In this document: in pieces, positions 1 through 64,000 of the stretch | How the letters are laid out: each line of letters opens with the position of its first letter | Numbering within the stretch: position 1 is the first letter of the stretch | Assembly (NCBI GenBank): GCA_951406725.2 | Contig: OX597827.1 | Coordinates: 80,538,001-80,602,000 of the forward strand | DNA length: 64,000 bases | From: Octopus vulgaris | Taxonomy: Eukaryota | Direction of reading: 5' to 3' | Program-made: the position numbers and the translations under genes | The notes under the pieces: generated by a model | What the model saw: only the letters and a program-made list of their open reading frames with translations | Database searches by the model: none | What the model was told of the DNA's origin: nothing

Positions 1-169
1 TAATAAATAAAATACATTTATTCCAGAAATTGTTGACACAAAATATTCCCCAGAAACATGGGGGTAAAACGTAGAAATGAATTCTTCACAACTGACAATA
101 TATCTGTTAGAAATGGCTGTTACTAAAAATCCACACTTGAGGTGAAAAAACAACATAATAGTTGCTAAC

Positions 170-2876
170 CTGAAACTCCTGGTATTTCTTCATAATGTTT
201 CAAGTCTCCATGTCTACCACTTCTCTTGGATGACATTGTATCTGATGTATAGTTACAAACCATAGTAGCATTATCTTCCACAGCATCATCACTTGATGTC
301 ACCACAACAGGTTGACAGTATTTCTGTTGACAAACAAACGAAAAGAAATGTGAGAGAAGACACAAAACGATGGAAGTTACAATCAACATGGATAGAGAAC
401 AATTTAATATTGGAATGTATTATTGAAGTTAAAACATATTCAAAGAGATTTCATTGTTCACTTTTACAGAGAGAAAAATGTAATGTTTCCACTTACTGGG
501 GTAGGTTTTGGTAAAGTTCTCGACTGAACTGAAGATTCATATTTGTTCTGTAGCTGACCTTCTGCATAACATTCACTCTTGGATCTCTCAGAATAGATAT
601 TCCGCTTCACCATCTCTTCTGCATTCCTCGACATAGCAGCAACAGAAGTGTTAGTCTGGTACAACAATTGTTTCATCTCTGCTCTACCTTGGTAGGTTGT
701 ATTCTTTGTGGAAGCAGCTGTGTTATCTCTGTGTTTAATACATTTCATAATACACAGCGTTATAGAAACAACAATAGCCACTGATATTATTACTGCTGAT
801 GATACAATGATAATAACCCATGTCATATGGACCCGACCTGAAGATTGTAAAGGTCCACTCTTCGACATTGGTGACGTCTCGTTACTAACAGCCAATACCA
901 AAGTGATACTAGTTGTTGACGACTGAACTGGACTACCACTGTCCTTCACAACAAACACCAGCTCATAACTTCCAGCATCATTTAGATAAACTTGTCTGGA
1001 GAAGGATAAAGCACCACTGTGTGAGTTCATACTAAACAGCTGTTTATCATTTCCTTGTTTGATTGCATATCTGAGGAAAGCATTGTTTCCACTGTCCCCA
1101 TCAGACGCTCTCAAAACTGTGATGTCACTCTTACTCTGCGGATGGTACTGCACATTTAGCGTGTAAGGGTCACTACTAGGATATGTAAAATACGGAGCAT
1201 TGTCATTTTGATCTAGAATCTCCACAACAACATTCGCTGTGTCATTCAGAGATGGGCTTCCATTGTCTTTGACAAAAACCTCAAACTTATACACATCTTG
1301 TTTCTCTCTGTCCAATGACATGGTCGCTGAAATGAAGCCATAACTGGTGATGAGAAATGGGAGATTGGATTTTTCTTTACGCAGCAGAGAATATGTGAGT
1401 TGTCCAGCAGATCCAAGATCAGGGTCAGTGGCATTGACAAAACCAATAGGGAAGTCTTTATCTTTGTTTTCGTAGGTGAGGAATTGGAATGTATCTTTGG
1501 TAAACTGTGGTTGTACATCGTTGATGTCAGTCACTTGGATAGAGAGGCTTTTAACACTTTTAAGAGGAGGTAATCCTTTATCTTGACAGGAGACAGGAAT
1601 GTTATAGTGTCCTTGTGTTTCTCTGTCCACTGGTTTGTTTAGAATGATTTTATATTCTTTAGATCCCATTGACTGTAGTTTGAATGTATCATGTTTGATA
1701 TCACAGCTGACCTCCCCATTTTGTCCCACATCATTGTCAGTGACCATCACATAAGCAATGAAACTACCAACTTTGGTATCTTCAGAAATGGTAGCTGTGT
1801 TGTCATTGATTGCAGAAACATAATCAATATCAATAGATGGAGGATTGTTGTGTTGATTGATAACATTTACAAGAACTGTTGCTATGGAACTAAAGGGTGG
1901 GCTGCCCCCATCTCTGGCTTCTATAAACAATTCGTAGGTTTTCTTTTTACCCAGACTTGAATATTTACTTAACAAAATAGTGCCACTTGTTTCATTTAAT
2001 TGAAAATAGCTTTTTGCTAAATCTGAAGTTTTGGGGCTGAAATGGAAAGTAATTTTACCATTTTCACCAGAATCAGCATCAGTTACAGATAAAACAATGA
2101 TGGGTTTGGATTTGTGATGTGTACTTTGTATGGATATATTATATAGAGGTTTAGAAAACTCTGGTGGGTTATCATTTATATCTATTATAGAAATATTTAT
2201 GTTTAAAATACCTTGTTTTGCTGGTGAACCTCCATCTTTAGCTATGACCTGTAGTAAATATGTATCTTTGATTTCTCTGTCTAATGATTCTTTTAAAACT
2301 ATGTTAAGTGAAGAAATTCCATCAGCTCTTTTAGACACTGACAGAGAGAATGGTTCTCCATTCTTTGATTTTAATTTATATTGTATTAATGAGTTTTGAA
2401 ATCCTACATCTTTGTCTATGGCATTTGGTAACGATCTTTTTGAACCTTTTGAAATATCTTCTACAAGCTGCATATTGATTTTAATCTTAGGAAATTTTGG
2501 TTCATGATCATTGATGTCCTCTATTACTATTTTGATTTTTAATATCTTTGTAATACTTCTTCCTTTATTGACAACCACCTTCACAATTCTAGAACATTCT
2601 CTATTGAATGTGCAGAGATCTTCTGCATCCAGTGTCTGAGCAGTGTACAGTTTACCTGTTTTGGTGATGTTAAATAACTGTGCCACCTTTCGTTTGAATT
2701 GACTGAATGTTATCAAATGTTGGTCAGATGGTTTAACATTGTCTAAAAGTTTAGAATCGGCAGCAATGTCTGCTACATAAGTTCCTGGACTTCTCTCTTC
2801 TTCCACGTGGTAGGTAAGGTCAATGGTCAGGACACACTGGACCAGTGACAATACAATGCACAATGACAAGGAACAT
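170..2876 (-). CDS. Pcdh: Protocadherin g1 (6 EC + TM); 3' exon lies left of the window; 1-bp frameshift just after the ATG
   Basis: Cadherin motifs (DxNDxxP linkers, LDRE, AxDxGxP), EC1 C-X5-C (CTFNREC), TM WVIIIVSSAVIISVAIVVSITLC. Large exon acceptor ttttag| at 2928, donor CCA|gtaagt at 497; exon 323..170 (acceptor caacag|AAA, donor TCAG|gttagc). The ATG at 2876, homologous to the paralogue starts, is out of frame (ATGTTCCTTGTCA vs ATGTTCCTGTCA in g2). The track ORF begins at a GTG that follows an in-frame stop. Confidence 0.9.
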
Positions 2877-5800
2877 ATTGTTCTGGAGTGATGGTACACT
2901 TCAGGCTATCAAGAAATGTTGTTTGAACCTAAAACAGAAATATAGTTCATTAAACAATTTTTATCAAAAATAAACCACAACTTAAAATCCACAGGTAACA
3001 TCGAAATAATAAGAGGATATGAGCCTCATACTTTATGACAGTTTACTTATAGATTGAAACATATATAAAATGGCTTCAATGTGCTTAACATGACTGAAAA
3101 AAATCAAAAACTAGTTGTCAGGGAAAGTGGTATTAGATAAGTATATTGAAGAAGTTTCTTCAATACCAAAAACATTTTCCATAAGTATTTCAGAGATGTA
3201 CATGCATATGAAGGGTTTTGATCTGAGATCATGTTCTGTAACTAAAATGATCGCAGTCTCAAAGACGTATGTTGACTCAAAAGAAAGCAACAAACGCGTG
3301 CTTCATTTAAACATTTATTTGATAGCTGTTCGGTGAGATGCAGAAAGAAAAATGAAAAAGAAATGTCTGTTAGAATTGCAACATGATGCAGCTGTGAGCA
3401 ATGGAAATTTTGACAGCATATTAAAATAGGGATTTAAGTGAAGTTTCTTAGCCTGAGTGTTTCTTAGTAACTAACTTGTCTTCCAAGCTGCAATTGTATA
3501 AGAAAGTATATGTTCCAAAAATGGATGCATACAAAGCTATGAATTCATGTGTCAACTGAAAAATAGCAAGATGCACACCTACCAAGACCATGAACATAAA
3601 CCATTATTTTCATTATACAAAAGAAGTACAAATGGGTCATCAAAAGACTTGTAATGGCTACTTTAAGTGGTAGAGAATGTTCCATGTTTGGTGTTCTATC
3701 ACTTACATGACTGAATATCTAATTCCATTGCAAATTATATCAGACTGCAATTTGGTTACACTACATTTCACTGGCCGGCTGCCATGTATTTTGTTCACCA
3801 AACAATAAGGGATTAGCAGTGCATAACTTACTTTGGAGTTCATAAGCAGAGGAGCATAACTCTGCTTTTTCATGGGCTTTCAAGATGGAATAACTTAAAC
3901 AAATGCACTCTTACATCAGAGATGAATTCAATCGTACATCAAGACATATACATACTCACTTGTATGCATAACCATGAATACATACGTGCACATGCACACA
4001 TGCACATGCACACATGCACAAGCATGTGTACAGCTAGACACATTCATACAGATATATTCTTCTGCACACATACACACACTTATACATGTGTGCACAGGCA
4101 AAGCCTTCCTAACTGGATTTTCTGTCACAAAAGTCATACGAGAATACCAAGTCCATGAGCGCCTATTACTTATTATTCGAGGAAATAATCTTGTCAGATT
4201 ATGTGGCTTACTTAACCAGAGCTAACATTTTGTAACACCAACATAAAGGCCTTTTTACCACTAGCTTAGCTGGAGTGTGTGCTGCCTGGGGCACCACTTC
4301 AGTTTTCCACCCGTGGGCCGCCATAAAAGTGTCACCTGGGGTTGCCCACCCCATCTGCCCACCTCCATCTATGCTAGTGCTTTTTACCAAATATAATATT
4401 CTTTTACTGTTCACAATGGTAATAATTAGTGGCCAGTGATCAAGGAGAAAATGTATTCCATTCCGTTATTTTCTACAAATGAAAAGTTCTTAAATTAAAT
4501 GTGCATCTTTCTAGAATACTATGAATATATATTTTATACGACTTCAAAATCCTCAGAGCCTGACAAAATTACAAATTTGTATTTGAATCATAAATGGCCA
4601 GAAGAGGTGGTTGCCATCTCCAGCATCTTCAACTATTTATACCAACACTACTAATACTCCAGCATGTAGAGACTGGGTAGAATTATAATCCAATCTAACA
4701 GAATCAACATTACACAGATTTACTCTTCTCAGATGCAAACCTAAAAACAAACAGATTCCTTATTGTCTCTACTGAAACATTTTTCTTTCAAACTTACAAC
4801 ATGCATTTCAAACACTACACTGAACTCCTCCACTCTCAAACCTCACACGGTGTCTGATGATTTAAGCAACAGTAATCAAAACACATTATGATCACCACCA
4901 CTAATTTAAGCAAAACATTTGAATCAAAGAATTTATTTTTATAACTTTTATCTTTGGTAAAAGAGAAATAAACTTCAGTTTAGTCTGACATTCTCATTTC
5001 ATAGTTTTTCCTTGAAACATCTTGGTGATACTGCTTTAACAGAGATGAAGTCAGAGGTATGTTCTTTATCACAGGAAATGTTATCCTTAACAATATTAAT
5101 ATTTTCAATACTTCAGGAACCATTCCAAAAGGTTCCACAGCATCGTCCTTAACCATAGGCTACCTACATATCCCTTACTTCTATAGCTGTCTTGATTCTC
5201 ATCTGTTCAATTCAAAGAAGGATCAAATTGATCCATTCATATTTCTTACCATTTTCCGCCGATTAATTAATATTAGAGTGGTAAGGATGATGGGGTGGGT
5301 TGAACAGGAAGGACTCAGTACTGTCTCATGTTACAAGGGTGCATACGGCCAGATAAACAGGGTGGAGAATGGGTGAAGGAGAAATAGCTTGAGATGGACA
5401 GTATCAGTGAAATAAAGAGAGGTGAGGGGTGTCATGGAAATGAAGAGGGACCAGAGAGAGGGTGTTGAAGTGGTGGAGAAGCTACCAGGGCTGGGCAAAA
5501 TATTTGTATAAATGCTTGGTTGATTGGGTTTGTGTAATTGTTTGTACTTATAACACATCTGTGCACCTAAATAGGCGCCTGGCATCTTGCAGGGATTTTA
5601 CTGAACCAGTAAGACAAACTTTCTCCATATTTGGTGACTTCTAACACATTATTTTACACATCTAGAGCATTTCTTTTCTTTTCTTCCTTCAAAACCATTT
5701 TAAATGAAGAAATTTATGCCATCTCCTTTAATCCATTGTCAAACACAAATCTCAGTCAAGCTTTCAGTTTCCACATAATGTGAGATTAGAGATTATCTCT

Positions 5801-7076
5801 TTGTTCCGAAACTACTTGTGATTATGTTTAGAAAGCAAAGTCACTAATGAAGATATGACTGATCCCAATCATAAACTGGAGTCACATTTGCTTTAAGAAT
5901 CACAGACAAAGAAAATGTCTTCAGAGAATATATTAAAGAATTAAATTGTAGAATCTAACTTAATAACAAACAATTTAAACCAATGTTTATAATTAGGGCT
6001 GCCGAATGATAACGAGCAACTCTGATTGCAATTGAATGACAAGAAAATAAGTAACAAAAGCTGGTTAACACGTGAATTAAATATCTTATGAGAATCAAGG
6101 CTAAAGTGAATTAGTTTAAGATTTCCATGACTAGAAATTATTAATAGTTAGAGTTTAAGTAATTCATACAAGAAGCTATATGTTTAAATATTATTACGAA
6201 AGATATCAGACAATACAGTGATGATGATGATGATGTTGATAGGTTGCTTTTAATTTGATATGCAAATCGAATTTATAAATTAAATACACTCTACTTTTAA
6301 TTAAAGTCACATATTTATAACATTATCAAAATATCTGATAAATACTAAGGATGCAGTATAGAATATGTTAGAAAATTTATACAGAAATTATACACAAAAA
6401 AAAATAAGAAGCAGCTGAATTAAGATGACATGTTTGAAATTCCAATTTTCGGACAAACACAGATACAAATAATAATGAAAGATATGCAACATATAATGGT
6501 ATTGTCTATATACATACATAAATATATATATATATATATATATTCAGTTACAAACATAGCTAGTCCTTTTATTGTCTTCTGCAGCACGACACCATTGTTG
6601 TTCACTCGTCACACATTTTAATCTTAATATGTCTGCCATTATCCCTGAGCAAAATTTGTAACACAACATCACTTCATCATTTCTAATAATCTACACACTT
6701 ACAGCCATTTCAAACTCTTGGCAAAATATTGTTTAATATCTTTTTATTTAATATCTTCACATCTCTTTCGCATACTATTTGCTATATATTCACAACAAAA
6801 AGACACACTCCATCACAACATTATATACACAGTTGCCTATTGTTACTGACCAATATATAAAACAAATATTATTTAGGAACGCATAATATTGTTTCAATGA
6901 AGTAAAGTCTAAATATTAATCATTTCAAACAGCATTTTCCAATTAATTTTCATATAAAACAATATGGACGCTATTATATTGTCTGTATTAGTTATTGTTT
7001 GTGGAGTAATATCTCACAGATTTGGTGAGTGATAATAAATTAAAATGAGATTATAAGAGATTAAATAGAAACTTAC

Positions 7077-7260
7077 CTTTTTGATAATTATATCATTGGT
7101 TATTCAGTGAGAAAGAGAAAGATGTATTGTTGTAGAAAGATCCATTGTAAGTGCTGCTGTAATGGTGTGACAATGGCTGTTATGGTGATGGAGTAGTGTA
7201 GCACGTCAGGCAGAGAGTCTGCTGCTAGGAGAGGGTTGCATGTGTCACTGAAGTTGTATG
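7077..7260 (-). other. Conserved non-coding first exon (5' UTR) of g1
   Basis: ~185 bp block near-identical in six copies, one upstream of each gene; ends in AAAAAG|gtaagt donor. The 5' boundary (TSS) is not determined. Confidence 0.75.
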
Positions 7261-7500
7261 TGTTCTGAGTGTACGTCCACCTGATAATATTCTGTGCATG
7301 TATTTAGCCTCAAAGAAGATGTTTACTATTTACATGGATATATATTTAAATAGCTAGAATTATGTTTATACTGAAACAGAACATAATTGTTTGGGATAAT
7401 AACATTAGTGATGTGAATGCTTGGCTTTGTTAGTGAATTGTTGTGTGTTTTATCCCGAATCTGATTGGTCGAGTGATCGAAACAGGAGACCAATGAAGCT
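7261..7500 (-). promoter_or_regulatory. Putative g1 promoter with inverted CCAAT pair
   Basis: ATTGG 7464-7468 and CCAAT 7490-7494 (21 bp apart); AT-rich TATA-like tract ~7340-7352; arrangement repeated upstream of each exon-1 copy. Confidence 0.6.
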
Positions 7501-7945
7501 GCTCCCTTCATATTGATTTCTTTCCCTGATGAACATGGTCATATATTTAGAGGTTGTGATGATCATGCTTTCCCACAGTGGCTACCAGCTTAAGTTATAG
7601 CATTTATAGTTAATAATAATACGCCAAAGATGTCAGCTAACTTCATCTCATGGATAAATAAAAAATCTCCCTTATGTACTTTTACACAATCAGCAGGAGA
7701 ATTACACAAGCCCCGCAAAGGACAGAGTAAACATGGCAAACCATAGAGAATATAATCTCTGGTTATTATTATCAAGAACACATAGAAAATTTGGTGTATT
7801 ATGGAGTGTAATAAACATTCTTTCATTATATTAAAAACCCCACCTATTTTGCAATCAAGGGATAATTAAAAAAGAAAAAAATAACTTATCTATATTATCT
7901 TTTTGCCTTTGATAATCTGTATTCTTATATAGAGTATATTGCAAA

Positions 7946-7946
<1 letters not shown>

Positions 7947-7979
<33 letters not shown>
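7947..7979. repeat. (GT)n microsatellite in the g2 3' UTR
   Basis: Perfect GT run; a shorter homologous run lies at ~30836-30852 in the g4 3' UTR. Confidence 0.9.
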
Positions 7980-7982
<3 letters not shown>

Positions 7983-8014
7983 GAAGAGTCTATATCTTGT
8001 ATTTACATGGAGTA

Positions 8015-11000
8015 TTATACATGTTTGACTGGAGTTTCTTCACTGGACTCTTTCGATGTAGTTGCATCGTTATTCTTATATAAATTTTGATCTGGAATTG
8101 AGATTGGAAACAGGCATTACAAAATCACAGACTTGCAGATTCCATTAATTAATTGCTTAATGAAAAAGTTTAAAATATTTATTATAATAAAACATATATT
8201 CTGGAGTTAATAAACTGAAAATCTGAGCAACTTATGATATAATTACTCAAGAATACATAAATAATATGCAGATGACATCAAGCTGTACCTTGAAATAAAG
8301 AGGTCAAATCCTGTACACTATGGATCTCTATTGCAAGCAGACCTGGACACAATGCAGCAGTGGATCATGGACTGGCAACTCAAGCTGGCTGTGGACAAAT
8401 GTACCTCCATGCATTTTGGGAGGAGAAACCCAGCGTCCACCTACTCCCTCCACAACACTAGTCTCAAAAAGTCTTCAAGTGAACGTGACCTGGGTGTTAT
8501 TGTCGACAGTGATTTGCGTTGGACGAAACACATCGCTAAAATTGTCAAGAAGGCTGAGGGTGTCTTGGCATCACTCACCAAATCCTTTGTGAGCCGCTCT
8601 CTGGCTATCTATCTGCGGCTTTATATAGCTATGGTAAGACCTCACCTGGAATTTGCATCACCAGTCTGGAACCCCTATCTTTCCCAGGACATCAATCGTC
8701 TGGAAGCTGTTCAGCGACGTGCAACCAAAAGAATACCCTCCATCAGGCATTTGCCATATCCTGAACGCCTTGCTTCCCTGGGCATGGACACATTGAAGCT
8801 CCGACGTCTGGCAGCTGACTTGGCAGACACCCATAAAATTATCAACCATCGCACAAACAATAACTCTGAGCACCTCTTCAAACTCCACCCATCTAACACC
8901 TGTGGACATATTTACAAAGTCAGAAAACAGCACAGCTCCCATGACTTCAGGAAACATTTTTTCACGCTGAGAGTTGCTGAAGCATGGAACAAACTGCCGG
9001 CATCGGTTGTTAGTTGTCGGAGCACTGCATCCTTCAAAACTTCCATGCTTCCTGAGATTCGCCAACACTACACTTGATTTTCTCCCCTCCATACACACAC
9101 AAGCATGTATCTGACTCATATACTGTTCACTTTCCAGACATTTCTACATTACTGCATGTACTTTATATGCACTTTCTGACAAGTTGTGGTGCACCTGAGC
9201 ACTGTATACAATAATTTCATTATTATTATTATTATTATTATTATAATAAGACCTGTTGAGGCAAGTGTAATCAAAATCAAATTCGATGACTGGCATCCTT
9301 GCTAGCGGGGTGCAAAGAGCACCATACGAGTGTGATCGTTGACAGAGCGGCTAACCGGCTTCTGTGCCAGTGGCACATAAACAGCACCATTCGAGTGTGA
9401 TCATTACCAGCGTTGCCTTACTGGCGCCTGTGCCCATGCTTGTAGGGTGTCAAGAGCACCATCTGAGCGTGATCGTCGCCAGAGCAGCCAACTGGCTTTT
9501 GTGTCGGTGGCACGTAAAAGGGCACCATTTGAGTGTGATCGTTACCAACATCGCCTTACTGGCACTTGTGCTGTTGGCATGTGTAAAAAGATTCGAGCAA
9601 GGTCGTTGCCAGTACCGCCTGACTGGCCACTGTGCCGGTGGCATGTGGAAAGCGCTCACTACACTGTTGGAGTGGTTGGCATTAGGAAGGGCATCCAGCT
9701 GTAGAAACTCTGCCAGATCAGATTGGAGAATGGTGCAGCCATCTGGTTTGCCAGCCCTCAGTCAAAATCGTCAAACCCATGCTAGCATGGAAAGCGGACG
9801 TCAAACAATGATGATGATGATGATGAAAACACATTTATTCCATTTATTCCAAAAATTGTTGACATTAAATATTCCAGAAAAACATGAGGGTAAAAAGTAG
9901 AAATGAATTCTTCACAACCGACAATATGTTTGTTAGAAATGGCAGCTACTAAAAATCCACACTTGAGATGAAAAAACAACATAATGGTTATTAACCTGAT
10001 ACTCCTGGTATTTCTTCGTAATGTTTCAAGTCTCCATGTCTACCACTTCTCTTGGATGACATTGTATCTGATGTATAGTTACAAACCATAGTAGCATTAT
10101 CTTCCACAGCATCATCACTTGATGTCACCACAACAGGTTGACAGTATTTCTGTTGACAAACAAACGATAAAGAAATGTGAGAAGACACCAAACAATGGAA
10201 GTTACAATCAACATGGAGAGAGAACAATTTAATATTGGAATGTATTATTGAAGTTAAAACATATTCAAAGAGATTTTATTGTTCACTTTTACAGAGAGAA
10301 AATGTAATGTTTCCACTTACTGGGGTAGGTTTTGGTAAAGTTCTCGACTGAACTGAAGATTCATATTTGTTCTGTAGCTGACCTTCTGCATAACATTCAC
10401 TCTTGGATCTCTCAGAATAGATATTCCGCTTCACCATCTCTTCTGCATTCCTCGACATAGCAACAGAAGTGTTAGTCTGGTACAACAATTGTTTCATCTC
10501 TGCTCTACCTTGGTAGGCTGTATTCTTTGTGGCAGCAGCTGTGTTATCTCTGTGTTTAATACATTTCATAATACACAGCGTTATAGAAACAACAATAGCC
10601 ACTGATATTATTACTGCTGATGATACAATGATAATAACCCATGTCATATGGACCCGACCTGAAGATTGTAAAGGTCCACTCTTCGACATTGGTGATGTCT
10701 CGTTACTAACAGCCAATACCAAAGTGACACTAGTTGTTGACGACTGAACTGGACTACCACTGTCCTTCACAACAAACACCAGCTCATAACTTCCAGCATC
10801 ATTTAGATAAACTTGTCTGGAGAAGGATAAAGCACCACTGTGTGAGTTCATACTAAACAACTGTTTATCATTTCCTTGTTTGATTGCATATCTGAGGAAA
10901 GCATTGTTTCCACTGTCCCCATCAGAGGCTCTCAAAACTGTGATGTCACTCTTACTCTGCGGATGGTACTGCACATTTAGCGTGTAAGGGTCACCACTAG

Positions 11001-12695
11001 GATATGTAAAATACGGAGCATTGTCATTTTGATCTAGAATCTCAACAACAACATTCGCTGTGTCATTCAGAGATGGGCTTCCATTATCTTTGACAAAAAC
11101 CTCAAACTTATACACATCTTGTTTCTCTCTGTCCAATGACATGGTCGCTGAAATGAAGCCATAACTGGTGATAAGAAATGGGAGATTGGATTTTTCTTTA
11201 CGCAGCAGAGAATATGTGAGTTGTCCAGCAGATCCAAGATCAGGGTCAGTGGCATTGACAAAACCAATAGGGAAGTCTTTATCTTTGTTTTCGTAGGTGA
11301 GGAATTGGAATGTATCTTTGGTAAACTGTGGTTGTACATCGTTGATGTCAGTCACTTGGATAGAGAGGCTTTTAACACTTTTAAGAGGAGGTAATCCTTT
11401 ATCTTGACAGGAGACAGGAATGTTATAGTGTCCTTGTGTTTCTCTGTCCACTGGTTTGTTTAGAATGATTTTATATTCTTTAGATCCCATTGACTGTAGT
11501 TTGAATGTATCATGTTTGATATCACAGCTGACCTCTCCATTTTGTCCCACATCATTGTCAGTGACCATCACATAAGCAATGAAACTACCGACTTTGATGT
11601 TTTCAGAAATGGTAGCTGTGTTGTCATTGATTGCAGAAACATAATCAATATCAATAGATGGAGGATTGTTGTGTTGGTTGATAACATTTATGAGGACTGT
11701 TGCTATAGAACTGAGGGGAGGGCTGCCCCCATCTCTGGCCTCTATAAACAGTTCATAAGTTTTCTTTTTTCCTAAATTTGAATATTTACTCACGAAAATT
11801 TCCCCACTTGTTTCATTCAACTGAAAATAGCTTTCTGCTAGATCTGATGTCTTGGGACTGAAATGGAAAGAAATTTTACCATTTTCACCAGAATCAGCAT
11901 CTGTTACATACAAAATAATGATGGGTTTAGATTTGTGATGTGTACTTTGTATAGATATATTATACAGAGGTTTAGAAAACTCTGGTGGGTTATCATTCAC
12001 ATCTATTACAGAAATATTTATATTAAAATTCCTTGTTTTGCTGGTGACCCTCCATCTTTAGCTATGACCTGTAATAAATATGTATCTTTGATTTCTCTGT
12101 CTAATGATTCTTTTAAAACTATTTTCAGAGAAGAAATACCATCAGCTCTTTTAGACACTGATAGAGAGAATGGTTCTCCAGTCTTTGATCTTAATTTATA
12201 TTGTATTAATGAGTTTTGAAATCCTACATCTTTGTCCATAGCATTGGGTATTGATCTTTTTGCACCTTTACCAATGTCTTCAGAAAACTCTATGTTGATA
12301 TTCTTTATAGGAAAGTTTGGTTGATGGTCATTGATGTCTTCTATGATTATTTTGATTTTTAATATTTTTGAAACACTGGTTCCTTTATTGACAACAACCT
12401 TCATAGTTCTAGAACATTCTTTGTTGAATGTGCAGAGATCTTCTGCATCCAGTGTCTGAGCAGTGTACAGTTTACCTGTTTTGGTGATGTTAAATAACTG
12501 TGCCACCTTTCGTTTGAATTGACTGAATGTTATCAAATGTTGGTCAGATGGTTTAACATTGTCTAAGAGTTTAGAATCGGCAGCAATGTCTGCTACATAT
12601 GTTCCTGGACTTCTTTCTTCTTCCACATGGTAGGTAAGGTCTATGGTCAAGACACAGTGGACCAGTGACAATACAATAGACAATGACAGGAACAT
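8015..12695 (-). CDS. Pcdh: Protocadherin g2; coding exons 12695-10321, 10149-9996, 8091-8015; 1-bp deletion at ~12022
   Basis: The track ORFs 12018..12695 and 10276..12000 join if one A is restored (GILNINISVID, as in paralogues). GT-AG junctions are in phase. Terminal exon reads DQNLYKNNDATTSKESSEETPVKHV*. ~868 aa if corrected. Large-exon acceptor at 12751. Confidence 0.9.
8265..9245 (+). mobile_element. 5'-truncated CR1/L2-type LINE (RT C-terminus, 3' UTR, (ATT)n tail) in g2 intron 3
   Basis: Open frame from YADDIKLY (8265) through ERDLGVIVD, LYIAMVRPHLEFASPVWNP, LEAVQRRATKRI and FFTLRVAEAWNKLP to the stop at 9077; (ATT)n tail ~9219-9243. Confidence 0.9.
9250..9825 (+). mobile_element. 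Non-autonomous retroelement with RTE-type 3' end and (GAT)n tail
   Basis: ggcattaggaagggcatccagctgtagaaac...cccatgctagcatggaaagcggacg followed by (gat)n; internal ~60-70 bp imperfect repeats; many related copies in the window. Confidence 0.8.
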
Positions 12696-13389
12696 ATTGC
12701 TCTTTCTATGCAGGTATGGTTAAAGATATCCAAGTGTACTAAATATTGAACCTAAAAGAGAAATACATTTCTAGTTATTATCAGGAATAAATCAGTTTAA
12801 AATATACATATTTATCAGTGTAACATGAGAAATGTACAAACTGTCTGTTTTACAAAACCACATTGATTCAGAAAGAACCCAGCCATTAAAGAATAGTAAC
12901 AACTCTGTATTGTGAAATTTTATTTGATTCACTAAACAGGTTCTGGATATCTACATTCAATATTTATCCTGACTATCAAAAAGGTTTTGTTTAAAGTTAT
13001 AACAAAGAATACATTCCAAGAATGATGAAGAGGTTGTTTTTAGTTGGTACCAGTTTCTAGATCTCTGCATCAGTCTAAAGAAACGAAAACTGAGAGATAC
13101 TCAGGACATTTATTATCTTATTAATATTAAACTTCAGACTATTATCTCAATGTAATTCAGCAATTATCATTTATTATTTTATATAAATGTTATATTATAG
13201 TTTCTCAATACCTACCCCAGCTAGAGAATGCTGAATGCTCAGTTACTCTGAGAGATTAATATCTAAGTGTATGGAACAACATACAGAATCATGACAGAGT
13301 GGGTTCCGTAGATAATTTAGGAAATTTCTCTGGTTTTGTCAATAATTTATAATTATTGTTTGCATCTCTAACAGTATACTTTGTAAAAT

Positions 13390-13546
13390 GGTTGGAATTA
13401 GAAAGCGTATCCAGCCATACAAACCAAGCCAAATTAGACATTGGAGTTCCATGCAGTTGTCTGGCTCATCCAATCCTGTCAAAGTGTCTAACCCATGCCA
13501 GCATGGTACATGGATGTTAAGTGATGATGATGATGATGATGATGAT
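13390..13546 (+). mobile_element. Diverged RTE-tail repeat with (GAT)n tail
   Basis: Similar to 9670-9825; ends cccatgccagcatgg...gatgatgat. Confidence 0.65.
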
Positions 13547-14771
13547 CTCTAACATGTCTACTATAATTAAAATAATTATGCCTGATTAACTTCTTTACAA
13601 ACTAACACTTCTCTCCAAGCTCCCTGACCAATTGCTTTCTACATCACATATCAAAAGTAGACATTTGCAATTTTTTGAAATGAACAAAACTTTCAAAGCA
13701 TCTGGCATAACTGGATGCAATGCTGACCACCACCTAAGAATTCCCCATATCCCTAGTCATTTGCAATATAAGATGTGTTCTTGAGGGCAGGCTGTTTTTT
13801 ACTCTTCAGCAATTGTGTATCTTAGAGGAGTCTGCTCTTCAATCCACACACCATCCTCAGAATAGACTGTATGTCAAGATAAGCTGGTTCTCTTATTCCC
13901 TTACTGTCTGTCTGTCTGTCTGTCTCTCCCTCTCTCCTTTTATTTTGACTCATCCATAACTTCCTATTGCTCCGTGCAGCTGATAGCTAATGTGTTCTTT
14001 TCACTTCTGTCTCACTCAGGTATTATCCACATCATGTTGTCTCAACATCTCTCAATACACATGTTGTTCGTTCAGAACTAAGAACTTAGCATTCCCCAGT
14101 ATTAAATACTCTGATGTCACCAATCCCTTGTCTAGGCTGAGTGATGCATTCTTAGTATTCACAACTAGCTTCCTATCCCATTTCTACGATCCCTCTTCAG
14201 TCAGTGTAACATAATCGGAGCCTTTATCTACATTGGAATATTATTATCGAGGTGGTTGCCTACCATGTTCATTAAAGTCACCAGTCCTGATAACAAGGTC
14301 ACTGTCATCTGCCATCATGACTGCAAGAGGATCTCTTTCAAATGGCCCTTTTTTTTTACATCAACCCGTCAAATCTCAATGTAGCGTATATACACAAACC
14401 AATATTGCTATCTTGTTGCCTATAATTAACCTATGCTAAACTCATCTACCACATTCTCTAACTCCCTCCATTACTTAATCTACACACATTTTCTGCCCAG
14501 AACATGCCAATTCCATCAACTCCAGTGGCATCACTCGTTCAAAAGAATTTCCTGATGCAAATACTAAGAGGAATACGGGTTAGCCAAACAGTATGCCTCT
14601 TGCACATTTATGTATGAAAGCATCTTCTCTACTGGAAGAAGGTTTTGAAATTGGTACATCTTTGTTAACAATCTGAACAACAAATATTCAGCAACTATTA
14701 ATCTAGAGTGATTTTTAAAGCAGATATTAAATGGACTCATAACGGAAATATTACTTTCCACAAGTTTTACA

Positions 14772-15025
14772 TCTTCATCATCGTTTAACGTCCGCTTTCC
14801 ATGCTAGCATGGGTTGCACGATTTTGACTGAGGGCTGGCAAACCAGATGGTTGCATCAGACTCCAATCTGATCTGGCAGTTTCTACAGCTGGATGCCCTT
14901 CCTAACGCCAACCACTCTGAGAATGTAGTGGGTGCTTTTATGTGCCACGGGCACGGGGGCCAGTCAGGCAGTACTGGCAATGACCTCGCTCGAATCTTTT
15001 TACACATGCCACCGGCACAGGCACC
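14772..15025 (-). mobile_element. RTE-tail repeat (reverse orientation)
   Basis: Reverse complement of ~9575-9815: tttaacgtccgctttccatgctagcatggg...ctacagctggatgcccttcctaacgcc. Confidence 0.8.
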
Positions 15026-15659
15026 AGCTTATACTGACAATGAAGTAATCCAACAATAACTTCTTTTATTTTTTAATCCATCGCTATTATTTGGATACAT
15101 AATTAAGGTAATGGGAATTATTTCAATTTATAAAGAATTAAAAGAGACTTTTTTTTATTAGAGAGCAGATGATCTAATATTGGATTTGCTCATTAGGAGG
15201 ATGTAAAAGCTTTTAATGATCCTCTTGTTTCCTTACCACCACCACTACCACCACCACCACTATAATGCTTTCCTTTCAATATCAATCGTCGTATCTGCAG
15301 CAGAACTAAACTGATCCACAAATCATGCTTCATGCATGGCTTTTATTCGGCATTTGCACTTCAATGAAAATATCAACCATACAAAATCCAAATTCTCACT
15401 TATGGAGACCAGGAGTGCTTACTTATCCTGTGGACAAATAATTTATATTTTCACAAAATGACTGCCTGGATAACATTTCACTCACATTGACTCAGTGTGT
15501 CTCAGTTTTCAGGACTGATTTTCTGGTAATTAATAACCAGGAATCTTTTATATTCCAGATATATTTATGTGAGGTCCTTAAAGTTCCGGTCACTGCTATA
15601 ACTTTTATACTACCAGACCTTCAAGACACACATTTTTTACTCACTAGTAGCATATAATT

Positions 15660-15873
15660 ATTTCTACTCTAGGCACAAGGCCCTGAAAATTTGGGGGAAG
15701 GGGACCAGTCAATTACATCGACCCCAGTACTCAACTGGTACTTAATTTATCAATCCCGAAAGGATGAAAGGCAAAGTTGACCGTGGCAGAATTTGAACTC
15801 AGAACATAAAAGCAGACAAAATACTGCTAAGCATTTCGCCTGGCATGCTAACCTTTCTGCCAGCTTGCCACCT
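15660..15873 (-). mobile_element. tRNA-derived SINE (Meta-domain-like)
   Basis: Minus strand has a tRNA-like head with B-box-like GAGTTCAAATTC, then GCCTTTCATCCTTTCGGGATTGATAAATTAAGTACCAG; related copies at 52720-53095. Confidence 0.75.
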
Positions 15874-17880
15874 TACTAGTAACATATAATGAAAGCTGAA
15901 ACGCTCTCCCTACACTTAACTATAATAATATAAAGATGTAAATATTTAAAGCTAAATCAAACATCATGTGCTAATTCCTTAAGAACCCTCTCTCTGAAGA
16001 GTAAGTTAACAGACAACCTCCCTTCAATGCAGAGAATAGTGTCCCAATATGGAAGAGGAAAAGTAAAAATATGCCCTTCTCAGTTAAGTTTCAAGAGAGG
16101 GTCCAATGGAAGCCCAGTAGTTAAAAGGTTAGCACATGGCATTGGATATTGTTTTAAATATTTGCAACTTCATATTATTAGAGCTAAAAGGTTTGTAAAA
16201 TATCACCTCTTTATAACATGTTTCTAGTGAATAAACAGAGATGCCTCGTGAAAATTTGGTAATGAGTCAGACAAGCAGATGAGACTATGTTGCAGCAGAG
16301 TTTCTATGGCCAGATGCCCTTCCTGATGCCTCTCTTTGTTTCCACGCAAGATAATGACCCCCACAACCCTCACCCCAGTCTATTATACAACAAACAGCCT
16401 GAGTATGGTTATATGAAGCAATTAAGATAACGACACTGTTTGAATGAGCCTTTCGTTTATGAAGATTATAGAACATGTGAAGGCATATCAAGACGCCTGG
16501 CTATGCTTTCATGATGGACTGCAAGCTGAGGACAGAGTGAGGCCTTTGTTTACATTTAGTAAGAACACATGAAGAGGAGGGGAAATACAAACTCACTCAC
16601 ACTGTGAGTTTCTTCAGTTTCCAGTTACCAATTTCACTCACAAGATATCAGTTGATCTGTGGCTGTCATACAAGATGTCAGCTAACAACATCCATACTAC
16701 AGGACTAAAGCCCTAACCACATGGTTCAAAAGTGGATGTCTTATACACACTACCATGTTTCAAACTGATTCACAATGGCTATTTTCAATGTAAGCATTTA
16801 TGCTATTGCTTTTGAGAAATAGGACCCAAATAATGATGAGAGATTCAAGTCAGAAATCTGACAACAGAATAAATGACAAAAGCTGTTTAATATGAAAAGT
16901 GAATGTTTTACAAGAACAAAGAGTAAAGTGTAACAGTTTAAGACGTTCAGGGCAGGCATCAAATTTTGGTGACTAAATGTTTAGATATTCAAACAGAAAT
17001 CTTTGTGGATACAGAATATTGAGAAATATATTTGACAATGAGATGATGATGAAGAAGTTTCACTTTGAATTGTAAACATGATTAATAATTGAGATAAACA
17101 TAATTTCCGTAAATTTAAAGCTCTGATGTTATAAAAATTCAAAAATCTATAATTAAATTGAAGGGACAGTGTAAAAAGGAGATCAAAAATTGTGACTATA
17201 AATAAATCATAGAGGGAAATAGGAGAGAATGTTCAAAAAAGAAGTAACATATTACTATGACTTACAAATATGCTTTAGAAGCAAACATATGCAATATAAA
17301 CATTTTCTACATTGACGTAGTCTACAACATGCTAATATTTCTATTCACTTCTTGATAGCTGTCAGTCTTACTGTCCTCCATTATACCCAACCATAATCCT
17401 TAACATACCATTAGCTTATCACTGATAATACTTGACACATTATACACAACTTTTAAGAAAATATCCTTCAGTATATTTTTATATGAAAATCTTGACATAA
17501 CTTTCTTACAGCATCAGCTAAAGAGACACAACATCACATCTTCCTTACAACAAAAGCAAATGCACGCATTACTGCTATATACTGCAGAGATTGTTCTCTA
17601 TTGTTAGTGATCAATATCTGTAACAAATGTTACACAGACACATACTGTTGCAACGAAATAAAGTCTAAATATGAAACATCTCAATCAACATCATTAAATG
17701 AAGTATGAAAAGAAAATAGCATGGGCTACATGTATGAAAATGATGTGTAAATTATTGGTGAATCTCTTTGTTCTCCTGTTAATATTAAATATGTAAGATT
17801 CTAACATGTTACAACAATCTCTAACTGATTCAATAAGATACATAAAACAAAATTATAAAAGAGATTAAATGGAAACTTAC

Positions 17881-18066
17881 CTTTTTTTTAATAATTATAT
17901 CATTGGTTATTCAGTGAGAAAGAGAAAGATGTATTGTTGTAGAAAGATCCATTGTAAGTGCTGCTGTAATGGTGTGACAATGGCTGTTATGGTGATGGAG
18001 TAGTGTAGCACGTCAGGCAGAGAGTCTGCTGCTAGGAGAGGGTTGCATGTGTCACTGAAGTTGTAC
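17881..18066 (-). other. Conserved non-coding first exon of g2
   Basis: Near-identical to 7077-7260; donor AG|gtaagt (acttac 17875-17880). Confidence 0.75.
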
Positions 18067-18330
18067 GTTTTGTGGGAGTACGTCCATCTAATAATATTCT
18101 GTATGTATTTATCCTTAAAGATAATGTTTGTTTACTCCTATCAATAACAATTTACATACATCTATTATACATATATTTTAATAGCTACAATATTTGATAA
18201 TAAAGGAAAATATAATCATTTGTTTAATAACATCAGTAATGTAAAGGCTTAGCTTTGTTAGAAATTTCTTTCTATTTTTTAGTGAGAATCTGATTGGCTG
18301 AATGACCTAAACAGAAGACCAATGACGATC
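18067..18330 (-). promoter_or_regulatory. Putative g2 promoter with inverted CCAAT pair
   Basis: ATTGG 18293-18297, CCAAT 18319-18323, 21 bp spacer. Confidence 0.6.
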
Positions 18331-18656
18331 ATCTTCATATTGACTTTACAAGACAAAATACCTTAGTGTAATACGTGGAAGGAAGTGAGACTGTGTGATG
18401 GTCATCCATTTTCATAAGCCTTACTACTATGAAAATAGTTATCTGTATGTTAAATCGTCATACATCCCAAATACAATGTTAGGATTATCACTAAGAACAG
18501 AAACATTCCAATAAGAATGTTTCCATATTGTCACAAGAATATGTGTCATGGTAATCTTTGATTAAATCAAAAATATTTTTTGTAGTTGAATTTCATGAAA
18601 TAAAGTAGCTACAATTACTAATATTTAGTCTTACAGAGCCATAACAAAATACCTTC

Positions 18657-18657
18657 A

Positions 18658-18697
<40 letters not shown>

Positions 18698-18719
18698 GAT
18701 GATGATGATGATGATAATG

Positions 18720-18758
<39 letters not shown>

Positions 18759-18776
18759 TTGCTAATAATAATAATT
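18657..18776. repeat. Compound (TAT)n-(GAT)n-(AAT)n microsatellite
   Basis: Read directly from the sequence. Confidence 0.9.
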
Positions 18777-19334
18777 CAGTAAATAGGCAGATAGCTAAAA
18801 GAATTTGTGATAAAAGTGTAGTAATTTAACTTGATGCCAGTTATAACTTCATTATTTTAATGACTGCAAAAGAATGAAAGAAAACCTAAATTGTGGAAGA
18901 AATTGAACTAAAATATATCAGGATATACATTGATTTTTATGGTCTGTGCAAGAAGCCCCATATTAGTACTAGGGTTGATCAGATATACAAGAACCCACTC
19001 TAAGAGACTGTAGCCTGATATTGATGTTAGAATTTAAAAGTAATATTCAAAAAAGAACAAATTTTGATGTTTAAAATAACTATTTTTTTGATAAAGTGTA
19101 AATGTATATTTCCATGGAAAATAAACATAACAAAGAATATAGGAACTTATTGACTAAAAGGAAATCTGTTCATTTACGTAACTTCTGTGTACTAATCAGA
19201 ATAACAGCTTAATTGTTGACAACCCTGTCATTACATTTATATAGCACTATTCAGTATGTATAATAATGAGTGTTCATGTTGAGATTGCATGTGTGATTGG
19301 AATATCTTGTAGTCAGATGAGTTCAGTATTTGGA

Positions 19335-22253
19335 TTAGACATGTTTCACTGGTGTTTCTTCACTGGAATCTTTCGAAGTAGATGCATCGTTGTTTTTATA
19401 TAAACTTTGCTCTGAAATTCAAATGAAAATAGATTTTGCCAGGATATCAATACGTTAATACATGGAAAGAATTGTGACATTATTTTTACAGTGTACAGCA
19501 ATTTGTACTTGTTAAAATTATTTGCAAAGTATTGCTAATGCAGTTATTAACCTGATACTCCTGGTATTTCTTCGTAATGTTTCAAGTCTCCGTGTCTACC
19601 ACTTCTCTTGGATGACATTGTATCTGATGTATAGTTACAAACCATAGTAGCATTATCTTCCACAGCATCATCACTTGATGTCACCACAACAGGTTGACAG
19701 TATTTCTGTTGACAAACAAACGATAAAGAAATGTGAGAAGACACCAAACAATGGAAGTTACAATCAACATGGAAAGAGAACAATTTAATATTGGAATGTA
19801 TTATTGAAGTTAAAACATATTCAAAGAGATTTCATTGTTCACTTTTACAGAGAGAAAATGTAATGTTTCCACTTACTGGGGTAGGTTTTGGTAAAGTTCT
19901 CGACTGAACTGAAGATTCATATTTGTTCTGTAGCTGACCTTCTGCATAACATTCACTCTTGGATCTCTCAGAATAGATATTCCGCTTCACCATCTCTTCT
20001 GCATTCCTCGACATAGCAACAGAAGTGTTAGTCTGGTACAACAATTGTTTCATCTCTGCTCTACCTTGGTAGGCTGTATTCTTTGTGGCAGCAGCTGTGT
20101 TATCTCTGTGTTTAATACATTTCATAATACACAGCGTTATAGAAACAACAATAGCCACTGATATTATTACTGCTGATGATACAATGATAATAACCCATGT
20201 CATATGGACCCGACCTGAAGATTGTAAAGGTCCACTTTTCGACATTGGTGACGTCTCGTTACTAACAGCCAATACCAAAGTGACACTAGTTGTTGACGAC
20301 TGAACTGGACTACCACTGTCCTTCACAACAAACACCAGCTCATAACTTCCAGCATCATTTAGATAAACTTGTCTGGAGAAGGATAAAGCACCACTGTGTG
20401 AGTTCATACTAAACAACTGTTTATCATTTCCTTGTATGATTGCATATCTGAGGAAAGCATTGTTTCCACTGTCCCCATCAGAGGCTCTCAAAACTGTGAT
20501 GTCACTCTTACTCTGTGGATGGTACTGCACATTTAGCGTGTAAGGGTCACTACTAGGATATGTAAAATACGGAGCATTGTCATTTTGATCTAGAATCTCA
20601 ACAACAACATTCGCTGTGTCATTCAGAGATGGGCTTCCATTATCTTTGACAAAAACCTCAAATTTATACACATCTTGTTTCTCTCTGTCCAATGACATGG
20701 TCGCTGAAATGAAGCCATAACTGGTGATGAGAAATGGCAGATTGGATTTTTCTTTACGCAGCAGAGAATATGTGAGTTGTCCAGCAGATCCAAGATCAGG
20801 GTCAGTGGCATTGACAAAACCAATAGGGAAGTCTTTATCTTTGTTTTCGTAGGTGAGGAATTGGAATGTATCTTTGGTAAACTGTGGTTGTACATCGTTG
20901 ATGTCAGTCACTTGGATAGAGAGGCTTTTAACACTTTTAAGAGGAGGTAATCCTTTATCTTGACAGGAGACAGGAATGTTATAGTGTCCTTGTGTTTCTC
21001 TGTCCACTGGTTTGTTTAGAATGATTTTATATTCTTTAGATCCCATTGACTGTAGTTTGAATGTATCATGTTTGATATCACAGCTGACCTCTCCATTTTG
21101 TCCCACATCATTGTCAGTGACCATCACATAAGCAATGAAACTACCAACTCTGGTGTCTTCCGAAAGGGTAGCTGTGTTGTCATTGATTGCAGAAACATAA
21201 TCAATATCAATAGATGGAGGATTGTTGTGTTGGTTGATGACATTTACCAAAACAGTTGCTATGGAACTGAGAGGAGGAATACCTCCATCTCTGGCCTCTA
21301 TGAACAATTCATAAGTTTTCTTTTTTCCCAGATTTGAATATTCCCTTAACAGAATATTTCCATTGGTTTTGTTCAACTGAAAATAGCTTTTAGCTATATC
21401 TGATGTCTTTGGACTGAAATGGAAAGTAATTTTACCATTTTCACCAGCATCAGCATCTGTCACAGACAAAACAATGATGGGTTTAGATTTGTGATGTGCA
21501 CTTTGTATGGATACATTATACAGAGGTTTTGAAAATACAGGTGGGTTGTCATTCAAATCTGTTACAGAAATATTTATATTCAAAATCCCTTGTTTTGCTG
21601 GTGACCCTCCATCTTTAGCTATGACCTGTAATAAATATGTATCTTTCATTTCTCTGTCTAATGTTTGTTTTAAAACTATTTTAAGTGAAGAAATACCATC
21701 AGCTCTTTTAGCCACTGACAGAGAGAATGGTTCTCCATTCTTTGATTTTAATTTATATTGTATTAAGGAATTTTGAAATCCAACATCTTTATCTATGGCA
21801 TTTGGTATTGATTGTTTTGCACCTTTAGCTATATTCTCATAAAACTCTATGTTGATATTCTTTATAGGAAAGTTTGGTTGATGGTCATTAATGTCTTCTA
21901 TGATTATTTTGATTTTTAATATTTTTGTAATACTTCTTCCTTTATTAACCACAACTTTCACAGTTCTAGAACATTCTTTGTTGAATGTGCAGAGATCTTC
22001 TGCATCCAGTGTCTGAGCAGTGTACAGTTTACCTGTTTTGGTGATGTTAAATAACTGTGCCACCTTTCGTTTGAATTGACTGAATGTTATCAAATGTTGG
22101 TCAGATGGTTTAACATTGTCTAAAAGTTTAGAATCGGCAGCAATGTCTGCTACATATGTTCCTGGACTTTCTCTCTTCTTCCACATGGTAGGTAAGGTCT
22201 ATGGTCAGGACACAGTGGACCAGTGACAATACAATAGACAATGCCAATAACAT
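19335..22253 (-). CDS. Pcdh: Protocadherin g3; coding exons 22253-19877, 19705-19552, 19411-19335; 1-bp insertion at ~22168-22170
   Basis: Signal peptide MLLALSIVLSLVHCVLT starts at 22253. An extra T (gactttctct vs gacttctct) shifts the frame after YHVEEER; the rest is the 784-aa track ORF. Terminal exon reads EQSLYKNNDASTSKDSSEETPVKHV*. Large-exon acceptor at 22302. Confidence 0.9.
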
Positions 22254-22409
22254 TATTGTAGAATGATGGATACTTAAAATCGTTTGAATATGTTGATGGG
22301 ACCTAAAATAGAAATACAAATTCATTAAAGAATTGTAATGAGAAATAAATAACAGTTTAAAATACAGAGATATCATTGAAATAATAGGAATATATAAATC
22401 TATCACTTC

Positions 22410-22690
22410 CCATCATCATCATCATCTTCATCATTCAACGTCCATTTTCCATGTTTGCATGGGTTGAACAGTTTGATTGAGGACTGGCAAGCCAGGAGGC
22501 TGCACCAGGCTCCAGTCTAATCTGGCAATGTTTCTACAGCTTCATGCCCTTCCTAATGCCAACCACTCCAAGAGTGTAGGGGGTGCTTTTTATGTTCCCC
22601 CAGCACAGGGGCCAGTCAGGCGGTACAGGCATCGACCACACTCGAATGGTGCTTTTTACATGGCCACCAGCATGGGAACCAGTCAGGTGA
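22410..22690 (-). mobile_element. RTE-tail repeat
   Basis: (cat)n, then ttccatgtttgcatgggttg...tttctacagcttcatgcccttcctaatgcc. Confidence 0.75.
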
Positions 22691-23813
22691 TAGATATTAA
22701 AGTGTATATGAAGTAACTTGTTCCAGTATAACTATAGAATTGAAAAAAAAAAAAACATCAACAACTAGGTACTCCATTAAAGTGGTATGAGAGAAAGTCT
22801 GGTATGGGGCAGTGCATTGCTGCATCCACTATTTATCTGTATTTGCCAAGGTCATCCTGGGCAACAGTCTGAGCAGTGCCCCAGTCAATCCCCATCTCTG
22901 TGAGATACTTCCTCATTTGCTGTGACCATGTGGCATGTGGCTGACAAAACACAAGCTGTCAGCCAAGCCTTGTGGCCTGTTGTTACGTAGCCTTAGGTCA
23001 GTCCTGACTGAGAAGATCTATGCTAAAAGGCATTCAAGTTGCACTCATATATATATATATATATATACTTTTTTTTCCATAGAGTGCATTTACAAGTATA
23101 TCATGCAATGTGACCTTTCTGTTTTTGTAAGATAGTAAGATATAATTTTAGGATGATTTGGCTGCTAATTCTAGTAAATCAAGAGCCCATGTAGAGGGAA
23201 TTATTTTTTGTTGAGGTAAAGATTTACATGACATGACCACAAAAATAACAAAGCAAAATCCTGATGACAAGTTATGAAGTGCTAACTTTTCTGATCCCCT
23301 ATGGACTCAACAATTCATACTGTTTCCCAAATTTGTGACGGAGAAATGTTCAAATGATTTTCTAGCTTCAATAATTGTTCAATAGATATTTTCAATAATT
23401 TTTAATCTACATTAAAGACCTTGCTAATGCTTTTTTTTTTAATTGACAAACCTCTTCAATGACAATGATGCTCCATCTTTGACATTGTTGTTTTAACATC
23501 TGTCCTTCTATGCTTGCATAATTTAAACAATCACTACAATCATATGATGTCAAGACAAAGTGACACCGATGCACATACCCATATCTATCTCAGTGTGTCT
23601 GTATATAAAACGTATGTGTGTGTGCATGTATATATATATATCGCTAAACCTGTTTCCATTTTCTCTCCCTGTTTGTTTCTGTGTTCCTTCCTGTCAAAGA
23701 GCATAAAAGACTTTCTCACTTCCTGAGTGTTAAACTAATACACGTTTGTTGTTTACACACCCATCTTCGTCTTTTGCTTTTTTGTAAATTCTCACTGTAT
23801 ATATATATATATA

Positions 23814-24665
23814 TCATCATCATCATCATCATCATCCTCATTTAACGTCCGCTTTCCATGCTAGCATGGGTTGGACGGTTCAACTGGAGTCTGGGGAGCC
23901 CGAAGGCTGCACCAGGCCAGTCAGATCTGGCAGTGTTTCTACAGCTGGATGCCCTTCCTAACGCCAACCACTCCGAGAGTGTAGTGGGTGATTTTATGTG
24001 CCACCGACACAGGTGCCAGACGAGGCTGGCAGACGGCCACGCTCGGATGGTGTTTTTATGTGCCACCGACACAAGTGCCAGATGAGGCTGGCGAACGGCC
24101 ACGATCGGATGGTGTTTGTTACGTGCCCACAGCACGGAGGCCAGTCGATGCGGTACTGGCTATGGCCACGTTCGGATGGTTTTCTTGTGTGCCACCGGCA
24201 CTAATTTTCCACAAAGATACAAATTCCATTGATGTTCATCTATTTTGATTTGGTTTGATTTTCACTTGCCTCAACAGGTCTTCACAAGTGTCACATACTT
24301 GCCTCAACAGGTCTTCACAAGTGTCATAAGAAGGAAGGTATGCACAGGTAGACTGACTACGTCCCAGGTAGGGGCCACGGGTTATGGCCTGACTAGTCTT
24401 GCCGGGTCTTTGGATGGTGTTTTTATGTGCCACCAACACAGGTGCCAGATGAGGCTGGCGAACGGCCACAATCGGATGGTGTTTGTTACGTGCCCACAGC
24501 ACGATGTGGTACTGGCTACCGCCACGTTCGGATGGTTTTCTTGTGTGCCACCGGCATTGGTACCACAAAGATACAAATTCCATTGATGTTCATCTATTTT
24601 GATTTGTTTTGATTGGATTTGATTATGATTATGATTATTATTATTATTATTATTATCACTTGCCT

Positions 24666-24670
<5 letters not shown>
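23814..24670 (-). mobile_element. Composite RTE-tail element with internal tandem and segmental duplications
   Basis: (cat)n tail and RTE 3' core; repeated units atgtgccaccgacacaggtgccag...ggatggtg; ~200 bp block 24045-24260 duplicated at 24413-24620; acttgcctcaacaggtcttcacaagtgtca occurs twice. Confidence 0.75.
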
Positions 24671-24709
<39 letters not shown>

Positions 24710-24795
24710 CTGTCCTTCTAAAGAGTATTTACCCAATTTTCTAAGCTGTCTTCATAGCCATCCTACATTTAAGAATTCCTTTATTTTCTGTAGAA

Positions 24796-24847
<52 letters not shown>

Positions 24848-25070
24848 GAACTTTTTTCAATTCCTATTTGCTAAATCCACTCTAAATGCTTTGCTAGAGA
24901 TTATAGAAGGCACTTGCCCAGGGTGTCACACAGTGGAACTGAACCTGAAGCCACATGGTTAAGAAGTAAACTTCTTAAGCACATACCCACATGTCACTAA
25001 AAGTAGTCCATTGTAAATTTTTCACTATCTTCCTGAGTGTCATTCATTATACAGGAAATATATAATGTAA

Positions 25071-26668
25071 TCTATATATATAAAACAGAATTTTTGTGTG
25101 TGTGTATGTTCCTTAAGGATTCGAAAACTGTGCTGCTGATTTTGATGTATCAAGTATCAAAAGATTCAATAATCCTTTGGCTACCAAATAAAGTACGTTT
25201 TTTGCACAACAACTCTTTTATACTACAAAAATAACCTCAGAAACAAAGCTGGGCCGCACAATTTTGAGGCCATTTTTGAACAATATTTGGGTTTGCTTCT
25301 AATCTACATTGCCAATTTTAATGTTTTTGGTGTCAAAAATGCAGCAATGTACAAGAAGTGTTATGAGTGCATTTATGATGCACAAAACCCTATTTGTAAA
25401 TGGAATATGACCAAAAAACATGCTTTTTTTTGGAACAATTATTGGCACATTTTCTGTCAATAATGGCCTTTGTGCCACAACTGCCAATGTGAACGTCTTC
25501 AGTATTCCATGATTAAACAATGTCTTTGAAGTATTGTGATGCCATTTCTTTGCACAAAGCTCCATTTTTCAACAGAAGATTGACTAATGAACCATGTTTC
25601 TGGCATTACTACCAAAAAGAATTTGTCCATGTAGATTTTCTTGGTAGTAAACAACTCAGGAATGCCAAAGGAGCATTCTCGGGTTTAAATTCAATAAAAT
25701 TTCCCTGAGGACTAAGCACAATAAGAGACTATATTCATTCAAGTGTGGCAAAGATGTGAAGCAATGACTAAAGCCTTTCGACCTTTTTTGTCTTTAACAT
25801 TTGCTCTCTTTATTCAACCCAATTTATGCAAAGTTGCTTATCGTTTTTAGTATATATTATTCTTTTATTTGTTTCAGTCATTTGACTGCAGCCATGCTGG
25901 AGCACTGCCTTTAGTCGAAGAAATCAACACCAGGACTTATTCTTTGTAAGCCTAGTACTTATTCCATCAGCCTCTTTTGCTGAATCGCTTAGTTACGTGG
26001 ATGTAAACACACCAACATCAGTTGTCAAGCGATGGTGGGGGGACAAACAGACACACACACACGCATATATATATACGACGGGCTTCTTTCAGTTTCCGTC
26101 TACCAAATCCACTCACAAGGCTTTGATCAGCCTCAGGCTATAGTAGAAGGCACTTGCCCAAGGTGCCACGCAGAGGCACTGTATCCGGAACCATCACTCC
26201 TGTGATGCCTATTATTCATTTCATAAGCCACAAAGTTCGTAAGGGTTTTGCTACAATCTCCCTATTTTTCACAGTGGTTGAGTGCATACTACCACACAGG
26301 TGGTGCGATGGAAAACAGATGCCTGACCTGATAACCTCAGTCAAGACAACAACAACACTGCGTATCTATGTGAGGGCAAATTAAGGGGTCACATACACAC
26401 AAGTCTGCCCATGGTCCATGTCTTTTCATTGGTCAGGATGCACACCGTGTTCACTGATTAGTACAACTTCAAATCAATTTTTCCTTATTACACACATGTA
26501 CTGCAATACCAGTTGGTTGTGCTGTTATTATTATCAATGACTTAAGCAACACTGGAGTGTGTGTGGTGCATATGTTCTGCTTGAACTTGAAAATTGAGTA
26601 TATCTATGTATATAATACAATGTGTCTGTAGGTCATAACACCCAAGCAACACCAGGGTGCATTGCTAG
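25071..26668 (+). mobile_element. Non-autonomous Helitron-like element carrying a decayed ankyrin-like fragment and a nested SINE
   Basis: 5' A|TCTATATATATAAAA at 25071; 3' imperfect hairpin cccaagcaacaccaggg, then CTAG|T at 26665-26669; no TSD. Confidence 0.6.
25860..26195 (-). mobile_element. tRNA-derived SINE (second family)
   Basis: ttctttcagtttccgtctaccaaatccactcacaaggcttt...cacttgcccaaggtgccacgcag; partial relatives at ~16610-16750, 24850-24990 and 41090-41250. Confidence 0.75.
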
Positions 26669-26802
26669 TATAATATAATTGGTAGACCTACTAGTTGACA
26701 CTGACAGTGAGGTTATACAATAATTTCTTTTTTATCTTTTAATCCATGTCCATTATTGGGACATGTCATTGTATATTGCGAATTATCCCAGTTTATATGG
26801 CA

Positions 26803-27213
26803 CTAACAGCTAAGCCCGGTTTCACCCAGTCTGCTGGTATGATGTGGCTATGATCGTTTTCAACTAGGCATAATCTATAACAGCGTTTCTCAACCTTATT
26901 ATTTTGGGTCCCTTGTTTTGATTGGAGCCTCCAGCTGTATGAAAATTTCCTGACCCCATCCTGTCAGAAAACAGCTTCTAAGCAACTGGTTGTTTTAATG
27001 GCGAAAGAAAGAGGGGGAAATCCATTAGAAAAGTTTTAATCGATTTTCTCGGTAAGTATGGGGGCTAGGTAAAAAATACAAACTGCATTCCAATCTATAC
27101 ACCCATCTCCATATGTATGCCAATCCACCCAGCGAATCCACCCAGCCGTTTGGATTTGAACCTCAAGACAAGAAAGAATACAACGATCGCCCATGTCCAA
27201 TTTATATTATAGA
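26803..27213 (-). mobile_element. Short Helitron-like element
   Basis: Minus strand begins A|TCTATAATATAAA and ends with GC hairpin ctgggtgaaaccggg followed by gTTAG|T. Confidence 0.5.
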
Positions 27214-27699
27214 TTAAGATATCAGAGAGGTTTCTTCCTTTGGATAACATGCCAATCTGTAGCATGTAAAATGAAACAGTATTGCTTGAGGAAATTAAAG
27301 ATGGTCTGTGGAGGCAAGTATTAATATAAAATGCATCCAGCTGTAAAAACCATGCCAAAACACACTCAGAAGCATGGCACAGGCTCCAGCCTGGCCAGCT
27401 CCTGCCAAACCATCCACCCCATGATAAGATGGAGGGAAGTTAAATGATGATGATGTTGATACAAAGGAATAAGTCCTTCATACTGCAAATTTTAAAATCA
27501 TGTCTGGTCAGTGGCGATCTATGTTCGGGAAGATATGGCTCAAAACTGCTGCTGAGGTATGATACTTTGTCTTGCAAGATGAGCCAGGAGAGTGAGAGGC
27601 AGTAGTGGACATCTCCAGGAAACTCAGCCAGAGTAAGGTAGGGACTGTTTGATTGGAGGAAAATCAATCAAAAGGCACCAATTGATGCACACAATTCAC

Positions 27700-28050
27700 T
27701 AGCAGCATCCAAAAACTCACCAGCCTGCTGCTATGGTCAGTGTAGCTTGAAAGCAATGAAGCAAGTATGCTCTGCTGGATGTGCATTGTCAGTGTGGACG
27801 TACGACAGACTGTAAGTGTCTTAAGAGAGACGTTGGGTAGGAGAGGCATCAGATGTAGTGTGCATGAGAGAAAACTGCTGGTATGGTCATGTGATGTGTA
27901 GGGATGAGGACAGCTGCACAAAGAAGTGTGGAGGGAACCGGTGGATGAGGTAGACCCAGGAAGATGTGGGATGAGGTGGTGAAATACGATCTTTGGATGT
28001 AGAGTCTCATGGAGGTGATGACAAAAGACCGAGACAATACCGTTCTGCAT
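27700..28050 (+). mobile_element. Degenerate RTE LINE ORF C-terminal fragment
   Basis: Translates in pieces to EASMLCWMC..., WYGHVM..., GRPRKMWDEVV, typical of RTE C-termini. Confidence 0.7.
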
Positions 28051-28070
28051 TTAAGGGGTGAGGAATTATG

Positions 28071-28205
28071 TACATTATTTACATTTGATGGATATTTATC
28101 CTCATCTTGTCTGTTGCTAACACAATGTTTTGGGTATATCAGCCAAAACGTTGTGTTAACAACAAACAAGATGAGGACAAATATCCGGCAAATGTAAATA
28201 ATGTA
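28071..28205. repeat. ~135 bp imperfect palindrome (probable TE remnant)
   Basis: 28071-28133 is the reverse complement of 28143-28205 with a few mismatches. Confidence 0.85.
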
Positions 28206-28289
28206 AAAAATGTATAAAAGACCGAAATCTTTGGTGATTTGCTGTGCTTGAGAAGACGTATGAAGCTAAATGAAATTGTAGTCGTGAGC

Positions 28290-28605
28290 AGTGCCAGTGA
28301 CACGTGCAAAGCACCCATTTCAGTGACACATAAAAGGCACCCATTGACACATAAAAAGTACCCATGTTTGTGACATGTAGAAGACACCTGTACTGGTGAC
28401 ACATAAAAAACACCCGTCCTGGTAATATGTAAAAGACACCTAGTTCACTCTGTGGAATGGCTGGCATTTGGAAGAGCATCTGGCTGTAGAAACCACGCTA
28501 AAACAAACAGGAACCTGGTGCAGCTCCCTGGCTTACCAGCTCCAATTAAACCATCTTACTGATGCCAGTATGGAAAACAGACACTAGATGATGATGATGA
28601 TGGTA
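28290..28605 (+). mobile_element. Diverged RTE-tail repeat with (GAT)n tail
   Basis: ggcatttggaagagcatctggctgtagaaacc...gccagtatggaaaacagac followed by gatgatgat. Confidence 0.6.
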
Positions 28606-28740
28606 TTCAATGTAACTTTATACATACAATGTATATATACTGACAAAGTAATAACGGTTCACAAAATAATTGAAATATAAATTTACAACAGAGTATTGGT
28701 AAATATAGAATAAAATATGATTGAAAAATATAGGAGTGAA

Positions 28741-28999
28741 TTCTGTTGTGTCTGGAGAGAGTCATTTCCTTTTTGTGCCTTATAGTATAACACACCCAGC
28801 AGTAAAATTTCCACTTTTTTCTAAAAAAATAATTAAAAAAATAAATAAATAATAATATAAATAATAAAAAAGTGGAAATTTTACCGCTGAGTGTGTTATA
28901 TTATAAGGCACAAAAAGAAAATGACTCTCCCCAGACACAACAGAATATGCTTCAACACACGAACTCATATAAAGAATCTTGCAAACCAAATCCAAAAAC
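28741..28999. mobile_element. Palindromic insertion flanked by 16-bp direct repeats
   Basis: Inverted arms ~28740-28820 and ~28866-28946; aaaatataggagtgaa at 28725-28740 and 29000-29015. Confidence 0.75.
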
Positions 29000-30007
29000 A
29001 AAATATAGGAGTGAAATTATATAGAAAATTACAGAAAAAAAATCAAAGTGGGAAGACTGATTGAAATAATTATATTTCACAAAAGCTTCTACACATATCA
29101 ACTTTAAAAGAAACATAAAGCTTATAACTGATATTGTCTTTATTTCATCAACTCCAAATGGAGCTGGTCTGTTTCACTGTATCGTCACCTTCACCATTAC
29201 GAGTCCTTTCTGAATATTTCATGTCTGCTACCATCCTTAACACAAATCTACTACATCAATGCTAACAACCTGCACACTAATAAAACACACTGTAGCAAAT
29301 TGCTGAATATTTTCTTCAGATTTTCTCAGTTTCCCCCACTAAACTAAAAACGGAACTATACATTGAATAACGTTCCAAATATAAAAAGCATTATAAAATG
29401 GTTATGGCTGGAACACATTCATCTTATTTAGCCCCAGGCCAACCTTACTAAAGTAAGGATGACCTGGGGCAAAATAACAAACAGCTTCTTATGAGCTCTA
29501 AAACATACTTTGTCTGCCATTAACCCGTGACATTATAATTTAAGATAATTAAGTAATAAATATATTTAAAATAAATTTTATTCCTGTAGTTAAATAATAA
29601 TCTAAGTTTGTGAAAACAAAAATCTTTCAAACCTACACCAGCCAACGTTTTGCATGTATTTTAGATCAAGACATCACTACTGACAATCTACCCATCATAA
29701 ACAGTCATGTATTTCTTAATATTACACACCAGACATCCTAATCCATCATTTACACAGTACCTACCTTATAAATACATTAGATATATTTGGCCATGCAAAG
29801 TAAAGTCTATGAAACATTTTCAACAAGATAGCTTTCAATTATTTCTGAGATAAAATGACACGGACAAAACTACTGAAAAATATGGATGAATTATTGTTCA
29901 ATCTCTTTGTTCTCTTGTTCATATTAAATATGTTAGGATACTATCTTAAGCATGCATGAGATTTATTGCATCAAATGAGATTATAAAAAAATTAACTAGA
30001 AACTTAC

Positions 30008-30191
30008 CTTTTTGATAATTATATCATTGGTTATTCAGTGAGAAAGAGAAAGATGTATTGTTGTAGAAAGATCCATTGTAAGTGCTGCTGTAATGGTGTG
30101 ACAATGGCTGTTATGGTGATGGAGTAGTGTAGCACGTCAGGCAGAGAGTCTGCTGCTAGGAGAGGGTTGCATGTGTCACTGAAGTTGTATG
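30008..30191 (-). other. Conserved non-coding first exon of g3
   Basis: Near-identical to 7077-7260; donor acttac 30002-30007. Confidence 0.75.
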
Positions 30192-30445
30192 TTTTGTGGG
30201 AGTACATCCATCTAATAATATTCTACATGTATTTATCCTTAAAGATGATGTTTGTTTGCTGGTATCAATAACTATTTAAATATATAGATATAAATTTATA
30301 TAAATGCAATATTCTATTGTTAAACATTAGTGTCTGGTTTAATAACATCAGTAAAGCAAAAGCTAATCTTAGTCAGTGATTTCTTTCTATGTTTCAGTGA
30401 GAATCTGATTGGTTGAATGATCGTGACAGAAGACCAATGAAGATG
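30192..30445 (-). promoter_or_regulatory. Putative g3 promoter with inverted CCAAT pair
   Basis: ATTGG 30408-30412, CCAAT 30434-30438, 21 bp spacer. Confidence 0.6.
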
Positions 30446-30892
30446 TTCTCTTCAAATTGATTTCTTTTTGTGAAAAACATGATCACATAGGCTGTGATGA
30501 TCGTGCTTTCCTACAGTCATTCCTAGCATAAGTTGTAACTTTTCTACTCGATATTACTCCAAAGATGCAACAAAACTTTGCCACTAACATAAATTTTTTA
30601 AAGGACATAATAAATATGATAAACCATATAAAATGTCCAAAACTATTAAACTTAATAACAAATACTAAATTTTGAGTGCCAGTATGGAGAACAGATGTTT
30701 GATGATGATGATGATGACGATGATTCTTAAATTGTATATAAAAACATTATTTTACAATCCAGGGATAATTTGAAAAAAAAAAATATTACAAATTTATAAG
30801 AGATAATGTATATTCTTATAGAGTATACTGCAAAATGTGTGTGTGTGTGTGTACTGAACAGTCTATGTGTTGTATTTACATAAAGTAAAGTA

Positions 30893-33800
30893 TTATACAT
30901 GTTTGACTGGAGTTTCTTCACTGGATTCTTTCGACGTAGTTGCATCATTATTCTTATATAAATTTTGATCTGGAATTTAGATTGGAAACATGCATTACAA
31001 AATCACAGGCTTGAAGATCTCATTAATTAATTAATTGCTTAATGAAAAAGATATAATAACAGAAACATACATTCGGAGGTTATGATCACAAAAAGTCAGT
31101 AAAAATCACATAAGCAAAAGAGTAAATGAATTCTTTGTCAGAAAATGTTGCTAATAAAATGTTGATTATTCACAAGATAAAAGATTTAAAGTATTGCTAA
31201 TGCAGTTATTAACCTGATACTCCTGGTATTTCTTCGTAATGTTTCAAGTCTCCGTGTCTACCACTTCTCTTGGATGACATTGTATCTGATGTATAGTTAC
31301 AAACCATAGTAGCATTATCTTCCACAGCATCATCACCTGATGTCACCACAACAGGTTGACAGTATTTCTGTTGACAAACAAACGATAAAGAAATGTAAGA
31401 AGACAACAAACAATGGAAGTTACAATCAACATGGATAGAGAACAATTTAATATTGGAATGTATTACTGAAGTTAAAACATATTCAAAGAGATTTCATTGT
31501 TCACTTTTACAGAGAGAAAATGTAATGTTTCCACTTACTGGGGTAGGTTTTGGTAAAGTTCTCGACTGAACTGAAGATTCATATTTGTTCTGTAGCTGAC
31601 CTTCTGCATAACATTCACTCTTGGATCTCTCAGAATAGATATTCCGCTTCACCATCTCTTCTGCATTCCTCGACATAGCAACAGAAGTGTTAGTCTGGTA
31701 CAACAATTGTTTCATCTCTGCTCTACCTTGGTAGGCTGTATTCTTTGTGGCAGCAGCTGTGTTATCTCTGTGTTTAATACATTTCATAATACACAGCGTT
31801 ATAGAAACAACAATAGCCACTGATATTATTACTGCTGATGATACAATGATAATAACCCATGTCATATGGACCCGACCTGAAGATTGTAAAGGTCCACTCT
31901 TCGACATTGGTGATGTCTCGTTACTAACAGCCAATACCAAAGTGACACTAGTTGTTGACGACTGAACTGGACTACCACTGTCCTTCACAACAAACACCAG
32001 CTCATAACTTCCAGCATCATTTAGATAAACTTGTCTGGAGAAGGATAAAGCACCACTGTGTGAGTTCATACTAAACAACTGTTTATCATTTCCTTGTTTG
32101 ATTGCATATCTGAGGAAAGCATTGTTTCCACTGTCCCCATCAGAGGCTCTCAAAACTGTGATGTCACTCTTACTCTGCGGATGGTACTGCACATTTAACG
32201 TGTAAGGGTCGCTACTAGGATATGTAAAATACGGAGCATTGTCATTTTGATCTAGAATCTCAACAATAACATTCGCTGTGTCATTCAGAGATGGGCTTCC
32301 ATTGTCTTTGACAAAAACCTCAAACTTATACACATCTTGTTTCTCTCTGTCCAATGACATGGTCGCTGAAATGAAGCCATAACTGGTGATGAGAAATGGG
32401 AGATTGGATTTTTCTTTACGCAGCAGAGAATATGTGAGTTGTCCAGCAGATCCTAGATCAGGGTCAGTGGCATTGACAAAACCAATAGGGAAGTCTTTAT
32501 CTTTGTTTTCGTAGGTGAGGAATTGGAATGTATCTTTGGTAAACTGTGGTTGTACATCGTTGATGTCAGTCACTTGGATAGAGAGGCTTTTAACACTTTT
32601 GAGAGGAGGTAATCCTTTATCTTGACAGGAGACAGGAATGTTATAGTGTCCTTGTGTTTCTCTGTCCACTGGTTTGTTTAGAATGATTTTATATTCTTTA
32701 GATCCCATTGATTGTAGTTTGAATGTATCATGTTTGATATCACAGCTGACCTCTCCATTTTGTCCCACATCATTGTCAGTGACCATCACATATGCAATGA
32801 AACTACCGACTTTGATCTTTTCAGAGATGGTACCTGTGTTGTCACTGATCGCAGAAACATAATCAATATCAATAGATGGAGGATTGTTGTGTTGGTTGAT
32901 AACATTTACCAAAACAGTTGCGATAGAACTGATTGGGGGATTGCCTCCATCTCTGGCCTCTATAAATAATTCAAAAGTATTTTTTTCATTCAAACTAGAA
33001 ATTCTAGATAAAAATACTTTGCCAGCTTTTTTATCCAATTCGAAATATTTCTTTGCTAAATCAGAAGTTTTGGGGCTGAAATGAAAAGTAATTTTACTGT
33101 TGGACCCTGCATCTTTGTCCGTTACTGACAAAGTAAGAATAGGTTTTGTCTTGTCGTGTGTGGTTCTAATGGAAATATTATAAAGTGGTTTTGAAAATAC
33201 AGGTGGATTATCATTCTCATCTTCAACAACAATCACAACATTTAACACACACTGTTTAGATGGAGAACCTCCATCTTTAGCAATAACTTCTAAATTGTAT
33301 TTATCTTTTAACTCTCGGTCTAATTTCTCTTTCAAGACAATATTTAATGATGAAATACCATCAGCTCTTTTAGAAACTGACAAAGAAAATGAATTAGACT
33401 TTTTAAGTTTATATTCAATGAAAGAATTTTGATAACTCACATCTTTGTCTATGGCATTTGGAATTGACTTTTTCATACCTTCACGATCTCCTTCCCTAAA
33501 TTTTAAAATTATTTGTTTTTCAGGAAACTCCGGTTCATGGTCATTGATGTCTTCTATCACTATTTTGACTTTTAATATTTTTGTGAAACTATCCACTTTC
33601 TTAATAATAACTTTCACAGTTCTGGAACATTCTTTGTTGAATGTGCAGAGATCTTCTGCATCCAGTGTCTGAGCAGTGTACAGTTTACCTGTTTTGGTGA
33701 TATTAAATAACTGTGCCACCTTTCGTTTGAATTGACTGAATGTTATCAGATGTTGGTCAGATGGTTTAACATTGTCTAAAAGTTTAGAATCGGCAGCAAT

Positions 33801-33908
33801 GTCTGCTACATATGTTCCTGGACTTCTCTCTTCTTCCACATGGTACGTGAGGTCTATGGTCAGGACACAGTGGACCAGTGACAATACAATGGACAATGAG
33901 AGGAACAT
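30893..33908 (-). CDS. Pcdh: Protocadherin g4, intact, ~866 aa; coding exons 33908-31539, 31367-31214, 30969-30893
   Basis: 804-aa track ORF with signal peptide, six EC repeats and TM; in-phase GT-AG junctions; terminal exon DQNLYKNNDATTSKESSEETPVKHV*. Large-exon acceptor at 33968. Confidence 0.95.
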
Positions 33909-36309
33909 TTTGGTTGCTGCTGCCTGTTGTTACTTTTTAAATATATCAGATGTTTTAGTGGATTGAACCTAAAACCAGAAGCATATTTACTTGGTTAGAT
34001 ATTATTGTAAATTAACCACAGTTTGAAAAATGAAATTATTATAAAATTAGAATTATATGAATGTATTATTTCATATATGAATAGCAAAGCATGTATGAAA
34101 AATGAAATTGTCAATGTTTCTATAAAACTGTAAAACAAAACAATTATGTACTCCGTAACATCAGAATCACCAAAGCTAGGATTAAATATTTTTAGAGCAG
34201 AATTATTAGGACTCATACAAAAGATTCACCTATAAAACTGTAACAAGATAATGTAGTTTTCCAAGATAATGTAATTTTTATGCTGAATTCTGATTAGTAA
34301 GAGTTTAACAGATTTTCGTTATTATTACTTTTATACATGTGACTATGAGTGATCTGTTGTCGTGTAATTTTTCAAGTCTGTTACCCTAACCAACACAACT
34401 GTCAAAATACTCTATCAGATCGTTTACATCACTCTGTCATACCACCAATGCAATGATAAATTGTTGTTACCTGCTTTCTTCATAATCAGCATAAAGATTG
34501 AAGTAATTATATTCTAAAGGTTCCTACAAATATCAATAGCTGATTATATTTACATTCAGTTCCATTGCTCTTCCACTTTCACACTCTGGAAGGCTCTACA
34601 ATACATAATGCATTACCTGCATACTGGAGATCCTTCTGTCCCCTAATATACTTTCTGATTCTTATTAAAAGGAGAAAAAGAAATCACTAAGAAGAAAGAA
34701 TCTATACTGAATTCCAAATCAATAGTTGTTTTACCCAAAGTTTCAGCTATTCTCCAAAGTTCCAAATGACAGTTTTATACCTTTAAGGAGACTGCTCAGC
34801 TATTCTACTTCATTAACAACCAAATATTTCCAAGTAGGCTTAATTCCCAATTCGTTTAACTACCTTGCTCTTAATTGTCTGTCACAACAAGAGTTACCTT
34901 AATTGCAAACATTCAGGCCAGGTCGCCAGGTCAGCAGCTTACATATAACTGGCTCACTTTAATTACAGAGACTCTGAGAAGCCATTCAGAAGATCAAAAA
35001 CTACATTTAATTGAAGAATGATAACTTATTATGTCTTCTGTAGGTTGAGTAGTGGACGAACAATCTGTGAAACATGAAATACTTGAAAAAGTAGAAGTGT
35101 TAGTTTATGTTATTAAAAACAAAACTTTTTTTGTTTCATTTCACAGAGAAAAGTAATGGGCATGTTTTAGTGGATTCATTAAAGTTGTTTCCCTGCAATG
35201 TGTATATATATATAAAGGGGTTTGTATGATTGTGTATAGAGGGATATATATTAGTCAAAGAAATTCCAATTTTATTTATATTCTTTATAATATTAATGTA
35301 GAATATAGAATATATAGTATAAATAGTATATATAGTAAAATGAAATGAAGTATTGATTGTCTTATTGAATAGGTGAAATACTGAATATAAAATATTAAGG
35401 GACTAGTATACTTTCTTGCATTAAAGCAGTCTTCAAAGCCCCAGGAGTGTATATATGTATGTATATATATATATATATATATATGCAGATCCTATTAGAG
35501 TGGCTAATAATTCCCCTGTAGCACAGGCGCTGCCACTAGTATCATCATCATCACCATCCTCCTCTTACATTTGTCCTCCATTCTGGTATGGGTGATCCTG
35601 ATGTAAGCCATTTGGCCAGGTTACCAAGGTTGAATGTGTTCCTCTCGCTAACCACTTATAGAAATGCACTGGGTGTGTTTTCTCATGCCACTAACAAGAC
35701 TTAAGCATAGCCCATGGAGACAGTGCAGAATAAGTCAGGATAGGGAGTAGTATAATAAAAATAATACAGATGACAGAAGGATGTGAGAGAATGAGAGAGT
35801 GAACGAGAGAGAGAGATGATGTGTGGTTGGGCAGGTTGCAAGAGGTAAGCATATTGCATGGGGACAATGAAAAGAGGAGAGATAAAATGGTGACTTGGGT
35901 GAGTGATCAGTGTGAAATGTGGGTGGAGAGGACAGTGTCAAGAATGAATGGTGGATATCATGTGAAATGATTCCAGGTAGAGAAGAACATAAGTGGTATC
36001 AGGGAAAAGTTGGTGGAGTAAGCAGTTCTGCTCAGAATTATTTACAGCAGCAGAACACAGAAGTGAAAAAGATGTTGGGTGATGGGGATGAGTGAGGGCC
36101 ACTTGTGTATGACGCACATTGTGCTTCAAGAGGTTCAGGATTCTGAGATAAGCCTGTTCCCTGTCCCCTTGTAGCAAGCTCCATTCCTCTTAAGACATTG
36201 GCACTTCTTTTTCGGCTGTCCTCATCCATATGCATCATATATCTGTACCAGTGCAGTCCATTTTACTTGTGCACTACATCTCATTCCTCTAATTCCCAAT
36301 TTTTCTTTC

Positions 36310-36357
36310 AACACACACACACATATATAAGCACATATACATATATATGTGTGTGTG

Positions 36358-36442
<85 letters not shown>

Positions 36443-36450
36443 AATATATA
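36310..36450. repeat. Compound (CA)/(TA)/(GT) microsatellite
   Basis: Read directly from the sequence. Confidence 0.85.
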
Positions 36451-36579
36451 AAAATACAAAATTGGACAAGAACGCTAAACACTCAAATAGACGATACAAA
36501 AAACGGATGGGTCATTCGAAGCCTCTAATCTTCAGTCAAGAACCAGATCATGTGTCTATGTGTGTGTGTGTGTGTATCT

Positions 36580-36808
36580 ATAAAAAGCACCATTTGAGCA
36601 TGGTCACTGCCAGTGCTGCCTGACTGGCACGTAAAAAGCACCCTCTACACTCTCGGAGTGGTTGGCATTAGGAAGAGCATCCAGCTGTAGAAACTTTGCC
36701 AGATCAGATTGGAGCCTGGCGCAGCCTCCCGGCCTGCCAGTCCTCAGCCAAACCATCCAACCCATGCCAGCATGGAAAGTGGACGTCAAACGCTGATGAT
36801 GATGATAC
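36580..36808 (+). mobile_element. RTE-tail repeat with (GAT)n tail
   Basis: ggcattaggaagagcatccagctgtagaaac...cccatgccagcatggaaagtggacgtc. Confidence 0.8.
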
Positions 36809-36829
36809 CTGTATTCTGTCATTCGTGTA

Positions 36830-37960
36830 CACTGACTTTGCACATTCAATGGAGCATACTGGTTTCATTTCTTTCCATTCTTCTCAAGTTCTGAAAGCCC
36901 ATGTCACACTGCCATAGGGTATCGTAGCTCTAACAGTAGCGTAATGCAATCTACTCTTCACTCTGAGGGAAAACACCTTTGTTGCCAGCAGTAATATTAG
37001 TTACCTGAACTTTTTCCTACCCACTCTTAACATGGTTACTATTCTTTCAGAGTAACTACCTTCCCTGCTAATTATGTCTCAAAGGTGACAAAAGCTAGTC
37101 GCTGCTTCTAGTGACCCATCTGAACATTTAAAAGAATCTATTTCTGATGTGCTCATGAAACTTACTTCCTCTGTTAGAGTGCCTATGATTCCACAATACA
37201 TTTTGTGTGCTTATATCTTACACAGGGTACAGCATTTCAAGTTTATATCAACACTTTTTCTGTATGTCAAGTAAAGAAATTTTATTTGAAGGTACCTGGG
37301 TCCTGTCTTCTTTCCTATTTATTAGAACCACTTTAGTCTTTGTTAAATTTACCTTGTAGCCTCTTAATTCTAGATTTAACTTCCATGCCTAGAATTTCTT
37401 TCTTATTACATTGTAAATTCAACAATGAGGACTGGATCATCATCATAAAGGAGTTCTTATGGGGAGCCAGTCTAAAATTTTTCTGTGATGGCCAACAGGA
37501 CAATGATGAATTGGAAGGGGATAAGGACTGATAATGAAGAGCTCCTGCCTCCATGCTAAATTCATAATTTCAATTGTTGCTGATTCCCACTTACAGCATC
37601 TTTGTACAAAACCATTCATTAATGCCTAGTTCCTTTAGTGGCCTCCAAATTATTTAATATACGATGCTACCTCCCAAGTCAATGAAAACCATGAAAGATG
37701 GTTCAATCTTAGCTATGTATTTGTCCTACAGTTGGCTCATTAGGAAGAATAAATCAGTGGTGCTTTTTCTGGGCACAAACCAAAGTGTGTCTCATCTAGG
37801 TCTGGGATTAATCATGCTATCACTTTCTCTGTGACTTTCTTGAGCTGATTCAATTGTCTGATTTCTCTAGAGTTTCTTTGCTCAAAGCCATCTCCTTTGC
37901 CTTTAAAGCAGTTTACAATGACACTGCTACATCAACTATTGGGTATGACACACCTTCCTC
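36830..37960 (-). mobile_element. Degenerate RTE LINE reverse-transcriptase fragment
   Basis: Collinear similarity to the RTE fragment at 47850-49050; remnants of HQGSxLSPxxF, PxELLYxDD, KSTTDLFFLMSQL; many stops. Confidence 0.6.
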
Positions 37961-39039
37961 TATATCTTAATTAACTATACTTACTAGATATTTTGACCAT
38001 TCTCATTCTCATCATCATCACTATTTTCTATGCCAGCACACGTTGGGTGGTTCAACAGGATCTGATAAGTGATGGGGCTGCATAACACTCCAGTGTCGGC
38101 TTTGGTCTAGTTTCTACAGCTAGATGTCCTTCCTAACACCAGCTACTTTACAGAGTAGTTGGTGTTAGTACTACTGCTAGTGTTAGTGCTAGTAGTTACT
38201 TTACAGAGTAGTTGGTGTTAGTACTACTGTACTGGGTGCATTTTTTGTGCCACTGACACTAATGAGGTTGCAAGACAGGAAAATAACAAGAAAAGGAATA
38301 GGAAAAAAGTCACCTTGGCTACGTGTGTGTGTGTGTGGGGGTATTTGACAGTGGGGAGAGATGGATTTATGCCAATTGTTGAGAAGTTAAAGAAGAGGGA
38401 CCAGCACAGGTGCCTTATTATAGTGAATATATAAGGCTACCTCACATTGTATAAGGGTGGATAGGAATAACCGGAAAGAAGTGGATCTAGTCAGTATGGG
38501 GAGTGGATCAGGAGGTAATTAGAAAGTGGGGTACAGGTGAGTTTAGTAAGTGCTGAACAGGGATGGAGGTATGCTGTTTGGAAAGTATGGGTATTGGTTG
38601 GGGTAAGGAAGTATGGGTATTGGTCGAGATAGAGGTGTCTCAGGGATGGGATCAGGAAGTAGGAGATAAGGAGCATGAGCAGAGAGGAGGAGATCTAGAA
38701 GTAGGTAAGGATGGCTACTCTAAGCGACCATGGTAACAGATATGAGAGGGTGTTAAGAGTGATGGCAGGTATGAAAAGTGTTAAGATCAAGTACAACAGA
38801 GGAGGAGGGCAGATAACAGAAGAGCAGAAAGGAAGGGATCAGGGAGCATAGTGTGGGAAAGGATGATAATGAAAATGTGGGGTGGAAATTGGGAATGCTG
38901 GCAAGTAACTGGTAAACACAAAGGATTAGGGGATGTAATATGTACTGAGGAGGGATGGATGGGTGGAGGGCAGAGGGACAGGGCCCAGCATAATGAAGCA
39001 TAACCAGAATTTTAGGATCTCAGGCATAGAATATCACCA

Positions 39040-39560
39040 ATTACCTTGGTCCTTTGTCATCTCCTTGAGATTAGCTCTCACCACTTCATCCCATCTCTTC
39101 TTGAGTCTCCCTCTTCCACAAGTCCCATCCACTTTAAGCATCCTCATCCTTAAGCATCACATGTCTAAACGTGCACAGTTTTCTCTCTTGTGCATCTGGT
39201 TCCGCTAATGCCTAATTTCTTACTCTCAGACCATTAGCATTTCGTCATACATGCACACTAACATTGCACATCCATTGCAGCGTATTAGCTTTTATTCCTT
39301 TCTAGCCTTCACATGTCCTTTGCATTCGGTGCCCATCTTTCACTACACTGTAGCATTGGAGTTTAAACACAGGCACCTTACAATCTGTTTTTCTCTTGTA
39401 GAGAGAGAGAGAGAGAGCTTTTATTGCCAACAGAGGTCAAAGCTCTCTGAACTTTCTCAATCCTATTCTTATTCTAGCAACTATATTTTCAGGGCATCCT
39501 CTCCCACTGCTAATGAGGTCCCTTAGGTAACAGAAACCACCACCTATCTCTGGTAACCTC
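39040..39560 (-). mobile_element. Degenerate RTE LINE C-terminal fragment
   Basis: Minus strand gives GRGRLKKRWDEVV-like sequence; similar to 47950-48430. Confidence 0.55.
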
Positions 39561-39918
39561 AGCGATTCCTGATGCATCTGCAGCTTTGTCTTCATGTCCT
39601 AAACAGTTTTATTCACCATGCTGCTGTCAACTTAAATTGCTGGTCCCTTGAGAGGGTCAGCATAAGGTAACTCTCTTTTTATCCCATTCTCCACATTCAG
39701 CAGCCTCTCATAACACTTCCATGCCACTTTCCTGTCTTCTGTATCAATGGCAAGTATGCCTTCATCATTCTAAATACACTTTTCATCAACGATGTCTCAA
39801 TTCTCTCACACTTCTGAGTAATTCACACTATCAATCCACATGATGCAAGGCATGAGCACATCTCTTTCATTCTGCCACACTTTTAACCAAGTACAGCTGT
39901 CACCATGGTTTCCTATCA

Positions 39919-40330
39919 GCAGGCTGGAAAGCAGAGCATTTTCCAATCAAAGTCAGATGTAGAGGGTTTGTTGGACACAGTGTGAGACGACTGTTGTTAT
40001 CGTTAGGCCTAACACATCGTAAAGTCAATACCACCATGACTGATATCCAAACTACAGTGGAGAAAGCTAGCCACGGGATTTGGTTAAAGAGACGATGAAC
40101 GATGGCTAGAAGAATATTGAGCTTTATTTGATAACCAGCTGATCTAGTAAGCAGGGCCTCATATCAGTGAAGGGGGCCGGTGCACATTGATGCCATCGAG
40201 AGGTAGGCCCAGAAACGGCTCGCATTCTCTCCTGATGGCCCCATACACTTGCTGGCTTCTGGTATGCGGAGTTTTTGACTGGTAGCACTTGCATGTGCAA
40301 GTTGTTTGCAAGACATCTAATGCTCTCTAC
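39919..40330 (+). mobile_element. 3' end of an RLE-type (Hero/R2-group-like) non-LTR retrotransposon
   Basis: Open frame 39919-40098: AGWKAEHFPIKVRCRGFVGHSVRRLLLSLG...TVEKASHGIWLKRR*, resembling the PIEVGCRGF...AExASxWIW C-terminus of Hero-like elements. Confidence 0.55.
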
Positions 40331-43175
40331 TACCATCTTCCTTCTTTCCTAAGCCTGTCTCTTAGCCTTTACTGCCCTATCAAACATGACATTCTACCAC
40401 CATGTTACCTTCAGTTCAGCTGGGACTTTACCCCAGCCATACATCCAACTTGTAACCTTAGCAGGTGAGAATTCTCAATTGTCATCTAGGCTACAAGTGT
40501 TTAAATCTTTCTCCCTGCATTTCTATGCATCAATTAAAATCTATCTAAACTTATTCCCAACTGTGGGCGTCATTTCTTTTCCACATCTTCCTCCTCCATT
40601 TTTTGTTTTCTGTTTCTATTCTGCCTGGTTCTATCAACTTCCAAACCAAGGCAATGAAATTTAATTTTCTCTAATGCTCCCATTTCAGTGTTTTCCCAGA
40701 AATATTCTCTTCCTAAAGAAGTAACTATAAAAGGTATGAAGACTGACAATGTTCTTTATTACAGGACATGGACTCCTATCGCTATTGATTTTTTAAACAT
40801 CTCAATAACCATTTGAAAGTGTCAATAGCTTCATCGTCAACCACAAATACCACTAATATCTAACGAAGAGCTGAATCTACACTTATCTATTTGGTTTGAA
40901 GAAAACATTTTTGTTCTATTGTGGTATTCATCATCATTTAACATCTACCTTTCATGTGTTCAATCAAGTTTCCTTTGGCAGGATGCTTTTCCCATCCCAA
41001 ACCCTCACCTGTTTCCAATTAAGGTAACATTTTTCCCCTGGAAGACTGAAGACAAACAACATTATCAGTGATGCTCGTTTACAATCATCACATGATGTCA
41101 AGACAAGGGAACACACAAATACACACATTATGGATTTCTTTCAGTTTCCATCTACCAAATTCACTCACAGGGCTTTTGGTCAGCTTTAGAAGACACTTGC
41201 CAAAGATGCCACACAGTAGGACTGAATTTGAAACCACATAGTTGAGCTTCTTAATCTTCTTATTAAAATAATATTTACTAAATATAATATACTTCAAATA
41301 AAATGCAATCACTTAAGAATTGGTATATTTATATGAGAAACTTACAAATAAGCCAGAATCTTGTTTGTTCTTATATGATATCAATGATATATAATGGGCA
41401 GACTGAAATATATAGGCATATTACAATTTAAATAATGACAGACATATCTTTGTACGTCGTTATTTAGTGATTATAAATGGTACAATTGCTGTAAAATTGT
41501 TCATTCTGTAACAATTTTAGCTTCTGCAGTAATGCTATTAGGATATGGTATATTTATAAAACAGAGAAAAGAATGCATGGCAAAATAATTTATCATATTG
41601 TCATACATTATGGTAGATACCTTGTTTCCAGGTACTTAGATCAACACAAATTACTTGTAAATGTTTGAAGAAACCAGACAAATGTGTTGTAGGTGCACAT
41701 AAGCAATGCTTGCTACATTTGGCAAGGAGTATTCTTACACATTTCTTATTCCCGTTCAGTGATTTCTAATCCATAGTTTTGCACATATGGAGCATTCTGT
41801 AAGGTATATCTAAAGCCTTTGTATAATAAAACCTCTAAGAAGCTATTGGATGTAAGTTTCAGTCACTCATCCCTTTAATCTCTCAGCTTCTTGTCATCAA
41901 CGAAGTTTACGTAATTTTGAGATGAATTCCTGATGTAATTAACTCAAATTGGAGTCAGAATCACTTTAAGAACGAAAATCATCAGAAAAAATAAGTGACA
42001 AGTTCTCGATTATAACCTAGTTTCAGTTAGGTTAAAATATGTTTTTGGTGGTGAATATGAGTAATTCCATCATTTTATCTGATACAATGGACTGGCAAAG
42101 AATATGTAACATGGGATGGTTATTGTGAAGAGGGAAACATCTTATGAGAAGCAAAGAATAACAAGTAACAAAGGTTCAGAACACTCACAAATAATAAACA
42201 ATATTAAAATTTAGCAGTTTTTGTGAAATATGTGGAAACATTATAAATGCAGAACATTGTGAAATACATCTGACTCTAGTGACATAATGTAGCTGACGAT
42301 GATGATGATGGATTGTCTTCATTCGGAATTGCAAACCTGGTTTGCATATAAAAGACATTTCAACTTCATATAAAACACCACGAAAACCATAACGAAAGAC
42401 TGGGAAAAATAGTACAAAATACAAGAAGATAACCTTAAAATTACTTAATTTTATTCTATTCTATTCAATCCACCCCAACATGGTAATTGGATGCAGTACG
42501 ATGGTAATGATGATGATGACGCTAATGGTTTGACATACATATACATATAATTAACAAGTAAACACACACACAATATAAATGATATTGTTTATAATTCCTA
42601 AATTCCAAACAAAGATGGTGCTTCTCATTGTATTGTATTTTACAACATAACATTAATTTTGCCAACTTTCTAGCAGCAGGGAATCATATTAGGTGCACCA
42701 TAACCAAAATCTACAACAAATTGCTACCTCATTATTTCTAACGACTTACAAGCTATAACCATATTTAAACATGTTTCTGCCATACCAAACATCTCAATAA
42801 ATCTTTCATATAACATCAACTACAAAGATACAACATTATATCTTCCTTATAACAAAAAACAAAAGATACACTTTGCAATCTATTTTGTAGATAGTTTCTA
42901 TTGTTATTGATGAAAATGAGTAACAAATATAATATAGACCCCCAACAATACTGTTTCCCTCAATAAAAACTGAGTCATTAAATATTTCAATCAACGACAT
43001 TTAGCTAATTGTGAAATAAAACAATTTGAACAACGTTACTGAAAACGTGAGAATTATTATTCAGTCTCTTTGTTCTCTTGTTAATAATAAATATGTTAGA
43101 ATAATATCAGAAACATTATTCACTGAGATTTATTGCATCAAATGAGATTATAAAAAGATTTAAATAGAAACTTAC

Positions 43176-43359
43176 CTTTTTAATAATTATATCATTGGTT
43201 ATTCAGTGAGAAAGAGAAAGCTGTATTGTTGTAGAAAGATCCATTGTAAGTGCTGCTGTAATGGTGTGACAATGGCTGTTATGGTGATGGAGTAGTGTAG
43301 CACGTCAGGCAGAGAGTCTGCTGCTAGGAGAGGGTTGCATGTGTCACTGAAGTTGTATG
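43176..43359 (-). other. Conserved non-coding first exon of g4
   Basis: Near-identical block; donor acttac 43170-43175. Confidence 0.75.
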
Positions 43360-43585
43360 TTTTCTGAGTGTACGTCCATCTAATAATGTATTTATCCTTA
43401 AAGATGATATTTGTCAGCTATTTACATATATATATATATATAGATATATATAAACAGCTACACATAAAAAAATTGTTAAGTTTAATAATATCAGCAATGT
43501 GAATAGCTTTGTTAGTGATTTCTTTCTATGTTTTTAGTGAGAGTCTGATTGGCTGAATGACCTAAACAGAAGACCAATGATGATG
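43360..43585 (-). promoter_or_regulatory. Putative g4 promoter with inverted CCAAT pair
   Basis: ATTGG 43548-43552, CCAAT 43574-43578, 21 bp spacer; spacer sequence identical to g2's. Confidence 0.6.
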
Positions 43586-44392
43586 ATCTCCTTTATATTG
43601 ATTTTACTAGACAAAATACCTTAAATTTATACAAGGAAGAAAGCGAGACTGTGTGATATTCATCCTTCTTCACAATCCTCACTGCCATTATAACAATCTT
43701 TATGCTGAATTACATTACTGCTAACAATTCTATGTCAGTATTCTCATTTAAATTCATTTTAATTTATATTTCAATGGGAATGTCTATATTTTGTCACAAG
43801 AATATGTGACATGGACATTTTTAATTAAGTTTAAAATATTGCTTACAGTTAGTCTTAAACAAAATAGTGAAGAGATAATTACAAATGTTAATTACAAAAC
43901 ATTTATACTGCTATTGTTAGATAACTATACTATAAAAGTAATTTCTAAAACTGGCAAAAGATTTAGCAAGAGAATGGAATCAAAAATGTAATCAAGCATT
44001 TTGACATCAGAGCAAAGTTTCAAGGAAACTGACAGAATGAAAACCTGGGTTGGATTGAAACTTTAACATATCAGTGTTGGCTTTGCTTTTCACAGTTTCT
44101 ATCAAAAGGCTTGATTTTATTTTATTTGCAGACAGAAGATATTAGTTATTCAAAAATAAAAGTGTCATAATCATAGAACAGAACCTTAAATTGACTAAAA
44201 CGAAACTTAACCTAACTTTATGTTTTTGTCTCAGAACTCTTAGTCATATACAGACACTTGTTATCTATGGATGACTAATATAGAAGAAACACTAAAAAAT
44301 GTTTTTATTGGTATCGTTTATGAACTGATAAGTGAATATTGCATATGTACAGCTAGAGATGAAGGTAGTTGTTACTTCAACAGCTGATTAAT

Positions 44393-47310
44393 TTAGACAT
44401 GTTTCACTGGTGTTTCTTCACTGGAATCTTTTGATGTAGATGTATCATTGTTCTTATAAATACTTTGATCTGAAATTTAGATGAAAATAGACATTTCTGA
44501 CAAAATCCTAAAATATAGGCACTTTAATACAGATTGAAGAATTAGAGATAATTATTAAATGTCAATGCATGAAATATAAATGAAGTCAAAAAACCAGTTT
44601 ATTTATTAACCTGATACTCCTGGTATTTCTTCGTAATGTTTCAACTCTCCATGTCTACCACTTCTCTTGGATGACATTGTATCTGATGTATAGTTACAAA
44701 CCATAGTAGCATTATCTTCCACAGCATCATCACTTGATGTCACCACAACAGGTTGACAGTATTTCTGTTGACAAACAAACGAAAAGAAATGTGAGAAGAC
44801 ACCAAACAATGGAAGTTACAATCAACATGGAAAGAGAACAATTTAATATTGGAATGTATTATTGAAGTTAAAACATATTCAAAGAGATTTCATTGTTCAC
44901 TTTTACAGAGAGAAAATGTAATGTTTCCACTTACTGGGGTAGGTTTTGGTAAAGTTCTCGACTGAACTGAAGATTCATATTTGTTCTGTAGCTGACCTTC
45001 TGCATAACATTCACTCTTGGATCTCTCAGAATAGATATTCCGCTTCACCATCTCTTCTGCATTCCTCGACATAGCAACAGAAGTGTTAGTCTGGTACAAC
45101 AATTGTTTCATCTCTGCTCTACCTTGGTAGGCTGTATTCTTTGTGGCAGCAGCTGTGTTATCTCTGTGTTTAATACATTTCATAATACACAGCGTTATAG
45201 AAACAACAATAGCCACTGATATTATTACTGCTGATGATACAATGATAATAACCCATGTCATATGGACCCGACCTGAAGATTGTAAAGGTCCACTCTTCGA
45301 CATTGGTGATGTCTCGTTACTAACAGCCAACACCAAAGTGACACTAGTTGTTGACGACTGAACTGGACTACCACTGTCCTTCACAACAAACACCAGCTCA
45401 TAACTTCCAGCATCGTTTAGATAAACTTGTCTGGAGAAGGATAAAGCACCACTGTGTGAGTTCATACTAAACAACTGTTTATCATTTCCTTGTTTGATTG
45501 CATATCTGAGGAAAGCATTGTTTCCACTGTCCCCATCAGACGCTCTCAAAACTGTGATGTCACTCTTACTCTGCGGATGGTACTGCACATTTAGCGTGTA
45601 AGGGTCACTACTAGGATATGTAAAATACGGAGCATTGTCATTTTGATCTAGAATCTCAACAACAACATTCGCTGTGTCATTCAGAGATGGGCTTCCATTG
45701 TCTTTGACAAAAACCTCAAACTTATACACATCTTGTTTCTCTCTGTCCAATGACATGGTCGCTGAAATGAAGCCATAACTGGTGATGAGAAATGGGAGAT
45801 TGGATTTTTCTTTACGCAGCAGAGAATATGTGAGTTGTCCAGCAGATCCAAGATCAGGGTCAGTGGCATTGACAAAACCAATAGGGAAGTCTTTATCTTT
45901 GTTTTCATAGGTGAGGAATTGGAATGTATCTTTGGTAAACTGTGGTTGTACATCGTTGATGTCAGTCACTTGGATAGAGAGGCTTTTAACACTTTTAAGA
46001 GGAGGTAATCCTTTATCTTGACAGGAGACAGGAATGTTATAGTGTCCTTGTGTTTCTCTGTCCACTGGTTTGTTTAGAATGATTTTATATTCTTTAGATC
46101 CCATTGACTGTAGTTTGAATGTATCATGTTTGATATCACAGCTGACCTCTCCATTTTGTCCCACATCATTGTCGGTGACCATCACATAAGCAATGAAACT
46201 ACCAACTTTGATGTCTTCAGAAATGGTAGCTGTGTTGTCATTGATTGCATTAACATAATCAATATCAATAGATGGAGGATTATTGTGTTGGTTGATAACA
46301 TTTACCAAAACTGTTGCTATAGAACTGAGAGGAGGGCTGCCCCCATCTCTGGCCTCTATGAACAGTTCATAAGTTTTCTTTTTTCCTAAACTTGTATATT
46401 TACTTAACAAAATAGTTCCACTGTTTTCATTTACCTCAAAATAGCTTTTTGCTAGATCTGATGTTTTGGGACTGAAGTGGAAAGTAATTTTACCATTTTC
46501 ACCAGCATCAGCATCAGTCACAGATAAAACAATGATGGGTTTAGACTTGTGATAGGTACTTTGTATGGATATATTATATAAAGGTTTAGAAAATACAGGT
46601 GGGTTGTCGTTCAAATCTATTATTGAGATATTTATATTTAAAATACCTTGTTTTGCTGGTGACCCTCCATCTTTAGCTATGACCTGTAATAAATAAGTAT
46701 CTTTGATTTCTCTGTCTAATGATTCTTTCAAAACTATTTTAAGAGAAGAAATACCATCAGCTCTTTTAGACACTGACAGAGAGAATGGTTCTCCATTCTT
46801 TGATTTTAATTTATATTGAATTAATGAGTTTTGAAATCCAACATCTTTGTCCATAGCATTGGGTATTGATCTGTCTGAACCTTTGCGATCATGTTCACCA
46901 AACTCAATATTTACTCCTTTTATAGGAAATTCAGGTTCATGGTCATTGATATCTTCTATTACTATTTTGATTTTTAGTACTTTTGTAACACTGGTTCCTT
47001 TATTGACAACAACTTTGACAGTTCTGGAACATTCTTTGTTGAATGTGCAGAGATCTTCTGCATCCAGTGTCTGAGCAGTGTACAGTTTACCTGTTTTGGT
47101 GATGTTAAATAACTGTGCCACCTTTCGTTTGAATTGACTGAATGTTATCAAATGTTGGTCAGATGGTTTAACATTGTCTAAAAGTTTAGAATCGGCAGCA
47201 ATGTCTGCTACATATGTTCCTGGACTTCTCTCTTCTTCCACATGGTAGGTAAGGTCTATGGTCAAGACACAGTGGACCATTGACAGTACAATGGACAATG
47301 GTAGGAACAT
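44393..47310 (-). CDS. Pcdh: Protocadherin g5, intact, ~868 aa; coding exons 47310-44935, 44764-44611, 44469-44393
   Basis: 806-aa track ORF plus two spliced exons; terminal exon DQSIYKNNDTSTSKDSSEETPVKHV*. Large-exon acceptor at 47350. Confidence 0.95.
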
Positions 47311-47624
47311 GTTGATAGTTCGTCTTGTTTAAAAAATCAAATGTGTTAACCTAAGAAGAGAAATACATTTCTATTTATTATCAGAAGTAAATCATTTTAA
47401 AATATAGTTATCAGTTACATTAGAAATATGAATCTATTACTTTAGAAAACTGCATTTATAGATTTTATGAAGAAGTCAATAATTTGTTTCAATGAATCTG
47501 CAAAACTGAGAAAAATAGCAAAAGCTATGTATCCTATGAAAGAGATTTTATTTAATTCACTAAATTGTTTTTGGATAACTACACTGAAGAACAAGAATGA
47601 GAACCAGAACAATGATAACAGCAG

Positions 47625-49050
47625 TTGCCATCTTTTAACATCCATTTTCGATACTGGCATGAGCAGGATGGTTTGACCAGAGCTGGTAAGCCAGAGAGCA
47701 GCACCAGGTTCCTGTCAGATGTGACTTGGTTTCTACAGATGGAAGCCTTTCCTAACACCAACCACTTTACAGTGTGTGCTTGGGCCTTTTAATGTGGCAC
47801 CAGCACAGGACTCTTGCAGACCAATCCTTTTCACCAGGGAATGTGGCCTTAACACTTCTGCTGGCTGTGGAGGATGGTTCTTCCTGAGTACAGCAAGGTG
47901 CCAGGTATCTCAATCCTTTGGCATATTGTGTGAAAGGTTCAGTGTTCTGAGGTGGTCCTTCACCCCATGGCTTCCTGGGTCTCTCTCTTCCATAAGTTCC
48001 ATTAATTTTGAATGAATGGCACTTCTTTATAGAGCTGTCAGCATCCATCTGCATGACATGACCAAATCAGCACAGCCTTTTCCCTTGCACACAGCATCTA
48101 ATCCCTCTTATGCCCAACTTCTATCTCAAAACACTAGCACTATGTCAAACATGTACACTTACATAATACATCCAACAGAGCATACTGGCCTTACTCCTCT
48201 CTAGCCTTCACATGTCCCCTGTATTCAGGGCCCACGTCTTGCTTCCATCTAGCATTGCTGTTCGTATACATGCATCATACAATCTTCCTTTCACTCAGAG
48301 AGGCAAAACTTTTGTTGTCAAACAGAGGTAAAAACTCTGAATTTTCTCCATCCTATTCTTATTCTAGCTATTATGCTATCCATATGTCCACCCCCACTTC
48401 TAATTTGGTCCCCTAGGTAACAGAAATTATCCACTACCTCTAAAGAGCTTCTGGGGCATTTGAGAAAATTGATTTCCCAAGTATCTGTAGTTTTTGTGGC
48501 TTCTATGCATCTTCCACATATGAACATTTTTTCTCTGATAACCCTCCTACTATTTCACTGCACCTCTTGTGTGTCCATGGCTTACACTAGGTACACCAGA
48601 TGGAATTCCTACGTATGCCTTTCCTACAAATTGAGCAGGGCCAGTAACCTGAACAGAGTAGGGTCCTGTCTGGTTTCTTTTTCTTTTGCATACTAAGACC
48701 ATAATCTTCTAAGTAGATCATAAGGCCCTTAAATTCCAGGCTTTGTTTCTATATCTGGAATTTCTTTTCCAGCTCTGATGCAGTATCTACTTTGAGGACA
48801 AGATTATCAGTATAAAGGAGTTCCCAGGAGCAGCCAGTCTTGAATTCCTGAAGGACAATGATGAAAAGTAGGGGACTGAGGGCTGAGCCTTGATGGACAA
48901 CTACCTGTACACCAAATTCTTTACTATACTCATGGTTAACTTTCAGCTTACAGACAGCACCCCTGTTCATGGCCTGTACAACTTTCACAAGCCACTAATC
49001 TACTCCTAGCCTCCTCAGAGCCCACCATATCACACAGCAGCGTACTCTAT
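47625..49050 (-). mobile_element. Degenerate RTE LINE (RT C-terminal half plus 3' end)
   Basis: EFGVQVVVHQGSALSPLLFIIVL, CSWELLYTDNLVL, VVDNFCYLGDQI, ARIRIGWRKFR, GRERPRKPW; runs into the same 3' tail as the short repeats. Confidence 0.85.
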
Positions 49051-50270
49051 TGAAGGCTGAATATTTATCTTTAATAGGAAAAAGAAAATTTACTCTACAA
49101 AGCATAAGAAAAAGTATGTTCCTCCACAATGACATAAAGTTTATATATATATATATTTGCCAAATTTCTAACAACAGCAAACAATAGATACCTGTATATA
49201 TCACACTGAAATGAGAGCTAACAGACAACTATTTCTTATTTTTATTTCAAGTCTTCTCTGAATATATTTTAGTTGGTTCCATATATTATTTGATTAACAT
49301 CAACTGATATTAACTTTCTCAATGCCTGCCTTACTTTACAAAATGCAGAACATTATCCAAAGTGTACTTTTTTGTAATACAAAGGAGATTTGACTACTGT
49401 TTCTAGTAATTCCAATGAACACATAAAGATTTCTCAATTGGCCCAGCAGAAAAAAAGAAAAAACCATATCCTTCATCTTTCTGAATTTAAGTAGAAGAGG
49501 GAAAATTTATTGACACTTCAAGAAAAACTTATTCAGTTGCCATTCTTAAAGATGTAAGTTTGCATTAAATCCCATAACTACTAAAAATTTCTACAGTCTA
49601 AAACCTGATGTTTGTGGTGGTTTTTTTAGATTATAAAACTTTAATTTATTTATTGGAGGAGGGATTTGTTGAGGAGATCTGCCGAGATAGAAAAATAGTG
49701 CATTTTTAGGAATGATATTTCAATGCACAAGTAAAAATAACTTGAAAACCGGGTGAATCCCACACTAAACCATATATTATTCTGTAAACTTACAGTGAAA
49801 GCTTTCAGAAAACCACAGGTTTTAACATTGGGAATTTCCCAGTTTTAAAGACATAAGGTAAAATATAAAGGTAAATGTGAGAAAATTTAGCTTGAGGCTA
49901 GGAGAATTTAAAAAAATTTCAGTTGGCATTTAATATTTCAAACGATTGAATTGATTCAACCAATGCTGAAATTATGTAGTTAATCAATGACAAAATACAT
50001 CCATTTTCAAAGTATGAAGAAAATTTCCTGGACCCCCAAAACAATATTTAACAAAACCCAAGACCCTGTGAAAAGTACAATATATACAAAGTTTATATTC
50101 AAATTTTTAAAATTTGCAAATAGACTTCCAGAAACCAAACTAGATCAGTGTTGCATATATTTCCCTTGCCTAGGTAGGTAGGGGTCAGGTGGATATGAAG
50201 GAATTCACTTCTAAATCAAGACAGTAGTTCTGCAAATAGAAAATATTCCAGCTGACTTAAATGCTTACTT

Positions 50271-50580
50271 TCATCATCATCATCATCATCATCGTTTAAC
50301 ATCCGCTTTCCATGCTAGCATGGGTTGGACAATTTGACTGAGGGCTGGTGAACCAGATGGCTGCACCAGGTTCCAATCTTGATCTGGCAGAGTTTCTACA
50401 GCTGGATGCCCTTCCTAACACCAGCCACTCCGAGAGTGTAGTGGGTGCTTTTTACGTGCCACCAGCACAGGGGCCAGTCAGGCGGTACTGGCAACGACCT
50501 TGCTCGAATCTTTTTACACATGCCACTGGCACAGGTGCCAGTAAGGCGACGTTGGTAACAATCACGCTTGAATGGTGCCT
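50271..50580 (-). mobile_element. RTE-tail repeat, close match to 9520-9825
   Basis: (cat)n, then gtttaacatccgctttccatgctagcatggg...gctcgaatctttttacacatgcc. Confidence 0.8.
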
Positions 50581-52719
50581 TAAAAATTTAAGATTTCTTA
50601 ATAAGTAATAAGAAAGCCTATATTTTAAGAAAATACCATCTACACCCTGCAACAACATCCAGGGAAAGAAAACAGTTCAGCAATGACATTATAATAATCA
50701 CTTGGATGTTAAATAATGAAACGAGTTTTCATCATCCTTAATTTCAGTTTCTGCCATATTTTTATTGCAGTAATGAGTCCAATGTCCTTGTATACAACAT
50801 TTTTTGCTGTAAAGTCATTATTTTCTCCTTTCTACATTAACTTTTAGTTCACTTCAAACCTACAGCCTACTGATTGTATCAACAAGGTTAGCATTTTGAC
50901 TGCTTTTGCACGATAGATTGGTTCAAACACATGGTATGATTTTATGACAGCCTTGAGTCATCCAGAGACCCAAGTCCAACACAACTATTTAGATCTCTTA
51001 CAGGGCTTAGAAAGACGAGAGGACTGTTGCCATGAGTGTGTGAATCTGAGAGGGGAATATGTTGAATAAACTCACAATTAACTGATCCTTCTATATTTTT
51101 TTTTTACCTAAAGCCAGGAACTTTTCAGCAGCCCCTTATACTTTTCCTTCAAAGAAATGACCCATTTAATAATTGAAAGAGGCAGCATGTGCCTCAAAAA
51201 GATGGCTTGCCAAGATTCTTTTTTTAATATAGTTTATTAAATGGTGGTGGTTATAGTGAAGAATTTTTCTAAAAGTTTTTCCATGTGCTGTTGTTCCAAC
51301 TTTTCATAAGCTATTAAGTTGTGTAATTTTTCCAAAATATATTGCTGCAATTTTACTTCTCAGCTTTCAGTAATGTCACATTTCAGCTTCCTTTTCCTTC
51401 TGACTAATTGAAGATTGGAGCATTTTTCATTTAGCATTCAAATTCCATTCAACAATAATTACAAACAAATCCATTTGCTGGCTTTCTAAACATACTACTA
51501 ATTGGCATGCTATTGTGATCTCTTACATTGCTTATCAAACAGGCTAGTTTCCTTTTATATATTATGAAAACCTTTGTGATAATCCCATTCAGTTGTTAGT
51601 ACAGAAATATAATGTGTCTATTGATATTTGTTTAAGATTTTCTCAACCTTTGATGTAAAACTTATCAGAAGCCAAAGCCATTTGAAAATACAGGGATTAA
51701 GAATGCATTCCATGACAAATTATGCTTAAGACGATGTGCATCCGAATTATTTCAAAAACTTTTGTTTTACAAAATAGAAAAATATGAGTGGAGAGAAGAG
51801 TTTTAACGGATAAAGTGGGGATAACGAGTGATATGGTTCTGGATAAGTAATATCAAGAATGAGCAGCTGCTAGGGAAGGGACGGGTGGGTACACACAAAC
51901 ACACACACATCATTGTCCTCCTCATCATCATTTAACATTCATTTTCCATGATCACATAGACTGGGTGATTTGACAGGATCCAACGGGCTCTGAAGGTTGC
52001 ACTGGACACTAATGTCTGCTTTGGCATAGTTTGTATGGCTGACCTTTGCTAATGCTACCCACTTTACAGCTTGTACTTTTTTTTTTTTTTTTGCAGCATC
52101 AGCACTTGTGAAGGTACCGTGTAACCTACAAGACTAAGATTCCCTTTGACTGAGTGGGACAACAGTAGAGAGGGAAGCAGCTTTATGCTATGGAATGAGG
52201 GCTTAAAGGGTGAGAGAAGGGTTCAGAATAGAACAAGTTACATGTTGCTCATATTAAAGAAGAGGGTACTGATGACTGGAAAGTGATAAAGATGGTGAAG
52301 GGGAGGTGTCAGGATGAACTTTCAAGATAAGGGATGTGCAGAAGAGAATGGGGGACAAGAGAAGAGGAAGTGTGGAGAGGTAGAATTTATAAGAGTGAAT
52401 GGAAGATGAAAAATGGTTAGAGATATAGAACAAGCGAGAGGGTGAAAATTGTAAAGAACAAAAGATGAGAGATGATAAGTAGGGAACAGGGAAGAGTAGG
52501 TAAGAGCTGTAGAAATTGGGTAGGATTGTAGAGGGATCAATGATAGATGAACTGGAGGGGAGTAGAATAGAGGAGCAGACAGTGCAGAAAAGGGTGGGGT
52601 AGGGTGAAGAGCAACATAATAATAATAATAATAATAATAATAATCATAGTGACTTGACATATGACTAAAGACTGTGTTACGATGGAATAATAATGATAAT
52701 GTTGATGATAATAATGATT

Positions 52720-53095
52720 TCAAATTTTGGCACAAGACCAGCAATTTCAGGGGAGGGAGTAAGTCAGTTACATCAACCCCAATATTCATCTGGTACTTAT
52801 TTCATTGATCCCTGAAAGGATGAAAGGCAAAGTCAACCATGGCTGAATTTGAACTCAGAACATAAAGACGGATGAAATACCATTAAGCATTTTGTCTAGC
52901 GTGCTAACAATTCTGCCAGCTTGCATTATTACAATAATGGTAATGCTTCCAAATTTTGGCACAAGGCCAGCAGTTTATGAGAGGAGGGGCAAGCCAGTTA
53001 CATTGGTACTTATCTTATTGACTCTGAAAGAATGAAAGGCAAGGACAACCTCAGATGAGGACAAGAAAAAGTTCCATTGAGTGCTTTGTCTGGCA
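52720..53095 (-). mobile_element. Two tandem tRNA-derived SINEs (family of 15660-15873)
   Basis: ggcacaag...ggtacttat...gaaaggatgaaaggcaaagtc...gaatttgaactcagaac, present twice. Confidence 0.7.
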
Positions 53096-53199
53096 TCATC
53101 ATAATAATGATGGACTCACCTGTGGAAGATGAGGTATGAGTGTTCAGTTTTTTGTCGAAAAATAAGAGGTGTTACCTTAGTTCACTGGTAGTGAACAGC

Positions 53200-53815
53200 T
53201 GACACCATAGTACATCTCCAGCGTTAGAAGCTGTTCAAAAGTAATGATAGTAAAATATAACGATTCTTTGGAACTTTCCAGTATGTACAGACCAGACCAT
53301 CAAAGCAAATATTATTGTGAAAGACCAAAATAATAAATTCTGTTTATTAATTGACATCAGCACACCCTGTGATCATAATATCTTGGCAAGAGAATTTGAT
53401 AAGCTCAGAAAATATAAAGATTTGCTAATTGAAATTGAAAAGATGTGGCATCTCAAGACAGTTGCAATAGCAGTGATTGTAGGAGCACTTGGAATGATCA
53501 AAGAAAGGAACTGAAAATTATTTAAGAATGATCCCTGGCTTACCATCCATGCAGGAAGTGCAAAAAATTGTCTTAACTGGTAAAGTCACACAAATGGAGA
53601 AGAGCAATGTCGCTGGGAATTTTCTTTCCTTTTCCCCCTTATTTTCTTTCTTTCTTTCCTTTTTCTGCCCTTTTTTTCTATCACATGACTTTGTAAATTA
53701 ACAATCTGGTATCTTTATTTTGATGGCCTACCAATGTATACAGTGAGTTTCTTTGCCCTAGGTGTTGGGAAGACACTCGGCAAGAAATGGCAACAAAATT
53801 GAAAGAAGATGATAA
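53200..53815 (+). mobile_element. R4/Dong-like LINE 3' end (RLE domain and UTR)
   Basis: ILWNFPVCTD...CLLIDISTPCDHNI...KLRKYKDLLIEIEKMW...VIVGALG. Confidence 0.75.
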
Positions 53816-53829
53816 TAAAAGGGAACTTG

Positions 53830-55585
53830 GCATCAAAATTTCAACTCATAACCTATTTACCACTAACGTGGAAGCTTATGACTGGTATCTTAGCAGAAGA
53901 GTTATACAACCGTCTGGAAAGTAAGAATCTACTTCCAGAAGAGGAGAAAGGATGCAGGAAATAAAGTAGGGCAACAAAAGATCACTCATTAGTTGATAAA
54001 ATGATAATTACAAATTGTAGATGCAGATTGATGGGACTGAATGTAGCAGGGCTAGATTACAAAAACGCATATGACATGGTACCACATAGTTGGATAAATG
54101 AAGCAATGAGCATGTTTGGAATAGCAAAAAAACATGGAGAAAATGCTTAATGAAAGTATGAAATATTGGAATTGATCAAAGGGAAACAAAAACTTGGAAC
54201 AGTGAACATCAGCTGTGGAATATTCCAAGGTGAGCTTATGTCTATTACTATTCATATTGGCCATGATACTGTTCAGTATGATACTATGTAATGTTAAAAT
54301 AGCCTACAATTTGGGAAAAGGAAATGGTCAGATAAATCATCTCCTTTTCACGGATGATATAAATGAGAAACAGCTTGGAAGTCTTGTACATACAATCCAC
54401 ATTTTCTCAAATGATGTAGGAATGGAATTTGGGATAGAAAAGTGGGCAATACTGAAAATGAAACAAGGAAGATTTGAAAGAAGCCAAGGAATTGTAATGC
54501 CAAATGGTCAAAGAATGAGAGTGGTTGAGAAAGGACAGTGGTACGAGTACTTGGGAATACTGGAAGCAGATGAGATTAAAAAAATGAAGAAATGAAATAA
54601 ATTACCAGTTGGGAGTACACAAGGAGAGTGAGAAAATTATTGTAGTCAAAGGTGAATTCCAAAACTTTTATTGAAACAATAAATTCAAGATCAGTTAGCT
54701 TAATCAGATATGGAGTCAAAATTATAAACTCGACCAAAAATGATAGAAAGTAACTTGACAGAAAAACTAGGAAGTTGTTCCTTTTTCCACCATCCAAAAG
54801 CTGATGTCAACTGGCTGTACCTGAGGAGAGACCAGGGTGGAAGAGGCTTAATAGCAGTAGAATAAGTTATACAAATGGAAAGGAAAAGTCTAGCAGAGTA
54901 TTTACAGAGCAGAACAGGGAAAATGACTAAAGGCAGTTAATAAAGCACAGGTGACGAAGAGCATAATAGGAGAAAAAGGTAAGAATGAAATACAAATAGA
55001 GCACATCAGATCAATCAAAGAGAAACCTCTGCATGGCTAATTTTGGAGAGCCACTGAGGACATATGTGGAACAAAATCTTGGACTTGGTTAAAAAAGGGG
55101 GCAATTATAAAAAGAAGCAGAGCCTAATTGTAGTGGCCCAAGATCAAACAATGAAAACAAACAACTTGAGGAAAAATATAAACGGAAAGAATATGTCAGA
55201 AAAATGTAGAAAATGGGACTTGGAATGAGACAGTGGCACACATTGTGACAGAATGCTCCAAGTTGGCTCAGGAAGAATATAAGAAATGGAGGCATGACCA
55301 GGTTGTAAAAATTTTACACTGGAAACTCTGCCAGAAATGGGGATTTGAAACTGGAAAAAAACATGGTACAATCATTGAGTCGAAAGAGAACTAAAGTTGG
55401 AGAAATGTAAGATCTTGTGGGACTTTCCAATTCAAACAGACAAGAAATTAGAAAACAATAGAACAGATATTACAATGATGGATAAGGAAAAGTGAAGTTG
55501 CTTATATATCGACCCATCATGCCCTTTTGATTCTAGGATTGTAAAGAAAGAGGAAGAAAAACAAAGAAAATGCAATCCTTTAAAA
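53830..55585 (+). mobile_element. Degenerate R4/Dong-like LINE (RT, CCHC, RLE)
   Basis: ITYLPLTWKLMTGI, LDYKNAYDMVPHSWI, INHLLFTDD, GMEFGIEK, YEYLGILE, GGRGLI, ETVAHIVTEC...RHDQV, ILWDFPIQTD; many stops and frameshifts. Confidence 0.85.
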
Positions 55586-57325
55586 TTTAAATATTTAAAT
55601 GATAAACTTATAAATAAGCAACAACTTGCTTAGTTCTTATGTGATATCAACGATATATAATGGGCAGACTGGAATATACAGACATATTACAATGTGAATA
55701 TATGACATACAAAATTGAATATGTCATTGTTTAGTGGTTCTGAAAAGTCCAATTAGAATGGAAAATGTTCATTCCATAGAATTTTAGTATCCACAGTGAT
55801 GATATTAAGATATAACATAGAGAAAACAGAGGAAAGCGTGCCTGGCAGAATAATAATTTATGATTCCATGACTTATTACAGTTGAGATATTGGCTGATGA
55901 TACACAAATTGTTTATTGTAAATATTTAAAGGAATCAGACAAATGTGTAATAGGTGCACATTAACAGTGTACTTAAGAATGCTTGCTACATTTAGCAAAG
56001 AGTGTTCTTATCATCAAAATCTATCGTTTTTCATAGTCAGTGGTTTCTAACAAATACTTTTGCATATACGGAACATTCTGTACAATTCTTCTAAAGTCTT
56101 TGTATAATAAAACTTATGCAAAGCAGTCTCACAATCATCAGAAAAATTAAATAAGAAATAAATTCTGCAATCCAACACAGTTTCATGTAGTTTAAAATAT
56201 ACTTGCATCATTTGTCTGAGAAGTAAAACAATCCATGAATGATGAAAGAATCTCAGACAGGAGAACTAACAAAAGAATAAGTGACATGGGAGAGTTAATG
56301 TAAAGATGAGATATTTAGGGCACCGACCGATTCTGATAACTACAGAGGGATGGTAGCAGTTTACGTGAATTATATAAAACATGGATACAGAATATTGTGG
56401 AATATATCTGAACACAATGCTTTTCCTGCTGAAGAATTGTTTTCAGTTTGAATTGGGAAACATTGTTTATTGATAAAATTCACTTCAATTTTAATTTCTG
56501 TAAATATAAGCTTTAAATGATATTAAAATATCACAAAAGTTCATAACAAAATCTTGGAAATACATTATAAATTACAATATGGAATTTCGGCTCAAGTTAT
56601 AGAAATGAATAAACTATGAAAATAGTTGAAATAAGTTGATCTACTTGAAAACAATGAATTATTCTGTCCAAACTATGCTAACATGGAAGCCACATATACA
56701 ATGATGATGACGATGGCAATGATTTGACATAAATGCTATAAGTCTATATTCCTTCAATTCTAGACAGAAGTGTTTTTTTTCTCATTATTTTATCTTCTAC
56801 GACATGACACCATATCTGGTCATTCCCTGACAGCAGTCAATCGTAATATGTCCGCCATTATCCCCAACTAAAATCTATAACACACTCCTGTGTCATAAGT
56901 TCTAAACTCACATACAATAACCATACAAAAAACATATTTCTACTACACAAAACGTCTAAATATAATTTTCATATAACATCTACTATACAGATGAAATATT
57001 ATATCTTACTTTATAAACAAACATGCACACACAAACACACACGCACACAAACACACACTTTATAATATATCTCATAGGTTGTTCTCAGTTGTTACCAATC
57101 AGTATATGTAACACATTTAACATAATTTCAATAAATAAAGACTGAGTGTTGAACATTTCAATCCACAACTCTTAATTAATTGTGAAATAAAACAGTTTGA
57201 ACAATATTAATGAAAAAATATGTACAAAATGTTCAATCTCTTTGTTCTTTTGTTAATATTTAATACATATTCAGAGAGATTCTTATATCAGATGAGATTA
57301 TAAAAGAGATTAAATAGAAACTTAC

Positions 57326-57500
57326 CTTTTTTAATAATTATATCATTGGTTATTCAGTGAGAACAGAAAGATGTATTGTTGTAGAAAGATCCATTGTAAG
57401 TGCTGCTGTAATGGTGTGACAATGGCTGTATGGTGATGGAGTAGTGTAGCACGTCAGGCAGAGAGTCTGCTGCTAGGAGAAGGTTGCATGTGTTGTATGT
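57326..57500 (-). other. Non-coding first exon of g5 (most diverged copy)
   Basis: Same block with a 9-bp deletion (cactgaagt) and two 1-bp deletions; donor acttac 57320-57325. Confidence 0.7.
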
Positions 57501-57735
57501 TTGCAGGAGTACATCCACCTAATAATATCCTGTGTGTATTTATCCTTAAAGATGATGTTTGTTATTTAGGTAAATATTTGAGCAGTTACAATATTATAGA
57601 GTGAAACAGAACATAATTGTTTGGCTTAAAAACATCAGCAATGTGAATGCTTGGCTTTGTTAGTGAATTTTTTTTCTGTGTTCTATTGTGGATTTGATTG
57701 GTTGAGTGATCGAAACAGGAGACCAATGAAGGTGC
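57501..57735 (-). promoter_or_regulatory. Putative g5 promoter with inverted CCAAT pair
   Basis: ATTGG 57697-57701, CCAAT 57723-57727, 21 bp spacer; most similar to the g1 promoter. Confidence 0.6.
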
Positions 57736-58500
57736 TCCCTTCATATCGATTCTGATAGGCAAACACTGACTGAAACTTAACGAAGAAAGTGAGATTGTGT
57801 GATGTTCATCCTTTCTCACAATCATTTACTGCCATTATAACTATCTTTATGCTGACTTACAAAATTCAATGTTAGCATTCCTATTTAAACTTATGTTTCA
57901 ATAAGAATGTCACAACGCTATGTGACATACACATTCGTAATCAAGTTCAAATTATCGTTGATTGTTAAATGGAACAATAAACCAATAATTGCAAAGACTT
58001 ATGAAACATTATACTCTTATTTCCATATAACTACAAAATAAAAATAATTTCTAAAACTGGTGAAACATTTAGCAGGATAATATAGTCAAGAAGATTGATA
58101 CAAGTAAATAATTTCATGAAATCTGACAGAATGGAGAGCTAAATAAATGTGGTTTGGGTTAAAACTAACACATACCACTGTCAGCTTTGCTTTTTATGGT
58201 TTCTATCAAAAGGCCTGCTTTAATTATGTGTAGATACGATATATTTCTAGTTTTTCATATCAAACAAAATTAACGTAATTATGGGACAGAACCTCAAATT
58301 GACTAAAATAAAACTGTATTGATTTTCACAACTTTCAATTTATTTATCAGAATCACTTCCCATATTCTGACACTCCTTGTCCGTACAATTAAACAACACT
58401 AATAATATAGAATGACTTCATTGGCATGGTATTTGCATTGATCAGCTGAGTATTGTATATATACAGAGAGTACGGTAGATGTGTTATTTCAGTGTAATAA

Positions 58501-61426
58501 TTACACGTGCTTTACTGGTGTTTCTTCATTAGAATCTTTTGATGTAGATGAATCGTTGTTTTTATATATATTTTGATCTGGAATTGAGATAAAAAGATAT
58601 TTTTGCCAAATATATAAACACAGAGGTACATATTTAAAAAGAATTTAACATGGCTTATATGGATTTAGTATGCATAAAAACAGGACATTAAAACAAAAAC
58701 CAAAAATATTGTCAATGTAGTTATTAACCTGAAACTCCTGGTATTTCTTCGTAATGTTTCGGGTCTCCTTGTCTACCACTTCTCTTGGATGACATTGTAT
58801 CTGATGTATAGTTACAAACCATAGTAGCATTATCTTCCACAGCATCATCACTTGATGTCACCACAACAGGTTGACAGTATTTCTGTTGACAAACAAACGA
58901 TAAAGAAATATGAGAAGACACCAAACAATGGAAGTTACAATCAACATGGAGAGAGAACAATTTAATATTGGAATGTATTATTGAAGTTAAAACATATTCA
59001 AAGAGATTTCATTGTTCACTTTTACAGAGAGAAAATGTAATGTTTCCACTTACTGGGGTAGGTTTTGGTAAAGTTCTCGACTGAACTGAAGATTCATATT
59101 TGTTCTGTAGCTGACCTTCTGCATAACATTCACTCTTGGATCTCTCAGAATAGATATTCCGCTTCACCATCTCTTCTGCATTCCTCGACATAGCAACAGA
59201 AGTGTTAGTCTGGTACAACAATTGTTTCATCTCTGCTCTACCTTGGTAGGCTGTATTCTTTGTGGCAGCAGCTGTGTTATCTCTGTGTTTAATACATTTC
59301 ATAATACACAGCGTTATAGAAACAACAATAGCCACTGATATTATTACTGCTGATGATACAATGATAATAACCCATGTCATATGGACCCGACCTGAAGATT
59401 GTAATGGTCCACTCTTCGACATTGGTGATGTCTCGTTACTAACAGCCAATACCAAAGTCACACTAGTTGTTGACGACTGAACTGGACTACCACTGTCCTT
59501 CACAACAAACACCAGCTCATAACTTCCAGCATCATTTAGATAAACTTGTCTGGAGAAGGATAAAGCACCACTGTGTGAGTTCATACTAAACAACTGTTTA
59601 GCATTTCCTTGTTTGATTGCATATCTGAGGAAAGCATTGTTTCCACTGTCCCCATCAGACGCTCTCAAAACTGTGATGTCACTCTTACTCTGCGGATGGT
59701 ACTGCACATTTAGCGTGTAAGGGTCACTACTAGGATATGTAAAATATGGAGCATTGTCATTTTGATCTAGAATCTCAACAACAACATTCGCCGTGTCATT
59801 CAGAGATGGGCTTCCATTATCTTTGACAAAAACCTCAAACTTATACACATCTTGTTTCTCTCTGTCCAATGACATGGTCGCTGAAATGAAGCCATAACTG
59901 GTGATGAGAAATGGGAGATTGGATTTTTCTTTACGCAGCAGAGAATATGTGAGTTGTCCAGCAGATCCAAGATCAGGGTCAGTGGCATTGACAAAACCAA
60001 TGGGGAAGTCTTTATCTTTGTTTTCGTAGGTGAGGAATTGGAATGTATCTTTGGTAAACTGTGGTTGTACATCGTTGATGTCAGTCACTTGGATAGAGAG
60101 GCTTTTAACACTTTTCAGAGGAGGTAATCCTTTATCTTGACAGGAGACAGGAATGTTATAGTGTCCTTGTTTTTCTCTGTCCACTGGTTTGTTTAGAATG
60201 ATTTTATATTCTTTAGATCCCATTGACTGTAGTTTGAATGTATCATGTTTGATATCACAGCTGACCTCTCCATTTTGTCCCACATCATTGTCAGTGACCA
60301 TCACATAAGCAATGAAACTACCAACTTTGATGTTTTCAGAAATGGTAGCTGTGTTGTCATTGATTGCATTAACATAATCAATATCAATAGATGGAGGGTT
60401 GTTGTGTTGGTTGACAACATTTACTAAAACGGTTGCTATGGAACTGAGAGGAGGGCTACCTCCATCCCTGGCTTCAATGAATAATTCAAAAGATGTTTTT
60501 TCATTCAAACTAGAAATTCTAGATAAAAATATTTTGCCAGCTTTTTCACCCAATTCAAAATATTTCTTAGCTAAATCAGAAGTTTTGGGGCTGAAATGGA
60601 AAGTAATTTTACTGTTGGACCCTGCATCTTTGTCTGTCACTGACAAAGTAAGAATAGGTTTTGTCTTGTCGTGTGTGGTTCTAATGGAAATGTTATAAAG
60701 GGGTTTTGAAAATACAGGTGGATTATCATTCTCATCTTCGACAACAATCACAACATTTAACACACTCTGTTTAGATGGAGAACCTCCATCTTTAGCAATT
60801 ACTTCTAAATTGTATTTTTCTTTTAACTCTCTGTCTAATTTATCTTTTAAAACAATCTTTAACGAGGAAATACCATCAGCTCTTTTAGACACTGACAGGG
60901 AAAATGAGTCATCAGATTTTTTAAGTTTATATTCAATGAAAGAATTTTGATAACTAACATCTTTGTCTATGGCATTTGGGATTGACTTTTTCATACCTTC
61001 ACGCTCTCCTTCACCAAACTTTAAAATTATTTGTTTTTCAGGAAATTTTGGTTGATGGTCATTAATGTCTTCTATGATTATTTTGATTTTTAATATTTTT
61101 GAAACACTCGTTCCTTTATTGACAACAACTTTCATAGTTCTGGAACATTCTTTGTTGAATGTGCAGAGATCTTCTGCATCCAGTGTCTGAGCAGTGTACA
61201 GTTTACCTGTTTTGGTGATGTTAAATAACTGTGCCACCTTTCGTTTGAATTGACTGAATGTTATCAAATGTTGGTCAGATGGTTTAACATTGTCTAAAAG
61301 TTTAGAATCGGCAGCAATGTCTGCTACATATGTTCCTGGACTTCTCTCTTCTTCCACATGGTAGGTAAGGTCAATGGTCAGGACACAGTGGACCACTGAC
61401 AATACAATACACAATGATAATAACAT
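58501..61426 (-). CDS. Pcdh: Protocadherin g6, intact, ~867 aa; coding exons 61426-59054, 58882-58729, 58577-58501
   Basis: 805-aa track ORF plus two spliced exons; terminal exon DQNIYKNNDSSTSKDSNEETPVKHV*. Large-exon acceptor at 61479. Confidence 0.95.
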
Positions 61427-63614
61427 GGTGTTGTTAAATGCTGGTACAGCTTAAAGATGCCGAGTTATGATGATTAAACCTAAAACGAAAATGCATTTAT
61501 TTCATTAGTTAATATAGATATGATCCTCAGTTTTACATACACAATTAGCATTGAATATCTGAATATATCATTTTATGTACGAAGATTTAAAAAGAAATGA
61601 TTATTTTCTGTATTAATGTTTCTTAAAAAACTTGAAAAGAAAAACAAAAAAAAAACAACTTGATATTCCATCAAACATTTGATAAACTAAACTGGGATTA
61701 ATTATATAACTTTACAAAAACAAATAAAGACTCATCAAAAAATCTTTCACCAATAAAACTACAAACATTTAAGTCTGTGATAATGTAGCTTGTTTAGTTA
61801 ATTCTAATTTGTAACAATGCACAATATTCATTGCTTTACTAATTCCTTTAAATATTAGTTTTATGTATCAGCAATCTATTGTTATTCATTCATTTAAAAA
61901 TGTGTCCCACAGTCAAATTACTGTCATATTTTATACATCCCTCTGTTGTTCTGTTGCTATAATATTAAACCATTTCCTACTTTCTTGCTTTATAATCACC
62001 ATAAATACTGAAGCGGTTATATTCTAATGGTTCCTACAAAATATTTAATATCTGAAACCTGATTCCATGTTTATTCAACCCAATTGCTTTTCCAGTTTCT
62101 GGAAGCTTCCCAGTGACTTTCCAATAAATATTACATTTTTTGCACATTGCTGTCCCTAGTCTCTTGTTGTTCGTTTACTTTACTTCCCAGAAAAAATTAA
62201 GAATTTGTAAATAGAAAGAGTCTCTACTGAATTTGAAATCAATCAATAATTGTGTACATCAGGATAGGCAGTTCTCTAAAACTTATCACCAGCCATTGTA
62301 TATTTTAAACAAACTACTTTCCAACCATCATTCTATTAATGAGTGAGTTAATTTGAAGACTGAAAAGTTTGTCAAAAACAGAGGCTAAAATTTAACCATC
62401 TAAGTAGAAATTCAGGACAAGCAAAAAATTTGACGACTAGATATTAATTGTTGCAGTTTAAGTAATTTATATAAAAACACATACGAAAATACAATATTGT
62501 GAAACTGTGACATGATAATGAAAATGATGATGATGATGAATTTTTTTTATTTTTATTTTAAACCTAATTAATATCTAAAATACTCATCAACTTAAATTTT
62601 TGTAAAATTAACAAAATCTAACAAAAGTTTGTAATTAAATATTGGAAAGATTAGCATAAAATACAATAAAAAATTTTGACAGTTTTATAAATAAATTATG
62701 AAAGGAAGTCGGAAGACATGTTGAAAAACAGATTAATGTATAATTAAATCTTCCAAGTATGCTTTGTAAGCTAACAAATAACATATATATATATGAATTG
62801 TATTGTTTATATTCTGTCAACTTCAGACAGAACTCACTTCTCTTTTTATTGTCTCATATAAGCTGCCACCATATCTCTTCACCCAATAACAGCCACAAAT
62901 CCTAATATGGCTGCCATTATTCCAATCAAAGTCTTTAACACACTGTCAGCTCATTACACAGATAATAATCTGCACAGTAAGAGCAGACTGGGACACACTG
63001 CAGCACACTGCTTATACACAGCAATTCCCTAAACTTCTAAAATATACCATTTACCACATAGATAGAAAAGTAAAACTTCCTTATATCATCACAAAACTAC
63101 AAATGAGGTTGCCTCTGCATAATCACTGAACCAGCTAGAAACAATAGTCAGATCCTCTCAAATCTGTCTTAAAATAGAAAGGAAGAGATAGACATTAGAC
63201 CCTTAGATACACAGAAAGATTGGAGGATCGAGCTAGAATGTCTTTGATTATAAACTTTGTTCAACCAGGTCTGGCGTAACTTTAAAGAACAACAACCAAT
63301 AACATTATACACTAATCTCTACTCTTAATAACCAATATATGTAACAAATATTATACGCATATTGATAATGTTGCTTTAGTACAATAGAATATTAAAAATT
63401 TTGGCTGACAACATCTAATCAAGTCTAAAACAATAAAAGTATATATATATATATATATATATAATATGAAGAAAATTACTATAGAAAACATGTCATATAT
63501 TGTTCAATGTCTTTGTTCTCTTGTTAATATTGAATATATAAGAACAAATCTAACAGATTCAATGAGACTTATTGCATCAAATGAGATTATAAAAGAGACT
63601 AAATAGAGACTTAC

Positions 63615-63798
63615 CTTTTTAATAATTATATCATTGGTTATTCAGTGAGAAAGAGAAAGCTGTATTGTTGTAGAAAGATCCATTGTAAGTGCTGCTGTAA
63701 TGGTGTGACAATGGCTGTTATGGTGATGGAGTAGTGTAGCACGTCAGGCAGAGAGTCTGCTGCTAGGAGAGGGTTGCATGTGTCACTGAAGTTGTATG
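63615..63798 (-). other. Conserved non-coding first exon of g6
   Basis: Near-identical block; donor acttac 63609-63614. Promoter homology continues to the window edge, stopping just before the expected CCAAT pair. Confidence 0.75.
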
Positions 63799-64000
63799 TT
63801 TTGTGGGAGTACATCCACCTAATGATACTTTGTGTATGTATTTATCCTTAAAGATGTTTACTATTTACAAATATATGGATATATATCTAAATAGCTACAA
63901 TATTGTGTAGTTAAACACGACAAAATTATTTGGCTTAATAACATGAGTAATGTAAATGCTGTTCTTAGTAAGTGATTTCTTTCTAGGTTTTACTGAGGAT

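What the first reader, a model, noticed from the sequence alone, without database searches (positions are those of the whole stretch)
170..64000. Array of self-contained protocadherins with constant and variable regions inside each gene: candidate invertebrate neuronal identity code
Seen: six complete genes, each with its own promoter, leader exon and cytoplasmic exons. EC1 (up to ECSR), EC4-EC6, TM, intron 2 and exon 3 are almost identical, including at synonymous sites, while the end of EC1 through EC3 differs greatly. Known: vertebrate clustered protocadherins get homophilic specificity largely from EC2-EC3, show gene conversion in the flanking domains and use shared constant exons; coleoid protocadherin expansions are independent of them. 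Inference: this locus reaches the same constant/variable logic without shared exons, by homogenising the constant parts of every copy.
Basis: partly seen in the sequence, partly recalled or inferred. Interest (0 to 1): 0.85.

Follow-up and report, generated by a model that had tools for sequence, protein, structure and literature searches.

The report
Octopus protocadherins with matched variable interfaces
In an octopus array of 28 whole-gene protocadherin copies, most of each gene is nearly identical between copies while a middle segment keeps old variants shared with the argonaut, and distant residues in that segment change together in pairs that would touch in a vertebrate-style self-binding dimer, so these genes likely form an independently evolved self-recognition code for neurons.

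Summary
The constant/variable pattern is confirmed and extended. The window holds 6 of 28 tandem protocadherin copies on an octopus contig. Synonymous divergence is 0.02-0.06 in most of EC1 and from mid-EC4 to the tail (intron 2, exon 3 and the leader exon are also near-identical), against 0.5-0.66 from the EC1 F-G strands through EC3.

Against Argonauta, 41 of 42 fixed differences lie in mid-EC4 to tail and 1 in early EC1; all 88 shared polymorphisms lie in the variable zone. Two other arrays repeat the design. Inside the variable zone linkage decays within 30-60 bases, yet two distant pairs stay matched: EC2 190 with EC3 327 (28 of 28; Argonauta 22 of 23) and the EC1 F-G loop with EC4 360 (27 of 28). 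A third array shows an EC1/EC4 charge swap (21 of 22). These are the domain pairings of the vertebrate antiparallel dimer.

Corrections: three of the six genes are frameshifted in the assembly, g1's last exon is outside the window, and no zone has dN/dS above 1. The EC3-EC4 calcium motifs are missing. Binding and stochastic expression are untested. The cluster and suspected conversion are published; I found no report of the domain pattern or the covariation.

The parts
170..323 (-). g1 (c16) exon 3, near-identical among copies; g1's last exon lies 165-241 bases left of the window
497..2928 (-). g1 exon 2 (ATG 2876; variable zone 1757-2587; +1 base near 2868, probably an assembly error)
7076..7261 (-). 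g1 leader exon (non-coding, near-identical among copies)
8015..8091 (-). g2 exon 4 coding part (diverged 13-18% among copies)
9996..10149 (-). g2 exon 3
   Evidence: joint 10149-10321 in two RNA-guess runs, not in two DNA runs
10150..10320 (-). g2 intron 2, 171 bases, near-identical among copies, spliced out in RNA-guess runs
10321..12751 (-). g2 (c17) exon 2 (ATG 12695; variable zone 11578-12407; -1 frameshift at codon 223, status unresolved)
17880..18069 (-). g2 leader exon; covered by an RNA-guess contig 17885-18069, with a loose end like an exon-2 start
19335..19411 (-). g3 exon 4 coding part (approximate, from the match to g2 exon 4)
19552..19705 (-). g3 exon 3
19877..22302 (-). g3 (c18) exon 2 (ATG 22253; variable zone 21134-21964; +1 frameshift at codon 28)
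30007..30193 (-). g3 leader exon
30893..30969 (-). g4 exon 4 coding part
31214..31367 (-). g4 exon 3
31539..33968 (-). g4 (c19) exon 2, intact, class B (ATG 33908; variable zone 32796-33620; I101/G360, N190/I327)
43175..43361 (-). g4 leader exon
44393..44469 (-). g5 exon 4 coding part
44611..44764 (-). g5 exon 3
44935..47350 (-). g5 (c20) exon 2, intact, class A (ATG 47310; variable zone 46192-47022; V101/A360, K190/L327)
   Evidence: EC1-4 model
57325..57500 (-). g5 leader exon (9-base deletion near its start, shared with c10)
58501..58577 (-). g6 exon 4 coding part
58729..58882 (-). g6 exon 3
59054..60310 (-). g6 constant zone: codons 373-791 (EC4 B-strand to EC6, TM, tail)
60311..61138 (-). 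g6 variable zone: codons 97-372 (EC1 F-G strands, EC2, EC3, start of EC4); codon 101 at 61126, 190 at 60859, 327 at 60448, 360 at 60349
61139..61375 (-). g6 constant part of EC1 (codons 18-96)
61376..61479 (-). g6 exon-2 5'UTR and signal peptide (ATG 61426), diverged among copies
63614..63800 (-). g6 leader exon; 27 copies at 97-100% in the genome plus one weak partial match, all inside this array
63801..64000 (-). g6 upstream block, 15-33% diverged among copies (presumed promoter; function not shown)

Best explanation
This is part of a 28-copy array of whole-gene octopus protocadherins whose constant parts are homogenised within each species while the EC1 F-G to EC4 A segment keeps old, reshuffled variants, likely through gene conversion opposed by selection that keeps each copy's predicted self-binding surfaces matched. 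Step 1 (shown): synonymous sites, intron 2, exon 3 and the leader exon are near-identical within a species and carry species-specific fixed differences. Step 2 (inferred): frequent short gene conversions cause this; they also act in the variable zone, where they shuffle cassettes some tens of bases long. Step 3 (shown as a statistical pattern): residues 190 and 327, and the EC1 F-G loop and EC4 357-369, change together across otherwise shuffled copies. Step 4 (inferred from vertebrate structures): these pairs would meet across an antiparallel EC1:EC4 / EC2:EC3 dimer between two cells, so a copy with mismatched halves would bind itself poorly and be removed. Step 5 (untested): each copy would bind itself preferentially and signal through an interchangeable EC5-6, TM and tail, giving cells a combinatorial surface identity. 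Whether expression is stochastic per neuron or fixed per cell type is open.
For: dS contrast of 10-20 fold among 25 internal copies. At amino-acid-invariant codons pS is 0.25-0.28 within 6 codons of a variable site and 0.03-0.06 beyond. 27 Octopus against 22 Argonauta rows: 42 fixed differences, 0 of them in codons 97-372; 88 shared polymorphic columns, all in 97-372; per-site variability rho 0.73 inside the zone. Constant tree: species clades 98/98; EC2-3 tree: classes A and B 99/99, each holding both species. 8 of 9 EC2 motif types occur in both species. Class-A r2 falls from 0.23 to about 0.05 by 60 bases; neighbouring sites are more compatible than in 2000 of 2000 site shuffles. K190-L327 against N190-I/F327: 28 of 28, Argonauta 22 of 23, top of 3882 pairs; stratified chi2 42.9 against a shuffled maximum of 28.2; 8 independent pairs, about 7.9 concordant, p 0.008. 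V101/A360 against I101/G360: 27 of 28, O. sinensis 15 of 15, Argonauta 19 of 23; this label is not clustered on the flank tree (10 changes, shuffled 8.9). Array 3: Lys106 with acidic DSEVD 12 of 12, other residues with basic ASKIG 9 of 10. Array 1, both positions 106 and 365 charged: opposite in 7 of 8, Argonauta 12 of 12. Vertebrate interface faces: PMC7082078 passage; EC4 loop against EC1 beta6-beta7 loop: PMC5001838 section 7. The EC1-4 model matches protocadherin EC1-4 structures.
Against: No binding or expression experiment exists here. dN/dS is below 1 in every zone and patch (0.13-0.75), so classic positive selection is not shown. The EC3-EC4 linker lacks the DRE and DxNDN calcium motifs here and in 83 of 83 other relatives aligned, unlike the vertebrate chains, so the dimer shape may differ. 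One strongly variable patch (285-312, EC3 D-E strands and E-F loop) lies mostly off the canonical EC3 C-F-G face. The octopus equivalents of the strongest vertebrate coupled pairs (123-300, and 338 of 84-338) are invariant here (read). O. sinensis breaks 190/327 in 2 of 15 and O. bimaculoides fragments in 1 of 4; Argonauta has I101 with A360 in 4 of 8. The 101/360 independent-pairs tests had only 3-4 pairs and could not reach significance. 106-365 (chi2 20.5) and the array-3 top pair among 17 intact copies (12.6) are below their genome-scan nulls (21.9 and 16.0), so the charge test is post hoc; array 2 showed no standout pair. The 101-324 link in Octopus was not repeated in Argonauta. O. vulgaris neurons express about 21 PCDH genes each, some by cell type, with no clear difference by genomic location (PMC9712504 passages).
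Confidence: 0.65

Rival explanations
1. Conversion is real, but the variable zone serves another geometry or partner: a bent calcium-poor EC3-EC4 hinge gives a different dimer, or the zone binds other isoforms or other ligands, and the covarying pairs reflect cis or within-chain coupling.
For: EC3-EC4 calcium motifs absent in 83 of 83 relatives. The variable EC3 D-E/E-F patch is off the canonical face. Mouse alphaC1 also lacks the full EC3:EC4 calcium set and its trans binding could not be examined (PMC8901172 passage).
Against: Both top covarying blocks are exactly EC1:EC4 and EC2:EC3; EC1:EC4 makes 13 of the top 20 pairs but 194 of 7307 tested (these 13 are mostly one linked block). Matching within one gene is what self-binding predicts, and EC1 and EC4 are three domains apart in an elongated chain.
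Confidence: 0.17
2. Neutral runaway: the middle of the gene diverged by chance, became too different to convert, and the long-range linkage only records which locus received a middle tract.
For: Divergence lowers conversion rates (general knowledge). The class A/B block (about codons 140-312) does behave as one linked unit. dN/dS is below 1.
Against: The same zone and the same sites vary in Argonauta and in two other arrays about 60% identical in protein. The zone still recombines at fine scale. Sites next to the coupled residues are mostly unlinked, both Lys and both Asn codons occur at 190, and the labels are scattered on the flank tree.
Confidence: 0.12
3. No conversion: recent duplication, or strong purifying selection on constant domains, explains the identity.
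For: A recent burst at 8-14 Ma was reported from whole-gene distances for a clustered octopod PCDH group (PMC9795677 passages).
Against: Synonymous sites and intron 2 are homogenised while introns 1 and 3 of the same genes differ at 35-50%. The constant tail differs by 20% from Argonauta yet under 1-2% within each species, so it is free to change but changes in all copies together.
Confidence: 0.03
4. Assembly collapse or polishing made the constant parts look identical.
For: 6 of 28 copies have frameshifting indels, clustered in c16-c24, and at least one looks like an assembly error.
Against: Copies keep private differences (constant zone distances 0.002-0.015). Protein sets of O. sinensis and Argonauta from other assemblies show the same pattern with their own fixed residues. 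Public contigs over the constant zone collapse at many times single-copy depth.
Confidence: 0.02

Closest known systems
Coleoid protocadherin arrays (octopus chromosome 14; Albertin 2022 PMC9068888; Styfhals 2019 PMC6339937; PMC9795677)
   Same: Tandem, same-direction, multi-exon whole-gene copies. These papers already suggest homogenisation by gene conversion and note the absence of shared constant exons (passages).
   Different: The passages read give no domain-level pattern, no cross-species cassette sharing and no covarying interface pairs. A whole-gene date of 8-14 Ma may be biased by conversion.
Vertebrate clustered protocadherins (alpha, beta, gamma)
   Same: Six EC repeats. High dS in EC2-3 and low dS in EC5-6 (PMC4978886 passages; mouse alpha EC1 96%, EC2 69%, EC3 59%, EC5 98%). 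Covariation across EC1:EC4 and EC2:EC3 (PMC5001838, 10.1101/493106). A promoter-like block before each gene.
   Different: Independent origin. No shared constant exons: each gene has private leader, tail and last exons. No CTCF consensus in the upstream blocks. EC3-EC4 calcium motifs missing. EC1:EC4 carries discrete matched types with a charge swap. The vertebrate beta cluster also lacks constant exons (recalled), but is single-exon.
Insect Dscam1 and chelicerate sDscam
   Same: A modular code in which separate surface patches must each match (Dscam1 mechanism recalled; sDscam promoter choice from PMC6339937 passage).
   Different: Ig folds, not cadherin. Combinations arise by splicing or promoter choice in the cell, whereas here they are fixed in the germ line by shuffling among whole genes.

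Membership tests
Protocadherin family | Six or seven EC repeats with protocadherin-type EC1, TM and tail | tested here: met
   Pfam Cadherin x5 plus Cadherin_2; best PDB sequence and fold matches are protocadherin EC1-4
Coleoid clustered PCDH arrays | Head-to-tail whole-gene copies on the PCDH chromosome | tested here: met
   28 copies over about 300 kb of C14, two more arrays within 1.4 Mb; relatives are octopod and argonaut PCDHs
Vertebrate clustered Pcdh (alpha/gamma) | Variable first exons spliced to shared constant exons | tested here: not met
   26 of 28 copies have their own last exon and 27 of 28 their own leader; splicing between neighbouring genes was not testable
Vertebrate clustered Pcdh | Orthology with vertebrate clusters | not tested
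   No tree with vertebrate rows was built; independent origin is taken from PMC9068888 and PMC4978886 passages
Vertebrate clustered Pcdh | CTCF-bound promoter element in each promoter | tested here: inconclusive
   A recalled CTCF consensus with up to 2 mismatches gave 10 hits against 8.6 expected, none in the leader or upstream blocks; one consensus only, no weight matrix
Vertebrate clustered Pcdh | Conversion low in EC2-3 and high in flanking domains | tested here: met
Vertebrate clustered Pcdh | Canonical calcium-binding linkers through EC1-4 | tested here: not met
   EC1-2 and EC2-3 canonical; EC3-4 has NQHNN and no DRE; 0 of 83 relatives canonical
Vertebrate clustered Pcdh | Antiparallel EC1-4 trans homodimer | tested here: inconclusive
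   Covariation fits EC1:EC4 and EC2:EC3; no structure of the dimer
Vertebrate clustered Pcdh | Strictly isoform-specific homophilic binding | not testable with these tools
   needs aggregation or biophysical assays
Vertebrate clustered Pcdh | Stochastic promoter choice in single neurons | not testable with these tools
   only contigs of public runs were available

The most novel reading that the evidence does not exclude
Octopods have built a germ-line combinatorial self-recognition code: short gene conversions recombine a small, ancient set of interface cassettes (EC1 loop with EC4 loop, about nine EC2 motifs, a 190/327 switch) among whole-gene copies, selection keeps facing cassettes matched, homogenised leaders and tails stand in for shared exons, and neurons express different subsets for self-avoidance. 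This would be convergence with vertebrate clustered protocadherins down to the binding interface.
Probability: 0.3. Interest if true: 0.9.

Novelty: new variant of a known kind. Interest (0 to 1): 0.74.

Why it matters
Whether the cephalopod protocadherin expansion works like the vertebrate neuronal barcode has been open since the first octopus genome; PMC9068888 states that it makes no claim about function. These sequences give residue-level predictions (190/327; EC1 F-G loop with EC4 357-369; a Lys/Glu against DSEVD/ASKIG swap in a neighbouring array) that single and double swaps can test in a standard cell-aggregation assay. They also warn that whole-gene distances misdate these arrays: the exon-wide distance of 0.069 averages 0.191 in the variable zone with 0.009 in the constant zone, while the variants are shared with Argonauta. 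Short reads from the leader and constant zones cannot be assigned to a copy.

Tried and rejected
Positive selection: no zone or patch had dN/dS above 1; the 29 codons most variable in Argonauta class A gave 0.48 in Octopus class A. The 101-324 link and the 134-312 link were dropped: not repeated in Argonauta. Array 2 gave no standout covarying pair; no null was run for it. A recalled CTCF consensus was at chance level. A cDNA-mediated explanation was considered because two islands end at splice donors; it is disfavoured because intron 2 is homogenised and the exon-2 5'UTR is not. The structure tool returns no coordinates, so within-chain distances were not measured. Papers not held: PMC353213 (Noonan 2004), PMC4635037, PMC4795812 (Albertin 2015), PMID 28627384 (Wang and Ragsdale 2017); these and unseen supplements could hold the domain pattern. 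Earlier scan findings: none. Within-O. sinensis identity in EC5 was 0.906, out of line with other constant domains; the cause was not checked. Runs with small word shares were not used.


Full report
LOCUS. The window is G000:C14:80,538,001-80,602,000 of a 2.8-Gb genome. The closest named proteins are from Octopus vulgaris and O. sinensis. Six minus-strand protocadherin genes (g1-g6) lie in it. I fetched 310 kb around it and found 28 copies with this EC1 type (c01-c28; g1-g6 = c16-c21), one further copy with a diverged front half, and fragments. Each copy has a non-coding leader exon, an intron of 2.4-10 kb, one large exon from signal peptide to tail, a 171-base intron 2, exon 3, intron 3 and a last exon. 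27 of 28 have a leader match and 26 of 28 a last-exon match. In two RNA-guess runs, but not two DNA runs, contigs skip intron 2. Residue numbers below are those of g6.

OBSERVATION. Among 25 internal copies (c01, c02 and c28 left out because their ends differ), dS is 0.055 for codons 18-96, 0.55 for 97-127, 0.52 for EC2, 0.66 for EC3, 0.18 for 347-372 and 0.016-0.042 beyond. Intron 2 differs at 0.019 of sites, against 0.34-0.51 for intron 3, intron 1 and the exon-2 5'UTR. The six window copies alone and all 28 give the same picture. The leader exon differs at 0-2% over most of its length among 27 copies and the identity stops at its donor; the last exon differs at 13-18%. Six of 28 copies are frameshifted in this assembly, among them g1, g2 and g3. 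g1's extra base is missing from contigs of three runs at about single-copy depth; g3's is missing from collapsed contigs of four runs; g2's is unresolved.

WHICH PART IS UNUSUAL. Argonauta hians has the same array (23 rows from 22 records). Leaving out the edge gene of each species, 27 Octopus and 22 Argonauta rows show 42 fixed differences (EC1a 1, EC4b 3, EC5 7, EC6 13, TM 3, tail 15) and none in codons 97-372, while all 88 shared polymorphic columns fall in 97-372. On the constant-zone tree each species is one clade (98, 98). On the EC2-3 tree classes A and B (99, 99) each hold both species (quick search, LG+G4, three outgroups). Eight of nine EC2 motif types, defined by eye, occur in both species. 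So the constant parts evolve in concert and the variants are older than the Octopus-Argonauta split. Two other arrays on C14 repeat the design: array 2 (20 of 26 listed copies fetched; EC2/EC3 pS 0.34-0.54, EC4b-TM 0-0.03, with EC1 also variable in one subgroup) and array 3 (17 intact of 22 copies; 0.31-0.37 against 0.01-0.06). GC at four-fold sites is 0.32 in the constant and 0.23 in the variable zone, in line with biased conversion but weak.

THE VARIABLE ZONE IS SHUFFLED. In 22 class-A copies, mean r2 between 159 sites falls from 0.23 (15 bases or less) to about 0.05 (over 60 bases), with 82-86% of distant pairs failing the four-gamete test. No two of the 28 copies are closer than 10 residues in this zone (mean 51). 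dN/dS stays below 1 everywhere. Synonymous divergence is high within 6 codons of a variable residue and low beyond. This reads as old variants shielded from overwriting, not as fast adaptive change.

MATCHED DISTANT PAIRS. Of 3882 pairs at least 30 residues apart, the top one is 190-327: K with L in 18 copies, N with I or F in 10, no exception in 28. Argonauta follows in 22 of 23, O. sinensis in 13 of 15, O. bimaculoides fragments in 3 of 4. Next is the EC1 F-G type with residue 360: 27 of 28, O. sinensis 15 of 15, Argonauta 19 of 23. Stratified by species and class (51 rows, 7307 pairs), these score chi2 42.9 and 28.3-33.1 against a shuffled maximum of 28.2 in 200 rounds. On a tree without the trait columns, 190/327 has 8 independent pairs, about 7.9 concordant (p 0.008); 101/360 had too few pairs to test. 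The EC1 type needs 10 changes on the flank tree (shuffled 8.9), so locus ancestry does not explain it. In array 3, Lys at 106 goes with acidic DSEVD at 365-369 in 12 of 12 and other residues with ASKIG in 9 of 10. In array 1, where 106 and 365 are both charged they are opposite in 7 of 8 (the exception is c28, which has a 108-base deletion) and in 12 of 12 Argonauta rows. This charge test is post hoc and does not pass the all-pairs nulls by itself.

STRUCTURAL READING (inferred). The EC1-4 model (pLDDT 87.9, pTM 0.58) matches protocadherin EC1-4 structures; it places 190 in EC2 strand E and 327 at the EC3 F-G loop end. Vertebrate dimers pair the EC1 C-F-G face with the EC4 A-B-E-D face and the EC2 A-B-E-D face with the EC3 C-F-G face (PMC7082078, passage). 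The EC4 loop after strand 1a touches the EC1 beta6-beta7 loop (PMC5001838, section 7). On the printed gamma-B4 alignment 190 is E163 and 327 about M295, near the reported Y161-K302 and 159-302 pairs of gamma-B3 (10.1101/493106, parts 1-2 of 4 read; numbering assumed to be alike). Against a simple copy of the vertebrate dimer: EC3-EC4 lacks DRE and DxNDN in this family and in 83 of 83 other relatives, and the variable patch 285-312 is largely off the canonical face.

WHAT IS KNOWN. The chromosome-14 arrays, whole-gene duplication and suspected conversion are published (PMC9068888 and PMC6339937, passages). Low conversion in EC2-3 is known for vertebrates (PMC4978886, passages). Octopus neurons express about 21 PCDH genes each (PMC9712504, passages). 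A recent burst at 8-14 Ma was dated from whole-gene distances (PMC9795677, passages); whether this array belongs to that group I did not test. Nine searches listed no paper on domain-restricted conversion, covariation or binding assays in cephalopod protocadherins; one search returned zero papers. PMC5106212, PMC8901172 and PMC13218726 were seen as passages only. Four relevant papers were not held and no supplements were read, so novelty is provisional.

VERDICT. A real feature of a known cluster. Concerted evolution of the constant parts is well supported. Selection for matched self-binding surfaces is likely (0.65 for the whole mechanism). A stochastic single-neuron code is possible but unshown (0.3). 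It is not a member of the vertebrate clustered family, but probably works like one.

Noticed in passing
window 63614-63800 and the 26 other leader exons: The leader holds two short upstream reading frames (13 codons and 2 codons) and a TGACGT motif; two CCAAT-like boxes lie about 210-240 bases upstream in g6. The leader matches only inside this array (27 strong, 1 weak).
   Followed up: partly
window 7234-7809 and 18777-19368: RNA-guess contigs cover the stretch between one gene's stop codon and the next gene's leader (only about 750-1270 bases), so 3'UTRs may run into the next promoter. PMC9712504 mentions read-through fusions among PCDH genes.
   Followed up: no
window 60349-60500 (g6 EC3 end) and alignment A1: The EC3-EC4 linker lacks calcium motifs in all 83 other relatives aligned, apparently a family-wide trait; one search found no paper on it.
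   Followed up: partly
window 8265-9074: Reverse-transcriptase-like fragment (Pfam RVT_1, E 4.9e-6, below cut-off) and other high-copy repeats inside g2 intron 3.
   Followed up: partly
G000:C14 80,369,000-80,401,500 and 80,668,600-80,695,100 (L003-L006, L026-L029): Array edges: c01 pairs with a distinct Argonauta edge gene; c01 and c02 lack the array's exon 3-4; c28 has a 108-base deletion; isolated constant-zone fragments at 98-99% lie beyond the last gene.
   Followed up: partly
window g1-g3 and c22-c24 (G000:C14 80.54-80.63 Mb): All six frameshifted copies lie in a run of nine neighbours, which suggests a locally poor assembly rather than scattered pseudogenes; array 3 also has 5 broken copies of 22.
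   Followed up: partly
L032-L051 (array 2): The EC4 motif STQNHNTAT typical of array 2 also appears in array-1 copy c09 and an O. sinensis copy, hinting at conversion between subfamilies about 60% identical.
   Followed up: no
L030-L031, G000:C14 80,718,280-80,719,821: A 514-codon open frame ending in a C2H2-zinc-finger-like sequence lies about 47 kb beyond the array (judged by eye).
   Followed up: no

Follow-up and report, generated by a model that had tools for sequence, protein, structure and literature searches.

A near-identical non-coding exon, likely the first, with a conserved core in clustered protocadherin genes of Octopus vulgaris

The 186-nt block that recurs upstream of clustered protocadherin (Pcdh) genes in Octopus vulgaris is a non-coding exon, and likely the first, of 27 such genes. 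It is likely kept uniform by gene conversion, and a selected core inside it would serve as a shared promoter-proximal module; taken as a whole, this reading is considered probable. New here are the homogenised first exon that a second, adjacent array has of its own and a core common to both arrays and to singleton leaders. No paper describing the exon or the core was found in the literature; the exon may be recorded already in supplements or in public gene models that include UTRs.

The window analysed, a stretch of 64,000 nt (C14:80,538,001-80,602,000), contains the large exons of six Pcdh genes, g1 to g6, all on the minus strand (Table 1). The nearest database proteins are assigned to Octopus vulgaris, at 100% in the tail part that matched, and to O. 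sinensis and Argonauta hians. In 464 kb of sequence around the array, here called array A, 27 leader exons and 27 genes alternate one to one, with a GT donor and an AG acceptor throughout. Intron 1 measures 2.1-10.0 kb and its acceptor lies 40-60 nt 5' of the ATG in the 27 genes, one acceptor having been set by hand. The distance of 2-10 kb between block and coding exon given in the earlier note is thus confirmed, and the block was recovered at all six start positions listed there, each copy ending in AAG/GTAAGT on the minus strand as described. The indels reported for the g5 leader were also found, while the variant of the g4 and g6 leaders, described as T/C, had to be corrected to T>G on the sense strand.

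Every array A gene has a private exon 3 of about 150 nt and a private terminal exon 4, and therefore no constant exons are shared, in agreement with the absence of shared constant exons from octopus Pcdh genes in the available part of PMC9068888. The end of the terminal exon is usually 0.5-3 kb from the next leader. Shared constant exons, or a role of the block as a downstream coding exon, were ruled out by the private end exons and by the splicing of the block forward to the next exon 2. Frameshifts or interruptions were observed in six of the 26 large exons checked, namely those of g1-g3 (497-22302) and of three genes at C14:80.60-80.63 Mb; five or six of these broken exons fall in one 90-kb stretch, and they may be assembly indels or pseudogenes. 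In addition, intron 3 of g2 contains a reverse-transcriptase-like ORF at 8265-9077, which we take to be a LINE-type fragment.

Table 1. Positions of the leader exons, short motifs, conserved core and coding exons in the window.
Feature	Position	Strand	Remarks
Leader exon g1	7077..7262	-	Non-coding, likely exon 1; donor GTAAGT at 7076-7071; contigs joined at donor
Leader exon g2	17881..18069	-	A-run before donor 3 nt longer
Leader exon g3	30008..30193	-	
Leader exon g4	43176..43361	-	
Leader exon g5	57326..57501	-	Inr-like word lost in a 9-nt deletion; also two deletions of 1 nt
Leader exon g6	63615..63800	-	
TGACGTG	7202..7208	-	In 27/27 array A copies
Inr-like TTCAGTG	7246..7252	-	In 25/27 copies; contig 5' ends extend at least 9 nt past it
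Inverted ATTGG/CCAAT pair	7464..7494	.	Also at 18293-18323, 30408-30438, 43548-43578, 57697-57727
Core ATCA...CATTGTCACAC...CAGCAG	7154..7199	-	Common to array A, array B and singleton leaders
Central part of core	7165-7189, 17972-17996, 30096-30120, 43264-43288, 57414-57438, 63703-63727	-	Six window leaders
g1 exon 2	497..2928	-	Acceptor 2928, ATG 2876; EC1-EC6, TM, part of tail; frameshifted in assembly
g2 exon 2	10321..12751	-	Frameshifted; exon 3 about 9997-10149; exon 4 coding part 8018-8098
g3 exon 2	19877..22302	-	Frameshifted; exon 3 about 19553-19705; exon 4 coding part 19338-19418
g4 exon 2	31539..33968	-	Intact; exon 3 about 31215-31367; exon 4 coding part 30896-30976
g5 exon 2	44935..47350	-	Intact; exons 3-4 inside 44396-44764
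g6 exon 2	59054..61479	-	Intact; exon 3 about 58730-58882; exon 4 coding part 58504-58584

Splicing was checked in seven public runs, used as contigs, six of them presumed to be RNA and one (X18) of unrecorded kind. The leader donor was joined to a Pcdh exon 2 in contigs of five of the seven runs (four studies, three organism labels), which supports the earlier description of the block as a non-coding leader spliced to Pcdh coding exons. Compared by eye, the sequence past the donor matches the acceptor-side UTR of two top genes in X7 (30/30), the acceptor of gene C14:80,493,431 in X14 (18/18) and that of gene C14:80,458,442 in X5 (29/30), which makes three distinct paralog types. In X6 and X11, the leader, 54-60 nt and then coding sequence were all found in one contig each; the best fit to a paralog source was only 3/5 alleles for X6, and X11 fits two paralogs at 10/13 alleles. 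The X18 contig spans the leader and 28 letters beyond the donor, and there was no leader piece among the X1 matches listed. With regard to a spliced-leader RNA, the five identified junctions all go to array A Pcdh exons, the exon is 186 nt long and the contigs are few. Apparent cross-gene joints between exons 2 and 3 of g5 and g6 were discarded as a product of identical sequence, and introns or 3'UTR without contig cover were given no weight.

The 5' ends of the contigs lie 0-8 nt from the block edge in X6, X7, X11 and X14 (equivalent to 7261-7269), and the X5 and X18 contigs begin 70-80 nt further upstream than those of the other runs. These ends fit a first exon with a broad start, but paralogs branch at the same edge and the ends may be branch points of the graph, so that the edge is a candidate start site.

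A DNA search of the whole genome, with counts that are lower bounds for very common words, gave 28 matches to the leader, 27 at 96-100% and one diverged at 85%. All of them lie at C14 80.39-80.68 Mb on the minus strand, which is the sense strand of the genes. A transposon, the alternative raised in the earlier note, was therefore ruled out, as the 28 matches are confined to one 290-kb Pcdh array and have a single orientation. The block had no match in metagenome contigs.

The 27 copies differ by 0.73% in mean substitutions over the 169 nt before the donor, where 11 haplotypes were distinguished, so that the near-invariance first seen in six copies extends to the array. In array A, copies differ pairwise by a mean of 0-2% within the exon, by 15-32% over the 240 nt on its upstream side and, through most of the intron's first 200 nt, by 22-38%; with 15-55% in the flanks overall, the exon is the separately homogenised island that had been proposed. 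The claim that the flanks diverge within tens of bases holds only in part. Difference reaches 15-18% in the first 30 nt upstream, but a similarity of 75-85% extends to about 300 nt upstream and includes the CCAAT pair, and thus the flanks are not unrelated. This pair is located about 200-230 nt 5' of the leader exon, with both words in 25 of the 27 copies compared with 3-4 of 27 in an intron control, and a TATA box was found in one of the 27 promoters. As for the words inside the block, TGACGTG was found wherever it had been expected, while the Inr-like word, also attributed to every copy, has been lost by deletion from g5 and a second copy. The ends of the A leader at 7102-7109 and 7245-7252 form an 8-bp inverted repeat that closes a predicted fold (z -2.1); it shows no covariation, and one arm is deleted in two copies.

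Besides the leader, two further islands were found in a comparison of 26 of the 27 genes. One covers about 230 nt of EC1 (1.2% difference) and the other extends from EC4 to exon 3, including a 171-nt intron (1.4-1.7%), while EC1b-EC3 and intron 3 differ by 17% and 51%. In the EC1 island (47010-47260 and equivalents, the first ~78 residues), the proteins of array A paralogs differ by 0.1%. For EC4 to the tail, protein difference is 1.4% among 21 intact Octopus paralogs and 1.2% among eight Argonauta proteins against 10.8% between the species, a pattern that identifies concerted evolution in an old array. Rare leader variants are common to copies whose flanks are 24-35% apart and absent from sister copies at 1-2%. 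GC3 amounts to 0.35-0.36 in the homogenised parts of the coding sequence, compared with 0.23 in the divergent parts; higher GC3 in converted Pcdh regions of fish appears in the accessible text of PMC1852091. Recent duplication as the cause of leader identity was ruled out by the paralog and variant data, save for a few sister units at 1-2%.

Gene conversion between paralogs is thus the likely process that keeps the leader exon uniform. The near-identity of the whole 186 nt would largely be ordinary concerted evolution, as coding regions and the 171-nt intron are nearly as homogenised, and since that intron is homogenised to 1.7%, near-identity by itself is no proof of function. Nevertheless, the leader is more uniform than the four-fold sites of converted coding tracts (0.73% vs 3.8-4.3%), suggesting added purifying selection.

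Array B (C14:80.00-80.22 Mb) adjoins array A. Its proteins are about 61% identical to those of array A, and four-fold sites are 47-51% different. It carries 25 copies of a distinct leader sequence, 23 of them upstream of a gene and two with no gene nearby. These copies differ by 0.3-0.8% inside the island and by 23-59% in most flanking windows, with one better-conserved promoter patch at 9-10%, and unlike array A, there is no homogenisation in EC1. Judged from these profiles, arrays A and B have each homogenised their own first exon independently. Two array B leaders (C14:80,005,563 and 80,006,830) are separated by 1.3 kb, and the 60 kb that follow them contain no Pcdh exon. On another chromosome, at C10:63,175,043-63,177,301, an array B leader and its flanks recur beside a repeat as a copy of 2.3 kb at 98%, with no Pcdh coding sequence in the 20 kb analysed. 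A third array of 11 genes on the plus strand at C14:81.36-81.47 Mb carries two conserved blocks upstream, one of them homogenised, about 1.2 kb long and equipped with a GT donor of its own; the core of A and B is absent.

The A and B leaders align with each other over a core of about 45 nt alone (40/46 nt, 87%). The local score of this alignment was 61, compared with a maximum of 37 in 1000 shuffles, 19 for promoters and 26 for introns, and the binomial P was about 2e-4 after window correction. The core was found as well in five singleton leaders, one of them decayed, and its carriers are all 27 array A genes, the 25 array B leaders and these five. Its invariant letters are ATCA, TGTCACAC and CAGC. 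The distance from TGTCACAC to the donor is 96-104 nt in five of the seven leader types, 121 nt in one with a CA insertion and 72 nt in the decayed one, and a TGAC half-site, which is TGACTCA in array B, lies 30-40 nt upstream of TGTCACAC in six of the seven. Words in and near the core presumably resemble sites for Pbx (TGAT), Meis/TALE (TGACA), Sox (CATTGT), T-box (TCACAC) and bZIP (TGAC) factors; Sox-type words exceed shuffled expectation in three of the seven types.

In the scanned region, the core was not found for three Pcdh genes or fragments. A profile scan gave none above antisense background in the 11 genes of the third array or up to 20 kb upstream of 20 other Pcdh genes, whose leaders may sit more than 20 kb away. 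Therefore, the core marks one clade of about 55 genes and not the whole family. Short core patterns are not unique in the genome, with 3 off-locus matches against 4 for the control with one pattern and 12 against 5 with another. A partial second copy of the core was observed in intron 1 of one array A gene (C14:80,416,928). Selection has likely preserved this core, which is the best candidate for a common cis-element of these Pcdh genes, and its action at the DNA level as a promoter-proximal transcription-factor module is proposed with moderate confidence.

Among known systems, the core appears to work most like the BGW element of the mammalian BEX/WEX/GASP genes, while in position it resembles the conserved sequence element (CSE) of vertebrate clustered Pcdh genes. 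As reported in the part of PMC1274310 consulted, BGW lies in a non-coding first exon of clustered brain paralogs, is confined to the cluster and is maintained by gene conversion, separately from the coding sequence, its function being predicted. The octopus core likewise sits in a spliced non-coding 5' exon, and the history of that exon is unlike that of flanks and coding sequence, as seen in the shared variants and the step profile. In contrast to BGW, sequence and family are unrelated, identity of the whole exon reaches about 99% over the 27 genes here, and the consensus around the one common core is a different one in each of two adjacent arrays.

The functional analogy with the CSE that the earlier note had drawn gains support from the ~45-nt core, with its fixed position and its presence in a second array and in singletons, but not from the motif itself. 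In the excerpt of PMC7811963 used here, the CSE is a short motif at a near-fixed 5' position in most members, conserved across subclusters, as the core is; it contains a CGCT box, is bound by CTCF and sits 5' of variable exons, which are spliced to common constant exons. In the octopus core there is neither a CGCT nor a CTCF-like word; the core is inside a transcribed non-coding exon and belongs to genes with private tail exons, and thus it is not a vertebrate CSE. With a CTCF consensus and up to two mismatches, a CTCF-like site was found in 0 of 27 copies, and CGCT is absent from every leader.

Teleost Pcdh subclusters, according to the section of PMC1852091 that was available, are like array A in their EC4-to-tail homogenisation above 99%, divergent N-terminal domains and raised GC3; conversion is reported there for coding sequence only, whereas the octopus has a separate island in a non-coding exon that stands apart from the coding part by 2-10 kb. 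The octopus and squid sub-arrays of PMC9068888 share with array A a tandem, same-direction arrangement of multi-exon full genes on chromosome 14 or its ortholog. For O. bimaculoides, that text, as far as available, gives Pcdh subclusters of 34 and 27 genes, suggests conversion and reports that final exons are not shared, and unlike the present work it describes no 5' exons or regulatory elements in that portion. Chelicerate sDscam, in the part of PMC9258826 at hand, is also a protostome system of tandem neuronal adhesion cassettes and a precedent for cross-cassette splicing; its variable coding exons join constant exons, whereas the shared part in octopus is non-coding and repeated for each gene.

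The earlier note proposed that uniform leaders or promoters could give the genes equal access to a shared enhancer; in a fuller form of this idea, such uniformity would be selected so that the genes compete equally, yielding stochastic Pcdh codes in single neurons as in vertebrates. The independent homogenisation of first exons in two adjacent arrays, the conservation of the core and its spacing, and the diversified EC1b-EC3 next to a uniform EC4-tail, as in the fish clusters (PMC1852091, in the part seen), agree with it. However, upstream promoter sequence is 15-55% apart among copies, so the promoters are not equalised, and none of the 27 genes has a CTCF-like site in its promoter or in the initial 1.2 kb of its coding sequence, leaving this a speculative and rather unlikely reading. 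Its further version, in which the core would be a convergent, CTCF-independent counterpart of the CSE, standardised by gene conversion in more than 50 Pcdh genes, with equal competition for a shared enhancer and stochastic identity codes, is equally unlikely. Action in the mRNA, on uORF translation, localisation or first-exon definition as in BEX/WEX/GASP, is the main alternative to a DNA-level role and suits the exonic position just as well, but was judged rather unlikely. The core does lie within the exon, with a nearly constant distance to the donor, all 27 spliced A leaders contain three short uORFs that close before the main ATG (no leader ORF runs on into the main reading frame), and the BEX/WEX/GASP 5'UTR element is a precedent (PMC1274310, same part). 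Against it, the seven leader types have no common fold (z from -2.3 to +1.6; A leader -2.1 to -2.3), no Rfam match reached the gathering score, YCAY words in A are 7 against 7.8 expected, and uORF positions and peptides differ between arrays A and B. Three candidates of this kind were rejected: a known or structured RNA, given three chance-level Rfam hits and no fold common to the seven types; a Nova-type YCAY cluster, enriched in B types only and not in A; and a conserved uORF, as the three in A are replaced by different ones in B.

The uniform exon might also be a passive by-product of conversion seeded at open promoter chromatin, its function being ordinary 5'UTR and splice-site constraint. 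Homogenisation of intron 2 and of synonymous sites, the 9-nt deletion tolerated in two copies and the retention of the leader by broken genes are in line with this, but the island edges coincide with exon edges in two arrays and the core persists between subfamilies in which about half of the neutral sites have changed. This persistence was counted against a by-product, which is regarded as improbable. Least credible, and considered very improbable, is that a transcript begun at whichever leader is spliced to the body of a gene further downstream, so that promoter and protein are uncoupled. The donors are interchangeable, and five of 26 gaps between stop and next promoter (about 500 nt, e.g., 7495-8017) have no AATAAA/ATTAAA, so that read-through into the next leader is possible. 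In X14, a g1-type base 7 nt before the donor is joined to the acceptor at C14:80,493,431, where the assembled leader differs. However, the upstream flank of that gene is 1% from that of g1 and the variant occurs in six of the 27 copies, so an allele made by conversion explains X14 equally well. Moreover, promoter pair, leader and terminal exons are present separately for every gene, and exchange of identical non-coding leaders would leave the protein unchanged.

In the favoured reading, of a first exon kept by conversion around a selected core, each gene would be a full unit that opens with a CCAAT-pair promoter and the leader exon, continues over an intron of 2-10 kb to a large exon for the ectodomain and closes with two small exons private to it; this layout was observed, with the start site presumed. 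Conversion would spread just where paralogs still resemble each other, and hence a constrained exon would remain a converting island while divergence accumulates in the promoter spacers, in intron 1 and in the EC2-EC3 specificity region. The outcome would be a single standard 5' control cassette before many different adhesion domains.

Octopus has about 160 protocadherins. In array A, no paralog can be assigned to short or 5'-end reads, since identity is about 99% throughout the leader, part of EC1 and the stretch from EC4 to exon 3; the paralogs can be told apart by just three parts, namely the ~50-nt acceptor-side UTR, EC2-EC3 and exon 4 with the 3'UTR. Octopus Pcdh genes have no shared constant exons of the vertebrate kind (PMC9068888), and array A has no CTCF-type element. 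The core deserves testing more than the identity of the block as a whole, and as a short sequence in the 5' exon of more than 50 genes, it is a concrete target for footprinting, pull-down and reporter work.

Follow-up and report, generated by a model that had tools for sequence, protein, structure and literature searches.

Everted CCAAT pairs and a near-invariant non-coding block as candidate promoter features of an octopus protocadherin array

Organisation and homogenisation of the gene array

The window, i.e., the whole 64-kb stretch of Octopus vulgaris DNA analysed here, contains six protocadherin genes (A–F) arranged head to tail on the minus strand (Table 1). Their best protein matches are O. 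vulgaris and O. sinensis records, and two O. vulgaris records match the variable part of a gene at 100% identity, P0001 in gene E and P0124 in gene C. In every gene a large exon is accompanied by a separate set of two small tail exons. In three of the six genes a single-base break interrupts the reading frame of the large exon, near 2870 in A, near 12020 in B and near 22170 in C. These three genes are either pseudogenes or affected by assembly errors. In gene C, the out-of-frame ATG is where the P0124 record starts. In gene B, the last intron is extended by ~1.8 kb (window ~8100–9900); the insert contains a dispersed repeat and a 241-aa plus-strand ORF, which on visual inspection resembles part of a LINE and has no Pfam match.

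Similarity between the genes is distributed very unevenly. Inter-gene identity reaches 97–100% in the first cadherin repeat and again from around repeat four up to and including the small intron that follows, averages 73–89% in the second and third repeats, and drops to 61–73% around the acceptor and signal peptide. Among the intact genes D, E and F, 21/89 to 35/74 four-fold sites (24–47%) differ in the divergent part of the ectodomain, so the paralogs are not simply young.

Table 1. Positions of the genes, non-coding blocks and CCAAT-related features in the window
Feature	Gene or unit	Position	Strand	Remarks
Large exon	A	497..2928	-	Acceptor 2928, ATG 2876; 1-nt frame break near start; predicted intron 1 of 4148 nt
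Large exon	B	10321..12751	-	ATG 12695; frame break after codon 225; predicted intron 1 of 5129 nt
Large exon	C	19877..22302	-	ATG 22253; frame break near codon 29; predicted intron 1 of 7705 nt
Large exon	D	31539..33968	-	ATG 33908; intact, cadherin domains; predicted intron 1 of 9207 nt
Large exon	E	44935..47350	-	ATG 47310; intact; predicted intron 1 of 9975 nt
Large exon	F	59054..61479	-	ATG 61426; intact; predicted intron 1 of ~2135 nt
Two cytoplasmic-tail exons	D	30896..31367	-	31367 to ~31218 and ~30976-30896; annotated tails mapped
Non-coding block	A	7077..7245	-	Putative 3' part of exon 1; donor GT at 7076
Non-coding block	B	17881..18052	-	Donor at 17880
Non-coding block	C	30008..30176	-	Donor at 30007
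Non-coding block	D	43176..43344	-	Donor at 43175
Non-coding block	E	57326..57493	-	Donor at 57325
Non-coding block	F (sixth unit)	63615..63783	-	Donor at 63614
Everted CCAAT pair	A	7462..7496		Proximal CCAAT minus, 7464-7468; distal plus, 7490-7494; putative gene A promoter
Everted CCAAT pair	B	18291..18325		Pattern match and NF-Y consensus
Everted CCAAT pair	C	30406..30440		Pattern match and NF-Y consensus
Everted CCAAT pair	D	43546..43580		Pattern match and NF-Y consensus
Everted CCAAT pair	E	57695..57729		Proximal box 11/12 to consensus
ARTCRAT island	A–E	7512..7518; also ~18339, 30456, 43597, 57745	-	20-23 nt before distal box, 5/5 units
Coding ATTGG-N20-CCAAT pair		867, 10688, 20244, 31906, 59421		5/6 paralogs; copy-only look-alike

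Leader block and splice signals

Each of the six units contains a non-coding block of ~169 nt, the six copies of which differ from each other by 0–3 bases. In five units the end of the block lies 376–417 nt downstream of a pair of CCAAT boxes on the transcribed strand, and 208–245 nt of AT-rich, indel-rich sequence separate the pair from the block. The ATG of the next gene lies ~4.6–10.4 kb past the pair. All blocks end in AG|GTAAGT. This sequence occurs six times in the window, always on the minus strand and always at a block end; the shuffle mean was 2.1 and none of 100 shuffles reached six, the six window copies being paralogous. On the acceptor side, a pyrimidine-rich TTAG|GT is located 40–60 nt before the ATG in all six genes and is preceded by a branch-point-like YTRAY in all six. 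A stricter acceptor filter recovered four of the six proposed acceptors and returned other candidates inside the introns of B, C and E. Three upstream ORFs of 11, 13–14 and 2 codons are present in the block. Every one of them stops before the donor, and no frame is open from the block into the coding exon. A donor and an acceptor in front of the ATG, as expected of a first exon, are thus both present.

The simplest reading is that the block represents an untranslated first exon, which would be spliced over an intron of ~2.1–10 kb to the large coding exon. Transcript-based annotations may already show this exon. It was absent from the first-pass annotation of this DNA; compared with the CCAAT pair, the near-invariant putative first exon is the stronger feature. 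The block also carries TGACGTG (at 7203 in gene A) and a third CCAAT. As a structured RNA it found no support: the window had no Rfam matches and the block folds no better than its shuffles (z = -0.48). A 21-nt piece of the block had no matches in metagenomes, an uninformative scan for an animal gene.

Identity of the block is at the level of the homogenised parts of the genes, while its flanks differ by 7–31%. Gene conversion has been proposed for cephalopod protocadherin arrays (PMC9068888), and we infer that it may keep the block alike, working on islands whose similarity is maintained by selection. One practical consequence is that 5' reads from the shared exon would be unassignable to a paralog.

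The CCAAT pair as a candidate NF-Y promoter element

Pattern scan of the window found TGATTGG-N21-CCAATGA five times, which recovers every copy listed by the first-pass annotation. None of 100 shuffles contained a match, under a null that ignores paralogy. The ATTGG...CCAAT pair is everted, with the 5' sides of both boxes directed toward the spacer. The spacer measures 21 nt from edge to edge, matching the two helical turns described earlier, but measured between the starts of the two boxes the distance is 26 nt, or ~2.5 turns. Four distinct spacer sequences were found in the five-copy alignment. The copies at 18293 and 43548 are identical and those at 7464 and 57697 differ at one position out of 21, so the earlier division into three spacer types is a fair one if understood as three lineages. 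Numerous indels nearby are equally real, as the same alignment has 22 gap events in ~317 nt of flanking sequence.

The five pairs are evidently copies of one ancestral element. The term "cluster-wide signature" applied to them earlier fits the five units, but these belong to just one homogenised subfamily and share the pair by descent. The sixth unit extends to the window edge, with base 64000 aligned four columns past the proximal CCAAT, and the alignment predicts a sixth pair at ~64004–64034, just past the window, where the first-pass annotation had suggested that one might be found.

A lone N21 pair is also present at 27652. The spacers at 18293 and 43548 contain TTTAGGTCA on the minus strand, a word which we take to be similar to a nuclear-receptor half-site; the other three spacers lack it. 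The ARTCRAT island found next to the distal box in all five units is presumably Onecut-like. Onecut-positive cells constitute 83% of O. vulgaris brain cells according to the consulted part of the single-cell study (PMC9712504).

All 14 box columns (TCATTGG and CCAATCA) are invariant, compared to eight variable columns out of 21 in the spacer and 140 out of 258 (54%) in the flanks. Invariant five-column windows are rare in the flanks (7/303). As the motif was chosen for its invariance, this test of box conservation is post hoc. The pattern suggests purifying selection on both boxes.

The 12-bp consensus reported for NF-Y is YYRRCCAATCAG (PMC3507159). It matches four times in the window (shuffle mean 0.21), all four matches coincide with proximal boxes, and they include three different RR pairs, GA, AG or AA. 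The proximal box fits the consensus at 12/12 positions in four units and at 11/12 in unit E, the distal box at 8/12. The extended CCAAT pattern is RRCCAATSR. All 16 CCAAT inside the units fit this pattern, as opposed to 3 of 150 outside, and these 16 represent three ancestral sites. Counted by ancestry, all three ancestral CCAAT fit, compared to 3 of 118 unique contexts elsewhere. The earlier assignment of these boxes to NF-Y is supported by the consensus fit combined with box invariance, binding itself being predicted from the sequence. NF-Y contacts are reported to span positions -7 to +17 relative to the first C (PMC4982600). Since ~7 bp are needed on the 5' side of each box and the spacer has 21, two NF-Y trimers could sit back to back on the pair.

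The block with its donor downstream of the pair and an acceptor before each ATG make it likely that the pair is located in the promoter of the untranslated first exon. We consider it probable that the pair is an NF-Y-bound promoter element, one per paralog, inherited by tandem duplication and driving a near-identical untranslated first exon. In the proposed mechanism, NF-Y would bind the pair via a strong proximal and a weaker distal site, transcription would start within the ~380–420 nt that separate the donor from the proximal box, and the leader exon would then be spliced across the 2–10 kb intron onto the large coding exon. Descent from one copy would suffice to account for the constant spacer. 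The word "promoter", used already in the first-pass annotation, gains from the sequence architecture (block, perfect donor, acceptor before the ATG), from which the start site and transcription are predicted. Several observations count against the promoter reading. The stricter acceptor filter recovered only four of the six acceptors, the distal box fits the consensus at only 8/12 positions, everted pairs are the rarer arrangement in human data, and the pair lies just 456–1013 nt from the stop of the upstream gene. In addition, CCAAT boxes are typically found 60–100 bp from the transcription start, a distance exceeded by the 208–245 nt between the pair and the invariant block. Visual inspection also gave DPE-, Inr- and TCT-like matches, which were set aside since their spacing differs from copy to copy or the motifs are too loosely defined.

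The pair could instead be a 3' UTR or termination element of the upstream gene, or a local enhancer, with the true promoter located in the block or elsewhere. Given the nearby upstream stop and the lack of AATAAA or ATTAAA between this stop and the pair in units A and C (2/5), the pair may fall inside the upstream 3' UTR. In the octopus annotation, some PCDH gene models are reported to be fused by read-through transcripts (PMC9712504, consulted in part), and the TGACGTG and CCAAT of the block could serve a promoter placed there. However, an RNA element is not expected to match a double-stranded DNA-binding consensus on two strands, units D and E have AATAAA 87–270 nt past the upstream stop, well before the motif, and the distance from the pair to the downstream donor is held more tightly than that to the upstream stop. 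We regard this alternative as unlikely. Still less probable is that the pair is a neutral chance feature of the duplicated unit, alike in all copies via recent duplication or gene conversion. Conversion-like homogenisation is certainly strong in this array (98–100% over long tracts including the small intron), and units B and D differ by 4% in the pair region, but most unit pairs differ by 13–25% there with the boxes unchanged, and a chance origin agrees poorly with the fit of all three ancestral CCAAT to the extended pattern. The idea that the pair lies in a last coding exon, the spacer being seven codons, was rejected as having practically no chance of being correct. One minus-strand frame is alike across the pair and ends at a common stop position in all five units; yet the annotated tails are two other small exons which stop 456–1013 nt earlier, indels of 1–2 nt break the frame just upstream, and a conserved acceptor was not found in the alignment. 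The earlier end of the annotated tails and the frame-breaking indels decided the matter.

As an addition to the promoter reading, NF-Y may use the two boxes cooperatively as a single platform, with selection acting on their 26-bp everted geometry itself. Among the inter-island distances, the box-to-box distance alone is constant, the others ranging over 58–77, 20–23, 158–186, 49–61 and 23–26 nt. The pair also sits inside a 53-column gap-free run, the longest one outside the block, and its 26 bp agrees with a known class of double-CCAAT promoters. Against this, the probability of finding no indel at the local indel rate is 0.20–0.42 over 21 nt (five alignment settings, overlapping gaps merged or not; 0.23 in the five-copy alignment) and 0.09–0.27 over 31 nt, and 31 of 74 upstream 21-nt windows are equally gap-free. 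Many of the flank indels lie in AT-rich runs (GC content is 27.8% downstream compared to 41% in the spacer), and only three spacer lineages stand behind the five copies. Moreover, copying and coding constraint have kept the coding ATTGG-N20-CCAAT pair equally invariant in five of six paralogs. The first-pass annotation had taken the constant spacer to indicate selection on geometry rather than copying. Such indel-free probabilities and three lineages do not establish that claim. Constant spacing is compatible with constraint, and a selected geometry is possible but doubtful and unproven.

Relation to known promoters and protocadherin clusters

Double-CCAAT promoters with boxes 26 bp apart are already known as a class. 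Two CCAAT boxes at 24–28 bp are described as common in human promoters (PMC4889920), and the octopus distance falls within this range, the consulted part of the source leaving the orientation of the class unstated. As far as they are described (PMC4889920, PMC4982600), human double-CCAAT NF-Y promoters resemble the octopus pair in the 26-bp distance, the extended consensus and the room for two trimers. In the human data, however, direct repeats (main peak at 31 bp) far outnumber inverted or everted pairs according to the same material (PMC4982600), whereas the octopus pair is everted. The octopus units are also AT-rich and CpG-poor (3–6 CpG per unit), unlike the human double-CCAAT promoters, and NF-Y binding is predicted here.

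Vertebrate clustered protocadherins offer another comparison. Their promoters are reported to share a CGCT-box CTCF element (CSE) just before each coding exon (PMC7811963, PMC3333863). From what the consulted parts of these sources describe, the two systems are alike in the tandem array, in having one promoter per paralog with a shared promoter motif, and in conversion-like homogenisation that spares cadherin repeats 2 and 3. The candidate octopus promoter, however, would lie apart from the coding exon, with an untranslated exon and an intron of 2–10 kb between the two, unlike the vertebrate CSE promoters. A single CGCT/AGCG is present in all five promoter-exon units taken together, CGCT thus occurring just once on the transcribed strand, so within the units the shared vertebrate CSE was not found. 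A CTCF core (up to two mismatches) matched at two places in the window and nowhere in the units. Vertebrate alpha and gamma clusters join variable exons to shared constant exons, whereas in the octopus array the tail exons are repeated in every gene. The octopus array and the vertebrate clusters are independent expansions.

Cephalopod protocadherin arrays are described as head-to-tail, multi-exon duplicates of full genes with conversion (PMC9068888, PMC6339937, PMC9795677), and the window is an array of this type. The promoter motif and the non-coding first exon are absent from these descriptions as far as the consulted parts extend. The main texts of PMC9068888, PMC9795677 and PMC9712504 do not contain the word "promoter", and the supplement of PMC6339937 (one file) contains neither the block motif nor "UTR". 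Our literature search, with most subscription papers outside its scope, found no described cephalopod protocadherin promoter and no literature joining cephalopod, protocadherin and CCAAT. A 2023 review, consulted in part, calls cephalopod clusters enigmatic and expects only cohesin-like mechanisms. What appears to be new here, for cephalopod protocadherins, is a candidate promoter that lacks the CGCT/CTCF element of vertebrates, along with a putative leader exon that is near-invariant.

These candidate promoters are exact ones and are relevant to the control of ~160 clustered cephalopod protocadherins. Since they lie 2–10 kb from the coding exons, a scan beside the ATG would miss them. They point toward control by NF-Y rather than by a CSE/CTCF site. 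O. vulgaris brain cells were reported to express 19 protocadherin genes on average (PMC9712504, consulted in part).

Going further, we speculate that the array inverts the vertebrate design, with interchangeable leaders, geometry-locked NF-Y promoters and CTCF-free protocadherin choice, though we give this rather little chance. If it were true, read-through and long-range splicing would allow any leader to be joined to the ectodomain or tail exons of a downstream paralog, and each promoter, located within ~1 kb of the end of the previous gene, would suffer interference from transcription of that gene. Two pairs of O. sinensis isoform X1/X2 records are relevant, each taken as one locus from the record names only. 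P0125 and P0128 combine one large exon with two paralog tails (three differences, all in the tail), and P0132 and P0134 combine two ectodomains with one tail (29 differences in residues 2–304). Such records would result either from genuine splicing across paralogs or from reads mis-mapped between exons that are near-identical. Taken together with the reported read-through fusions, they weakly favour the inverted design.
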